A DNA stretch of 64,000 nucleotides from assembly GCF_044704955.1 (NCBI RefSeq), contig NC_091989.1, forward strand, positions 35,898,001-35,962,000, written 5' to 3'. Position numbers and translations under genes: made by a program. This DNA is from Pristiophorus japonicus (Eukaryota). How positions within the stretch are numbered: the stretch's first letter is position 1; every line of letters begins with the position of its first letter. Below, one piece after another: positions 1-64,000 of the stretch. The notes under the pieces are model-generated. The model was not told the DNA's origin, ran no database searches, and saw only the letters and a program-made list of their open reading frames with translations.

Positions 1-54
1 CCTACTCCCACCACACTGCTGGATATCCAAATTCCCTTCCTGTCCGAATATGTA

Positions 55-502
55 GGATTACAGCGCAGAAACAGGCCATTCGGCCCAACCAGTCCATGCC
101 AGTGTTTATGCTCCTCCTTCCAGCTTTTCTCATCTAACTCTATCAGCATAACCCTCTATTCCCTTCTCCCTCATGTACTTACCTAGCCTCCCCTTAAATG
201 CATCTATACTATTCGCTTCAACCACTCCCTTGTGGTGGTGAGTTCCACATTCTCACCACTCTCTGGGTAAAGGTGTTTCTTCTGAATTCCCTATTAGATT
301 TCTTGGTGACTATCTTATATTGATGGCCTCTAGTGTTGCTGTTCCCCACAAGTGGAAACACTCTCTCTGTATCTACTCTATCAAAATCTTTCCTAATTTT
401 AAAGACCTCTATTAGGTCAACCCTCAGTCTTCTTTTTTCAAGAAAAAAAAAGAGACCCAGCCTGTTCATCCTTTCCTGATAGGTATACCCTCGCATTTCT
501 GA
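55..502 (-). mobile_element. CR1 LINE 3' fragment (ORF2 C-terminus and 3' UTR)
   Basis: ORF 218..496 has the CR1 ORF2 C-terminal motifs LEKRRLRVDLIEVFKI, TRGH and FTQRVVRMWNS, followed by a typical CR1 3' UTR. Confidence 0.85.
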
Positions 503-606
503 TATCTCCTTATGTGGCTTTTTTCAAGGTTTGTTTGATAAGGCCCCCTGGGAAGCACCTTGGGATGTTTTATGACATTAAAAGCGCTATATAAATGTAA
601 GTTGTC
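503..606 (+). mobile_element. L2-type 3' tail fragment
   Basis: gaagcaccttgggatgttttatgacattaaaagcgctatataaatgtaagttg matches, in reverse, the tail of the L2 fragment at ~24790-24850. Confidence 0.6.
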
Positions 607-978
607 ATCAGAAGCTGAAAATGAAGCTTTAACAGTTTCTGAACACTGGCAGAATTTGATGATAATTTACTGGATAGGGATCAACTGCCTCAAAGCATTG
701 ACTATTGTGTCCAGTATGTCTTTCTGCTGTTGGGATTGTTGGATATCCTTTCTCTATGGTTCACTTAGTTACCTTTCTATTTAGTCTTTGGACAATTGGA
801 TATTTGACAGAAGATTGGATCACTTTATTATCTTTGCTGAATTGATAACTTGATGAAATCTTCATATGATCAAGAAACTTTATAAATGTATAGATTGGTA
901 TAGATCATTTACACTGCAATACAATACACAACATGCATTTATTCAGTTACAGAATTACATTTAATTTCCTCTACTTAC

Positions 979-1021
979 TTCATCTGTTTGACTATTGTGC
1001 TTTTACCCGATTCACCAGCAC
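979..1021 (-). CDS. G-protein alpha subunit (Gi/Gt class) coding exon 2, P-loop
   Basis: Minus strand reads ttttcttcatttcatgttacag|GTGCTGGTGAATCGGGTAAAAGCACAATAGTCAAACAGATGAA|gtaagt = (G)AGESGKSTIVKQMK. It is 43 nt, phase 1 to phase 2, the known size and phase of GNAI/GNAT/GNAO exon 2. The remaining exons must lie left of the window. Confidence 0.96.
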
Positions 1022-1404
1022 CTGTAACATGAAATGAAGAAAATAAACAAGACAATAACTCACTTTAATATATTACTCTCCAATGTACTTTCCGGCGAGG
1101 CCGAGAAGCCCTCTGGTTTGCTCGCACTGTTCTTATTTGAGCAAAGAAGACCACCGCTAGCAAATAAGGGAGCCTGAATCTGTGAAAATGTTAAACAATT
1201 CTAATTTATCTGCAATGGGGAAGCTACTGCTACAAATAATATGAAGGGATTCAAGAGACAAGAATACGTGTTGATAAAGAAAGGATGTAATGAGAAGGCA
1301 GCAGGCTTGGGTTAAAATCAATGAAAAAGTAGTGAGTTTTTAGGCCCTAGTATTCTTTTCTTGTTCTTAAAATGTGGTACATTTTCTAAAAACTGGGAGG
1401 ATTT

Positions 1405-1795
1405 GGGGAACTGGATGCTCCAATGGGTCAGACACTGGCCTTTCTCCTCTGGGGCCCCGAGTTCAATTCCTGTGTCTGCTGGCTGTAAGGGTTCTTTGCG
1501 AAAGCTCAGTCCCAAGAGGGTCTCGGCCTCCAGCAGCAAACTGCACCTGATTCAGGCATTGCTTGGCAATCTCACTCCGTGAGACCCCAGGAGGGCTAGT
1601 GTGGGTAAAGGAGAACTGGTGCAGTTGGAGTTGTTCTTCTGGGATTGTGGCTGTTGTGGTGTTGGGGCAGGGTAGAGGGAGCGTGGCTGTGGTGCACCTG
1701 ACCAGGGAGTGCTTGCTGCTGACACTGGGGATCTGAACTTGGAAGAACTCCATTGCCCAGCACCAATACCCTCACCTTTATGAGTAAAAAAAAAG
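1405..1795 (+). mobile_element. Degenerate tRNA-derived SINE-like repeat
   Basis: A-box-like gctccaatggg and B-box-like gagttcaattcc, with an A-rich end at ~1786-1800. Family not assigned. Confidence 0.4.
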
Positions 1796-2004
1796 AAAAA
1801 TCAGAAGACTAAATGCAACAGATTATATTGAAAGGCTAAATGAAATAAAAGGGAGTAATGTAAAACAATCTGTAATACAGGAGCTGCTGCATCCCAAAGA
1901 TCAATGCTAATTTAAGTGACCTAGAGGATTGAGAATTACTTGATTGCTTCTATCGAACTGCATTATTAAAACAATTGGTGCAAAATCCACAATAGCTAAA
2001 TACA

Positions 2005-2240
2005 CCATATGGTGTGGTACTGGGCCACATAGAGCAGGGACGTTCCAGATTCAATCACTGGTCTGGGCTGATTTAGCGGAGGTCATAATCTGGGTACTGC
2101 AATTGGCCACAGCATCCACTAGGTAAGGGAAAGGTTCAATATCAGGTATCCTCTTCTGGAAAATGTAAATCTCTGCGACTCGAGGGGAGGACAAGATTAG
2201 GTTTGGTTTGTTGCTGACATGCAATTAGCCTGTGGACACT
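2005..2240 (+). mobile_element. Old SINE-like repeat (related to 5905-6240)
   Basis: Shares the motif order cccagatt ... ttagc ... aattggcc ... gaggaca with the copy at 5905-6240. Confidence 0.45.
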
Positions 2241-2242
2241 CA

Positions 2243-4078
2243 GGCTGAAATCTTCCCAGCCCTGCCAGTGTGGGTTTGGATGCAGGCCTGTTATCAAATT
2301 GGCCCTGATTGACAACGGGGCAGAAGTCTGCTCTGAACCCACCTCCGTCTCAGTTTCTCAAGTATCGGGTCTGCCTGCGGATCGCAGACCCAACATCAAG
2401 CGGTGGGCCAGTCAATTAAGATGCTTAAGAGGTAATTTGAAGGTATTTAAAAGGATCTTACCCAGGCACTTACCATTTTACCAAGTTTTCAACGCTAGGT
2501 AAGTATATTTGGTTCTCAGTGGCTCTCCATTGCTTTGGTTAGTTGACAGCTGCAAAAGTGGTATAAAAGCTATCATTTCATAGCTGTCCACTTTCCAAAG
2601 TCAGAAGCTGAAGCCTTCAGGATTTGGAAGAAACGTTTGAGCTGTATGCAGTTTGGAAGTGTCTGTAATGAACTCTCTATCCAGTGTCACCTCCTTGGAG
2701 CAACCTCTCTCACCATTGACAGATCGCTTCTGTCGTCTCAACTTCATCTACCATCTATTCCAGCAGCATCGGTGCCCTTGAAAAAAATCTCACCTTGTCC
2801 TCAGAATCCCACCATGATCAGCCCCAACACCAACATCACTAAACACACCAGCATCACCAACAACAATACCAACCTTCTCCGCAATCACCTGATGCTACCC
2901 AGGGCACAGGGCATCAACACATTGCTGCCCGGGAGGTCAGGGATGGCCTCACCATGGCTACATTGACTTCACTTGAAGCTGTGCACCCTGGCTGCCACAT
3001 GATGCACCAGGTTGGCACCACCCCACACCAGCAGCATACATCATCCCTGCAATATCCAAGCCATTCCTTTCACACGCATCACCATTGTGCAGGGTACCCT
3101 TATGTCTAACCACTCACTATAACTCACTAAGCCGCTTCCAAAGGAGTAAACACAAATCTGTCCAAGAAGGCAAATTGTTCAAAATAAAGATTTCAATGTT
3201 TGACAACACATTAGCAGAAACTCTACATGAACATTGGCTAAAAGATCCAAGTGCTTACCATTGTGTGTTGTTAGTTGTTATGAATGGGCAAGGATGAGGG
3301 TGAGTGCGAGAGGTGGCTAGTGAGATGGGGAAGTGATAATATACATAGCGAGAGAGAGGGATGGTTGGAGGTGCAAGATAAGTTGGTGTGAGTAATGAAA
3401 TGCAGGAGTAGGGTAGGGAAGGCAGAGTGATGGGGATGTGATGAGAGGCACAGCAGGATGAGGTTGAGTGTGGCTTTGCAGTAATGTTTCGTGATCTGCT
3501 GAGATCATTGAAAGGTTTGCATCACTGCAGCCAGGTCCTCCTGATGAAATCCCTGCTTGTGCCCTCCTGTGCAATGTTCAACCAGGATGCGTTGGTGTCC
3601 TGGGGAGGTCTCTTCTGCCCATTGGAAGGGAAGAGAAGCTCCCTGCGACTGGAGGGAGTCATGGGAGAGCCTGGGTGCAGCTGTGCACCTTTTTGCAATG
3701 CTTGTCAGTGTTTGCAACACCTCAATGCTGTAGAATACTGACAGACCAGGTCCCTTTAAGGAAACCGGCTGATGACGCTGTGATATCTTATGTATGACCT
3801 CACAAACACACAGGTTTTAAGATGGCTGATAACTTCAGGAACCTGTCAGGTGACCTGTTCCCACTTTATTGTTGTAAACAGCAATGGCTGCATTACCAGT
3901 GGGTGGAGCAGACGCATCATCAGATGACGTCATCAGATCCGTTCCCTGTTAATTGGCCGGGAACCTCACAGGGCGGGCTTAACAAGCCCAATGACGGTAA
4001 AATTGTGTTGAGGTTGGAGCCGGGAGCGGGTTCCCCACACACCACCAATGTCGGCCAATGTTAGCGAAATCACGGCCA
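2243..4078. mobile_element. Highly decayed putative DNA transposon (Harbinger-like)
   Basis: GC-richer block with imperfect GGC-terminal inverted ends (ggctgaaatct / gaaatcacggcc). No intact ORF. Confidence 0.3.
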
Positions 4079-4779
4079 ACATGTGGCTGCAGTCACCCAA
4101 GCTCACTAAAGGTTTCTAAATTGTCAGTGTTTTCAGATGTTGGTGGGCAAATTAATTTCCAAGCTGCATCCTGTGTTTTGCAGGAGGAATATATTAAAAA
4201 CTCAATGAAAGATCTGTAGGAAGTTACTATTTAATAATTCATTTCTCAGATATGCCTGCCTTTAAAGTCAGACCAACTATATAGTCCTTAATAGTCATCT
4301 TACCTCATTAAACACACCAATTTTACATTTATTCCATCAACAAATTATTTACTGATGCACTATCCCATTGAGGCAAAATTGAGTGTGCTGTATTTATCAA
4401 TATATATTCCAAAAGAAACAAATATTTGGATCGATGTTAAAGTTAGGGATTGACGCTGTTAAGGGACCAGAGATCAGTGAAATGATACAAACATTAAACG
4501 CCTTTCAAAAATTCACTTTCATTAACAGGAAACTTTCCGGCCAGCTAGAATGTCTGACAGATAATTATTTTTACATTAGCTAAATAAATCGACAAAGCTC
4601 AGCACAAAGACGTCTTTGTTTAAGGGAAATCGATCTTGGAGCAATAAATCATGCCTCTGCCAAATCACCAGTGCAGTTCTAGTTCAGTCTAAGTGACAGG
4701 TGATCAAAGCAACATTACTCCAGCAAATTGGACCTCGCCATTAAGGGGAAGGTGGGGGGGGGGGGGGGGGGATGCGCAG

Positions 4780-4995
4780 ACCTATAATATGTTTGAACAA
4801 GGATCCCCAGCTGCTTTTCTCCACTCCCTCGGAACATCCAGTCCTGATGAACCACAATTTCCTCCATTTAAACATTGGGAAGACCAAAACCATTGTCTTT
4901 GACACCTGTCATAAAGGTACTCCCTTGCCACTGATTCCATCCCCCAACCTGTCCACTGTCCTTGTTGACCCTGAGCTGAGTTTCTGACCCCATAT
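4780..4995 (+). mobile_element. L2 LINE RT fragment
   Basis: MNHNFLHLNIGKTKTIVF resembles the L2 WM-x-x-N-F-L-x-L-N-x-x-K-T motif. Confidence 0.6.
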
Positions 4996-4997
4996 TA

Positions 4998-5215
4998 AAA
5001 TTATAGAAGTTTACAGCATGGAAGGAGGCCATTTCGGCCTATTGTGTCTGCGCCGCCCAACAAGAGGCTATCCAGCCTAATCCCACTTTCCAGCTCTAGG
5101 TCCGTAACCCTGCAGGTTATAGCACTTCAGGTGCACATTCAAATACTTTTTAAATGTGGTGCGGGTTTCTGCCTCTACCATCCTTTCAGGCAGTGAGCTC
5201 CAGACCCCCATCACC
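4998..5215 (-). mobile_element. CR1 3' end fragment
   Basis: WSSLPERMVEAETRTTFKKYLNVHL...GYGPRAGKWD plus 3' UTR. Confidence 0.8.
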
Positions 5216-5269
5216 AAGATGGTGAGCAAAGGGAAAACTTTAAACAGGTCCACCATAGCAAGTCTCCAT

Positions 5270-5670
5270 CTCCACTTCCTACTCCAGACACTTGAGCACA
5301 TAATCGAAGTTGCGACTTCAGTGTAGTACTAACAGAATTCTGCACTGCCGGAGATGCCATCTTTTGGATGAGCTGTTAAACTGAGTCTCTGTCTGCGCTC
5401 TTTGGTGGACGAACAAAAGATTCCATGGCACTAGTTGAGGAAGAACACAGGAGTTTTCCTGCTGTCCTGGCCAATACTTATCCCTGAAGCAACATCACTA
5501 TCTGGTCATTATCTCACTACTCTCTGTGGGAGCTTGCTGAGCGCAAATTGACTGCCTTGTTTTTGACATTACAACACTTCAATGGTACTTCATTAGCTGT
5601 AAAGCACTTTGGGACATCCTGAGGTCATGAAAGACTCTATATAAATGCCACTTCTTTCCTTCTTTTTTCT
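5270..5670 (+). mobile_element. DeuSINE (SacSINE1-like), degenerate
   Basis: Deu-domain text gatgagctgttaaac...gattccatggcacta...tgtcctggccaatacttatccct...gtgggagcttgctgagcgcaaattg and the tail tatataaatgcca. Confidence 0.75.
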
Positions 5671-5904
5671 TTCCCTGCTGTTGTGACTCTCCAGCAGTGT
5701 GCCAGGAGCCCACCTCCAAATGACCTCAGGGCTGGATATACAGTCGGAGTTAGCAGAATACCTTCAGGGCAGGCAGAAGTCCCCCCTACTCTGGAAATGC
5801 ATTCCAATCCAGGCATGGGTGGGAGAGCAGAAGTCCGAGGCCAAGATCTAAGTTCAAAGATAAAGATACAGCTCATATCCATCATTCATTCCAGCCGCAA
5901 CCAC

Positions 5905-6240
5905 AGCTTACGGCTCGCTTTGTGGCTCAGAGGCTTCAGCCATTGAGTACTACAGTCATACAGAGAAGGAAGGTCCCAGATTTTATCCCCGTTTTATATT
6001 GGGTTAGCAGTCATCTCAATAGGGATGTCTGTTAGGGTGCTATAATTGGCCTCAATCACTTCAAAGTTTCTGCTCCACATCTTTCTCCAGCTGCCCCTGC
6101 TTGAAGTGTCTTTGTATGGACACCGTATGAGGACAGATCAGACTCAACTATCAGCCTGAAATAACCTACTGGCACTCACGATGACGTTCACACAATAAAT
6201 AATTGTTGGGAGACGAGGGGAGGCAGAGAAAACTGGCAAG
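5905..6240 (+). mobile_element. Old SINE-like repeat
   Basis: A-box-like tggctcagagg; body similar to 2005-2240. Confidence 0.45.
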
Positions 6241-6644
6241 AACTTTTTTTTAAATTGGAAGCATTTTCATTTCTTAAAAGTAGATTTTGCAATAATTCAT
6301 GGTAATCACATTCCTCGTGTTTACAGTCCAGTCATGATCGCATAATATATTAAACAAATTACTTAAAAAGGATAAAGACTAAAAAAATTTATAACACTGC
6401 ATTGAAATTCTGTGTACTATACTTCATATTATTACTGTACTCACGTGGCTATATGTAACTTGTTATTTATAACCTTGAGAGCAATTAGAGCAAGCTTTCA
6501 TGGCTACTGAAAGTGCCCGGAATTCTGCAAACTGCTTCAAGTGGGTCTGCATGGAATTAGATTTCATCAGATCATCTGCTCGCAAAATTGGTGTAAATTG
6601 AGAGCAGGTTGCTCCTTTGCCAGAATAGTGTTAAATTCAGTTAC

Positions 6645-6762
6645 CCAACAGCAGTAACTTCACAGTCCTGGCATCTTTCTTTGCATCTTCTTGGATTTCC
6701 TTTTCCAGTTCTTTAGATCTCCTGGCTAATTTCTTATTTTCTGAGCTTGCTGCACTGCCCAT
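6645..6762 (-). CDS. G-alpha first coding exon 1B, transducin/gustducin (GNAT2/GNAT3)-like
   Basis: ATG at 6762; translates [40 protein letters not shown]. It is 118 nt, ends in a phase-1 donor G|gtaact and has an MGxxxS myristoylation motif. By eye it is 30/40 identical to each of human GNAT2 and GNAT3 N-termini as recalled, so the paralogue is not assigned. Confidence 0.95.
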
Positions 6763-7549
6763 AATTTAATGGATCTATTTTGAACCAACTGAGCTGTATT
6801 CGAGACTGAGAAAATATCAAACCGCAAGACCTCCAAAGAGTGGATGTTAAAAGTAAAGCCTTAAGCCCATTTCCACTTCGGCAGCACTGCCTTCTGATCA
6901 GTCTGTTTTGATCCATCATGTGACCCAAGGAATCTAGCAGGATATTCACACATGAAAAGTACCTTTGAAAAAGCTCACTGTGGCGTGTCAGAGATGTAAA
7001 AGAAAGATGACAGAAGTGATCATTCACAGTAGACTTCTGCCGCCAGTTTGAGAGGAGTAAGTGCAATTCTGTTATCAGGTTTCAATAGAAAAATAAAGTG
7101 GGCTATATTAAAACAGGCAGGATTTCTCAAAGTATTTTAATGCAGCTGTTAAAAGAAATATGTAATTATTTAACTTTTGAAAAGAATGAAGTCTACTTTT
7201 GTCTTCATTTTTAGATTTTGTTGCCTTTTTCATATTGTCATGTTTCTTGATATATTTTCATAACAGAAACCATTGCATGAAACAAATAACCTGCTCTACT
7301 AATAAAGGCCAATTCCAGTCCCTTCATCGTCACACTATCTTTTCTTAACTTTGAGTGAGAGGATGGATCCTTACTCTGGAGTGGGTGGCCTTTGTAGTGG
7401 ATCTGTCAAGCTGCATGAGGAGTGTGTATTGCTGGGGAGAATATTCATAAAATCTAGTCCTTGTGTCCTTTTGTAAAAGTCTCATCTGCAGTATTCTGCA
7501 ATTCACGTGCTTTCAGTCTTTCACTATTTCTGGGGTTTTTCTGTATATA

Positions 7550-9229
7550 GCCCCGTATTTTGCAGCCCCTATGAACTTACGAGGTGCACACACGCCCGTA
7601 CAGGCCGCACAGGTTCCGGGTTTTTGCTTGCGAAGCACATGCTCAAAAACACGGAACTTGCGATCTGTCAAAAATCTTCTCGAAAGATCCAACACATCCG
7701 CAGGGAAAGGGTATCCGTGGCTGGAGACTTGAGCTCTGTGCCCAATTTCTGCCCAGCGAAAGGCCATGAAATTCTTACGGTGGCTATTTAAACGCTTACG
7801 GTGGTAAGCCTGTTTTTACCACAGTAAGAGTTTAAATGAACATAAAAATTAATCATTTCAACATTAAAACACCTGAAAATAAGGCACGGTTATTTTTAGC
7901 CCCTTTAAAACATTTACATTAATTTAAATTTTTGTGTTAAATATTTAATTAAATAGCATTTTAATTCATTTTAAATATGTTACTTATTTATTTATTACAT
8001 TTATAAAATGTATTTATTTTATTTATTTGATGTGTATTGTTTGGGGTCATCATCGTCATAGGCAGTCCCTCTAAAAGTGAGTTTTCAGGTGACTGTACAG
8101 TCCAATGCGGGAATTACAGTCTCTGTAACTGGTGGGACAGACAGTGGTTGAAGGAAAGGGTGGGTGGGGAGCCTGGTTTGCCGCACGCTCCTTCCGCTGT
8201 CTGCATTTGGTTTCTGCTTGCTCTCGGCGACGAGACTCGAGGTGGTCAGCACCCTCCCGGATGCTCTTCTTCCACTTTGGGCAGTCTTGGGCCAGGGATT
8301 CTCAGGTGTCGGTGGGGATGTTACACTTTATCAAGGAGGCTTTGAGGGTGTCCTTATAGTGTTTCCTCTGCCCACCTGGGGCTCGTTTGCCGTGCCGGAG
8401 TTCCGAGTAGAGCGCTTGCTTTGGGAGTCTCGTGTCCGGCGTGCGGATGATGTGGCCTGCCCAACGGAGCTGGTCGAGCGTGGTAGTGCTTTGATGCTGG
8501 GGATGTTGGCCTGGGTGAGAACACTGATGTTGGTGCATCTATCCTCCAAGTGGATTTGCAGGATCTTGCGGAGGCATCGTTGGTGGTACTTCTCCAGCGC
8601 TTTGAGGTGTCTATTGTATATGGTCCACGTCTGAGCCATATAGGAGGGCAGGTATCACTACAGCCCTGTAGGCCATAAGCTTTGTGCCAGATTTGAGATC
8701 CTGGTCTGCAAACACTCTCTTGCTCAGGCGACCGAAGGCTGCGCTGACACACTGGAGGAAGTGTTGGACCTCGTCATCGATGTCTGCCTTTGCCGATAAT
8801 AGGCTCCCGAGGTATGGAAAATGGTCCACGTTGTCCAAGGCCGAGCCGTGGACTTTGATGACCGGGGTGGGGAGCAGTGATGTCTGGCGGGGTCAGGTTG
8901 GTGGAGGACCTTTATCTTACGGATGTTTAGCGTAAGGCCCATGCTTTCGTATGAACCCGGTGAAGGTGTTGATGGTATTCCCATTCATGCTCATAGGGAT
9001 TCCGTACATGAATGGAGATCTTCTTTCATTCGTTGGGCCAGTGCACGTGATTCCAGGGGTGCTTGCGAAACATACGCGCCCCGGGATACGTGAGCCTTTA
9101 CCCGTGGATACACAGAGAGGTCCAGGAGTGCGAGTCGCCATGGATCCCGAGGCCACAGGTAGGCACGGATCATCTTTGCGGATCAGAGTCGTTGCCCCGC
9201 AGGAAGCCTCCAATCGCAAATTCAGGGGC
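7550..9229. mobile_element. Non-autonomous TIR DNA element interrupted by an RTE LINE
   Basis: Imperfect terminal inverted repeats gccccgtattttgc / gcaaattcaggggc, CpG-rich subterminal arms and an AT-rich core. Confidence 0.5.
8046..8975 (-). mobile_element. RTE (BovB-like) LINE 3' fragment, frameshifted
   Basis: VDHFPYLGSLLSAKADIDDEV; LRWAGHIIRTPDTRLPKQALYSELRHGKRAPGGQRKHYKDTLK; tail gagggactgcctatgacgatgatga. Confidence 0.9.
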
Positions 9230-10260
9230 ATTATTTAATAAATGACTGATCCAACTGCTGAAGGCAAATATTCCGATAAGCAGGTTTTTTCATGGCATCC
9301 CAGCACCACCAATAAAGCAGGGCGGATCCCCCAGTGTCAGAAGCTGTCCTTGTATCACTGGGACCTGGTTTGTTCCAGCATCCTCAGTGAACACGTACCA
9401 TCAACATCAGTGATTGCACTTTCTGTTGCTTAGCAACATGCAGGTTCAAAATATGGTCTTCACAGTCTCTGGCTGCAATGTTTTGACATACCACCCAATC
9501 TTAGAAAAAGGTATTAACAAATAAATAAAAATAAATAAAAGCACTGGGCTGAGAAATTCCCCTTAAAATAAATATATTTTTCAGCTTAATTGAACGAGTC
9601 CTGTTGTTATTTGAGAGTTATGTTCCTAATAGCTTCATATCTTAACAAATGCTCGGCTGACAATTGTAGTTGCAAAGGATATGAATAATTAGTGACTACT
9701 TTCAAACAGCAAATTAAACTGTCAGAAAATAATACAATATAGTAGAATGCAATTACATGGCAATTAGAAATGATGGTAAAAAAACTCAATGAACATTGTT
9801 TGCTGCACAAACCACTGACAAAATGACAGGTAGCTAGATGTTTGTGCAAATACATTTCTATGTGTATATCATATTGTAAGTGATTCTTCCAGCATTAGAA
9901 CCGCAGTCTGTTCAAATACCAACACATACCTAATGTCTACTGAGGTTATATTGAGGCTTTATACTATGCTGGTCAGAGCACACTCAGAGAGGCTTCTCTA
10001 CCATTTTGGCCAGGCTTCAAAAGAGGCATACATGCATTGAGAAGAGTTCACAGAAAATTAATAAGACACCAAGTGTAAACGGGATGAACCATCCATGAGG
10101 AACGATTTGAGAAATTTAACATGCATTTAAATGACAAGTTATACACCTGTCTCCTGGTCTTTCGCATATTTTGAACTCTCAGATCAGGTTAACCTTAATC
10201 ATTCTGTGGTTGCTGACTTCCATTCCCTGTACGTTTCTAGGCCTTGGGGTTTATGAATAC

Positions 10261-13110
10261 TGTAAAGTCCTGTCCCCTCAGTACAGATTCACACGAGGCA
10301 TGTAGTGAAGTCAAGGTCACTCTGGACCTGCACCTTTTATTTCACAGCTCTGGAATGCTGCACTTGTCTGAGACCTGTCCTTATATACCTGTCTCTTGCA
10401 AGTGCACCCCCGGTGGTAAGGTATGCTGGTGGTTACAGGTCAAATCGTATTACAGTCATGTATAGCATGTTGGGATACAGTTATATATAATAATGTAAGA
10501 TACATGACATCACCCTCCCCCAAGGTCTTATTGTCTTTATAGGTTTAGTCTCTCAGGTGGTCTACGTTCTCGCGTGGAGCGTCTGAGTTGTGGTTCAGTT
10601 GTTTGCCTTGGTGTCTGTTTTTCTTTGGGTGTGGTTGCTGGTATCTCGCCTGGGCTGTCTGTTTCGATTGGTGTGATTGTTGTTGACATGTATCTTACAT
10701 TATTATATATAACTGTATCCCAACATGCTATACATGACAGTAAAAAGATATGACCTGTAACCACCAGCATACCTTACCACCGGGGGTGCACTTGCAAGAG
10801 ACAGGTATATAAGCACAGGTCTCAGGCAAGTGCAGCATTCCAGAGCTGTGAAATAAAGGTGCAGGTCCAGAGTGACCTTGACTTCACTACATGCCTCATG
10901 TGAATCTGTACTGAGAGGACAGGACTTTACAGTGGCGACGGGTTAAGGGATTGCAGAATCCACAGAATGGCGAACAACGGATCAGATGTAAAGTACAATG
11001 CGGGAGATAATTGGGAGGACTTTATAGAAAGGCTCCAGCAAAGCTTTGTAACCAAAGACTGGCTGGGCGACGATACGGCAGACAAGCGAAGAGCCCATCT
11101 CTTGACCAGCTGTGGCTCGAAAACATACGCTTTAATGAAGGATCTGTTGGCACCCGAGAAACCAGCAAGCAAGTCGTTTGAAGAATTGAGCACACTGGTA
11201 AGAGACCACCTGAAGCCAGTGAGCAGCCTACACATGGCCAGACACAGGTTCTACAACTACAGACGCTGTGTAGGCCAGAGCATACCCGACTTCGTGGCGG
11301 AACTTCGGAGGTTGGCTAATTTATGTGAGTTCTCCGATGAACTGAGGAGAGAAATGCTGAGAGACTTTTTCATTGAAGGAATAGGCCACACAGGCATATT
11401 CCGAAAGCTCATAGAGACCAAGAACCTGACCTTAGAGGCAGCAGCACTGGTTGCACAGACATTCTTGGTAGGGGAAGAAGAAACGAGGTTGATTTACAAT
11501 GCAGGTACGACAACTAACGAAATAATGGAACAAGGAGTTCACAGCATTAGAACAGCTGCTACCCCCACACACAGACAAAACTGGCAGAACAGGCTTTCGA
11601 CAGCAAGCAGTAGCAACAGAAGCCATCAAGGGCCACAGGAACGGCCGTTCACACCTCATCAACCCACAATGCGAGCAATCAACTACAAACTGAGAGAAGC
11701 TCAAGAGAGATCAGCCAGACGCAGCTCATTCTTGCAAGCAGTCTGTGCTGGAGGTGTGGGGGTGGGCACTCATCAAGGGAATGTCGATTTCAGCAGGCTG
11801 TTTGCAGGAACTGTGAATATACAGGGCATTGGGCCCGCATGTGCAAAAAAATGGCAGCTCGGCTGGTATACGAATCGGATGGGTCGGAAACCAGACCAGA
11901 AGACGGTGGGGACAGTACCCGGGACACCGATGTACAGCGGGTCAACACGATCAATGGCCGCTGCTCCTACAACAGGACGCCTCCTATAATGATGAGGGTC
12001 CTACTCAACGGGATATCTGTCAACATGGAGCTGGATACAGGAGCGAGTCAATCTCTCATGGGCGCTCAACAATTTGAACAACTGTGGCCGCATAAAAGAG
12101 ACAGACCAAAACTCACAAGGGTCGACACCAAACTAAGGACCTATACCAAAGAAATCATACCAGTTCTCGGCAGCGCCATGCTCTCTGTCACACACAAAGG
12201 GACAGTGAACCGACTTCCCCTGTGGATTGTCCCCGGAGACCCCCAGCACTGCTGGGGAGAAGCTGGCTGGCAAAACTAAACTGGAAATGGGATGATGTCC
12301 ATGCCATGTCATTAGAGGAACGGACCTCCTGCTCAACAGTTATAAAGCGATTTGAACATCTCTTTCAGCCAGGTGTGGGCACTTTCAAAGGGGCCAAAGT
12401 CAAAATCTACATCACACACGATGCTATACCGGTCCATCACAAGGCCAGAGCTGTACCCTATGTGATGAGGGAAAACATTGAACACGAACTAGACAGGCTT
12501 CTGCAGGAAGGCATTATATCACCTGTGGAATTTAGCGACTGGGCAAGTCCCATCTTCCCAGTCATGAAGCCTGATGGATCCGTACGAATCTGTGGGGACT
12601 ACAAATCTACCATAAACAGAGTCTCCCTACAGGACCAGTACCCGCTTCCCAGAGCGGAGGACTTATTTGCTACATTGGCTGGAGGTAAACTTTTCTCAAA
12701 ATTAGACCTCACATCTGCGTATATGTTGCAAGAATTGACCGAGGAATCCAAGCTACTCACCACCATCAACACACATTGAGACCTTTTCATGTACAATCGA
12801 TGCCCATTCGGCATCAGGTCATCAGGTCGGCAGCTGCCATATTCCAGTGCAACATGGAGAGTCTGCTCAAGTCCATCCCGGGGACGGTTGTATTTCAAGA
12901 CGACATACTTATCTCGGGCAGGGACACCGACTCCCATCTCCGTAATTTGGAGGAAGTACTAAAGCGGTTGGATCGGGTAGGCCTACGAGTCAAGAACTCC
13001 AAGTGCAACCCCGGTGGTAAGGTATGCTGGTGGTTACAGGTCATATCTTATTACAGTCATGTATAGCATGTTGGGATACAGTTATATATAATAATGTAAG
13101 ATACATGACA
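10261..13110. mobile_element. Rearranged Ty3/Gypsy LTR retrotransposon with three LTR copies
   Basis: Minus-strand full LTR 10261-10509, then PPT and pol end (RRSTRERRPPERLNL); plus-strand LTR 10684-10931 with PBS gtggcgacg and gag-PR-RT; minus-strand partial LTR 13000-13110. Flanks aatac / aacac are a 5-bp TSD with one mismatch. Confidence 0.9.
10967..13006 (+). pseudogene. Gypsy gag-pol (gag, CCHC knuckle, protease, partial RT), frameshifted and truncated
   Basis: Gag (WEDFIERLQQSF...LRDFFIEGI), protease LDTGAS, RT motifs VRICGDYK, KLDLTSAY and FQDDIL. The frame ends at KNSKC where LTR sequence takes over. Confidence 0.9.
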
Positions 13111-13305
13111 AACACCAACGCAAAACTGCTGGAAAACTAGAGGAGCATTCTGCCGCCAATGTTTATAGAGGAGAGTTCCTGCTTTGGTGCACCTGATTAA
13201 TCAGAGACCAGTGCCCTGTACTTGATTGAAATGAACTGGCAAGCACCATAGCAACTGGTGTCATCACTGCAAATAATTGTGTACGTGCTGTGGTTGCCGA
13301 ATATG

Positions 13306-16300
13306 AAGGGCTTTGCACTTCACATCCAGATTTATATCCAGAATAGTATTTGTAGTAATCGAGATGATGTAACCGATTGTTCAACCACACTTGTGCTAAG
13401 AGCTGGCCAGCCCTTTCAGAATTCTTTCTAGTCGTGGTTCTCTGGTTTCAACTGAAGTGTTCATGTGGTAGGACCATGGGAGAAGTGTGCAAGCCATCGC
13501 TTCACAGCATTGTATGCCAAGTGTCCTGATGAATGGCAGACAACAACAACAATATCTCCACGTTGTCCCTTCTGAAAGGCACAGCTGCACAAGCTAGCTC
13601 TTTGGAAAGCATAGATTGTCATTTGGGCTGCCATTGACAGTGATGCTAACAGTTAGCCTCATTTTTCCACGAAGAATATAGATATAACCTTTTCAAGGAT
13701 CCTTTTATCTTCAAAGCATTAAAGTCATATGAATACCAGTGAGCAGGGTAGGAATCATGGCAAAATGCATTTGGGTTTATAATCTCTGGATCCTAAAACA
13801 TTAGTGTCATGTATGTATGCTTGGGGTTACTAGCCACCAGGTGGCACCACTATTGGAGGTCATTGGGCTGTATGCATGTGTGTGCGGCCCAGGTATAAAA
13901 GGCAAGCCATCATGTAATGTAATCACTTTGGGCCATAATAAAGCAGAGCCAGGTTTGTACCTGTGTTAGTTTACAGTATTCGGTCTATCGAGTTATTACA
14001 TACATAACATTTGCCGACGAGGTAACTTAAGAACCTTTGCATGCAAAAATGAGCACAATTGGAATTCTGGAGAGATTCATGGAGGGAGAGGACTGGGCAG
14101 ATTTTGTAGCTCGCCTGGACCAGTACTTCATGGCCAACAAAATGGAGGAACCCACTGACGCAGTTAGGCACAGGGTGGTCTTCCTCACGGTTTGCGGTCC
14201 GAAGATCTATGGACTCATAAAGAATCTTCTCTCGCCTGCAAGTCCAACGGACAAGGACTATGAGGAATTGTGTGCTCTGGTATGTGACCATCTCAAACCA
14301 GAAGAAGGCATCATCATCTCATGATATCGATTCTACAAACACGTTCGTTCTGAGGGCCAGGATGTGTCGGAATTCGTTGCCGACCTAAAACGTCTAGCTG
14401 GACCGTGTAAGTTCGAAAACGCGTTGGGAGACATGCTGCAGGACTTTTTTGTAATCGGCATCAACCACGAGGTGATCCTGCGTAAGCTACTGGCGGCGGG
14501 GACGCTGGATTTGAGCAAGGCCATCACGATTGCCCAGACATGCATGGCGATGGACAAAACCTTAAAGCAGGTATCATCGAAAAATCGGAACTCGGCAAGT
14601 ACTGTAAACAAGATTGTATCGTCGTTTGGCAGAGTTGCATATGGCAGGGCCTACACGACTGCGGATGCAAAACCTGTGGCTGCCCAAAGTCCACCGACAG
14701 GAATGAATCCGATTTCATCGTGGGCATTGTGGGGGCAATCATCGGCCTCATCAGTGTAGATTTAAACAGTACATTTGTAAAGGCTGTTCGAGACTGGGGC
14801 ATCTCCAGCGCATGTGTCCGCAACTGAGCAACCGTGCAGCGACACACCACATGGAGGATGATGACCAGTATAGCGCAGATCCGGATAAGCGATCCGAGAT
14901 ACCAGAGGAGGAAGTGTATGGACTGTATTCGTTTCTAACAAAGAGCCAACCGATAATGATTAATGTGGAACTTAACGGTGTGCCGGCACCGATGAAATTG
15001 GACACGGGTGCGAGTCAATCAATAATGAGCCAGAGGATATGCGACTATGGCTGTAAGGCCTAACCTGAGTCCAGTCAATGCCAAGTTGCATATGTACACT
15101 AAAGAACTCATAACGGTGATTGGCAGTGAAGTAGTCAAGGTGTCGTATGATGGTGCGGTTCATGATTTACCATTATGGATTGTTCCAGACAATGGTCCAA
15201 CGCTGTTCGGCAGGAATTGGCTCGAAAAAATCAAATAGAATTGGAACGATATCAAAGCGTTGTCATCGGAGGATGATACTCCATGTGCTCAAATGCTGAG
15301 CAAGTTCCCCTCGCTGCTTGAACCAGGCATCGGCAATTTCACGGGAGCCAAGGTGCAGATCCACGTGGACTCGGATGCAAGACCCATCCATCATAAAGCT
15401 TGGGCGGTTCCGTACATGATGAGGGAGAAGGTCAAAATTGAACTGGACAGACTCCAGCATGAAGGGGTCATATCACCGGTCGAATTTAACAAATGGGCCA
15501 GCCCCATTGTTTCTGTGTTGAAGAGGATTTTTGGAGACTACAAGATTACGATCAACCGAGTTTTGAAACAGGATCAATACCCATTACCGAAGGCTGATGA
15601 CCTGTTTGCAATGCTAGCCGGGGAGAAGTCGTTCATTAAACTGGATCTGACATCGGCCTACTTGACACAGGAGCTGGTCGAGATGTCGAAGAAACTTACG
15701 TGCATCAACACTCATAAAGGACTGTTTATCTACAACAGGTGTCCTTTCGGAAGTCGCTCGGCTGTAGCCATATTTCAGAGGAACATGGAGAGTCTACTGA
15801 AGTCCATCTCTAGAACCGTCGTGTTCCAAGATAACATACTGGTCACAGGTCCTGACATCGCTGAACATCTGAACAATCTGAAAGAGGTTCTACATCGCCT
15901 GGACAAAGTGGGACTCAGACTGAAACATTCGAAGTGAGTCTTCATGGCACTGGAAGTAGAATTCCTGGGGAGGAAAATTGCTGCTGATGGCATCAGGCCT
16001 ACGGACTCGAAAACCAAAGCCATCAAAAATGCACCCAAGCCTCAGAATGTGACGGAGCTGTGTTCGTTCCTTGGTCTACTCAACTACATCGGTAATTTCC
16101 TACCTAGATTGAGTACTTCGTTAGAGCCACTGCACATGCTGCTAAGAAAAGGCAACAACTGGTTTAGGGTGCATCTCAAGATAGAGCTTTTGAGAAAGCT
16201 ACTAATCTGCTTTGCTCTAACAAGCTGCTGGTACATTATGATCCATGTAAGCGTCGAGTATTGGTCTGTGATGCTTCGACATATTGAGTTGTTTGAGTGC

Positions 16301-18625
16301 TCCAACAAGCTAATGAGTCGGGTAAACTACAACCTGTTGCATATGCTTCTAAAAGTTTGTCAAAAGCGTAAAGAGCCTACAGCATGGTAGAAAAAGAAGC
16401 ATTAGCCTGTGTGTGTGGGGTTAAAAAGATGCATCAGTACCTGTTTGATCTTCGGTTTGAACTGGAAACAGATCACAAGCCACTCATTTCATTGTTTTCA
16501 GAAAACAAAGGTATAAATAGCAATAGTTCCTCATCCAGAGGTGGGCGCTGACATTATCTGCCTATGATTATGTCATTCGCCATAGACCTGGCACCGAGAA
16601 TTGTGCCAATGCACTGAGCCATCTGCCGTTGCCCACACCGGAGGTGGAGATGCCACAACCTGCAGACGTACTGTTAGTTATGGATGCTTTTGAAAGTGAA
16701 GGAACCCCTGTCATGGCTCAACAAGTTAAGACCTGGACCAGCCAGGGCCCAATATTATTGGTTGTGAAACGTTGTGTCCTTAGTGGTGATTGGTCTGCCA
16801 TAGCCAAGCAAATGGGTGATGAGACCAAACCTTACAACCGTCGCAAAGACGAACTATCCATTCAGTCAGATTGTTTACTGTGGGGTAATCGTGTTGTTAT
16901 GCCTAAGAAAGGCAGAGAGAAATTTGTACATGATCTACATAGCACTCATCCCGGTATTGTCATGATGAAAGCCATTGCCAGGTCTCATGTATGGTGGCCT
17001 GGAATTGATTCTGATCTGGAATCATGTGTGCATCAGTGCAACACTTGCATGCAGCTAAGTAAAGCACCAGTGGAATCGTCGCTGAGTCTGTGGTCGTGGC
17101 CATCTAAACCATGGTCCAGGATCTACATCGACTTTGCAGGTCCCTTCCTGGGAAAGATGTTTTTAGTTGTGGTGGATGCATATTCCAAATGGATAGAGTG
17201 TATAATCATGTCATCCAGTACATCCACAGCTACCATTGAGAGCCTTCGTGTCATGTTTGCCACTCATGGTCTACCCGAAAGCGTTGGAAGCGACAACAGA
17301 TCTTGCTTCACTAGTCTGGAGTTTCAAAAGTTCATAAAACTCAATGGTATCAAACATGTGAGGTCAGCACCATTCAAACTTCATCTACTAGTCAAGCAGA
17401 GCGTGCTGTCCAAACCATCAAGCAGAGTATGAAACGTGTAACTCAAGGTTCACTGCAGACTCGCTTATCATACATATTGCTTAGTTACAGGACAAGACCC
17501 CACACGCTTGCCGGGGTCCCCCCTGCTGAACTATTGATGGAAAGGTCTCAAGACCAAGCTCTCTCTTGTCCACCCTGACTTGAACAATCATGCTAAATAC
17601 AGACGTCAAAAGTCAGCAGTGGTATCATGATTGCGCTGCTGTGTCACGCGACGTTTCTGTTAACGATCCTGTGTATGTACTAAATTATGGTCAAGGTCCC
17701 AAGTGGATCGCCAGTACTATTATGGCCAAGGAGGGTAACAGAGTGTTTCAAGCTCAAGAATAGGCAAACATGCAGGAAACATGCTGATCAGATAAAGCTG
17801 CGGCACACGGATGAACTGGAACAGTCTGAGGAAGACACAATCAGTGACCAACCAACCTACCCTCAGTCATCAGAGGACTCTGCTGTCATCAATGAATCTG
17901 GACTTTCAATCCCTGACATGGTCATTGCCACTCCCATCAGATCGGCTGCCCAGCCCCCAGTCATACCAGACTCAGAACACTCGCCCAAGGCTGGAGTTGA
18001 ACTGAGACGATCAACTCGTGAGCGGAAAGCCCCGGACCGACTCAATTTGTAAAAAGACTGTTACTAATATCTTAAAGGGGGATATCGTCATGTATGTATG
18101 CTTGGAATTACTAGCCACCAGGTGGCGCCGCTGTCGGAGGTCATTGGCTGTACGCAGAGCCAGGTTTGTACCTGTGTTAGTTTACAGTATTCAGTCTATC
18201 GAGTTATTAAATACATAACAACTAGTAACTCCTAATTGTTCAGTTGCAATACAAATATTTTCCTGGCTACAGGCAATAATCTCAATGCTATATTCTACCT
18301 TCAAAGATACGCAGAGATGTAACGGTGATAATCAATTTTACGATGGACAAAGAGCACCATTTTCTATCATTGGGATGTCAAATTTGATACAATAAAGTCG
18401 TCATTTAGCACTTTGCAAATCAGCCGAAACTCAGAAATGTAGTAAGCAATGAGGCAAATAGTAATAAACTTCAGGAGGACATAGACAGGCTGGTGAAATG
18501 GGCAGGTACATAACAGATGAAACTTAACACAGAGAAGTGTGAAATGATACATTTTGAAAGGAAGAATGAGGAGTGCCAATATGAACTAAATGGTACAATC
18601 CATATATTTGAAGGTGGCAGTACAA
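13306..18625. repeat. Left arm of ~0.9-kb inverted duplication (13306-13804 plus 18221-18625), split by a Gypsy element
   Basis: Reverse complement aligns to 43470-46453 apart from later insertions. 13391-13495 equals revcomp 44486-44590 and 13583-13663 equals revcomp 44002-44082 exactly. Confidence 0.9.
13805..18220 (+). mobile_element. Full-length decayed Ty3/Gypsy LTR retrotransposon
   Basis: 5' LTR 13805-14009, PBS-like ttgccgacgag, gag/PR/RT/RNaseH/integrase in Gypsy order (HHCC HSTHPG...CNTC, IDFAGPF, SDN), PPT aaaggggga, 3' LTR 18086-18220 and TSD attag/actag. Many stops and frameshifts. Confidence 0.95.
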
Positions 18626-19257
18626 GTATTCACAATTTCCTCTAAGTGCCCATTAAACACAGAAATCCTGCAGTTGCTGCCAGTAAATCCCTGCTCCTGC
18701 AGATGGAAATCTTACAAATCACGTGAACATCTATTTTTTACACTCTAATCTCGCTGTAAAAAACCCCGGAAAGTTAAGCTTTGTTAAATGAGGTGCAATC
18801 AAGTTTTTAACAATGTACTAAGTTATAATTGCTGCTGAACAACCTCTCTATCCCTGAAAAACAAATTTATATTCGTGGAATGTCACATTTTTCCATTATG
18901 GAGATTTTTTAGATAATAAAATTTTTTAGAGTTTGTTTATGATATTTCGGCTTCTTTATTTCGCTCTGTAAAATGGTTAAAAAGTGAAAGATAATCAATG
19001 CTTTTTACTTCCTAGTTTACTGTCTGTGAGAATTCTTCAATGTGATTGGCTGCATAGCCTGCTTGATGACATCACTGTTGCTGGATGCTGGAGATCCCAT
19101 TTCGGTGACGCCAGAATGAAATTAACATCGCTTAATCTTTGTATGCAGCTTTCTTTGAGGTCAGCTGACTGCAAAATCCAAGCCTATATGCCTTTAAAGC
19201 ATTTCCCCACTTCATGCTAGAGGTCCCTATCAGGCCTGAATAGCATATTTTCACTTA

Positions 19258-19450
19258 AAACATAAGAGCATAAGAAATAGGAGCAGGAGTGGGCCATTAC
19301 GCCCCTTGAGCCTGCTCCACCATTCAATACGATCATGATTGATCTGATCTTGGCCTCAACTCCACTTCTCTGCCTGCTCACCATAACTCTTAACTCCCTT
19401 ATCACTCAAAAATCTGTTTACCTCCACTTTAAATATATTCAATGACCCAC
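19258..19450 (-). mobile_element. CR1 3' tail
   Basis: cataagagcataagaaataggagcaggagt is the reverse of a CR1 microsatellite-like tail and 3' UTR. Confidence 0.75.
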
Positions 19451-19534
19451 TTCATTATAATTTTCTCGTCATACTAGTCATATAAAAGTATTCGCCATTT
19501 CCTCTAATTGGGCAGTGTGATGAAAAATTTATAA

Positions 19535-19710
19535 CAATTTGCAACAATGCTAGGCTTTCTTATCTTATCAGTTTACCTGAGCATCTAACAGGAACTGGGT
19601 AGTTTCAATTTTGTTGAACGTAACACAAAATCTTGGCTTTGTAATAATGCTTTGAGTTCATAGGAATAGAACTTCTGCTGAGGTTTCCTGACCCCCTGGG
19701 AGATCACTGC
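19535..19710 (+). repeat. Local direct duplication, copy 1 (copy 2 at ~21312-21475)
   Basis: Shared text ggctttcttatc...ttacctgagcatc...acaggaactgg...tttgtaataatgcttt...taggaatagaacttctg...tttcctgacc...ctgggagatca. Confidence 0.8.
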
Positions 19711-19744
19711 AAAAAATATTCAAGGTGATTTGATTGCAAACATA

Positions 19745-20090
19745 AAAAGACTTGCATTTAAATAGTGCTTTTCCTGACCTCAGGATGTGCCAAGGTACTT
19801 TATAGCCAATAAAGTCACTGTTGTATTGTAGGAAATGCATTCAGACTATGGATAATGACCAGATATTCTGTTTTTGATGGTGTTGGTTGAGGACATCGGG
19901 GATAACTCCCCTGCTCTTCTTCAAACTAGTGCCATGGGATCTTTTACATCCACCTGAGCGGGCAGACATGGCCTCGATTTAACGTCTCATCCGAAAGACG
20001 GCACCTCCGACAGTGCAGCACTCCCTCAGCACTACAAACGAGTGTCAGCTTAGATTCTGAGCTCAAGTCTCTGGAGTAGGTCTTGAGCTG
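19745..20090 (-). mobile_element. DeuSINE (SacSINE1-like)
   Basis: Reverse of the Deu domain (gtgccatgggatcttttacatccacctgag...tttaacgtctcatccgaaagacggcacctccgacagtgcagcactccctcag) with tail gacttgcatttaaatag. Confidence 0.85.
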
Positions 20091-20134
20091 ACACCTAAAC
20101 CTGATGAACATGCTCATGTCAAGTGCTTATTTGA

Positions 20135-20567
20135 AGACCGGAATGTTCCAGAATCTGTACACCGGGCCGATCCGTGGCGGGGTCGTCCGGAAACCGGAAA
20201 ATTTTCCCAAATCCGGACTCTCCCGCCTCGGCCCGACCTCCCCTGGCCTCGGCCCGACCTCCCCCAGCCTCGGATCACCCCTGACCTCGGCCCGACCTTG
20301 GCCTGACCTCGGCCCAACCAACATCCACGACCTCCGGTAGCCCGACCGACCTCACCCAGCCTCGGCCCGACCGACTCCCCCGACCACCGGCGGCCTAACA
20401 CCACCGCCCCCCCCCCCCCCACCACCAACACCCGGCCCGACCGACCCCCAGAGCCCCCCCCACCTACCTTCCTCGGCCCAGGCAAAGACGTTCCGAAATC
20501 CGGAAATACCCGGAATCCGGAAAGGCCTCAGTCCCGAGGTTTCCAGATTTCGGATGTCACACCTGTA
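20135..20567. mobile_element. GC-rich MITE-like insertion with degenerate ctcggcccgacc tandem repeats
   Basis: Repeated ccgga motifs at both ends, about 8 ctcggcccgacc units and an acacctgta terminus (Tc1/pogo-like end). The left end is unclear. Confidence 0.5.
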
Positions 20568-21311
20568 TAACAAGTAATAATCCTAAACACTGCAAAAGTA
20601 AACAACTCTATTTATAGATATAGGAATAAGACGATCAGTGATCAAAATTTTCACTTCCCTTCCATGAATATCAGATCGGTCAGACAATTTCTTATCTAAA
20701 TGAAATATCCAGAAACATTTCTCAACATCAATATTTGTGGTCTGTAGAATTAGAGATCGGGAGGGATGCTTTGTATCCATGGTAATCTTGTTGCTCCTTA
20801 ATATTGTTCACTGCCATTTTTGAACATAAACTGAACTTTAGAAATGAATCATGAAGTAACGACTTCAAAGAGCAGCAACATCAAAGGTTAGCTATTTCCA
20901 CTTTAAACAGCTGCCCTGTTCTTTTGGTGTAACATGAAAAGTCTTTCGTTTAAGAAATGGCTCAAAGCCAACATGAGGAGTTTAACTACTTCACCACTGT
21001 ACAACTTCGCACACCATTTCAGTTCATCTGAAAAAACAACCATGTGCCACTTTTTGTGAACCAAACATCTCTGGAGAGTTACAAAACACCGCTGCAAAAC
21101 ACAGCAGAGGCCATTTTGACACTGTGCGATAGTGCAAAACGGGTGGTAGTGACTCGGCAGCCCATTGTACATCTCGCCCAATTTTTATTTCCATTGGAGT
21201 CAAAAGAATTCTAATTCTAATTGGGGCCAGTCCCCTTCAACATGTTTGAGGATATGCTTTTAACAAAATACACCTCTATCTTCCACATAACAACTATCCT
21301 GTGACTTGAAT

Positions 21312-21475
21312 AACAATAAGAAATGTTGTTGGGCTTTCTTATCTTACCTGAGCATCTTAACAGGAACTGGATAGTTCAATTTTGTTTTACCTAACACAAT
21401 ATTTTGTAATAATGCTTTGGGTTAATAGGAATAGAACTTCTGTTGGAGTTTCCTGACCTCCTGGGAGATCAGTGG
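21312..21475 (+). repeat. Local direct duplication, copy 2
   Basis: See 19535-19710. This copy carries a minus-strand CAG|GTAAGA donor-like site at 21347. Confidence 0.8.
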
Positions 21476-22604
21476 AAGCCCTGGAGAAATGGCGTACGCA
21501 GTCAGTTACATAGTTTCTGCAGGGTTTCCACTGATTTTCCACCCAAGTAATAGCAGGATATCTGGAGTTTTAGAAATTCTATCTGTAGTGTTTGAGCACT
21601 TAATGAATTCACCCCATAATCTACTCTCTCTTATTTTAATAGAGGAGTTTACCCCACAGCATAATTTCAAAGTCCTTGCTCAATGCTGTGACTAGATGTT
21701 GGCTGAGTGGACCAAAATTACCCAGCTTAGTTCTGAAAATATGACCAAGGCTTATTTCTGTGGATTACACTGGTGGCCCCTGAACCATAGTGCATCACTA
21801 TTCTTTGCAGAAGTTCTGACAGAAATACAGTACCTCAACTGGGATGAGTAGCTAATCTCAGTCAGATTTTTGTCTTGACCCAATTCAAACTGGTCAGAAA
21901 TCAGTTAATTATTTTTCTTGCTATATTTGCAAATTAACTTACCCTTTGTTAAGGCATAATTATAGAGCTTACTAGATAATTTACTGTATACATTGTTGGC
22001 ATGGACCTTAAAAGTGCATAGTATGAATGTATTTTCTGAATGCAAAATGATCCCCTTTCTACAGTATCAACATAGGGCTGGCTGTCGTACAATTTGCCAC
22101 TTGTGCATAAAGCACTTGAAATCCTGATTCAGGTTCAAGGGCTACAAGAAATAACACAAAGGTTTATGTAACTCAGTTATGGATAATGTTATCAATGTCA
22201 ACTATTCATTTCTCAGCCATTTGATTAAAAATATCTTTCAATAGAACCGATTCAAACAACTATGGTGCTGGAAAGAAGTTGGAGAGCACATAAATCCCAT
22301 TTATTTGTAGGGAATACAAATATCAATCTGTATGTGCAAATCTGTATTATTGAAGAATGGCCTAGTGTATATCACTGCACTTAAATTCATTAAATCACTA
22401 ATAAATACTGAATTATATAATAAGTAAGCACAGTATTGTGTCTTAAAAATCAATAATTTAATGAGTCACTTGTTCCCACATATTTTTCCAGTGGACTAAG
22501 TGTTGTCTTACTTGCTTCATTCTATTATTTTAACCAAAAGGTTGATTGTCACAGGGATACTTCCAGTTGGAAAGGAGCACTTTAATCAGGGTGTCACTAC
22601 TCAC

Positions 22605-22722
22605 CAAGCAGCAGAAGCTTCACCACCAGAGCTGTTTTTTGCCCTTCCTGCTGCAGTAGTCTGTCGATAGCTTTTGATTTTCTGCTGGCTTCTGACCTTC
22701 TGCTACTGCAGCCGCTGCCCAT
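22605..22722 (-). CDS. G-alpha alternative first coding exon 1A, divergent Gi/Go-like N-terminus
   Basis: Strong Kozak ccagccATGG at 22722; translates MGSGCSSRRSEASRKSKAIDRLLQQEGQKTALVVKLLLL-G. It is exactly 118 nt with a phase-1 donor G|gtgagt, an MGxxxS motif and no disablement. Confidence 0.9.
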
Positions 22723-22841
22723 GGCTGGGCATAAACTGAAGGACATCAACACTTGTGCAGCATTTGGTGAGTGACTCCAGTATTGTATGGATGGTTCCCC
22801 CAGTGCTCAATGAAAATGTAATTACAGCAGAGCAGAGGTGC
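22723..22841 (-). other. 5' UTR portion of exon 1A, bounded by a splice acceptor
   Basis: ttgttctcctctcatttcattacag| acceptor (AG at 22843-22842). In-frame stops lie upstream of the ATG. Confidence 0.6.
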
Positions 22842-23713
22842 CTGTAATGAAATGAGAGGAGAACAATACCCACCGCCAAGAGGATGGCCACTTAATCTTA
22901 TAATTCATACGCTAGTCAGGCAGATTTTAAATTACAGGAAACAAACCACTGTTCACTGAATATTGTCAGTTCAAAGACCTCTTACAAAATGTTACAGGTT
23001 TAATAGAAAAAAGAAATTGACTTCCAGTATGAGGGAATCAGCTATATTTTGACAGAGTTAGTGTGAAATAATACTGTTGGAAATTTTTTTTCACATATCG
23101 ACAAATATGTGCAAAGAATGTCAATTGCATTGAAACACGTCATCGTGTCAATGTAATGAAAATGATACAAAGCTCTTACAATGCGTCTCCCTTCTCAAAT
23201 AGAGAAAAAAACTTGTTGGAAACGTTTTCTTGAATGTAATGCCCCTTTAATTTGACCAGCAATAAAACAAGTCAACTATTGCTTGCGTACAAAAAATTAT
23301 TGGAAAAATATGTAATGGCTGAATGTATGTGATATTTACTGGAGAACACCCTGTGTAAACATCACACAATTAGCAGGGCCAAGCTAACACCAGAAAATAA
23401 ACGAACTAGGGAAATGATTTGGGGAACCATGGTTCCTTGATATACAAAAAGGAATTTACCAGACATTCATATAAAAGGTTTCTAACACAATTAATAGAAA
23501 CATAAATAGGAATGAGTTACAATGCAAAGTCACGGTTGCTATTTGGACAATAATAATCACTTTACACAGAATAAACAAAGCATAGTTGGAATGTTAGATT
23601 ATGATGAGAATGAATGCTGTGTGCTGATTAGTGAAAGAAAAATATATATTCAATTCAGTTTCAGCCAGAGAGCATTATATATTTTTTGACAATATTATTT
23701 GCTGCAACTTTCG

Positions 23714-23828
23714 ACTTACATTGTCACTGCATTGCACTGAAACCGTCTGAATCTGTAGAAAATGTCACATTTATTCAAATACCTGATTGGTCAATGATAG
23801 CCACTAAAAGGTACATTTGATTACGTCA
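23714..23828 (-). promoter_or_regulatory. Candidate promoter and short non-coding exon for isoform 1A
   Basis: On the minus strand in order: CRE-like TGACGTAA (23828-23821), CCAAT (23790-23786), AT-rich GAATAAAT (~23776-23769), donor GTAAGT (23719-23714). Lies in a largely TE-free stretch. Motif-level evidence only. Confidence 0.3.
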
Positions 23829-24784
23829 GTCCTTTTTTAAAGACTTCACCTCATAACAAAATAATCGCCAACATGCTCAGATGTCTTTTTGCTCTTTATT
23901 GCCTACTTACTGTATTGTGATTTTGGGTTATTATGCAAGAGCTTGCCAGAATTATATATATTTGTTGATATATTATCAATGGAACTGCATCATTATTAAT
24001 ATCACGAATAATGATTTTCCACAAAATCTATTACAGATCTGACCTTCTGATTCTTCTGGGAAGTTATGCCATTTGAAAAATAGTTGTATCTACAGTCTGC
24101 TGATGGCTCTGAAATGGTAAGTCCGATTACACACAGGGTGGGATCATTAAACAAATGCCACAAATTTCAGTGTGCTAATTTATCATCCATTTAAAGTAGC
24201 ACCATGCTGATATGGTAACAATTGCCCTAACAAACAGAAAGAGTGTTTAAGGAGGTTTGGTAGTCAAAACAAACAGTATGTCCAATCTTGGCCGTGATAA
24301 TTAATAACAGATAGAGGTGTTTCAAAAGGTTCAAGGTAAAGAGTAGTTAAGAAGCTAATTCTGGTCTCATTACAAAACAAGGATGAAAGGTGAATGGGAG
24401 AATCTGATTGAAGTTTTCAAAATCATAAATAGAACCTAAAATAAAAACAGCATTTGTAAAAATAAAAGGTAAACCAATGTTTCAGGCATAAACATTAACA
24501 CCATGTTTTTCTTTTCAGATACTAACAGACCTGCTGTGCATTTCCAGCCTCATCTGTTCTATTTAAGATTTATAATATTTGCAGTTTTTAAAATTATCTC
24601 GAAGCAAACCAGCTGGAGGTGAAGAAACTCTTCATTCTAAACTAAGAGCTAACTAAGCATCATTAAAAGCAAAGGAAGCACTGAGCTAATAAGTAATGTC
24701 TTCAACATTTTGGGCAGGCAACTTGTGGAATAGGCTGCCCCCTTCTGCAGTGAATATGGGCATGGTGAAACATTCATGAAATAA

Positions 24785-25280
24785 ATAAATTTGCATTCAT
24801 ATAGTGCCTTTAACATAGCAAAACGTTCCAAGGTGCTTCACAGGAGCGTTACATTATGTAACCCTATAGAAGTTGTCCTGTACATAATACAGAATATTGG
24901 ACAAAATTTGATACTGAGCCACATAGGGAGATATTAGAACAGGTGATCAAAAGCTTGGCCAAAAATTTTAAGGAGTTTCTTAAAGAAGGAGAGTGAGGTA
25001 GCGAGGCGGATTGATTTAGGTAATGAAGTCCAGAGTTTAGGGTCTTAGACTGCTGAAGGCACAGTGCCAATGGTGGGGCAAAATCAGAGATGCACAAGAG
25101 GCCAGAATTGGAGGAAAGCAGAGTTCTCGGAGGGGTGTAGGGCTGGAAGAGGCTACAGAGATAGGGAGGAGCGAGGCCATGGAGGGATTTGAACACAATG
25201 ATGAGAATTCTAAATTTGAGGCGTTGCTGGACCGGGAGCCATTGAAGATCAGCAAGCACAGGGGTGATGGGTGATGACCC
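24785..25280 (-). mobile_element. L2 LINE 3' fragment
   Basis: SPITPVLADLQWLPVQQRLKFRILIIVFKSLHGLAPPYL is an L2 ORF2 C-terminus; tail gcactatatgaatgcaa. Confidence 0.85.
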
Positions 25281-26015
25281 ATAACAGAATAAACAGGAAA
25301 TAGGGGAATATATGTTTGACTTCAAGCCATGAGAGAAATAAAAAGGGCTTGGGGGCAGCATTATGATAGAACATATAGAGCCCCAGTGTGTGGCAGTATG
25401 CAATGGTCGGATGTTTGCAACTGCAGCTTTCCACATCACTTCGTACTTGATCTTGCTGTGCAATAAAGGGAGTGAAAAATTAGTGTGACAATCACCACTT
25501 GGCTGTTCTCATTGAGCTCCTAGAGATCACTTCAGGCAGGCCTAAGTGCAGACCACCACGTTCCTCCTCATCTCGGTGGTGAAGCCAGGGAAGAGAAGAG
25601 AAAATAACCTAGGAAAAATGTAAGCTGAATTTGTTACTTGCCTGGTTTTAGCATTTCACCATGGAAATCAACACAAATGACAAAGACTATAAAGCACCTT
25701 GCAAGTATTGCTCCCTTACTTTTTTGGCTAACTCTAAGTCAATGGGCTCAATTTTCCCCAGTGATTTGCGCCGTTTTTTTGCCGTGCGACACTTTTTTTG
25801 GCCTAAATTTAAAAATCCAAGTTTCCCCAAAGATTGTGCGCCAGCGTAACTCAGTTAGTTATGATTTTTTAAGGTTAGTTTTTCTTTGCGTCATAGGGGC
25901 GTAACCTGATGTCTGTGCCAGTTTTTCACATTTATGCAAGTTTGCCCAACTGATATTTTTCCTAGGACGGCGTATGTGACCATGCTGCATAACTTAGCCA
26001 TCATGAGGCAGCAGT

Positions 26016-27138
26016 GGTGAGGGGGTAATATATTAGCATGGATAGAGGATTGGCTAACGAACAGAAAACAGAGAGTCGGGATAAATGGTTCATTCTTGTA
26101 ACCAGTGGGGTGCAGCAGGGATCAGTGCTGGGTCCCTAACTATTTACAATCTATATTAAAAGACATGGAGGAAGGGACCGAGTGTAAAGTAGCCAAGTTG
26201 GCTGACAATACAAAGATGGGAGGAGAAGCAATGTGTGAGGAGGACACAGAAAATCTGCAAAAGGACATAGACAGGCTAAGTGAGTGCGAAAAAATTTGGC
26301 AGATGGAGTATAGTGTTGGAAAGTGTGAGGTCATGCACTTTGGCAGAAAAAAATCAAAGAGCAAGTTATTATTTAAATGGAGAAAGATTGCAACATGCTG
26401 CAGTACAGCGGAACCTGGGGGTACTTGTGCATGAAACACAAAAGATTAGTATGCAGGTACAGCAAGTGATCAGGAAGGCCAATGGAATCTTGGCCTTTAT
26501 TGCAAAGGGGATGGAGCATAAAAGCAGGGAAGTCTTGCTACAGTTGTACAGGATATTGGTGAGGCCACACCTGGAATACTGTGTGCAGTTTTGGTTTCCA
26601 CATTTACGAAAGGATATACTTGCTTTGGAGGCTGTTCAGAGAAGGTTCACAAGGTTGATTCCGGAGATGAGGGGGTTGACATGAGGAAAGGTTGAGGAGG
26701 TTGGGCCTCTACTCATTGGAATTCAGAAGAATGAGAGGTGACTTATCAAAACGTATAAGATTATGAGGGGGCTTGACTAGGTGGATGCAGAGAGGATGTT
26801 TCCACTGATAGGGGAGACTAGAACTAGGGGGCATAATCATAGAATAAGGGGCCGTCCATTTAAAACTGAAATGAGGAGAAATTTCTTCTTTCAGAGAGTT
26901 GTGGATCTGTGGAATTCACTACCTCAGAGAGCTGTGGAAGCTGGGATATTGAATAAATTTAAGACAGAAAAAGACAGTTTCTTAAACGATAAGGGAATAA
27001 GGGGTTATGGAGAGCGGGCAGGGACCTGAGTCCATGATCGGATCAGCCATGATCGTATTAAATGGCGGAGCAGGCTCGAGGGGCCGTATGGCCTACTCTT
27101 GCTTCTATTTCTTATGCTCTTATGCTCTTATGTTCTTA
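26016..27138 (+). mobile_element. CR1 LINE, 5'-truncated, frameshifted
   Basis: [27 protein letters not shown]...WNSLP and a (cttatgtt)-type tail. Same family as 44612-46282. Confidence 0.9.
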
Positions 27139-28825
27139 TGAGAGTAGCTGATGATGATGAGGAGGAAGATGATGATGAGGAGAAGGAAGAAGCCATGCAA
27201 CTACCTGAACCCGGAGCACGACGACGGAGGAGGGCGGGCCATCGTGCCCCTTTAACGATTGCTCGAGCCTTGCACCAGCAGCTCATCCATGAATGCTTTG
27301 CTGCCTGAAGGCTCAGTGGCAACTATTCCAAATGGACCATATTTAATTTTGGACCTGTTCCGTAATGTTGTATTGTGTTAATGGAAAAAATAATGGAAAT
27401 GATTCTTCTTTAGTTCAAAAGGTTGTGTTAATAATGGAACAAATAATGGAAATGATTCAGTTGTAATTTAAAATATATTTTATTCAAAAGTTTAACACTT
27501 GTTTGTACTTAACTTAACTTTAATAAAAATATTCTTGCATCAAACTTTAAAGATTTCAGTTAAGATCACTTAAAAACTTTAAGATAACTTACAAACTTTT
27601 AAACTTGCAAATTTACATAACTAACAAAAAACTTTTAATTTGAGAACATTTACAAAAGTAACAACAACAACAACAACAACAAAGAAAGACTGCACCCATC
27701 TCTCCTCCACCTTATTCTAAGGCCGCCCTTTGCGTTTTGTCTTGTTGACTCCATCCCTGCCCGCAGGCTGTGGCACAACATTTCTTGGGTTGGTACCAAA
27801 CTTATTCTTTTGAACATCTCGGGTAATGCGCACTTCTTGATGGGTGAGGGCGGTGAGGGTGGTGGTGGCAGGGACAGGTGGTAATGTGGAAGGCCCGGCT
27901 TGGGCCTCTTCAGAGGCTGGTCTGGGGATTGGAGTGGGAGTGGCAGTTGATTCTGTCAATGGGCGCGGGGTCTGGGCGTGTTCCCTTATTGCAGCAGCTA
28001 TCTCCAACATTCCCTCCCTCATGTGCCCTGACAATGTTTCAACTACCTCCAACATTCCCTCCCTCATGTTCGCCGACAGTGTCTCAGTTACCTGTGACAT
28101 TCCCTCGTGTTGAGCAACAGTGTGTCAACTACCTGCAACATTCCCTCCCTTATGTTCACCGACAGTGTTTCAACTACCTGCGACATTCCCTCCCTCAAGT
28201 TCACTGACTGAGCATCAGCTACCTGCGATATTCCCTCCCTCATGTGTACCGACATTGTATCCGCTGCCTGAGACATTGCCTCCCTCATGTTCCCGGACAG
28301 CATTCCCATTTCTCTTGAGAGTGTTGTTACTTCTCCCGACAGTCCCGATACCTCATCATCCACCACATTGATGGTGTCCAGGATTGATCGTGTAAGGTCA
28401 ATGCTCTCGGCACTCATTGCCATTATCTGAACCACATCTATTAGATCCTGCACCTCAGGAGAGTGCTGTCGAGCTCTCCTTCCTCATCTCACCCTGGGTG
28501 TGACTCGCTGCATTCCACTGGGACCCACAGCCTTGGACAGTGGGGCCCTGGGTGTGCCTTGCTGCATCCCACTGGGAACCGCAGCCTGGGATGGTGGGGC
28601 CCTGGGTGTGCCTCGCTGCACCCCACTGGAATCCCCAGCCTCGGAATATGGGAAACCATGGAATGTCCCAGGAACAATCGCACCACTCAGGAAAGGGACT
28701 GGCACCTCAATGAGCAGCACCAGCGCCTCCTCCAGAATGAGTACAACAGTGGGGGCTTCATCCATCACCTCCCCCTCCCCCTCACCCCCATACTCTTCGT
28801 CTGGAAGGTGGGATTGGAAGATGTT

Positions 28826-29564
28826 GGTCTCACCGCAGGAGAAGGGTCCACAGCCAGCTAGGGAATGGAAGACCAGCAGGAAGAGTAGTGCAAGGAAGGT
28901 AGTGCAGGGGTCCCCTGTGGTCATCCCCCTGCAAAACAGATACACTGCTTTGAGTGCTGTTGAGGGGGATGACTCACCAGGGGAGGGCAGCAGCAGCCAA
29001 GTTCATGGCACCGTGGCTGGCTCTGTTGCACAGGAGGGCAGGAAAAAGAGTGGGAGAGCGATAGTGATAGGGGATTCAATTGTGAGGGGAATATATAGGC
29101 GTTTCTGCGGCCGCAACCGAGACTCCAGGATGGTATGTTGCCTCCCTGGTGCAAAGGTCAAGGATGTCTCGGAGCAGGTGCAGGACATTCTAAAAAGGGA
29201 GGGAGAACAGCCAGTTGTCGTGGTGCACCTTGGTACCAACGACATAGGTAAAAAAAGGGATGAGGTCCTACGAAACGAATTTAAGGAGCTTGGAGCTAAA
29301 TTAAAAAGTAAGAGCTCAAAAGTAGTAATCTCAGGATTGCTACCAGTGCCATGTGCTAGTCAAAGTAGGAATCGCAGGATAGCGCAGATGAATACGTGGC
29401 TTGAGCAGTGGTGCAGCAGGGAGGGATTCAAATTCCTGGGGCATTGGAACCGGTTCTGGGGGAGGTGGGACCAGTACAAACCGGACGGTCTGCACCTGGG
29501 CAGGACCGGCACCGATGTCCTAGGAGGAGTGTTTGCTAGTGCTGTTGGGGAGGAGTTAAACTAA
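28826..29564 (+). pseudogene. CR1 ORF1 esterase (SGNH hydrolase) domain, 5'-truncated
   Basis: AIVIGDSIVRG (block I), CLPGAKVKDV, VVHLGTND (block III) and PDGLHL (block V). Confidence 0.85.
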
Positions 29565-29641
29565 TATGGCAGGGGGATGGGAACCAATGCAGGGAGACAG
29601 AGGGAAACAAAAAGGAGACAAAAGCAAAAGACAGAAAGGAG

Positions 29642-32546
29642 ATGAGGAAAAGTGGAGGGCAGAGAAACCCAAGACAAAGAACAAAAAGGGCCACTGTACA
29701 GCAAATTTCTAAAAGGACAAAGGGTGTTAAAAAAACAAGCCTGAAGGCTTTGTATCTTAATGCAAGGAGTATCCGTAATAAGATGGATGAATTAACTGTG
29801 CAAATAGATGTTAACAAATATGATGTGATTGGGATTACGGAGACGTGGCTCCAGGATGATCAGGGCTGGGAACTCAACATCCAGGGGTATTCAACATTCA
29901 GGAAGGATAGAATAAAAGGAAAAGGAGGTGGGGTAGCATTGCTGGTTAAAGAGGAGATTAATGCAATAGTTAAGAAGGACATTAGCTTGGATGATGTGGA
30001 ATCTATATGGGTAGAGCTGCAGAACACCAAAGGGCAAAAAACGTTAGTGGGAGTTGTGTACAGACCTCCAAACAGTAGTAGTGATGTTGGGGAGGGCATC
30101 AAACAGGAAATTAGGGGTGCATGCAATAAAGGTGCAGCAGTTATAATGGGTGACTTTAATATGCACATAGATTGGGCTAGCCAAACTGGAAGCAATACGG
30201 TGGAGGAGGATTTCCTGGAGTGCATAAGGGATAGTTTTCTAGACCAATATGTTGAGGAACCAACTAGGGGGGAGGCCATCTTAGACTGGGTGTTGTGTAA
30301 TGAGAGAGGATTAATTAGCAATCTCGTTGTGCGAGGCCCCTTGGGGAAGAGTGACCATAATATGGTGGAATTCTGCATTAGGATGGAGAATGAAACAGTT
30401 AATTCAGAGACCATGGTCCAGAACTTAAAGAAGGGTAACTTTGAAGGTATGAGGCGTGAATTGGCTAGGATAGATTGGCAAATGTTACTTAAGGGGTTGA
30501 CTGTGGATGGGCAATGGCAGACATTTAGTGACCGCATGGATGAACTACAACAATTGTACATTCCTATCTGGCGTAAAAATAAAAAAGGGAAGGTGGCTCA
30601 ACCGTGGCTATCAAGCGAAATCAGGGATAGTATTAAAGCCAAGGAAGTGGCATACAAATTGGCCAGAAATAGCAGCGAACCCGGGGACTGGGAGAAATTT
30701 AGAACTCAGCAGAGGAGGGCAAAGGGTTTGATTAGGGCAGGGAAAATGGAGTACAAGAAGAAGCTTGCAGGGAACATTAAGACGGATTGCAAAGGCTTCT
30801 ATAGATATGTAAAGAGAAAAAGGTTAGTAAAGACAAACGTAGGTCCCCTGCAGTCAGAATCAGGGGAAGTCATAACAGGAACAAAGAAATGGCAGACCAA
30901 TTGAACAAGTACTTTGGTTCGGTATTCACTCAGGAGGACAGAAACAACCTTCCGGATATAAAAGGGGTCAGAGGGTCTAGTAAGGAGGAGGAACTGAGGG
31001 AAATCCTTATTAGTTGGGAAATTGTGTTGGGGAAATTGATAGGATTGAAGGCCGATAAATCCCCAGGGCCTGATGGACTGCATCCCAGAGTACTTAAGGA
31101 GGTGGCCTTGGAAATAGCGGATGCATTGACAGTCATTTTCCAACATTCCATTGACTCTGGATCAGTTCCTATCGAGTGGAGGGTAGCCAATGTAAGCCCA
31201 CTTTTTAAAAAAGGAGGGAGAGAGAAAACAGGTAATTATAGACCGGTCAGCCTGACATCAGTAGTGGGTAAAATGATGGAATCAATTATTAAGGATGTCA
31301 TAGCAGCACATTTGGAAAGAGGTGACATGATAGGTCCAAGTCAGCATGGATTTGTGAAAGGGAAATCATGCTTGACAAATCTTCTGGAATTTTTTGAGGA
31401 TGTTTCCAGTAGAGTGGACAAGGGAGAACCAGTTGATGTGGTATATTTGGACTTTCAGAAGGCTTTCGACAAGGTCCCACACAAGAGATTAATGTGCAAA
31501 GTTAAAGTACATGGGATTGGGAGTAGTGTGCTGATGTGGATTGAGAACTGGTTGGCAGGCAGGAAGCAAAGAGTAGGAGTAAATGGGTACTTTTCAGAAT
31601 GGCAGGCAGTGACTAGTGGGGTACCGCAAGGTTCTGTGCTGGGGCCCCAGCTGTTTACACTGTACATTAATGATTTAGACGAGAGGATTAAATGTAGTAT
31701 CTCCAAATTTGCGGATGACACTAAGTTGGGTGGCAGTGTGAGCTGCGAGGAGGATGCTATGAGGCTGCAGAGTGACTTGGATAGGTTAGGTGAGTGGGCA
31801 AATGCATGGCAGATGAAGTATAATGTGGATAAATGTGAGGTTATCCACTTTGGTGGTAAAAACAGAGAGACAGACTATTATCTGAATGGTGACAGATTAG
31901 GAAAATGGGAGGTGCAACGAGACCTGGGTGTCATGGTACATCAGTCATTGAAGGTTGGCATGCAGGTACAGCAGGCGGTTAAGAAAGCAAATGGCATGTT
32001 GGCCTTCATAGCGAGGGGATTTGAGTACAGGGGCAGGGAGGTGTTGCTATAGTGTATCGGGCCTTGGTGAGGCCACACCTGGAGTATTGTGTACAGTTTT
32101 GGTCTCCTAACTTGAGGAAGGACATTCTTGCTATTGAGGGAGTGTAGCGAAGGTTCACCAGACTGATTCCCGGGATGGTGGGACTGACCTATCAAGAAAG
32201 ACTGGATCAACTGGGCTTGTATTCACTGGAGTTCAGAAGAATGAGAGGGGACCTCATAGAAACGTTTAAAATTCTGACGGGTTTGGACAGGTTAGATGCA
32301 GGAAGAATGTTCCCAATGTTGGGGAAGTCCAGAACCAGGGGTCACAGTCTAAGGATAAGGGGTAAGCCATTTAGGACCGAGCTGAGGAGAAACTTCTTCA
32401 CCCAGAGAGTGGTGAACCTGTGGAATTCTCTACCACAGAAAATTGTTGAGGCCAATTCACTAAATATATTCAAAAGGGAGTTAGATGAAGTCCTTACTAC
32501 TCGGGGGATCAAGGGGTATGGCGAGAAAGCAGGAAGGGGGTACTAA
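29642..32546 (+). pseudogene. CR1 ORF2 (endonuclease-reverse transcriptase), disabled
   Basis: LYLNARSI, GITETWL, GDFN, SDH; YRPVSLTS, GVPQGSVLGP, FADDTKL. One frameshift near 30880 and nonsense codons near 32050 and 32145. Confidence 0.92.
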
Positions 32547-33814
32547 AGTTGCATGTTCAGCCATGAACTCATTGAATGGCGGTGCAGGCTAGAAGGGCCG
32601 AATGGCCTACTCCTGCACCTATTTTCTATGTTTCTATGTTTCTATGTTCTCCTCTTCAGGCTCGTCTGCGTCTGAATCTTCTTCTGCATCGTCAGGGTTG
32701 GCCTCAAGTTCTGCAAAATATAACAGAACAGATAAATGGTTCGCAGCAGAGGAGGGGGCATGGTGGGTGGCATGAGTAGGCCCACACAGTGCAGGCAGAA
32801 GGCTCATTTGAAGGACCACGATGAACGATAGCACATTGCATCAACCGAAGCGTAGCTGACAGAGACATCCCCATGAACCGAAGCCTGGCTAGCCCATGTA
32901 GTACTTAATATTTAGCAAAGCCAGACTGTGGAATTTGCAGGACTTAACCTCTCCCTCGAGTGTGGGCCCAGCTTGTGCAGTGGTGGTTGCTTTTCTCCAG
33001 GTAGGACCCATCAAAGCAGCGATCCTTTCTTCCAAGGGTGTCAGTAGGTGCCGATTTGCTGGGCCTCCTCCTGTTCAAGTTCTTTCTCTTTTGTTGTGTG
33101 TCACCTTCCTCTGCAAAGATGAAAATATAACTTTTTAGAGAGGGTGCCTTTCTGCTGAGTGGGACATACAGATGTCCACATTTACAATTGCAATTCCATT
33201 GAATAAATGAAAATATTACTTACACTAACTACTTGTCCAAGGTCCTGCCACTTCTTTTTACACTGGCCTCCAGACCTCAGGGTGGTCACCATTGCACAGT
33301 AATCTTCTGCAGGTTGGTTCCAGCGTTTCTTCATTTCTTTTGGTGAAATTTTATGTGACCTCTGCTGGTGTTCAGCTTGTGCCATCTGCCCTCACTTACA
33401 GTAACTAGTGCCTCCACTTCATCCTGTAAGAAATTCTTGGTCCTTGAGCTGCGTTGCATATTGTATTGCAGCTCCGATTTTTCCAATGAGAATTAAAGTT
33501 TTCACGCAAAACTGGCTCTTTAAAAATGGCCGACTGTGGACCAGGAGCTGTACTGGACGCGCGCGCCCATAGCAATCACATCAAAAATGTCCTTTTTTTT
33601 TACCGCACACGCACAGAAGTGTGGGGCATCGTTTTTTTCGGTGCAGACATTAGGCTTCAGTCCCCAAAGCTAAAGAACAGGCTGCGTGGCACCAATTTCA
33701 AAAAATAGAACGTGGAAACTTGCTAGTTACTTTTTTTGAAGTAGTCAGGGCCCCAAGAACACGGGCGTAAACTGTGGCAATATGCCAAAAAAAGGCATTG
33801 GGTAAAATTGAGCA

Positions 33815-34130
33815 TGCTGTTTTTCGGATGAGATGTTGAACCGTGGCCCCATCTGCCCTCTCAGGTGGACATGGCACCATTTCAAAGAAGAACAGAGGAG
33901 TTCTCCCCGGTGTCCTGGCCAACATTTATCCCTCAACCAACATCACTAAAACAGATTATCTGGTCATCATCACATTGTTATTTGAGGGACCTTGAGGTAT
34001 GCAAATTTGCTGCTGCTCTTCCTACGTTACAACAGTGGCAACATTTCAAAAAGTACTTAATTGGCTGTAAACCACTTTGGGACATCCTGAGGTCGTGAAA
34101 GGAGCTATATAAATGCAAGTCTTTTTTTTT
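33815..34130 (+). mobile_element. DeuSINE (SacSINE1-like), 5'-truncated
   Basis: Deu domain and tail ctttgggacatcctgaggtcgtgaaaggagctatataaatgcaagtc. Confidence 0.85.
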
Positions 34131-34241
34131 CAGGTCTTTCTATCTGCTAACCTAACTTCAATGAACAGTTAAACACATCTTATAGCCTCGGTTTCCTACA
34201 TTACAACAGTGATTACACTCCAAAAGTACTTCATTCGCTGT

Positions 34242-34479
34242 TGTAATGTATTTGCTTTATAGGTTCTTTGCTTAAGAATTCATAGCAACACATTGCTATC
34301 AAGAACTATTTGGTTTATTAACAAAGGTTTAACAATCACACTACACATTACCAGTTCATCCATTGGGCTCACAACTACATACCTTATTGTGGATGACCTA
34401 GGCACAACTGACTGGAGTTTTATTGAGTCTTGTCAACATCATGTGACTGGCTAAGCCACTCACAATGCAACAGTTCTAC
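34242..34479. mobile_element. Possible solo LTR
   Basis: TGTA...TACA-bounded ~240-bp block that interrupts a SINE tail. No clean TSD. Confidence 0.35.
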
Positions 34480-34489
34480 AACTATTTTG

Positions 34490-35275
34490 TTGTAAACATT
34501 AATCAAGTGCCCCCTGATTAAAGGGGGGGGGGGGGTCATACTCCAAAAACTTTTCAAGTGCCCCCTTGGTTTTTTTTTGAGGGCACCAGAAACACAAATT
34601 ATACAAGTGCCCCATGGCTAAAGGGGGGGAGGGGGAGGCGGGGCAATAACACCGACAAAATTAGACAAATTAAACTTAGACATGTGGTTCAAATTAAAAT
34701 TTGGTTGCCGGGGGTGATGATGCACTTCAGTCCCTCCGGCGTCCATCTCTCACGGAAGGCCATGAGCGTACCAGTGGACACCGCGTGCTCCATCTCCAAG
34801 GGCACCCTGGCTCGGATGTAACCGCGGAAGAGAGGCAGGCAGTCGGGCTGAACGACTCCCTTGACCGCCCGCTGCCTGGACCGGCTGACGGCCCCCTTGG
34901 CCATGCCCAGGAGCAGTCCTATGAGAAGGCCTTCCGACCTGCCCACTCCCCTCCGCACAGGGTGCCCAAAGATCAGGAGTGTGGGACTGAAGTGCAACCA
35001 GAATTTGAGGAGCTGCCCCTTTAAATATTGGAAGAGGGGCTGCAACCTCACACATTCAACATATTCGTCGAACACGGACTCCTCTGGACCGCAGAAATTA
35101 CAGACGGCCTGGGAGCTTGTGAAGCGACTTAAAAACTTATTGCATGGGACTGCTCCATGCAACGCCCTCCAGGCCAATCCCCAATAAATAAGGGGAGGAC
35201 TCCCGCATAGTGAGCACTCCATTGGGGACTCCTGCCTCCTCCGGATGGTGAGATGTCTGGATGGCAACAGCGCTA
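34490..35275 (-). mobile_element. Tx1/L1-clade LINE 3' fragment
   Basis: LAWRALHGAVPCNKFLSRF...CNFCGPEESVFDEYVEC is a zf-RVT/CCHC-like C-terminus, followed by a 3' UTR with C-tracts. Confidence 0.75.
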
Positions 35276-35465
35276 CACACCTGTGAGCATTCTCACAGGC
35301 GCATACATTACCACTTTGAGACGTCTGGTGGTCATGAAAGGCGCTATATAAATCCAAGTCTTTCTTTCTTCAGGTCTAAAGCAAATGCTGTATCTAACTG
35401 TACTAGCAGCACTTTCAGAGTTTTACACTTAATAAAAACAGATCAAAATACTATTTATCTATGTT

Positions 35466-38345
35466 GAAACATAGAAACATAGAAACATAGAAAATAGGTG
35501 CAGGAGCAGGCCATTCAGCCCTTCTAGCCTGCACCGCCATTCAACGAGTTCATGGCTGAACATGAAACTTCAGTACCCACTTCCTGCTTTCACGCCATAC
35601 CCCTTGATCCCCCGAGTAGTAAGGACTTCATCTAACTCCCTTTTGAATATATTTAGTGAATTGGCCTCAACTACTTCCTGTGGTAGAGAATTCCACAGGT
35701 TCACCACTCTCTGGGTGAAGAAGTTTCTCCTTATCTCGGTCCTAAATGGCTTACCCCTTATCCTTAGACTGTGACCCCTGGTTCTGGATTTCCCCAACAT
35801 TGGGAACATTCTTCCTGCATCCAACCTGTCCAAACCCGTCAGAATCTTAAACGTTTCTATGAGGTCCCCTCTCACTCTTCTGAACTCCAGTGAATACAAG
35901 CCCAGTTGATTCAGTCTTTCTTGATAGGTCAGTCCCACCATCCCGGGAATCAGTCTGGTGAATCTTCGCTGCACTCCCTCAACAGCAAGTATGTCCTTCC
36001 TCAAGTTAGGAGACCAAAACTGTACACAATACTCCAGGTGTGGCCTCACCAAGGCCCTGTACAACTGTAGCAACACCTCCCTGCCCCTGTACTCAAATCC
36101 CCTCGCTATGAAGGCCAACATGCCATTTGCTTTCTTAACCGACTGCTGTACCTACATGCCAACCTTCAATGACTGATGTACCATGAAACCAAGGTCTCGT
36201 TGCACCTTCCCTTTTCCTAATCTGTCACCATTCAGATAATAGTCTGTCTCTCTGTTTTTACCACCAAAGTGGATAACCTCACATTTATCCACATTATACT
36301 TCATCTGCCACGCATTTGCCCACTCACCTAACCTATCCAAGTCACTCTGTAGCCTCATAGCATCCTCCTCGCAGATCACACTGCCACCCAACTTAGTGTC
36401 ATCCGCAAATTTGGAGATACTACATTTAATCCCTTCGTCTAAATCATTAATGTATAATGTAAACAGCTGGGGCCCCAGCACAGAACCCTGTGGTACCCCA
36501 CTAGTCACTGCCTGCCATTCCGAAAAGTACCCATTTACTCCTACTCTTTGCTTCCTGTCTGACAACCAGTTCTCAATCCACGTCAGCACACTACCCCCAA
36601 TCCCATGTGCTTTAACTTTGCACATTAATCTCCTGTGTGGGACCTTGTCGAAAGCCTTCTGAAAGTCCAAATATACCACATCAACTGGTACTCCTTTGTC
36701 CACTTTATTGGAAACATCCTCAAAAAATTCCAGAAGATTTGTCAAGCATGATCTCCCTTTTACAAATCCATGCTGACTTGGACCTATCATGTCACCATTT
36801 TCCAAATGCGCTGCTATGACATCCTTAATAATTGATTCCATCATTTTACCCACTACTGAGGTCAGGCTGACCGGTCTATAATTCCCTGCTTTCTCTCTCC
36901 CTCCTTTTTTAAAAAGTGGGGTTACATTGGCTACCCTCCACTCGATAGGAACTGATCCAGAGTCAATGGAATGTTGGAAAATGACTGTCAATGCATCCGC
37001 TATTTCCAAGGCCACCTCCTTAAGTACTCTGGGATGCAGTCCATCAGGCCCTGGGGATTTATCGGCCTTCAATCCCATCAATTTCCCCAACACAATTTCC
37101 CGACTAATAAAGATTTCCCTCAGTTCCTCCTCCTTAATAGACCCTCTGACCACTTTTATATCCGGAAGGTTGTTTGTGTCCTCCTTAGTGAATACTGAAC
37201 CAAAGTACTTGTTCAATTGGTCTGCCATTTCTTTGTTCCCCGTTATGACTTCCCCTGATTCTGACTGCAGGGGACCTACGTTTGTCTTTACTAACCTCTT
37301 TCTCTTTACATACCTATAGAAACTTTTGCAATCCGCCTTAATGTTCCCTGCAAGCTTCTTCTCGTACTCCATTTTCCCTACCCTAATCAAACCCTTTGTC
37401 CTCCTCTGCTGAGTTCTAAATTTCTCCCAGTCCCCAGGTTCGCTGCTATTTCTGGCCAATTTGTATGCCACTTCCTTGGCTTTAATACTATCCCTGATTT
37501 CCCTAGATAGCCACGGTTGAGCCACCTTCCCTTTTTTATTTTTACGCCAGACAGGAATGTACAATTGTTGTAATTCATCCATGCGTTCTCTAAATGTCTG
37601 CCATTGCCCATCCACAGTCAACCCCTTAAGTATCATTAGCCAATCTATCTTAGCCAATTCATGCCTCATACCTTCAAAGTTACCCTTCTTTAAGTTCTGG
37701 ACCATGGTCTCTGAATTAACTGTTTCATTCTCCATCCTAATGCAGAATTCCACCATATTATGGTCACTCTTCCCCAAGGGGCCTCGCACAATGAGATTGC
37801 TAATTAATCCTCTCTCATTACACAACACCCAGTCTAAGATGGCCTCCCCCCTAGTTGGTTCCTCGACATATTGGTCTAGAAAACCATCCCTTATGCATTC
37901 CAGGAAATCCTCCTCCACCGTATTGCTTCCAGTTTGGCTAGCCCAATCTATGTGCATATTAAAGTCACCCATTATAACTGCTGCACCTTTATTGCATGCA
38001 CTCCTAATTTCCTGTTTGATGCCCTCCCCAACATCACTACTACTGTTTGGAGGTCTGTACACAACTCCCACTAACGATTTTTGCCCTTTAGTGTTCTGCA
38101 GCTCTACCCATATAGATTCCACATCATCCAAGCTAATGTCTTTCCTAACTATTGCATTAATCTCCTCTTTAACCAGCAATGCTACCCCACCTCCTTTTCC
38201 TTTTATTCTATCCTTCCTGAATGTTGAATACCCCTGGATGTTGAGTTCCCAGCCCTGATCATCCTGGAGCCACGTCTCCGTAATCCCAATCACATCATAT
38301 TTGTTAACATCTATTTGCACAATTAATTCATCCACCTTATTGCGG
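35466..38345 (-). mobile_element. Young CR1 LINE, 5'-truncated ORF2 with a single nonsense codon
   Basis: 727-aa ORF 36152..38335 and the in-frame 183-aa ORF 35570..36121 are separated by one CAG>TAG. Tail (gaaacata)n at 35466. Near-identical to 29773-32648. Confidence 0.95.
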
Positions 38346-39189
38346 CAGTTGAGGCTGAGACTAATCTCTCATTATGATTTATCAAAAGGAGCAACATTGT
38401 GAATAATTTACCTACTTGGCTTATCTGGTTTGCATAAGTATAATTGGCAGCATGAAACTAGCTCTATAACACCAAGTTGGATGGTAATATAACTGGGATA
38501 TTATGCTCCTTTTAATAACAGAAACACACTGTATATTCCCAATGTACGTATTGCACATATTTTGAGTAAAATCAGAATAATTTGATGTTTCGTAGTTAGA
38601 TTAATGTATTGCTCTCCTGTCCAATTGTCTTTAACTGGACAGTGAAGAAAAATGAGAACAGCTAATGTATTGTAAATAATTCAAGAACAGCTAAACACCT
38701 GAAACAATTGTCCAGTCAGAATAATTTGTCACTGTGATAGAACAAGTGTGCTGTTCTCTTTCAAATTATAAATTATTTCTGTATTGTATCTTTTCATTTG
38801 AATGATAGCTAGCCCTAGACATGAATTAAAAAAAAATATAAGCAGTGGCTACTGATTCTGATACGATCTCCCTTCTCCTTTGGCTTGATTCAAGAGCTTG
38901 ATGGACAGCAAATCCACGCTGAGGGTTTGATACTGAACGACTTGCTTTTGTTGATGTCTTTGTCCCTCATCATATTCAGAGCAGCTGGCCTGGCACCTCA
39001 GGCTTATGAAATGTTAATTTGTGCAAGCTTGCCTCTGCGAGAGGAGATATATAATGGCTACTTAGGACCAAGCTATTTGTAATGTCTGTCAAGTATTCGC
39101 AAAGTCAAAACTTAGAGGTGTCAAAAGACACATCATTCATGCTTTAAATGCCTGGAAAATATAAAGGAAGAAAATCTATTTTTCAATCT

Positions 39190-39755
39190 GCCTGTTGATA
39201 AAAGGATCAAAGCCTCTCCATCAGCTACAAGGCATAAGTCAGGAGTGTGATGGAGTGCTCGCCACTTGCCTGGATGAGTGCATCTCCAACAACACTCAAG
39301 AAACTCGACACCATCCAGGACAAAGCATCCAAGCATCCTGTTTTTGATTGGAATTTCATCCATTAAACATCCACGCCCTCCATCACCAGTGTACCGTGGC
39401 TGCAGTGTGTACTATTTACAGGTTGCACTGCAGCAACTCGTCAAGGCTTCTTCAGCAGCTCCCCCCAAACCCGCCACCTCTACCACCTAGAAGGATCAAG
39501 GCAGCAGGTGCATGGGAACACCACCATCTCCAAGTCCCACACCATCTCGACGTGAACATATATCGCCATTCCTTTATTGTCGCTGCGTCATAACCCTGGA
39601 ACACCCTAACTAACTGCATTGTGGGAGTAACTTCACCATACAGACTTCATCGGTTCAAGAAGGCGGCCCACCACCATTTTCTCAAAGGAATCTAGGGATG
39701 CGCAATAAATGTAGCCATTGTCAGCGAGGCCCACGTCCAGAGAATGAATCATAAA
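39190..39755 (+). mobile_element. CR1-group LINE 3' fragment
   Basis: Decayed YKA-VRSVME-SPLAWMSA-PTTLKKLDTIQDKA; tail ttcaagaaggcggcccaccaccattttctcaa...gaatgaat. Confidence 0.7.
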
Positions 39756-41427
39756 AATGGTGATATCTGTCACATTAGAAGTAATCAGCATTCAAAATTA
39801 TTAGCACAAGCTTGTTTTTCCATTACCTTGAAACTACTAAATTAACATGTGATAACATTATAATCAAGGCTATGACATTTTACGGCTGCAGTCACCATCT
39901 CTCCCGTAGAATATCAAGTTTACTCCAAAAATTGTCTGGTGGCATACATTAGCAAAATAATTTGGAAATGTAACAATTGGTACCTTTCCGCTTTCTAAAG
40001 CGACAGCACTGACAGCAGTGTGGCTGAGCGTTCAGCTTCACCAGGTGATGGTAAGTTGATTATGCCCAGTACCTTTTGTTGCACAGCAGTCTGTGTAATA
40101 ACAGTTCCTTTCTGTTACACTGGGATCAGATTACAGGGATACACAACTATGGTGACCAGAATCTGTCAACATCCAGACGGAGAAATATGTGAGAAACCAA
40201 TAGCTGTACACCCCAGTCTCTCAGAAACAGCACTCTGTACATTACCTGGTGATTCAAACATTTCTTCTGCTGCTGCTGTTTCCAAACGTACTTCATTACT
40301 AGAATGGAATGTTTTGTTACTCAGTAAAAGGTTACAATGTGTTTTTTTTTAAGATTCAGACATTATCTATTCTCTTTTTCATGTTCCAAATGCAGTTTCC
40401 ATAGGCAGGTCTGCATCTCCTATGTTCTGAAAGTTACACTCTTGAGTGCTGTGAATGGCACATGATTACCAATTACCTTTTACTGCAATAGTTTGCACAG
40501 GTTAGGATGCCTGCCATCCTATCCATTACAAAAGGAGAAAAACACTACGCTGTCAGACCATAACATTCAAGCTAAAACTCAGTCAGATTTACTTACTATA
40601 ATTATGATTATACAGAAGCAAAAGGAATACAGTAGATAATCGGCAAAATAATGCCGGATCCACACAATACAGTTAACTCTCTCAAGTGTGATGAAGTGTC
40701 AAAAATTGTGGAGTTCTTTTCAGAATCTTTTAGCTGAGGCTTTATGGAAACAAGACAAGCCAACACAGTACAATTACACCCATGTTTACTGTCTTGAAAA
40801 GATGACAAATTCATACAGGATGCTCAACTGGAGTATAAATGCATCCTGGCAGCTGCCAGTGTGCTCCACATGGAGTCCTCATAATGATTTAGGGTCAGTG
40901 GAGATCCCAATAATGGACCGAAATCTTCAGTCCAATGTAACCAATCCCAGAATAGTCTAAAATTCCTCCATAGCTTTTCCACAATACCAAAGTAGGTTTA
41001 ACAGCAATGGGAAGCTGTTTCTGCCACTGTCCATATAAATAATAGGTGACACAGTGTTCTGACACTTTTAACATTGCCATATGTAAATTGTACTTAATTC
41101 TTCAGGCTCGTTAACTGTTCAAAATGTTCCTTCAACAAATAACTTAATTAGTTGACATACTGGGTGAGAATGTACCCAAGCAGCAATATATCTGTCTTTA
41201 TATATATTAAAAAAGTTCAGGTCTGTAGGGGCTTTCATTAAACTTTAGATACCCAGCTGTTATAATACCTGCTTGTAACTTTGACTTCTATAGTATGTAG
41301 TACTTTTTTTCCTGGGGAATTTCTGCTTGGCATTACAATATCTTGTAGAAAATATTGACTAAGTACAGAATGAAGCCTCAAGTTTTTGCAAAGATCATTA
41401 GTGCTCAAAATGTTGTCATTGTAATAT

Positions 41428-41852
41428 CATCATCTGAGGCGGTCCCTCGAACGAGGATGACTTGCTTCCACGAGAGTTCACAGATGTTTCAATGAAGGAC
41501 CTGATGTTCCAGTCCTGAACTCTAGTTGAGGGGGTGGAAGATGCCTGTGTGTGGATTTTTTAACGTGTGGTGACCGTTGCACATCAGCCACCACACGAGC
41601 TTGAGAGAGCTCGGCCTTTATCCAATGGCAAGGGTTAACCAGGACGACTAGAGATCTGCTCGGCTGCACGGACCTAGTGCGCACACATATTGCAGTGTGG
41701 GCAGGTCCATGCTGCCCCTGGGCCCTCGGCTCTTCTGGGCCCCATACCCACATTCACCGCACCTCCGCCACAATGTTCCAGGGCCCGGCGCTCCATCTCT
41801 ATTTATAGCCCCGACCTGCGGTGGTGTTCTCACACAGGTCGGGGCAACCCAC
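41428..41852 (-). mobile_element. Non-autonomous bipartite RTE-derived element
   Basis: 3' tail gtggaagcaagtcatcctcgttcgagggaccgcc...gatgatga resembles the RTE tail at 8046-8070. Flanked by cattgtaata repeats. Confidence 0.7.
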
Positions 41853-42659
41853 CATTGTAATACCAACATTGTAATACCTGTAATACCTCATTGTAATACC
41901 AACAGTAATGGATACCTGTTGACAAAACATGCTGCTGAATTTATTGAAACACTCACTTGTCAACCCTCCCAGCACCATTTCAGTGCCTTTTTTCCCTACA
42001 TTACAAAAGCGATTCTGCTTTAAAATGCACTTCATTGGCTGTTAGTGGTTTGGACTATATAAATGCAAGTTCTTTCCAACTTCCTAATGTTTAACATGTC
42101 CCCTGGTGTTTCATCCTTTCACCACAATGAACAAGATCAATTTTGTCCATTCCCTGAATCAATTTTTGCTTGAATTAATATTGCATGGATCAATTTTGAC
42201 AATTCCCTTCAGAATCTTGAAAATGTCAAACAGGCAACCTCAGATTCACTTCTTTGAGGAAAACAGGCTGAGCTAAATTCCTCAGAATAGGAATCATCCT
42301 TTGTCGAGATTGCTGTGAGCATTTCAGCTTTTTTTTTCATTTCTTATTGTGCTTTTATTCCTGCTGTTGGGTAGGCAAGAGACACGGTAGAAATTTTAGC
42401 ATAGCTGTTTTTTTTAATCCATCCTTAGTGACACAATGGCTTTGGCATCAGAAATCCCCCTATTTGTGTGCTCTTTGGCTCTTTGGATGAAGAGGAGGGC
42501 CAACAGATTTGCCAGGCAAATCAGGCTGTACCCACTTGCAGTGTACTCTGCACACCCGACCAGTTCTATCCTAAAATGGCAATCGGACCCTGATTTGAAT
42601 TAGTGATAGGGACAATAAAATCGACGCCTATCCTTCTGATCAGCTTTATCCTTGCTTCT

Positions 42660-43091
42660 AGCCATTCATGGAATATACAGCACAGCAGGAGGTCATTGGG
42701 CCCATTGTGCTTGAGCAGGCCTTTGGTAGAGCTAGCCAATTAATCCCACGCCCTGCTCTTTCCCCATAGCTCTGTAAATTGCTTTTCCTTCAAGTATTTA
42801 CCCAATTCTCTTTTGAATATGACTATTGAATCTGCTTCCACCACCCTTTCAGGCAATACATTCCAGATCACAACAGCTCGCTGTGTAAAACAATGTTTCC
42901 TCATGTTGCCTCTGGTTCTTTTGACAATTACCTTAAATCTGTTTCCTCTGGTTACTGACCCTTCTGCCATTGGAAACAGTTTCTCCTTATTTACTCTATC
43001 AAAACCATTCATGATTTTGAACAACTCTATCGAATCACCTCTTAACCTTCTCTGCTCTAAGGAGAACCCCGGCTTCTGCAGTCTCTCCACA
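42660..43091 (-). mobile_element. CR1 3' fragment
   Basis: FSLEQRRLRGDSIELFKIMNGFDRV...WNVLPERVVEA. Confidence 0.85.
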
Positions 43092-43127
43092 TAACGTTTC
43101 AGGTCGAAGACTTTTCGTCAGAACTGG
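43092..43127 (-). ncRNA. Degenerate minimal type I hammerhead ribozyme motif (Penelope-like-element associated)
   Basis: Minus strand cagtt-CTGACGA-aaagtc-ttc-gacct-GAAA-cgtta: CUGANGA box, stem II hairpin, GAAA box, palindromic AACGTT. Confidence 0.5.
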
Positions 43128-43287
43128 CCATCAACCTGAAATATTAACCTTGGTTCTCACACCACAGATGCTTCCTGAGCTGCTGTGCATTACGAGCATT
43201 TTCTGCTTTTTTAATAGCTTTCTCAACTTGTCCTGCCACCTTCAAAGATTTGTGCACATACAACCCCAGATCTCCCTGCTCCTGCAC

Positions 43288-43452
43288 CAGTGTTCCCTGT
43301 AACGTGTGAGGCCACGTACTGCTCCACGGAAATCTACGCAGCCGGCTTGCCAGCATTTCAATGTAGAAACCACCCATGTGTGGTTATTTGAATGGCTCGT
43401 GCAGCCCCTTAAAGGGGCCGTGCAGCGCCAAAATAAATTAAAGGGAACATAG
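43288..43452. mobile_element. hAT-type MITE
   Basis: TIRs cagtgttccct / agggaacatag and an 8-bp TSD tcctgcac / tccagcac. Inserted in a CR1 fragment. Confidence 0.8.
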
Positions 43453-44090
43453 TCCAGCACCCCCTTTAAAATTGGACCATTTGATTTATATTGCCTCTTC
43501 CCATTCTGCCTACAAAATGTATCATTTCACACTTCTCTGCGTTAAATGTTATCTGCCGTGTACCTGCCCATTTCACCAGTCTGTCTATGTCCTCCTGAAG
43601 TCTGTTACTATTTGTCTCATTGTTTACTACATTTCTGAGTTTCGACTGATTTGAAAAGTGCTAAATGATCACTTTATTGCATGAGATTAGACATCTTAAT
43701 GTTGGAAAATGGTGCCCTTCGTCCATCGTAAAATTGGGTTATCACCATTACATCTGTCCATATCTTTGAAGGTAGAATATAGCACTAAGATTATTGCCTG
43801 TAGCCAGGTAAATATTTGCATTGCAACTGAACAACTGGGAGTTACTAGTGTTTTAGGATCTAGAGATTATAGACCCAAATGCATTTTGCCATGAAACCAA
43901 GCAAGCATGATTCCTCCCCTGTTCACTGCTAATCATATGACTTCAATGCTCTGGAGGCAAAAAGATCCTTCAAAAGGTTATATCTATATTCCTCGTGGGG
44001 GAATGAGGCTAACTGTTAGCATCACTGTCAATGGCAGCCCAAATGACAATCTATGCTTTCCAAAGAGCTAGCTTGTGCAGCTCTGCATTC

Positions 44091-44263
44091 ACGCACAAGC
44101 ATCTTCCATCATTTAAAATGAAGTTCGGGGCCTGGAACCTCAGGACCCTCATGGACAACACCTGTGATAGAGACTGTAGGTCCCACATCGGACTCATCAC
44201 CTGAGAACTCATTTTTAGTGTGGAAGCAAGTCATCCTCGACCCTGAGGGACTGCCGAAGAAGA
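44091..44263 (+). mobile_element. Bipartite RTE-derived short element
   Basis: ATGAAGTTCGGGGCCTGGAACCTCAGGACC (MKFGAWNLRT, start of an RTE endonuclease) joined within ~100 nt to the RTE 3' tail gtggaagcaagtcatcctcgaccctgagggactgcc. Confidence 0.7.
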
Positions 44264-44294
44264 TTTCAGAAGGGACAACCTAGATGTTGTTGTT

Positions 44295-44425
44295 CTGACG
44301 GAACGTCATCGACCTGAAACGTTAACTCTGTTTCTTGCTCCACAGATGCTGCCTGACCCGCTAAGTATTTCCAGCACTTTCTGTTTTTATTTCAGATTTC
44401 CAGCATCCGCAGTATTTTGCTTTTG
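44295..44425 (+). mobile_element. Short repeat with degenerate hammerhead core and 14-bp TSD
   Basis: CTGACGG-aacgtc-atc-gacct-GAAA-cgttaact...cagatgctgcctgacccgct; flanks tagatgttgttgtt / tagatgttgctgtt. Confidence 0.65.
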
Positions 44426-44611
44426 TAGATGTTGCTGTTATCTGTCATACATCAGGACACTTGGCATACAATGCTGTGAAGTGAGGGCTTGCACACTTCT
44501 CCCATGGTCCTACCACATGAACACTTCAGTTGAAACCAGAGAACCACGACTAGAAAGAATTCTGAAAGGGCTGGCCAGCTCTTAGCACAAATGTGGTTGA
44601 ACAATCGATTA

Positions 44612-46282
44612 CATAAGAACATAAGAAATAGGAGCAGGAGTAGGCCATACGGTCCCTCGAGCCTGCTCCGCCATTTAATACGATCATGGCTGATCCGATC
44701 ATGGACTCAGGTCCACTTCCCTGCCTGTTCCCCATAACACCTTATCGTTTAAGAAACTGTCTATTTCTGTCTTAAATTTATTCAATGTCCGAGCTTCCAC
44801 AGCTCTCTGAGGCAGTGAATTCCACAAATTTACAACCCTCTGAGAGAAGAAATTTCTCCTCGTCTCAGTTTTAAAGAGGTGTCCCCTTATGCTAAGATTA
44901 TGCCCTCTAGTTCTAGTCTCCCCCATCAGTAGAAACATCCTCTCTGCATCCAGCTTGTCAAGCCCCCTCATAATCTTATACGTTTTAATAAGATCACCTC
45001 TTATTCTTCTGAATTCCAATGAGTAGAGGCCCAACCTACTCAACCTTTCCTCATAAGTCAATCCCCTCATCTCCGGAATCAACCTAGTGAACCTTCTCTG
45101 AACTGCCTCCAAAGCAAGTATATCCTTTCATAAATATGGAAACCAAAACTGCACACAGTATTCCAGGTGTGGCCTCACCAATACCCTGTATAGCTGTAGC
45201 AAGACTTCCCTGCTTTTATATTCTATCCCCTTTGCAATAAAGGCCAAGATTCCATTGGCCTTCCTGATCATTTGCTGTACCTGCATACTATCCTTTTGTG
45301 TTTCATGCACAAGTGCCCCCAGGTCCCGCTCTACTGCAGCACTTTGCAATCTTTCTACATTTAAATAATAACTTGCTCTTTGATTTTTTTTTCTGCCAAA
45401 GTGCATGACCTCACACTTTCCCACATTATACTCCATCTGCCAATTTTTTGCCCACTCACTTCGCCTGTCTATGTCCTTTTGCAGATTTTTTGTGTCCTCC
45501 TCACACATTGCTTTTCCTCCCATCTTTGTATTATCAGCAAACTTGGCTATGTTACACTCAGTCCCTTCTTCCAAGTCGTTAATATAAGATTGTAAATAGT
45601 TAGGGTCCCAGCACTGATCCCTGCAGCACCCCACTAGTTACTGATTGCCAACATTTATGAACCATTTATCCCAACTCTTTGTTTTCTGTTAGTTAGCCAA
45701 TCCTCTATCCATGCTAATATATTACCCCCAACCCCGTTAACTTTTATCTTGTGCAATAACCTTTTACGTGGCACCTTGTCAAATGCCTTCTGGAAGTCCA
45801 AATACACCACATCCACTGGTTCCCCTTTATCCACCCTGTTCGTTACATCCTCAAAGAATTCCAGCAAATTTGTCAAACATGACTTCCCCTTCATAAATCC
45901 ATGCGGACTCTGCCTGACCAAATTTTGCTTTTCCAAATGTCCTGCTACTGCTTCTTTAATAATGGACACCAACATTTTCCCAACCACAGATGTTAGGCTA
46001 ACTGGTCTATAGTTTCCTGCTTTTTGTCTGCCTTCTTTTTTAAATAGGGGTGTTACATTTGCAGTTTTACAATCTGCTGGGACCTCCCCAGAATCCAGGG
46101 AATTTTGGTAAATTACTACCAATGCATCCACAATCCCTGCTGTTACTTCTCTTAAGACCCTAGGGTGTAAACCATCAGATCCAGGGAATTTATCTGCCTT
46201 TAGTCCCATTATCTTACTGAGTACCACCTCCTTAGTGATTGTGATTGTGTTAAGTTCCTCCTCCCCTATAGCCCCTTGACTG
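44612..46282 (-). mobile_element. CR1 LINE, 5'-truncated, frameshifted
   Basis: RT ORFs 45655..46227, 45128..45634 and 44699..45112; tail acataagaacataag. Confidence 0.92.
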
Positions 46283-46844
46283 TTTAAGCGTGCCTGGAGG
46301 TGCGAAACCGGAGGCCTGCACGTTTAGCACTCCAGAGCTGATTAGGAGCAATTTTCGTGCAGAGGTGTACGTAACCTCCACGCATGCACTTGCATCAAGA
46401 TTACTGCAAATAACATTCTAAATATAAATCTGGATGTGAAGTGCAAAGCCCTTGTTAATTCAGTCATTTTTTGTGCCCTCAAAATGTTAATTATCCAGTG
46501 ATTTTAATTAAAAGAACAAATTAACAAGAGACTGTACTGGTTGCCATCAGAATTTGAACATAGATAGTGAATTCAGTTCCATGTCTTTAATGAAATATTG
46601 GGGTATATGCATTTATGTTCATCTTACCATTTATTTTATCTGCTTCTGTTAATCTTGAATTAAAGATTCAAGTGCACAACTTCATCCAACAAGCTTAGTT
46701 TGTGCCTCTTCCCATACAGTCTGAGTATTGTCTTGCATTGTAGCAATTGAGTGTATTATCAAATTAATTAACCTGATCATTTAAGTATTTTCTGCATATT
46801 AGTAGTGACAAGTCTTTCCACTCATATGAAAATAGAATAGCCTT

Positions 46845-47165
46845 TTCTTACTTGGCTCAGTGGTAGCATCTTGCCTCCACATCAGTAGGTTGTGGCTTCA
46901 AGCTCTACTCAGAAGTTGGCCTTTCAGTGAAGTACTGAGTGGGAGGTATTGTCTTTTAGATGAGGCATTAAACAGTTCGCCATTTCGGGTGGATGTAGAA
47001 GATCCTGTGGCACTTTTCGAAGAGTAGTTCTCCCAGTGTCCTGACGAACACTTAATTGCTCAACCAGCAAGACAACAGCAGCTTATCTGGGCACTTATTT
47101 CAGTGTTTTCGTGGGACTTTGCTGTGTGCAAATTGGCTGCCACAGTTGCCCACACTTCAAAGTGC
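46845..47165 (+). mobile_element. DeuSINE, degenerate
   Basis: A-box tggctcagtgg, B-box-like gcttcaagctc and Deu domain remnants. Confidence 0.7.
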
Positions 47166-47294
47166 TGTAGAAATAGAAGTTCTTTCTGATTTTCCTCTTA
47201 ATGATGAAGTTGTGCAGTTGAATCTTGATTCAAGATTAACATAAGCAGATAAAATAAATGACAAGATGAACATGAACACATATACCCCAATATT

Positions 47295-48420
47295 TCATCA
47301 GAGAGGGTTGATGAGGGCAATATGGTTGATGTGGTGTACATGGATTTCCAAAAAGCGTTCCACAAAGTGCCAGCAAAGTTGAAGCCCATAAAATAAAAGG
47401 AACTGTGGTAGAATTGGCTCAGTGACAGGAAACAGAGAGTAGTGGTGAACGGTTGTTTTTCAGACTGGAGGAAGGTATACAGTGGTGTTGCCCAAGGGTC
47501 GATTCTAGGCCAACTACTTTTATTGATATATATTAATGATTTGGGTGTGGGTGTACAGGGCACAATTTCAAAATTTGCAGATGACACAAAACTTGGAAGT
47601 ATAGTGAACAGTGACCATAGTGATAGATTTCAAGAGAACATAGACAGGCTGGTGGAATGGGCAGACACATGGCAGATGAAATTTAACACAGAAAAGTGCG
47701 AAGTGATGCATTTTGATACAAAGAATGAGAGGAAATCTAAACTAAAGGGTACAATCCTAAAGGGGGTGCTTTAACAGAGTGACCTAGGGGTATATGTGCA
47801 CAAATTGTTGATGGTGGCAGGACAGATTGAGAAAGCGGTGAAAAATGCTTACGGGATCCTGGGCTTCATGAATAGAGATATTGAGGAATAGAGAACAAAA
47901 GTGTGCAAATTATGAAGAACCTGTTCGGCCTCAACTGGAGTAGTGTGTCCAATTCTGGGCACCGTGCTTTAGGAAGGATGTAAAGGCCTTAGAGAGGGTG
48001 CAGAAAAGATTTACGAGAATGATTTCAGGGATAAGGGACTTCAGTTATGTGGAGAAGCTGGGGTTGTTCTCCTTAGAGCAGAGAAGATTGAGAGTAGATT
48101 TGATAGACGTGTTCAAAATCATGAGGGGTCTGGACAGAGTAGAGAAACTGTTCCCATTGGCAGAAGGGTCGAGAACCAGAGGAAACAGATTTAAGGTGAT
48201 TGGCAAAAGAACCAAAGGTGACATAAGAAAAAAACTTTTTAACGCCTGAAGGGGAGGTGGAGGCAGACTCAATCGTGGCTTTCAAAAGGGAGTTGGATTA
48301 AGTACCTGAAAGAAAAAAATTGCAGGGCTACGGGGAAAGGGAGCGGGAGTGGGACTAGCTGAGGTGCTCTTGCTGAGAGAGCCAGCACAGGTTCGACGGC
48401 CTTCTTCTGTGATTCTATAC
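47295..48420 (+). mobile_element. Older CR1 LINE fragment
   Basis: GVAQGSILGQLL, SKFADDTKLG and LEQRRLRVDLIDVFK, with several indels. Confidence 0.88.
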
Positions 48421-49524
48421 TGGAGAGTGATGGGGTGAATCATAGAATAGTACAGCACAGGAGATCATTCGGCTCGAGTCTGTGCCGGCTCTTGCGAAGA
48501 GCAACCACGTTTGTCCCACTCTTTCCCCATATTTCTGCTATTTATCTTCTAATATTTATCCAATTCCCTATTATTGAATCTGTATCCACCACCCTATCAG
48601 GCAGTGCATTCCAAATCCTAACCACTCGTCGCGTAAAGAAGCTTTGCCTCAAGTCGCCTCTAAACATGAACTTTTTTAAATTAATACTGAGTGATGGGTT
48701 TCAGAATGCTGACTCTAAAACAGCACCAACTCACTTACACACTGACATTTGTATCCTGAAAACAAAGCTGTGTTAAGAAAATGGAATATAGGAGAGGACT
48801 TAGTGGTAATAACAGTCTGGGTCACATTTGCTATTTAATTCTGCTGATGGTCAATTTAAGAAGTGGATGCAATCCTGTAGCAATCTGAAAAGCAATTTGT
48901 GATGTTATGAGAAACCAATCTGTGTGGATAATATTGCACGTAACATTTAGAGGGTGAACATTAGACGGTGCTGCTTCTCACGAGCTTTGAAATATAACTA
49001 TGCCACTGAGGTGTCAGGTACATGATAGATCACTTCAGCTTGAATCATGCGAGAGGTGATGGGACTGAAACAGAACTACTTTCACTGAACTGATCCACAA
49101 CGTCTCGCACTTAAGTGTTATGAAAAAGGTGAGAAACATCCTTTATTGTCTATAGCTTTTGTAAAGAACATCGTAGGTGGAAATGTGGTTCGTAGGGCTC
49201 AGGAAACAGCAATAAATTGCCCGAATTTTACTCATGATTTAGAAGGTCATATGATCACAGACTTATTGCTGTTGTGCAAGCCAATCTGCGTACTAAAACA
49301 GAACTAAACTGGAGGAAGGAATGCAGGACAACTGACTTTTTCCAGGCAAGTTGCAGGGCACTCAGATGAATTAATGTGTCACACTTTCATTTAAATACTG
49401 GATGTACAATGCCACCTGTACAGTATCCCAGTATTAATCTGGAGACTGTAGTCAGCAGAATTACAGTAAAATAGTCATACTAAACATACATTTTTGCAAA
49501 TGAAGAATGTCAGTTTAATTGCTT

Positions 49525-49530
49525 TTTATT
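49525..49530 (-). terminator. SAYSD1: Candidate SAYSD1 polyadenylation signal AATAAA
   Basis: tttatt on the plus strand ~190 nt past the stop codon, with ATTAAA at 49519-49514. A second AATAAA lies at 49147-49142. Confidence 0.5.
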
Positions 49531-49720
49531 GTATTTAAATATCACCAAAATCCATCATCCATGTTACATGTGGAATAATCTGCAGTGTGGATACCTACTG
49601 CTAACCGTTGACCTGCGTAGTGTAAGAGACTGCACTGAGAATGTTGTTGGTCACAATGGTACATATAGCCCCAATAGGTACTGAGTACAATAAAAAAACA
49701 ATGTCTTCCACAGGCCAGAG

Positions 49721-50056
49721 TCATCTGCCAGCCAGGGGTCTGTACTGAAGTTCTCGCTCAAACTGTTCTGCTGTCAGGCTGCCTTCAATAGCCTTACAGC
49801 CAGGGTTGAACACAGAGTATGCACTAACTTCTCCTTGCTTCTTGTTGGCTGGGTCACGGGTCCCAATGTAAATCCAATAAAACATTGACAGTACAAAATA
49901 TGCCAGGCCAAACTCCAGCTCAATGAAGAGGCCAAGCAGCACCAGCCAGAGAAGGACTTTCAGGATAGTCACATTTGTAAAGATGGAATAATCGGATTCA
50001 ATGGGCTGTGCCACAAATCCATCTTGGAAGCAACTCTGGTCATTTTCTTTCTTTAC
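49721..50056 (-). CDS. SAYSD1: SAYSvFN domain-containing protein 1, exon 2
   Basis: Acceptor tgtttttctttcag| then VKKEND...LKVLLWLVLLGLFIELEFGLAYFVLSMFYWIY...SAYSVFNPGC...LTAEQFERELQYRPLAGR*. Contains the signature SAYSVFN motif; phase 0. Confidence 0.97.
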   Translation of the reverse strand, partial: VKKENDQSCFQDGFVAQPIESDYSIFTNVTILKVLLWLVLLGLFIELEFGLAYFVLSMFYWIYIGTRDPANKKQGEVSAYSVFNPGCKAIEGSLTAEQFERELQYRPLAGR

Positions 50057-50199
50057 CTGAAAGAAAAACATTAAAAATAAAATATCTGGAATTTCTAGTT
50101 ATAAGCTATGATTGGACAGAGATTAGAGTGAATTATGCTGACCACCCAGTTCCTTTTTTGGTGTAGAAAACTCTCTAACTTCAAATATTTGGTTTTACG

Positions 50200-50605
50200 T
50201 TCGTAGAAATGTACAGCAGAGAAGGAGGCCATTCAGCCCACTGTGTCTGCACCAGACAAAAAAGAGCTATCCAGCCTAGTCCTACTTTCCAGCTCTTGGT
50301 CTATAGCCCTGTAGGTTACAGCACTTCAGGCACATATGAAGTACTTTTTAAATGCAACGAGAGTTTCTTCCTCTACCACCCTTTCAGGCAGTGAGTTCCA
50401 GACCCCCCCACCACCACCCTCTGGGTGAAAAAAATTCTCCTCAACTCCCTACTAATCCTTTTACCAATTACTTTAAATCAATGCCCCTTCGTTACTGACC
50501 TATCTGCCAAGGGAAATAGGTCCTTCCTATCCACTCTATCTAGGACCCTCATAATTTTATACACCTCAATTAAATCTCCCCTTAGCCTCTTCTGTTCCAA
50601 AGAAC
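50200..50605 (-). mobile_element. CR1 3' fragment
   Basis: LEQKRLRGDLIEVYKIMRVLDRVDRKDLFPLA plus 3' UTR. Confidence 0.8.
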
Positions 50606-51023
50606 TCGACAAATCACAAGTGTAAGACAAGTATGTGATCAGATTAGCTACAACAACAGTCAGAGTTAGAACAAGAAATTGCAACCAAAATGGATGCCAA
50701 ATACTGAGACAAGCCAAGCAATGCTATGTTACTGTTTCTGAGCAAAATAACTAAGTCAACTTGGCACCAGAATCAACTGAAAAGGTGGTGGAAGCAGATT
50801 CAGCAATAACTTTCAAAAGGGAATGGGATAATACTTGAAAAGTATAACTGCAGGGCTATGTGGAAAGAGCAGGGGAATGGGACCATATGGATAATTCTTT
50901 CAAAATTGCCGGCACAGGCACGATGGGCCGAATGGCCTCCTTCTGTGTTTTAAAGTTCTATGAACTACCTCAGCCTGATTCTGGACTGAGTCTTCAGTCA
51001 CTTACTTCCAACCATGTGCAGTC

Positions 51024-54000
51024 TGTTATATATGTAAACCTGTAAATACCTTGTTTAACCACCAGAGGGCTCATCCCCTGGAGTCCCATGGGATCCCACA
51101 ATCCCTTGGGAGCACTGGTACTTAAGGAGGCCTCACAGGCTGGAGAGACCGTAATAAGACTACGGTCACACTTTACTTTGAACTCACAGTATCTGGTCAG
51201 CCGCTTTATTCATACACTACAACTGGCAACGAGATACAGACGACAAACCTCACTGCAATGATGCAGAGAACAGTGGGCATCCTGGAGAAATTTTCGGAGA
51301 TGATTGGGAAATCTTCGTGGAGCGACTCGACCAATACTTCGTGGCCAACGAGCTGGAAGGAGAAGCGAACGCTGCCAAACGAAGGGCAATCCTCCTCACC
51401 GTTTGTGGGGCACCAACGTATGGCCTCATGAAAAATCTGCTTGCTCCAGCGAAACCCACAGAGAAATCGTATGATGATTTGTGCACACTGGTCTGGGAGC
51501 ATCTTAACCCGAAGTGTTCTGATGACGAGGTACCGGTTCTACACGTGCAAGAGGTCTGAAGGCCAGGAAGTGGCGAGCTATGTCACCGAGCTAAGACGCC
51601 TTGCAGGACATTGCGAATTTGAAGGACATTTGGAGCACATGCTCAGGGACTTCTTTGTACTTGGCATTGGCCATGAAGTAATACTTCGAAAACTCTTGAC
51701 TTTAGAGACCCCAACCTTGAGTAAAGCCATAGTGATAGCCCAGGCGTTCATCGCCACCAGTGACAATACCAAGCAAATCTCTTAGCACACGAGTGCTGCT
51801 ACAAGTACTGTGAAAAAAGTAATGTTCTTTTCGAATCGTAACGTACAGAGCAGGCCTCACATGCCTGCAGTTGCACGTCCGTAGATGTCTCAGAGTCCAC
51901 CATCAAGGGTAATGAATGCTAGGCCATTAACACCTTGTTGGCACTGCGAGGGTGATCATCATTTCCATTCATGCTGCTTCAAAGGATACGTTTGCAAGGG
52001 CTGCGGAACAATGAGACATCTCCAACATATGTGCAGGCGAGCTGCAAACCCTGCAAACCACCATGTTGCAGAGGAGGACAGATCCACGGCGGATCACGAC
52101 AAACCGGAGCCTCAGACCGAGGCAGAGGTCTATGGGGTGCACACATTTACCACAAAGTGTCCCCCGATAATGCTGAAGGTTGAATTAAATGGACTCCCGG
52201 TGTCAATGGAGCTGGACACGGGCGCGAGCCAATCCATTATGAGCAAAAAGACTTTCGATAAATTGTGATGCAGCAAGGCCTCATGGCGAGTCCTGACTCC
52301 CATTCGCACTAAACTAAAAACTTATACAAAGGAACTGATTCCCATAATCGGCAGTGCTACCGTAAAGGTCTCCTACAATGGAGTGGTGCACAAGTTACTA
52401 TTCTGGGTGGTACTGGGCGATGGCCCCACGCTGCTCAGCAGGAGCTGGCTGGGAAAGATACACTGGAACTGGGACGACGTCCGAGCGCTCTCGCCTGTCT
52501 ATGACACTTTGTGTGCCCAGGTCCTAAACAAGTCGCCCTCGCTGTTTGAACCAGGCATCGGGAAGTTCCAAGGAGCAAAAGTGCAGACCCACCTAATTCC
52601 GGGGGCGTGACCCATCCATCACAAGGCGAGAGCAATACTGTACATGATGAGAGAGAGGATGGAGACCGAGCTGGACTAGCTGCAACGAGAGGGCATCATT
52701 TCGCCGATCGAATTCAACGAATGGGCCAGTCCAATTGTTTCAGTCCTCAAGGGAGATGGCACTGTCAGAATCTGTGGTGATCACAAAGTAACTATCAATC
52801 ATTTTTCCCTGCAGGATCAATACCCACTACCAAAGGCTGACGACCTATCTGCGATGCTGGCGGGAGGAAAGACGTTCACAAAGCTGGACTTGACCTCGGC
52901 TTACGTGATCCAGGAGCTGGAGGAATCATCGAAGGGTCTCTTCAGTTACAACAGATGCCCGTTTGGGATTCGATCGGCCGCGGCGATATTCCAGAGAAAC
53001 ATGGAAAGCTTAGTGAAGTCGGTATACGCACTGTGGTCTTCCAGGACGATATCTTAGTTACAGGTCGGGACACCGTCAAGCATCTTCAGAACCTGGAGGT
53101 TTAGTCGGCTCAATCGCGTGGGGCTCAGGTTAAAACGCTCGAAGTGCGTTTTTCTGGCGCCTGAAGTGGAATTCCTGGGGAGAAGAATCGCGGCGGACGG
53201 CATCAGGCCCACCGATTCGAAGATGGAGGCAATGGAGAATGCACCGAGACCACAGAATGTGACGGAGCTGCGTTCGTTCCTATGACTCCTGAACTACTTT
53301 GGTAATTTCTTACCAGGTCTCAGCACACTGTTAGAACCACTGCACGCTTTACTGCGTAAAGGAGATGAATGGGTATGGGGTAAAAGCCAAGAAAATGCCT
53401 TTGTAAAAGCTAGAAAACTGTTATGCTCAAACAAATTGCTTGTGTTGTATGATCCGTTTGGTACTAGTCGTGTGTGTATTGCAACAAGCTAATGAATCTG
53501 GGAAATTGCAACTGGTTGCTTATGCATCCAGAAGTCTGAGAGAGCCTACAGCATGATTCAAAAAGAAGCATTAGAGTGTGTTTATGGGGTAAAGAAAATG
53601 CATCAATATCTGTTTGGGCTCAAATTTCAATTGCAAACTGATCATAAGCCACTGATATCCCTCTTTTCAGAAAGCAAGGGGATAAATACGAATGCATCGG
53701 CCCGCATCCAGAGATGGGCACTCACGTTGTTCGCGTACAACTACGCCATCCGCCAGAGGCCAGGTACAGAAAATTGTGCCGATGCTCTCAGTAGGCTGCC
53801 ATTGCCCACCACGGGGGTGGAAATGACACAGCCCGCAGATTTAGTTATGGTAATGGAAGCATTTGAGAGTGAACAATCACCTATTACCGCCCGACAGATT
53901 AGAACCTGGACGAGACAGGACCCCTTACTGTCTTTAGTAAAAAAAAACTGTGAGCTTCATGGGAGTTGGTCCAGTGTCCCATTAGAAATGCAGGAAGAAA

Positions 54001-54618
54001 TAAAGCCGTACCAGCGGGAGTAGGGTGTTTCAGGTCAAATTTTCAAATGGACTCATCTACAGGAAACACTTGGACGAAACCAAACTCAGATTCATGGACT
54101 ATTCAGAGCAACCCACATTAGACCCTACCTTTTTTGACCCCCCAACACACACACCAGTGGCAACCGACACAACGGTTGTCCACGAAGCAGAACCCATCAC
54201 CCGCAGCAGCCCAGCAGGACTCACCACACCAGGAGGCCCAGCAAGGCCAGCTGCAAAGCAGCCCAGCGAGGACCCAATAAATGACTCACCAAAACGAGCA
54301 TTTGCACCGAGATGATCAACCAGGGAAAGAAAGGCCCCAGATCGACTCACCTTGTAAATAGTTACACTATTGACTTTAGGGAGGGGGGGGGGTGGTGGGG
54401 AAGTGTTGTTATATATGTAAACCTGTAAATATTTTGTTTAACCACCAGAGGGCTCATCCCCTGGAGTCCAAAGGGATCCCACAATCCCTTGGGAGCACTG
54501 GTACTTAAGGAGGCCTCACAGGCTGGAGAGGCACTCTGGAGACCTGCAATAAAAGACTAAGGTCACGCTTTACTTTGAGCTCATAGTATCTGGTCAGACT
54601 CTTTATTCATACACTACA
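51024..54618 (+). mobile_element. Ty3/Gypsy LTR retrotransposon in the SAYSD1 intron (antisense), integrase core deleted
   Basis: LTRs 51024-51221 and 54407-54618 (TG...CA), perfect 5-bp TSD cagtc, PBS actggcaacgag and a G-rich PPT. Gag, LDTGAS, RT and RNaseH (TDHKPL, ADALSR) are decayed. Confidence 0.95.
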
Positions 54619-54912
54619 CAGTCCAAGTACAAATCTCTTAAATAACTGAAAAGATCCTGACAAAATGCTGTAACCAGTTGTTTAGCAAGATCGTTGGCAC
54701 TGTCCAAAAACAATCAGTATGCCATCTTCCTCTTTTTGGATTCTGAGTGCACGTTTGGCAAGCCTAAAGCAGTCCCTGCCAACCCACAGACAACATACTG
54801 CAAGAAGCAATACGTCCTTTCCCCACATTACAACAGTGACTACACTTCAAAAGTACTTCATTGGATGTAAAGCTCTTTGGGACATCCGTTGGTCGTGAAA
54901 GGTGCTTTCTTT

Positions 54913-55215
54913 AGGGAAGGAAATCTGCTGTCCTTACCCGGTCTGGCCTATATGCAACTCCAGACTCACAATAATGTGGTTGACTCTTAGCTGCCATCTG
55001 AAATGGTCTTGCCACAGATACTGCCTGACCTGCTGAGATTTCCAGCATTGGCAGCAAGCCACTCAGCTGCACTAAACCATTACGAAAAAGTCACTGCGGG
55101 AGTACCATCACCACAAGGACTGCAGCAATTCCAGAATGCGCCTCACCACCACCTTCTCAAGGACAATTGGGGATGGCCAATAAATGGCAGTGATGCCCAC
55201 ATCCCATGAATTTTT
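54913..55215 (+). mobile_element. 5'-truncated SINE (same family as 58598-59030)
   Basis: tagggaaggaaatctgc...gcaagccactcag...caccttctcaagg...gatgcccacatcccatgaa. Confidence 0.65.
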
Positions 55216-55859
55216 TTTAAAATCCTAATGAAAGTTAATTAGATAGAAAGGAGGCCTGACCAAAAGCTTACTCAAAGGGACGGGTTTAAAGTGAGTCTTA
55301 AAGGACGAGAAGGAGGTGGAGGGGTTCAGGAAGGAAATGCTATCTCTACCCTCGCTTCCTCTCAGCAACCCATTCCATCCAGACCGGGTGACTTGTTAAC
55401 TTTTGAGTGGCACCAACCTATTTAGCACTTCCTGTCTATCTATTTTTATGCTATCCAATATCTCTACTCCTTCCTCCTCTACTGTGACATTAATTTCATC
55501 CTATTTTGTGAAGACAGGTGCAAAATACTCATTCAGAGTACCTTAGTCATGCCCTCTGCCTCCACAAGAGGCCACAATTGGCTGCACCATTCCTTTTGCT
55601 ATTTATATGTTTGCAAAGGAGTTTTGGGTTCCCTTTTCTCATACTATCTTTGCCCTTCTTGTATCCTTTTTTCAAATTCCCCCTAGGCTCTCTGCATTCT
55701 GCATACCTGATATGTCATAAAACCTCGCTTTCTGTTTATTTTAACCTCTATTTCCTTTGTAACCCAGGGAGCTCTGGCTTTGGATGGCCTGTATTTTCTC
55801 CTTACGGTAATATGTTTGGTTTGTACCTGAACTATCTCTATCTTCAAGCCCTGCCATTG

Positions 55860-56320
55860 CTTATTTACAAGAATGATACCAGAAATGTGAGGGTATACCT
55901 TTCAGGAAAGGATGAACTGGCTGGGTCTATTTTTTCTTGAAAAAAGAAGGCTGAGGGATGCCCTGATTCTGGTCTTTAAAATTATGAAAGGTTTTGATAG
56001 AGTAGATGCAAAGAGAGTGTTTGCACTTGTGGGGAAGAGCAAAACTAGATGCCATCAATATAAGATATTCATCGAGAAATCAAATAGGGAATTCAGAAGA
56101 AACTTCTTTACCCAGAGAGTGGTGAGGGAAGTAGTTGAAGCGACTAGCATAGATGTATTTAAGGGGCGGTTATATAAGCATATGATGGAGAAGGGAATAG
56201 AAGGTTACGCTGATAGATTTAGATAAGGAAAGACAGGAGGAGGCTCAAGTAGAGCACAAATGCCGGCATGGACTAGTTGGGCCGGATGGCCTCTTTCCGT
56301 GCTGTATATCCTATGTATGT
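55860..56320 (+). mobile_element. CR1 3' fragment (same family as 55-502)
   Basis: LGLFFLEKRRLRDAL...KSNREFRRNFFTQRVV. Confidence 0.85.
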
Positions 56321-57074
56321 AATAATTTACTGTTTTCTAAATGAATCTGTTTCCAGTCCATCTGTGCTAAATCTCTTCTCAAATCATTGAAATTGTCTGC
56401 TTCCAGTAAGTATTTTTCCCTTTACATAACTGCTTTAAACCTATTGTGATCACTATTGCCCAGAGGTTCTCCCACACCTACTGTGATCACTATTGCCCAG
56501 AGGTTCTCCCACGGAAACACAATACTTCCCTACTTCAATCCCGATAATTAGATCCAGCACTGCTTCCTGCGTCGTTGGGCTGGAAACATACTGAGTAAGC
56601 TCTCCTGTACACATTTTAAGAATTCTTTGCCCTCCTTGCCTTTTACTCTGTTCCCCCCCACCCCCAGTCTATATAAGGGTAATTGAAGTCCCCTACTTTT
56701 ACTGCTCTATTATTTTTTACATTTCTCTGAAATTTGCCTACAGATTTGCTCCTCTATCTCCTTCTCACTAGTTGGGGGTCTTTAGTAAACACCTAGCAAT
56801 GTAACAGCTCTTTTTCTGTTGACTCTAACCAAGTAGATTCAATCTTTCAATCCTCTAGTATATAGTCCCCTGCCTCTTTTTTCTTCCTTAATCCCTCCTG
56901 AATATATTGTAGCCAGGAATGTTTAGCTCCCATTCCTGCTCATGGTTAAGCCAGGTCTCCGTTATAGCTACTATATCATAACCCCATGTTCATCAGATTT
57001 ATTCGTAGCACTCCTCGCATTAAGACTCGTGCACTCCCACACCAGGCTAGTCGGCTTTCCGCACCTTCTTTAAG

Positions 57075-57925
57075 GATGTAAATTTTAAATTGGAGGTATT
57101 GGGTGAGCGGGAGCCAGGGTAGGTCAGCAGGGGCAGGGGTGCTGGGTGAGTGGGACTAGTGTAGGTCAGCAGGGGCAGGGGTGCTGGGTGAGTGGGACTA
57201 GTGTAGGTCAGCAGGGGCAGGGGTGCTGGGTGAGTGGGACTAGTGTAGGTCAGCAAGGGCAGGGGTGCTGGGTGAGTGGAACTAGTGTAGGTCAGCAAGG
57301 GCAGGGGTGCTGGGTGAGTGGGACTAGTGTAGGTCAGCAAGGGCAGGGGTGCTGGGTGAGTGGGACTAGTGTAGGTCAGCAAGGGCAGGGGTGCTGGGTG
57401 AGTGGGACTAGTGTAGGTCAGCAGGGGCAGGGGTGCTGGGTGAGTGGGACTAGTGTAGGTCAGCAAGGACAGGGGTGCTGGGTGAGTGGGACTAGTGTAG
57501 GTCAGCAAGGACAGGGGCGCTGGGTGAGTGGGACTAGTGTAGGTCAGCAAGGGCAGGGGCGCTGGGTGAGCGGGACTAGTGTAGGTCAGCAAGGGCAGGG
57601 GCGCTGGGTGAGCGGGACTAGTGTAGGTCAGCAAGGGCAGGGGCGCTGGGTGAGCGGGACTAGTGTAGGTCAGCAAGGGCAGGGGCGCTGGGTGAGCGGG
57701 ACTAGTGTAGGTCAGCAAGGGCAGGGGTGCTGGGTGAGCGGGACTAGTGTAGGTCAGCAGAGGTGCTGGGTGAGTGGGACTAGTATAGGTCAGCAAGGGC
57801 GGGGTGCTGAGTGAGCGGGACTGGTGCAGTATAGGATACAGACGTTTTAGATGAGCTGGAGTTTGCAGTGGGTGCAGGATGGGTGGCCAGCCAGGGAGCA
57901 TCGGAATAGTCAAGTCTGGCAGTTA
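57075..57925 (-). mobile_element. L2 LINE fragment hosting a minisatellite
   Basis: RLDYS...LQLI-N...SRS on one side of the array and LPLTQYLQFKI-like sequence on the other: the L2 ORF2 C-terminus. Confidence 0.7.
57119..57825. repeat. 42-bp minisatellite, ~17 copies
   Basis: Unit gtaggtcagcaagggcaggggtgctgggtgagtgggactagt, which gives the 14-aa periodicity of ORFs 57047..57913 and 57146..57814. Confidence 0.97.
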
Positions 57926-58597
57926 TTTCAACAATTAACAAATGTGTTCCAACTATCTGTTTTGCCACAAGCCAAACCCTGCTCCATTAGCAGTACAACA
58001 CCCTTGCAGTTTGTACCTTATGCTGATACTGTTATCCACTTATTACTACCTCAGTACAGTCACATCGCATGCGTGGACCAAATTTATCTTGCATTTACAA
58101 TTTTAGATTGTAAAAAATGTATTATACATATATATATATGTAAATATTCACACGCACACACACTATTTTGTTTTTAAATCTGGCCACGCATTTCACAAAA
58201 AGCTAGACCTCAGTTTCACCCTCATCACTGAACTTGTGGCATAATTTAAAGGACCGGTTTAATAAATGAAATCTTTTTCAAAATTCACATGTAAGCATGG
58301 GGCTTACTTTTTATATGCAGTTGCAACAAGGACAGCTGTGTGATAAATTTGATCCTGATAGATTCTGTAAGCTTTGAAAGAGTTGGAAGGAATTCTCCCT
58401 TGTGAGAGGCTTATGATTGGATGCTGCAGAGAGTTCCTTTCCGTGTCAGAAACGCTGTTGTCTCAATATTAGATTAAATTGGATGGATGGTATAAATAAG
58501 ATCTCTCCCTAATGCGGGTTGTGAGCAGTGAAAATGCTTAGTGTTCCTATAGTTGAAAAATCACAAAAGCTTAACAGTATCACTCGGTTTAAAAATG

Positions 58598-59030
58598 ATA
58601 GCATAGTGGTTAAGTTACTGGACCAGTAATCCAGAGGCCTGGACTAGTAATCCAGAGACATGAGTTCAAATCCCACCATGGCAGCTAGGGAATTTAAATT
58701 CAGTTAATTAAGTAAAATCTGGAATACAAAGTCAGTAATGGTGACCACGTAACTACAGGATGGTTGTTAAAAACCCATCTGGTTCACTAATGTCCTTTAG
58801 GGAAGGAAATCTGCCGTCCGTCTGGCCTATCTGACACCAGACCAACAGCAACTGCTCTCTAAAATGACCTAGCAAGCCACTCAGTTGTCCAAACTGCTAC
58901 GACAAAGTAACTCCCTCCCTAACAGCACTGTGAGAGTACCTTTACCACATGGACAGCACCTTCTCAAGAGCAATTAGGGATGGCAATGCTGGCCTTACCA
59001 GTGACGCCACATCCCGTGAATAATTTAAAA
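58598..59030 (+). mobile_element. tRNA-derived SINE with CR1-group LINE tail
   Basis: A-box tagcatagtgg, B-box gagttcaaatcc; tail similar to the LINE at 39190-39755. Confidence 0.7.
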
Positions 59031-60154
59031 AAAAATCCTAATGAAAGTTAATTACACTCAAAAACAACATGAACTGATGACCAGAGTAAGTATTTTCCTA
59101 TACTCTTCCCTCTTCTATGTGCTACTGGCTGTAATTCATTTAGGATTTAATCTCTGAATTATCCCATTAGCATTATTCTTGGAAATGAAAATCATATTCC
59201 AGAGTGGAATGGAGTAGTCTCCAAAACACAACATGTGAGACTGACCCCATCTTCTTCGTGGTGAGAAAGAAGACACTTGATGAAACAGGATGATAAAAAA
59301 GTGCTTATCGCACATGAGTCAGCCTGAATTATTTACATCTCACTAACACCGCTTAATGTTCTATCAAGATTTATTCACTTGTTTTAATGATCTCACTGTT
59401 TTTATTTGTTCTCTGTCCTTGCCTCTGATGCATCATGGGACAGGTTTCTATCTTAGATATTACATAAATGCAAGTTGTTGTTGTATAACATTTGTTTACC
59501 TGATGTTAAACTGTGCAACTGTTAAAAAGAATATTTTACAAGTGCAGACTGCACAATGTTGCAAATTCGTTTTTTGGTCTCCTACCGCTTTCATATATAA
59601 TTTATGTGTATAACTGATAAATTGCCTATGGTGTTGCTCAGTCCGTTGATGAATATGGTTTTTCTTAATACACAAGATGACAGTAGTGTTTGGAGGGACT
59701 TAAACCCTCTCTAGAGCTATCTAGTGGCAAGATCCTGCAACTTGATAGTTGACATAACAAAATGGAATAGAAAATGTTGACGTAGTAATTTACAATGATT
59801 ATTGACAAGAAAAAGTGTGACTAAGTCAACAGGAAGTAAGGTTTGTTGATGTATAAGGTGTGCATTTTCTAAGATTTTAAGTTATAATGTGTATAGCTTT
59901 TGATTATGTACTTTCAGAAGTTACACACACAAATGCAGAGTGGTGCTCAACAGTCCAATAGAATATTCAAGGGAGTTAGATAAGAGCTCAGTGAAGAACC
60001 CTGTATACTGATTGCTTGGGTTTGAGGCTGAGGGCACCGTTCTGGTGAGGGGCAGAGGGTCAGCCGGGGGCAGGGTTGGCATGGGGAAGGGGGTCTGCAG
60101 TCAGCAGGGGGAGGGGAGAGCAGCAGGGATTATTTGTCCAGGGTGCACAAGGCA

Positions 60155-60583
60155 AAAACACTTCCATTTATACAGCGCCTTTCACGACCACCGGACATCC
60201 CAAAGCGCTTTACGGCCAATGAAGTAATTTTTGAAGCGCAGTCAGTGTGATATTGTGGGAAACACAGCAGGCAATTTGCGCACAGCAAGCTCCAACAAAC
60301 AGCAGTGTGATAATGATAACCTGTTTTTTTGTTATGTTGATTGAGGGATAGGACACCGAGGACAATATTCCTGCTCCTCAAAATAGTGTCATGGGATCTT
60401 TTACGTCCAAAGAGGGCCTCGATTTAACGTCTGATGCGAAGACCTCCGACAGTACAGCACTCCCTCCGCACTGCACTCGAGTGTCAGCCTAGATTTTTCT
60501 GCTCAAGTCCTTGGAGTTGGTCTTGAACCCACAACCCTCTGACTCAGAGGCGAGAGTGCGACCCACTGAGCCGCGGCTGACAC
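60155..60583 (-). mobile_element. Full-length DeuSINE (SacSINE1-like)
   Basis: Minus strand: A-box ggctcagtgg, B-box ggttcaagacc, Deu domain, tail gcgctttgggatgtccggtggtcgtgaaaggcgctgtataaatg. Confidence 0.88.
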
Positions 60584-60639
60584 TATTGACATTGATGAAG
60601 TGCTGCATGGTCCACTTGCTTTGCTGACACTTTAATCAG

Positions 60640-61080
60640 GGGCACAAAGCAGACGGTTCGGGCCAGAGGCGGCTGTGGGGAGCGGGGCCGGGGCCGGGGG
60701 GAGGTCAGGGGCACCAGGTCGGGCCTTGGCCAACCCCGGCAGTGACAGGAGGAGGAGGAGGAGGCGGCGGCGGCTCCCCCGCTAACTCTCGGCCTCGCTG
60801 CGCTGGGCCTCCGCCGACCCGCGGCCTCGCTCACTCACTCACTCTGTTCCCGGCCGTGTCTCGGGGCCGCTCTCGAACCTCTGCCTCCGCCTCCGCCTCA
60901 TCTCCCCGGAGCCGCAGCCTGGCCCACACGGCCCTGAAAACCCCGCGGCCGCCGGGCGGCCTTTCCAGCAACGCCTGCCGCGCCCGCCACTCCGCCAACT
61001 TCCGCTCCATCCTGCGGGGCGGATGTGTCCCCGATTAAAGTGTCCGCCGACCCTGCGGGGCCGATGTGCCCCTGGTTAAA
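60640..61080. promoter_or_regulatory. SAYSD1: CpG island / SAYSD1 promoter region
   Basis: Very GC- and CpG-rich block spanning exon 1, with GC-box-like ggggcgga just upstream of the ATG. Confidence 0.8.
60843..61010 (-). CDS. SAYSD1: SAYSD1 exon 1
   Basis: gcaggATGG then MERKLAEWRARQALLERPPGGRGVFRAVWARLRLRGDEAEAEAEVRERPRDTAGNR|gtgagt. 168 nt with a phase-0 donor matching exon 2; N-terminus resembles human MEQRLAEFRA as recalled. Spliced product 167 aa. Confidence 0.9.
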
Positions 61081-61559
61081 GAGTGTCCAAAACGCTAACA
61101 AAATCACTTTTGAAAGGTTTGATTGAAGGCCCTGAATATCTCGCCAGAAAGGAAGGCAGAGTCAGGCTGTCTCACTCTGGGATAGATGGTAGTGGAGCCC
61201 CGCCATCTCCTGGGCTGTGAAACATGACATTAAAACTTTGACAAGGACCACGTCCTGTTTTATGCATCACGCATATTGTAGCTCCTATGTGAGCTTTAAA
61301 ACGCTCACACTATTAATGTAATCTGTGTTTGCGCAAACAAAATAAATTAACCTTCAAGTAATGTATAATTGAATGATAAACTAAAATATTCCATTTATGT
61401 GAGGTCAATCTTAGCAAAGTGTCACAGAACAGTGCCTTGCATTAAATTTAAGGATGCTGCCATGTTTTAAATCTTAGTAGATTATATTAAAAATGTGTCG
61501 TGGAAATACTTCCTCCACCCCTGCAAGGTCCTGAAAACATTGCAGATGGCACTAGTGCA

Positions 61560-64000
61560 GCTCTTTCGGTTAGCTTTTATGCCCTTGTTTATCAGTGCAG
61601 CTTCAATAGACCTCATCACCAAATTGCCCATCTCTCTGCTCCTGTGCAAATTGCTCACTTGTTGGGTCATTTGACTGTTCTGTTATCTTTTGCAGAACTG
61701 GAGGCCAACCCTGACAATGCAGAAGATTCAGACGAGGATGAGCCTGAAGAGAACATCTTCCACTCCAACCCTCCAGACCAAGAACATGGTGGAGAGGGGG
61801 TGGAGCTAGATGAAGCTCCTACTGTTGTACTAACTTTGGAGGAGGTGCCGCTCATGTAGGTGACAGCCCCTTCCGTGACTAGTGGTTTGAGTGTTGGTGG
61901 GACATTCCATGGTTTCACACCTTCCGAGGTTGCGGGTCCCAGTGTTGGGGTGCGAGCCATACCCGTGGGGAGGAGGGGAAAGTGAGCTCGACCTCGCTCT
62001 CCTGAGGTGCAGGCTCTAACAGATGTGGTTCAGATGATGCCATTGAGTGCGGAGAGCATTGACCTTATCCGATCACTCCTCGATGCCATCAGTGGGGTGA
62101 GTGATGAAATAGCGGGACAGTCAGTAGAAGTAACAGCAATGACACGAGAAATGGGAACGAAATCTGGAACCATCAGTGAGGGAATAGTGGCCATGAGGGA
62201 GGGAATGTCAGAGGTAGTGCAAACCACGTCACTGATCATGAGGGAGGGAATGTTGCAGGTCGTTGAGATACTGTCAGGACGCATGAGGGACGGCACGTTG
62301 GTGTTAGCTGCTGTAATAAGGGACACGCCCAGATCCCGTGTCCATTAACAGAATCAACCGCCACTCCCACTCCAATCCCCACATCAGTCTCTGAAGAGCC
62401 CAAAGCTGGGCCCTCCAACTTGCTGCCTGCTGCCGATGCCCCCCACCCTCAAGAGCTGTTAGAAAGAATAAGCTTGGTATCAAGCCCAGAAACACTGCAG
62501 GCAGGGATGTTGGAGAATCCAAGACCAAGCGCAGCGGGCGTTCTTAGACTAAGGGAGATGAGAGATGGGTGCAGCCTTTCTTTGCTGCTGTTGTTATTAT
62601 TATTGTTACTGTTGTAACTGTTTTCCAACTAAAAGTTTTTTGTAAGTTATGTAAATTTACAAGTTTATAAGTGATCTTACAGTAAAGTTTGATACAAGAA
62701 TAATTTTATTAAAGTTAAGTTAAGTATATTGTAAACTTTTGAATAAAATATATTACATTAAAACTGAATCATGTTTCATTAACACAACACAACATTACGG
62801 AAAGCTCCAAACAGCAAACATGTCCATGTAGAATAGTTGTCGCTGAGCCCTCAGGCATCAGTAAAGCGTTCACGGATGAACTGCTGGCGCAAGGCTCGAG
62901 CAATCGTTAAAGGAGCACGATGGCCCGCCCTCAGGCACTTGCATGGCTTCCTCATCCTCGTCTTTCATCCTCCTCCTGCTCCTCCTCCTCCTGCTCGTCA
63001 CCTGCATCTTCCACATCATTATCATCAACCACTCTCACTACAGGTGGGTCTTCCACTACCAGGTGCTGCTGCCCCATGATGGCTAAGTTATGCAGAATGC
63101 AGCACACAACAGTGAACTGACCGACAATCTCGGGGAGTACAGCAAGTAGCCTCCGGAATGGTCCAGGCATCGTAAACGCTGTTTCAAGTTGCCAATGGTC
63201 CTCTCAATGATGCTGCACGTTGCAATATGCGACATGTTGTATTGATGGTCAGCTTCCGTCCGGGTTACGCTTAGGGGTGTCATGAGCCAGTTGGCGAGGC
63301 CGTACCCTTTGTCTCCCAGTAGCCAGCTCTGCCCTTCTGGCTGCTGCTGCTGAAACATGGCAGATATAATACTGTAGCGTAGGATGAACGCATCATGGGT
63401 GCTGCTAGGGTACCTTGCATTGACTGACACGATGTGATGCATATCATCACACACAAGCTGCACATTAATGGAGTGGAAGCCTCATCTGTTCCTGTACATC
63501 TTGGGATTCTTCAAAAGGTGCTCGCAAGGCGATGTGGGTATAATCAATACAGCCCTGTACTTTTGGGAAGCCAGCAATTCTGGAGAAGCCCATAGTCGTG
63601 TCATGGATTGCTTGGGCAGTCATAGGGAACTTTATGAAGTCATTCCTACACGCATACAGTGCAGCCGTGACCTGGTGAAAGGAGACATGTGTTGCATGTT
63701 GAGAGATGGCGCACACATCCCCAGTTGTAGCTTGAGATGATCCAGAGGCATAGAATGAAAGTGCAGCTGTAATCTTCACTTCAACTGACAAATCAATCCT
63801 CCTGATGCTTCTAGGTTGCAGGTCTTCTTTGACCAACTCACAGATCTCAGTTACAACATCTTTGTGAAACGCAGCCTTCTGACACAGTCTGCGTTATTCA
63901 GGTGGAGGTATGAACGCATGTCTCTATATAACTGAGGTGGGTAAGGCCTCCTGCCCAGCACCCTACAGGTTCTGATGTTCCTGATGTAATGAAGTCGAAT
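61560..64000. mobile_element. Second Harbinger element (same family, opposite orientation), runs off the window
   Basis: Plus-strand Myb-gene 3' exon remnant (ELEANPDNAEDSDEDEPEENIF...) converges on a minus-strand transposase across an AT-rich spacer like 27400-27680. Confidence 0.85.
62850..64000 (-). pseudogene. Harbinger (HARBI1-like) DDE transposase, frameshifted
   Basis: VQGCIDYTHIAL, QLVCDD...VNARYPSSTHDAFIL, WLLGDKGY, YNMSH...IERTIGNLKQR and CCILHNLAI, spread over several frames. Confidence 0.9.

Follow-up and report, generated by a model that had tools for sequence, protein, structure and literature searches.

The window, a 64,000-nucleotide stretch of the Pristiophorus japonicus genome, holds the 5' end of a G-alpha gene on the minus strand. 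This gene is the shark GNAT3 gene, which encodes gustducin, a taste G-protein. We call it GNAT3 because its body (exons 2-8) clusters with GNAT3 in a tree of 47 rows (support 97/95) and because of its GNAI1-GNAT3-CD36 neighbourhood. GNAT3 (-) stands tail-to-tail with GNAI1 (+), a GNAI1-type gene at C13:35.605-35.649 Mb, and is followed by CD36 (+), with CD36-family exons at C13:35.974-35.999 Mb. The neighbour is labelled GNAI1 by its exon 1 peptide, and human GNAT3 is also next to CD36.

Two first coding exons lie upstream of a single exon 2. Exon 2 (979..1021, minus strand) encodes the P-loop peptide AGESGKSTIVKQM and has the acceptor ttacag/, which both first exons would share, and the donor /GTAAGT (a slash marks the exon border). 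The coding part of exon 1B (6645..6762, minus strand; ATG 6762) is 118 nt long, is the canonical GNAT3 first exon, encodes no Cys and ends in a phase-1 donor, G/GTAACT, after 6645. Exon 1A (22605..22841, minus strand) consists of a 119-nt leader and 118 coding nt that run from the ATG at 22722, in the context gccATGg, and encode MGSGC... to VKLLLL-G; its phase-1 donor, G/GTGAGT, follows 22605. Exons 3-8 lie outside the window, from C13:35,897,4xx down to 35,831,96x. The joins of 1A and of 1B to exon 2 are both in frame and both open. Exon 1B plus the body equals the P. japonicus GNAT3-like model, which carries 1B only. Thus, the claim of an earlier note on this DNA, that two intact 118-nt ATG exons have phase-1 donors for one exon 2, was confirmed in coordinates, donors and reading frame. 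The same note had called 1B GNAT2/GNAT3-like; the body tree and the neighbourhood speak for GNAT3 and against GNAT2.

The accessible parts of PMC5896119 and PMC3826523 describe vertebrate GNAT3 (alpha-gustducin) as a gene of eight coding exons that is tail-to-tail with GNAI1. The shark gene shares the clade, the neighbours and the exon borders of this gene, and 1B is its ordinary first exon. It differs in that a further alphaN exon, of full length and with a Cys, is present. No such exon appeared in the bony-vertebrate GNAT3 proteins that we retrieved, and those parts of the two papers make no mention of one. Some squamate GNAT3 models (Varanus, Zootoca, Python) differ at the 5' end; they were considered and rejected, as these ends are not alphaN homologs.

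Exon 1A might stem from another G-alpha gene, one that lost its remaining exons or had them collapsed in the assembly. Its first 39 residues are as distant from 1B (17/39 identical) as from GNAI1 and GNAZ (19/39 each), which fits such an origin. However, tblastn with five G-alpha queries (E<=0.05) found no further copy of exons 2-8, either in the window or across the 572 kb that begin at GNAI1 and end ~160 kb past CD36, and the window has no N gaps. Additionally, the same exon is modelled on the orthologous body in two catsharks. We consider a separate gene very improbable, and this explanation largely refuted; these 572 kb hold one set of exons 2-8, in line with the remark in the earlier note that 1A and 1B do not look like two tandem genes. 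The DNA of 1A is single-copy in the genome (1 match). GNAI and GNAT proteins that lack 1A match it more closely than chance would give, at E 4e-5 to 5e-4 (tblastn, 572 kb). With an exon-1 profile run against 27,625 stop-to-stop segments, 1A scored E 5e-16 and the best unrelated segment E 3.1; the value for 1A is partly circular because the profile included catshark 1A peptides. Second first exons were absent from the scanned 100 kb of the paralogs GNAT1 (C12) and GNAT2 (C17), and from GNAI1.

Exon 1A appears to have its own upstream exon. A pyrimidine-rich AG acceptor at 22842-22843 (minus strand) delimits an exon of 237 nt (22841-22605), and the 119-nt leader holds in-frame stops. This acceptor ranks in the top 1.9% by pyrimidine content among the window's 4166 YAG sites, which suggests that 1A is probably an internal, second exon behind a non-coding exon rather than the first transcribed one. 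The likeness between the acceptors of 1A and exon 2 is not beyond chance (7/164 pyrimidine-rich sites score equally well). Motif scans stayed near chance, apart from two CRE-like sites where 0.6 were expected.

The leader also contains three upstream ATGs on the minus strand. One, at 22746, is in frame and 8 codons 5' of the main ATG (22723..22746), in the weak context ttgATGt; the other two, at 22763 and 22732, are out of frame and weak. Both catshark models have a matching in-frame Met, so that it stands 7-8 codons upstream in 3/3 1A sequences. This conserved ATG could provide an extended, non-myristoylated start. If 1A were used mainly from this ATG, or under upstream-ATG control, its product would be extended and non-myristoylated or poorly translated, and Cys5 would be incidental. 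We think this quite improbable. The upstream ATGs are weak in context and the main one is not, conservation rises sharply at the main ATG, and M-G-x-x-x-S is kept in 3/3 sequences. By comparison, the translated leader adjoining 1A is 14/23 identical, with gaps (Fisher p 0.027 for S. torazame).

Exon 1A is conserved among sharks. It is identical at 36/39 residues to Scyliorhinus canicula XP_038667429.1 and at 34/39 to S. torazame XP_072327483.1; the bodies are identical at 278/315 and 280/315 positions, respectively. RefSeq models of both catsharks, which are automated, join the 1A ortholog to exon 2. For these two catsharks, the concern raised beforehand, that 1A is disabled or missing in relatives, does not hold. 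These two entries, named ‘G(t) alpha-2-like isoform X1’ (S. canicula) and ‘G(t) alpha-3-like’ (S. torazame), are the 1A form itself as automated predictions; neither has a 1B partner listed, and their names give no sign of an unusual N-terminus. The catshark cluster was the sole find (1/14 candidates) in a word-index search of longer proteins, which covers cluster representatives, with hidden 1A isoforms checked in the opened clusters only. The 39-aa 1A peptide, a query too short to inform, had 0 matches at E<=0.001 among 1.84 billion representatives.

A dead gene in the same genome serves as a control. GNAT2 of P. japonicus carries frameshifts as well as changes in the P-loop, and its identity to Heterodontus GNAT2 is ~84% (282/337, summed tblastn pieces), whereas six intact elasmobranch GNAT2 proteins are identical at 331-338/354 positions. 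In contrast to this dead GNAT2, 1A is without any lesion. Judged by its sequence, 1A is not junk.

Exon 1B is likewise conserved (31-37/39 identical to four other sharks). Among the annotated models of 7 shark species, five carry 1B only, two carry 1A only and none (0/7) carries both. Mustelus has 1B and Scyliorhinus 1A, both being Carcharhiniformes, and both exons occur in the squalomorph P. japonicus. This suggests that the two exons predate that split and that the common ancestor of today's sharks had both.

Since the annotation is either-or among species, it is possible that the ancestor had both exons and that each lineage now uses one: catsharks would use 1A, having lost 1B, and P. japonicus would use 1B, its 1A being a recently silenced but intact relic. 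Isoform X2 of S. canicula starts at the exon 2 Met, which agrees with a decay of 1B. Evolution is slow in sharks, so that a recently silenced exon would still appear intact. A bound that treats one lineage as neutral gave p 0.018 for S. canicula and p 0.12 for S. torazame, which is compatible with a recent loss of use. However, only three differences, all conservative, separate 1A from its S. canicula ortholog across the deepest shark split, and the donor and start context are intact. Long retention of both exons on the P. japonicus branch needs both to have been used for most of that time. X2 could equally well be a non-coding leader exon that skips 1A, and automated annotation often lacks some isoforms of genes with weak expression. 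We regard such a division among lineages as possible, but rather doubtful. A search with the 1B region yielded one sequencing run and no RNA; over 5700-24800 this run gave repeat-derived contigs, with a depth of ~1 at the 1B region and none at 1A, and is uninformative either way.

We propose instead that GNAT3 has two intact first coding exons that are likely alternatives on one exon 2 and that would give two G-alpha forms alike except for their first 39 residues. We consider this reading fairly likely, and we infer from sequence that 1A and 1B are used alternatively within one species. A proximal promoter would lead to 1B and the canonical form, which would carry a myristoyl group only. An upstream promoter and a non-coding leader exon would lead to 1A.

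The two N-termini differ, as the earlier note had it, in a Cys that could take a second lipid: 1A has Cys5, and 1B has no Cys. It is characteristic of transducins and gustducin that they have lost palmitoylation. All 3/3 1A sequences keep Cys5, whereas none of the 22 GNAT first exons in the comparison has it. The 1A sequences (3/3) combine a myristoylation signal, M-G-x-x-x-S, with a nearby Cys, as dually acylated G-alpha proteins do. Thus, the 1A form would retain its myristoylation signal (G2, S6) and gain Cys5, whose predicted S-acylation may give a firmer hold at the plasma membrane. The consulted portions of the literature report dual lipidation at G2/C5 in Arabidopsis GPA1 (PMC5364179), and blocked translocation of rod transducin A3C, which has an added lipid site (PMC7591391).

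The alphaN helix of 1A keeps its inner face (S16, I19, D20, L23), so that binding to G-beta-gamma would be expected to persist. In Gi1, D20 contacts G-beta R52, and R15 hydrogen-bonds G-beta in the G203A/A326S mutant structure (PMC5022103, in part); residue 15 of 1A is K in place of R15. The receptor-side helix end is changed, from D/E-A-R-T to T30-A-L-V33. The 1A form might couple to a different receptor set, possibly in another tissue; its alpha5 C-terminus and effector surfaces would remain those of gustducin. An aligned fold of the 1A form is an ordinary G-alpha with a low-confidence alphaN helix (pLDDT about 46-52); the single-sequence fold has pLDDT 37.

The ancestry of 1A is less clear-cut. 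The earlier description of 1A as Gi/Go-like found no support in that form: Go is least alike (14-16/39), 1A has Ser3 and Cys5 where Gi/Go have M-G-C with Cys3, and its columns are a mixture of GNAT and GNAI. Over 39 columns, 1A has the commonest letter of GNAT alone in 6, of GNAI alone in 5, of both in 13 and of neither in 15. A free tree of these columns placed 1A outside the GNAT clade, and the grouping of 1A with GNAZ had support of only 60/57. Neither 1A as sister of shark 1B (p-AU 0.376) nor 1A with all GNAT (p 0.332) was rejected. A DNA origin test met saturated third positions (9-16 of 39), 1A is about equally far from all six first exons of its own genome (52-64/117), and its flanks show no similarity to those of 1B or GNAI1. 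1A and GNAZ have in common S-S...E-A-x-R-x-S...I-D-R-x-L...E-x-Q. It is conceivable, though unlikely, that 1A is a surviving N-terminal exon that predates the vertebrate genome doublings, branched off before the transducin ‘ELEKKL’ helix was fixed, and has a relative in the N-terminus of the GNAZ retrogene. If this were true, the gustducin gene of sharks would be a switch between an ancestral, doubly lipidated Gi/Gz-like anchor and a derived, singly lipidated transducin anchor. It would then be a living record of the loss of palmitoylation in transducins and a clue to the origin of Gz.

Two first coding exons of the same phase on one common exon 2 recall GNAS and GNAL. According to the available part of PMC5896119, the GNAS XL-exon and the GNAL long first exon lie upstream, correspond by homology to the 3' portion of exon 1 and are spliced to a common exon 2. 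GNAT3 1A, too, would be an upstream alternative first exon on a G-alpha exon 2. However, the GNAS and GNAL exons, of the Gs family, form extensions that are long and variable, whereas 1A is of equal length (39 codons), has its own myristoylation signal and belongs to the Gi/t family. In GNAO1, exons 7-8 are mutually exclusive (the same part of PMC5896119), so that exon duplication in a Gi-family gene swaps a receptor-contacting part there as well; but that swap is C-terminal, a splicing choice and vertebrate-wide, whereas 1A is N-terminal, likely a promoter choice and so far found in sharks only. Our literature search, which left most subscription journals outside its coverage, found no alternative first exon for GNAT or GNAI and no paper on catshark gnat3.

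Laboratory constructs resemble the 1A form. PDB 8XQP, an engineered gustducin with a Gi1 N-terminus, joins a gustducin core to an I-D-R-type alphaN helix, as the 1A form would, and the A3C mutant (PMC7591391, in part) joins a transducin core to an added N-terminal Cys. 1A would be the natural counterpart of both, with its Cys at position 5. A gene that pairs a single gustducin core with one or the other anchor would serve as a natural experiment in how the alphaN helix and its lipids act on localisation and receptor choice. It also points to a misread annotation, in which shark models of one ortholog are divided between two unrelated-looking N-termini. The gene lies in the jawed lineage that branched earliest among those with T2R receptors (PMC11641376, in part), and the catshark serves as a laboratory model for which transcriptomes of many tissues exist (PMC11979771).

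The gene in this window is GNAT3, which encodes gustducin. Exon 1B together with exons 2-8 corresponds exon by exon to the public protein model P0038 ('G(t) alpha-3-like, Pristiophorus japonicus'). In a tree of exons 2-8 (47 rows), seven shark proteins formed a clade (support 100/100) that was sister to bony-vertebrate GNAT3 (support 97/95). When 572 kb around the window (G000:C13:35,898,001-35,962,000 in the 5.9 Gb genome) was searched by tblastn with five G-alpha protein queries, just two G-alpha genes were found: the window gene and a plus-strand gene of GNAI1 type. The window gene gave two exon 1 matches and one set of exons 2-8, in agreement with the earlier note, which saw no exon 2-8 copies between the two first exons. 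Exons 3-8 lie downstream of exon 2, all within 66 kb, and CD36-family exons begin ~53 kb beyond 1A. The pairing of GNAT3 with GNAI1 has already been described (excerpts of PMC3826523 and PMC5896119). GNAT1 (contig C12) and GNAT2 (contig C17) have one first exon each in the 100 kb scanned per gene. On C12 (57.42-57.85 Mb, G000), a GNAI2-type gene (+) and GNAT1 (-) are arranged tail-to-tail, unlike the head-to-tail pair given in the available text of PMC5896119. The window contains no N bases; ~62% of it matches repeats also present at neighbouring loci, and a 42-bp unit is repeated in tandem 17.5 times at 57100-57826 (95% match).

The positions claimed earlier for both first exons and exon 2 were confirmed, all on the minus strand. 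The coding part of 1A (118 nt) runs from its ATG at 22722 to 22605, followed by the donor GTGAGT, and that of 1B (118 nt) from its ATG at 6762 to 6645, followed by GTAACT. Either exon joins exon 2 (1021-979) in frame and without stops. A pyrimidine-rich AG lies 119 nt 5' of the 1A ATG, in the top 1.9% of 4166 YAG sites by pyrimidine content, and the leader directly upstream of 1A contains in-frame stops. These features suggest that 1A is probably a second exon behind a putative non-coding leader exon. An in-frame ATG 7-8 codons 5' of the main ATG is conserved and has a weak context; it may give rise to a minor extended form.

1A is a real, conserved feature. A search with its peptide matched one protein among 14 candidates, XP_038667429.1 of Scyliorhinus canicula, whose cluster also contains XP_072327483.1 of S. 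torazame; in both of these automated RefSeq models a 1A ortholog is joined to exon 2. Identity to the window was 36/39 (S. canicula) and 34/39 (S. torazame) in 1A, and 278/315 and 280/315, respectively, in exons 2-8. The translated leader adjoining 1A showed 14/23 identity, gapped (Fisher p 0.027, versus S. torazame). Neutral drift of 1A on the P. japonicus lineage alone gave p 0.018 for 36/39 and p 0.12 for 34/39, which are rough bounds that take the leader as neutral. As an intact-gene control, six elasmobranch GNAT2 proteins showed 331-338/354 identity, and as a decayed-gene control P. japonicus GNAT2 was ~84% identical to that of Heterodontus (282/337, summed pieces). 1A displays no decay of the kind found in this GNAT2.

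The decayed cone transducin gene (G000:C17:117,773,689-117,834,2xx; loci L047-L050, L074, L077-L079) has frameshifts in exons 1 and 7, A to T and K to T changes in the P-loop, an altered G3 motif, and two copies of exon 3, one with a stop and the other with a 4-codon deletion. Assembly error is unlikely to be the source of so many lesions, and the decay fits a loss of cone vision.

1B is the modelled form in Pristiophorus, Heterodontus, Carcharodon, Cetorhinus and Mustelus (31-37/39 identity to window 1B). As 1A occurs in Scyliorhinus, 1B in Mustelus and both in the squalomorph Pristiophorus, both exons were present in the ancestor of living sharks; the squalomorph/galeomorph split dates to >200 million years ago. 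Scyliorhinus and Mustelus belong to the galeomorph order Carcharhiniformes, so early members of that order still had both exons.

The earlier note described 1A as Gi/Go-like. This holds for residues 18-33, which are closer to GNAI (6-7 identities) than to GNAT (1-5), but not for residues 1-17, which are closer to GNAT (6-10) than to GNAI (5-7). 1A is thus a mosaic of GNAT-like and GNAI-like halves; of its columns, 13 match both families, 6 match only GNAT, 5 match only GNAI and 15 match neither. In a 39-column tree (47 rows), a long branch carried the three 1A sequences; it fell outside the GNAT clade and grouped weakly with GNAZ (60/57). Constraint trees placing 1A with shark 1B (p-AU 0.376) or with all GNAT (0.332) were not rejected, and the DNA is saturated. 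Taken together, these results reduce 'Gi/Go-like' to a likeness over half of the exon. The simplest reading is that a first exon at a GNAT locus was duplicated long ago and that 1A then diverged. It is possible, though unproven, that 1A predates the genome doublings and is linked to GNAZ, a retrogene according to excerpts of PMC5896119.

Both forms carry M-G-x-x-x-S. Only 1A has a Cys, at position 5 in 3/3 sequences; the 22 GNAT first exons with which it was compared all lack Cys. 1A retains S16, I19, D20 and L23, which belong to the G-beta-gamma-binding side of the alphaN helix. The end of the alphaN helix adjoining beta1 faces the receptor, and in 1A its sequence has been changed to hydrophobic residues. 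Modelled from an alignment, the catshark 1A form showed a normal G-alpha fold, with helix 14-33 at low confidence. In Gi1, D20 contacts G-beta (PMC5022103, in part). Excerpts of PMC5364179 report myristoyl-Gly2 and S-acyl-Cys5 in Arabidopsis GPA1, and those of PMC7591391 report that an engineered Cys blocks translocation of rod transducin.

We infer, and consider reasonably likely, that two promoters feed one shared gustducin core (exons 2-8), and that the 1A form would be doubly lipidated, held more firmly at the membrane and probably used in a cell type other than that of the 1B form. Alternative first exons, as proposed here for shark GNAT3, are established for GNAS and GNAL. None is reported for GNAT or GNAI in the available parts of a G-alpha evolution survey (PMC5896119), whose sole named cartilaginous fish there is a chimaera. 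We found no published description of 1A in the literature, and term searches of the accessible text of PMC4948711, PMC13769768, PMC10691231 and PMC6368271 did not return it. The protein is already in RefSeq for catsharks, unremarked.

The automated models of seven shark species contain 1B only (5/7) or 1A only (2/7), and none contains both. This favours an alternative that we regard as rather unlikely, namely that catsharks replaced 1B by 1A and that P. japonicus 1A recently became idle. An additional, shorter S. canicula isoform, starting at a Met within exon 2, is compatible with a leader exon that bypasses 1A as well as with decay of 1B. The catshark GNAT3-type gene and GNAT1 are on equally long contigs, whereas in P. 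japonicus they are on C13 and C12; chromosome fusions in the catshark are suggested in excerpts of PMC11979771. In the exons 2-8 tree, the catshark sequences adjoin Mustelus.

Several further observations concern this gene family. Among the best 120 of 451 matches, GNAT3-like models came from Pristiophorus, Heterodontus, lamniforms and carcharhiniforms, and none from batoids, carpet sharks or chimaera, whose GNAT1/GNAT2 are present in the same collection; this weak evidence may reflect loss of GNAT3 in those groups. Catshark and lamniform GNAT3 models (P0001, P0003, P0044, P0124) end in GCGLF, not DCGLF, in the receptor-contacting part, and in catshark GNAT3 the Lys that follows KQM is replaced by Thr and the Thr that precedes DIIIK by Ala. 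A lamprey GNATX model (P0192; Lethenteron reissneri XP_061428886.1, 'isoform X1'), with a body identical to that of L. camtschaticum GNATX, has a different, acidic first exon that lacks a myristoylation signal yet ends in IKLLLLG; this may be another case, independent of the shark one, of an alternative first exon within the transducin family. Finally, in many RefSeq isoforms of Varanus komodoensis GNAT3 (P0180, P0237-P0250), exon 2 follows unrelated 5' exons located upstream, which suggests upstream promoter activity at the lizard GNAT3 locus.
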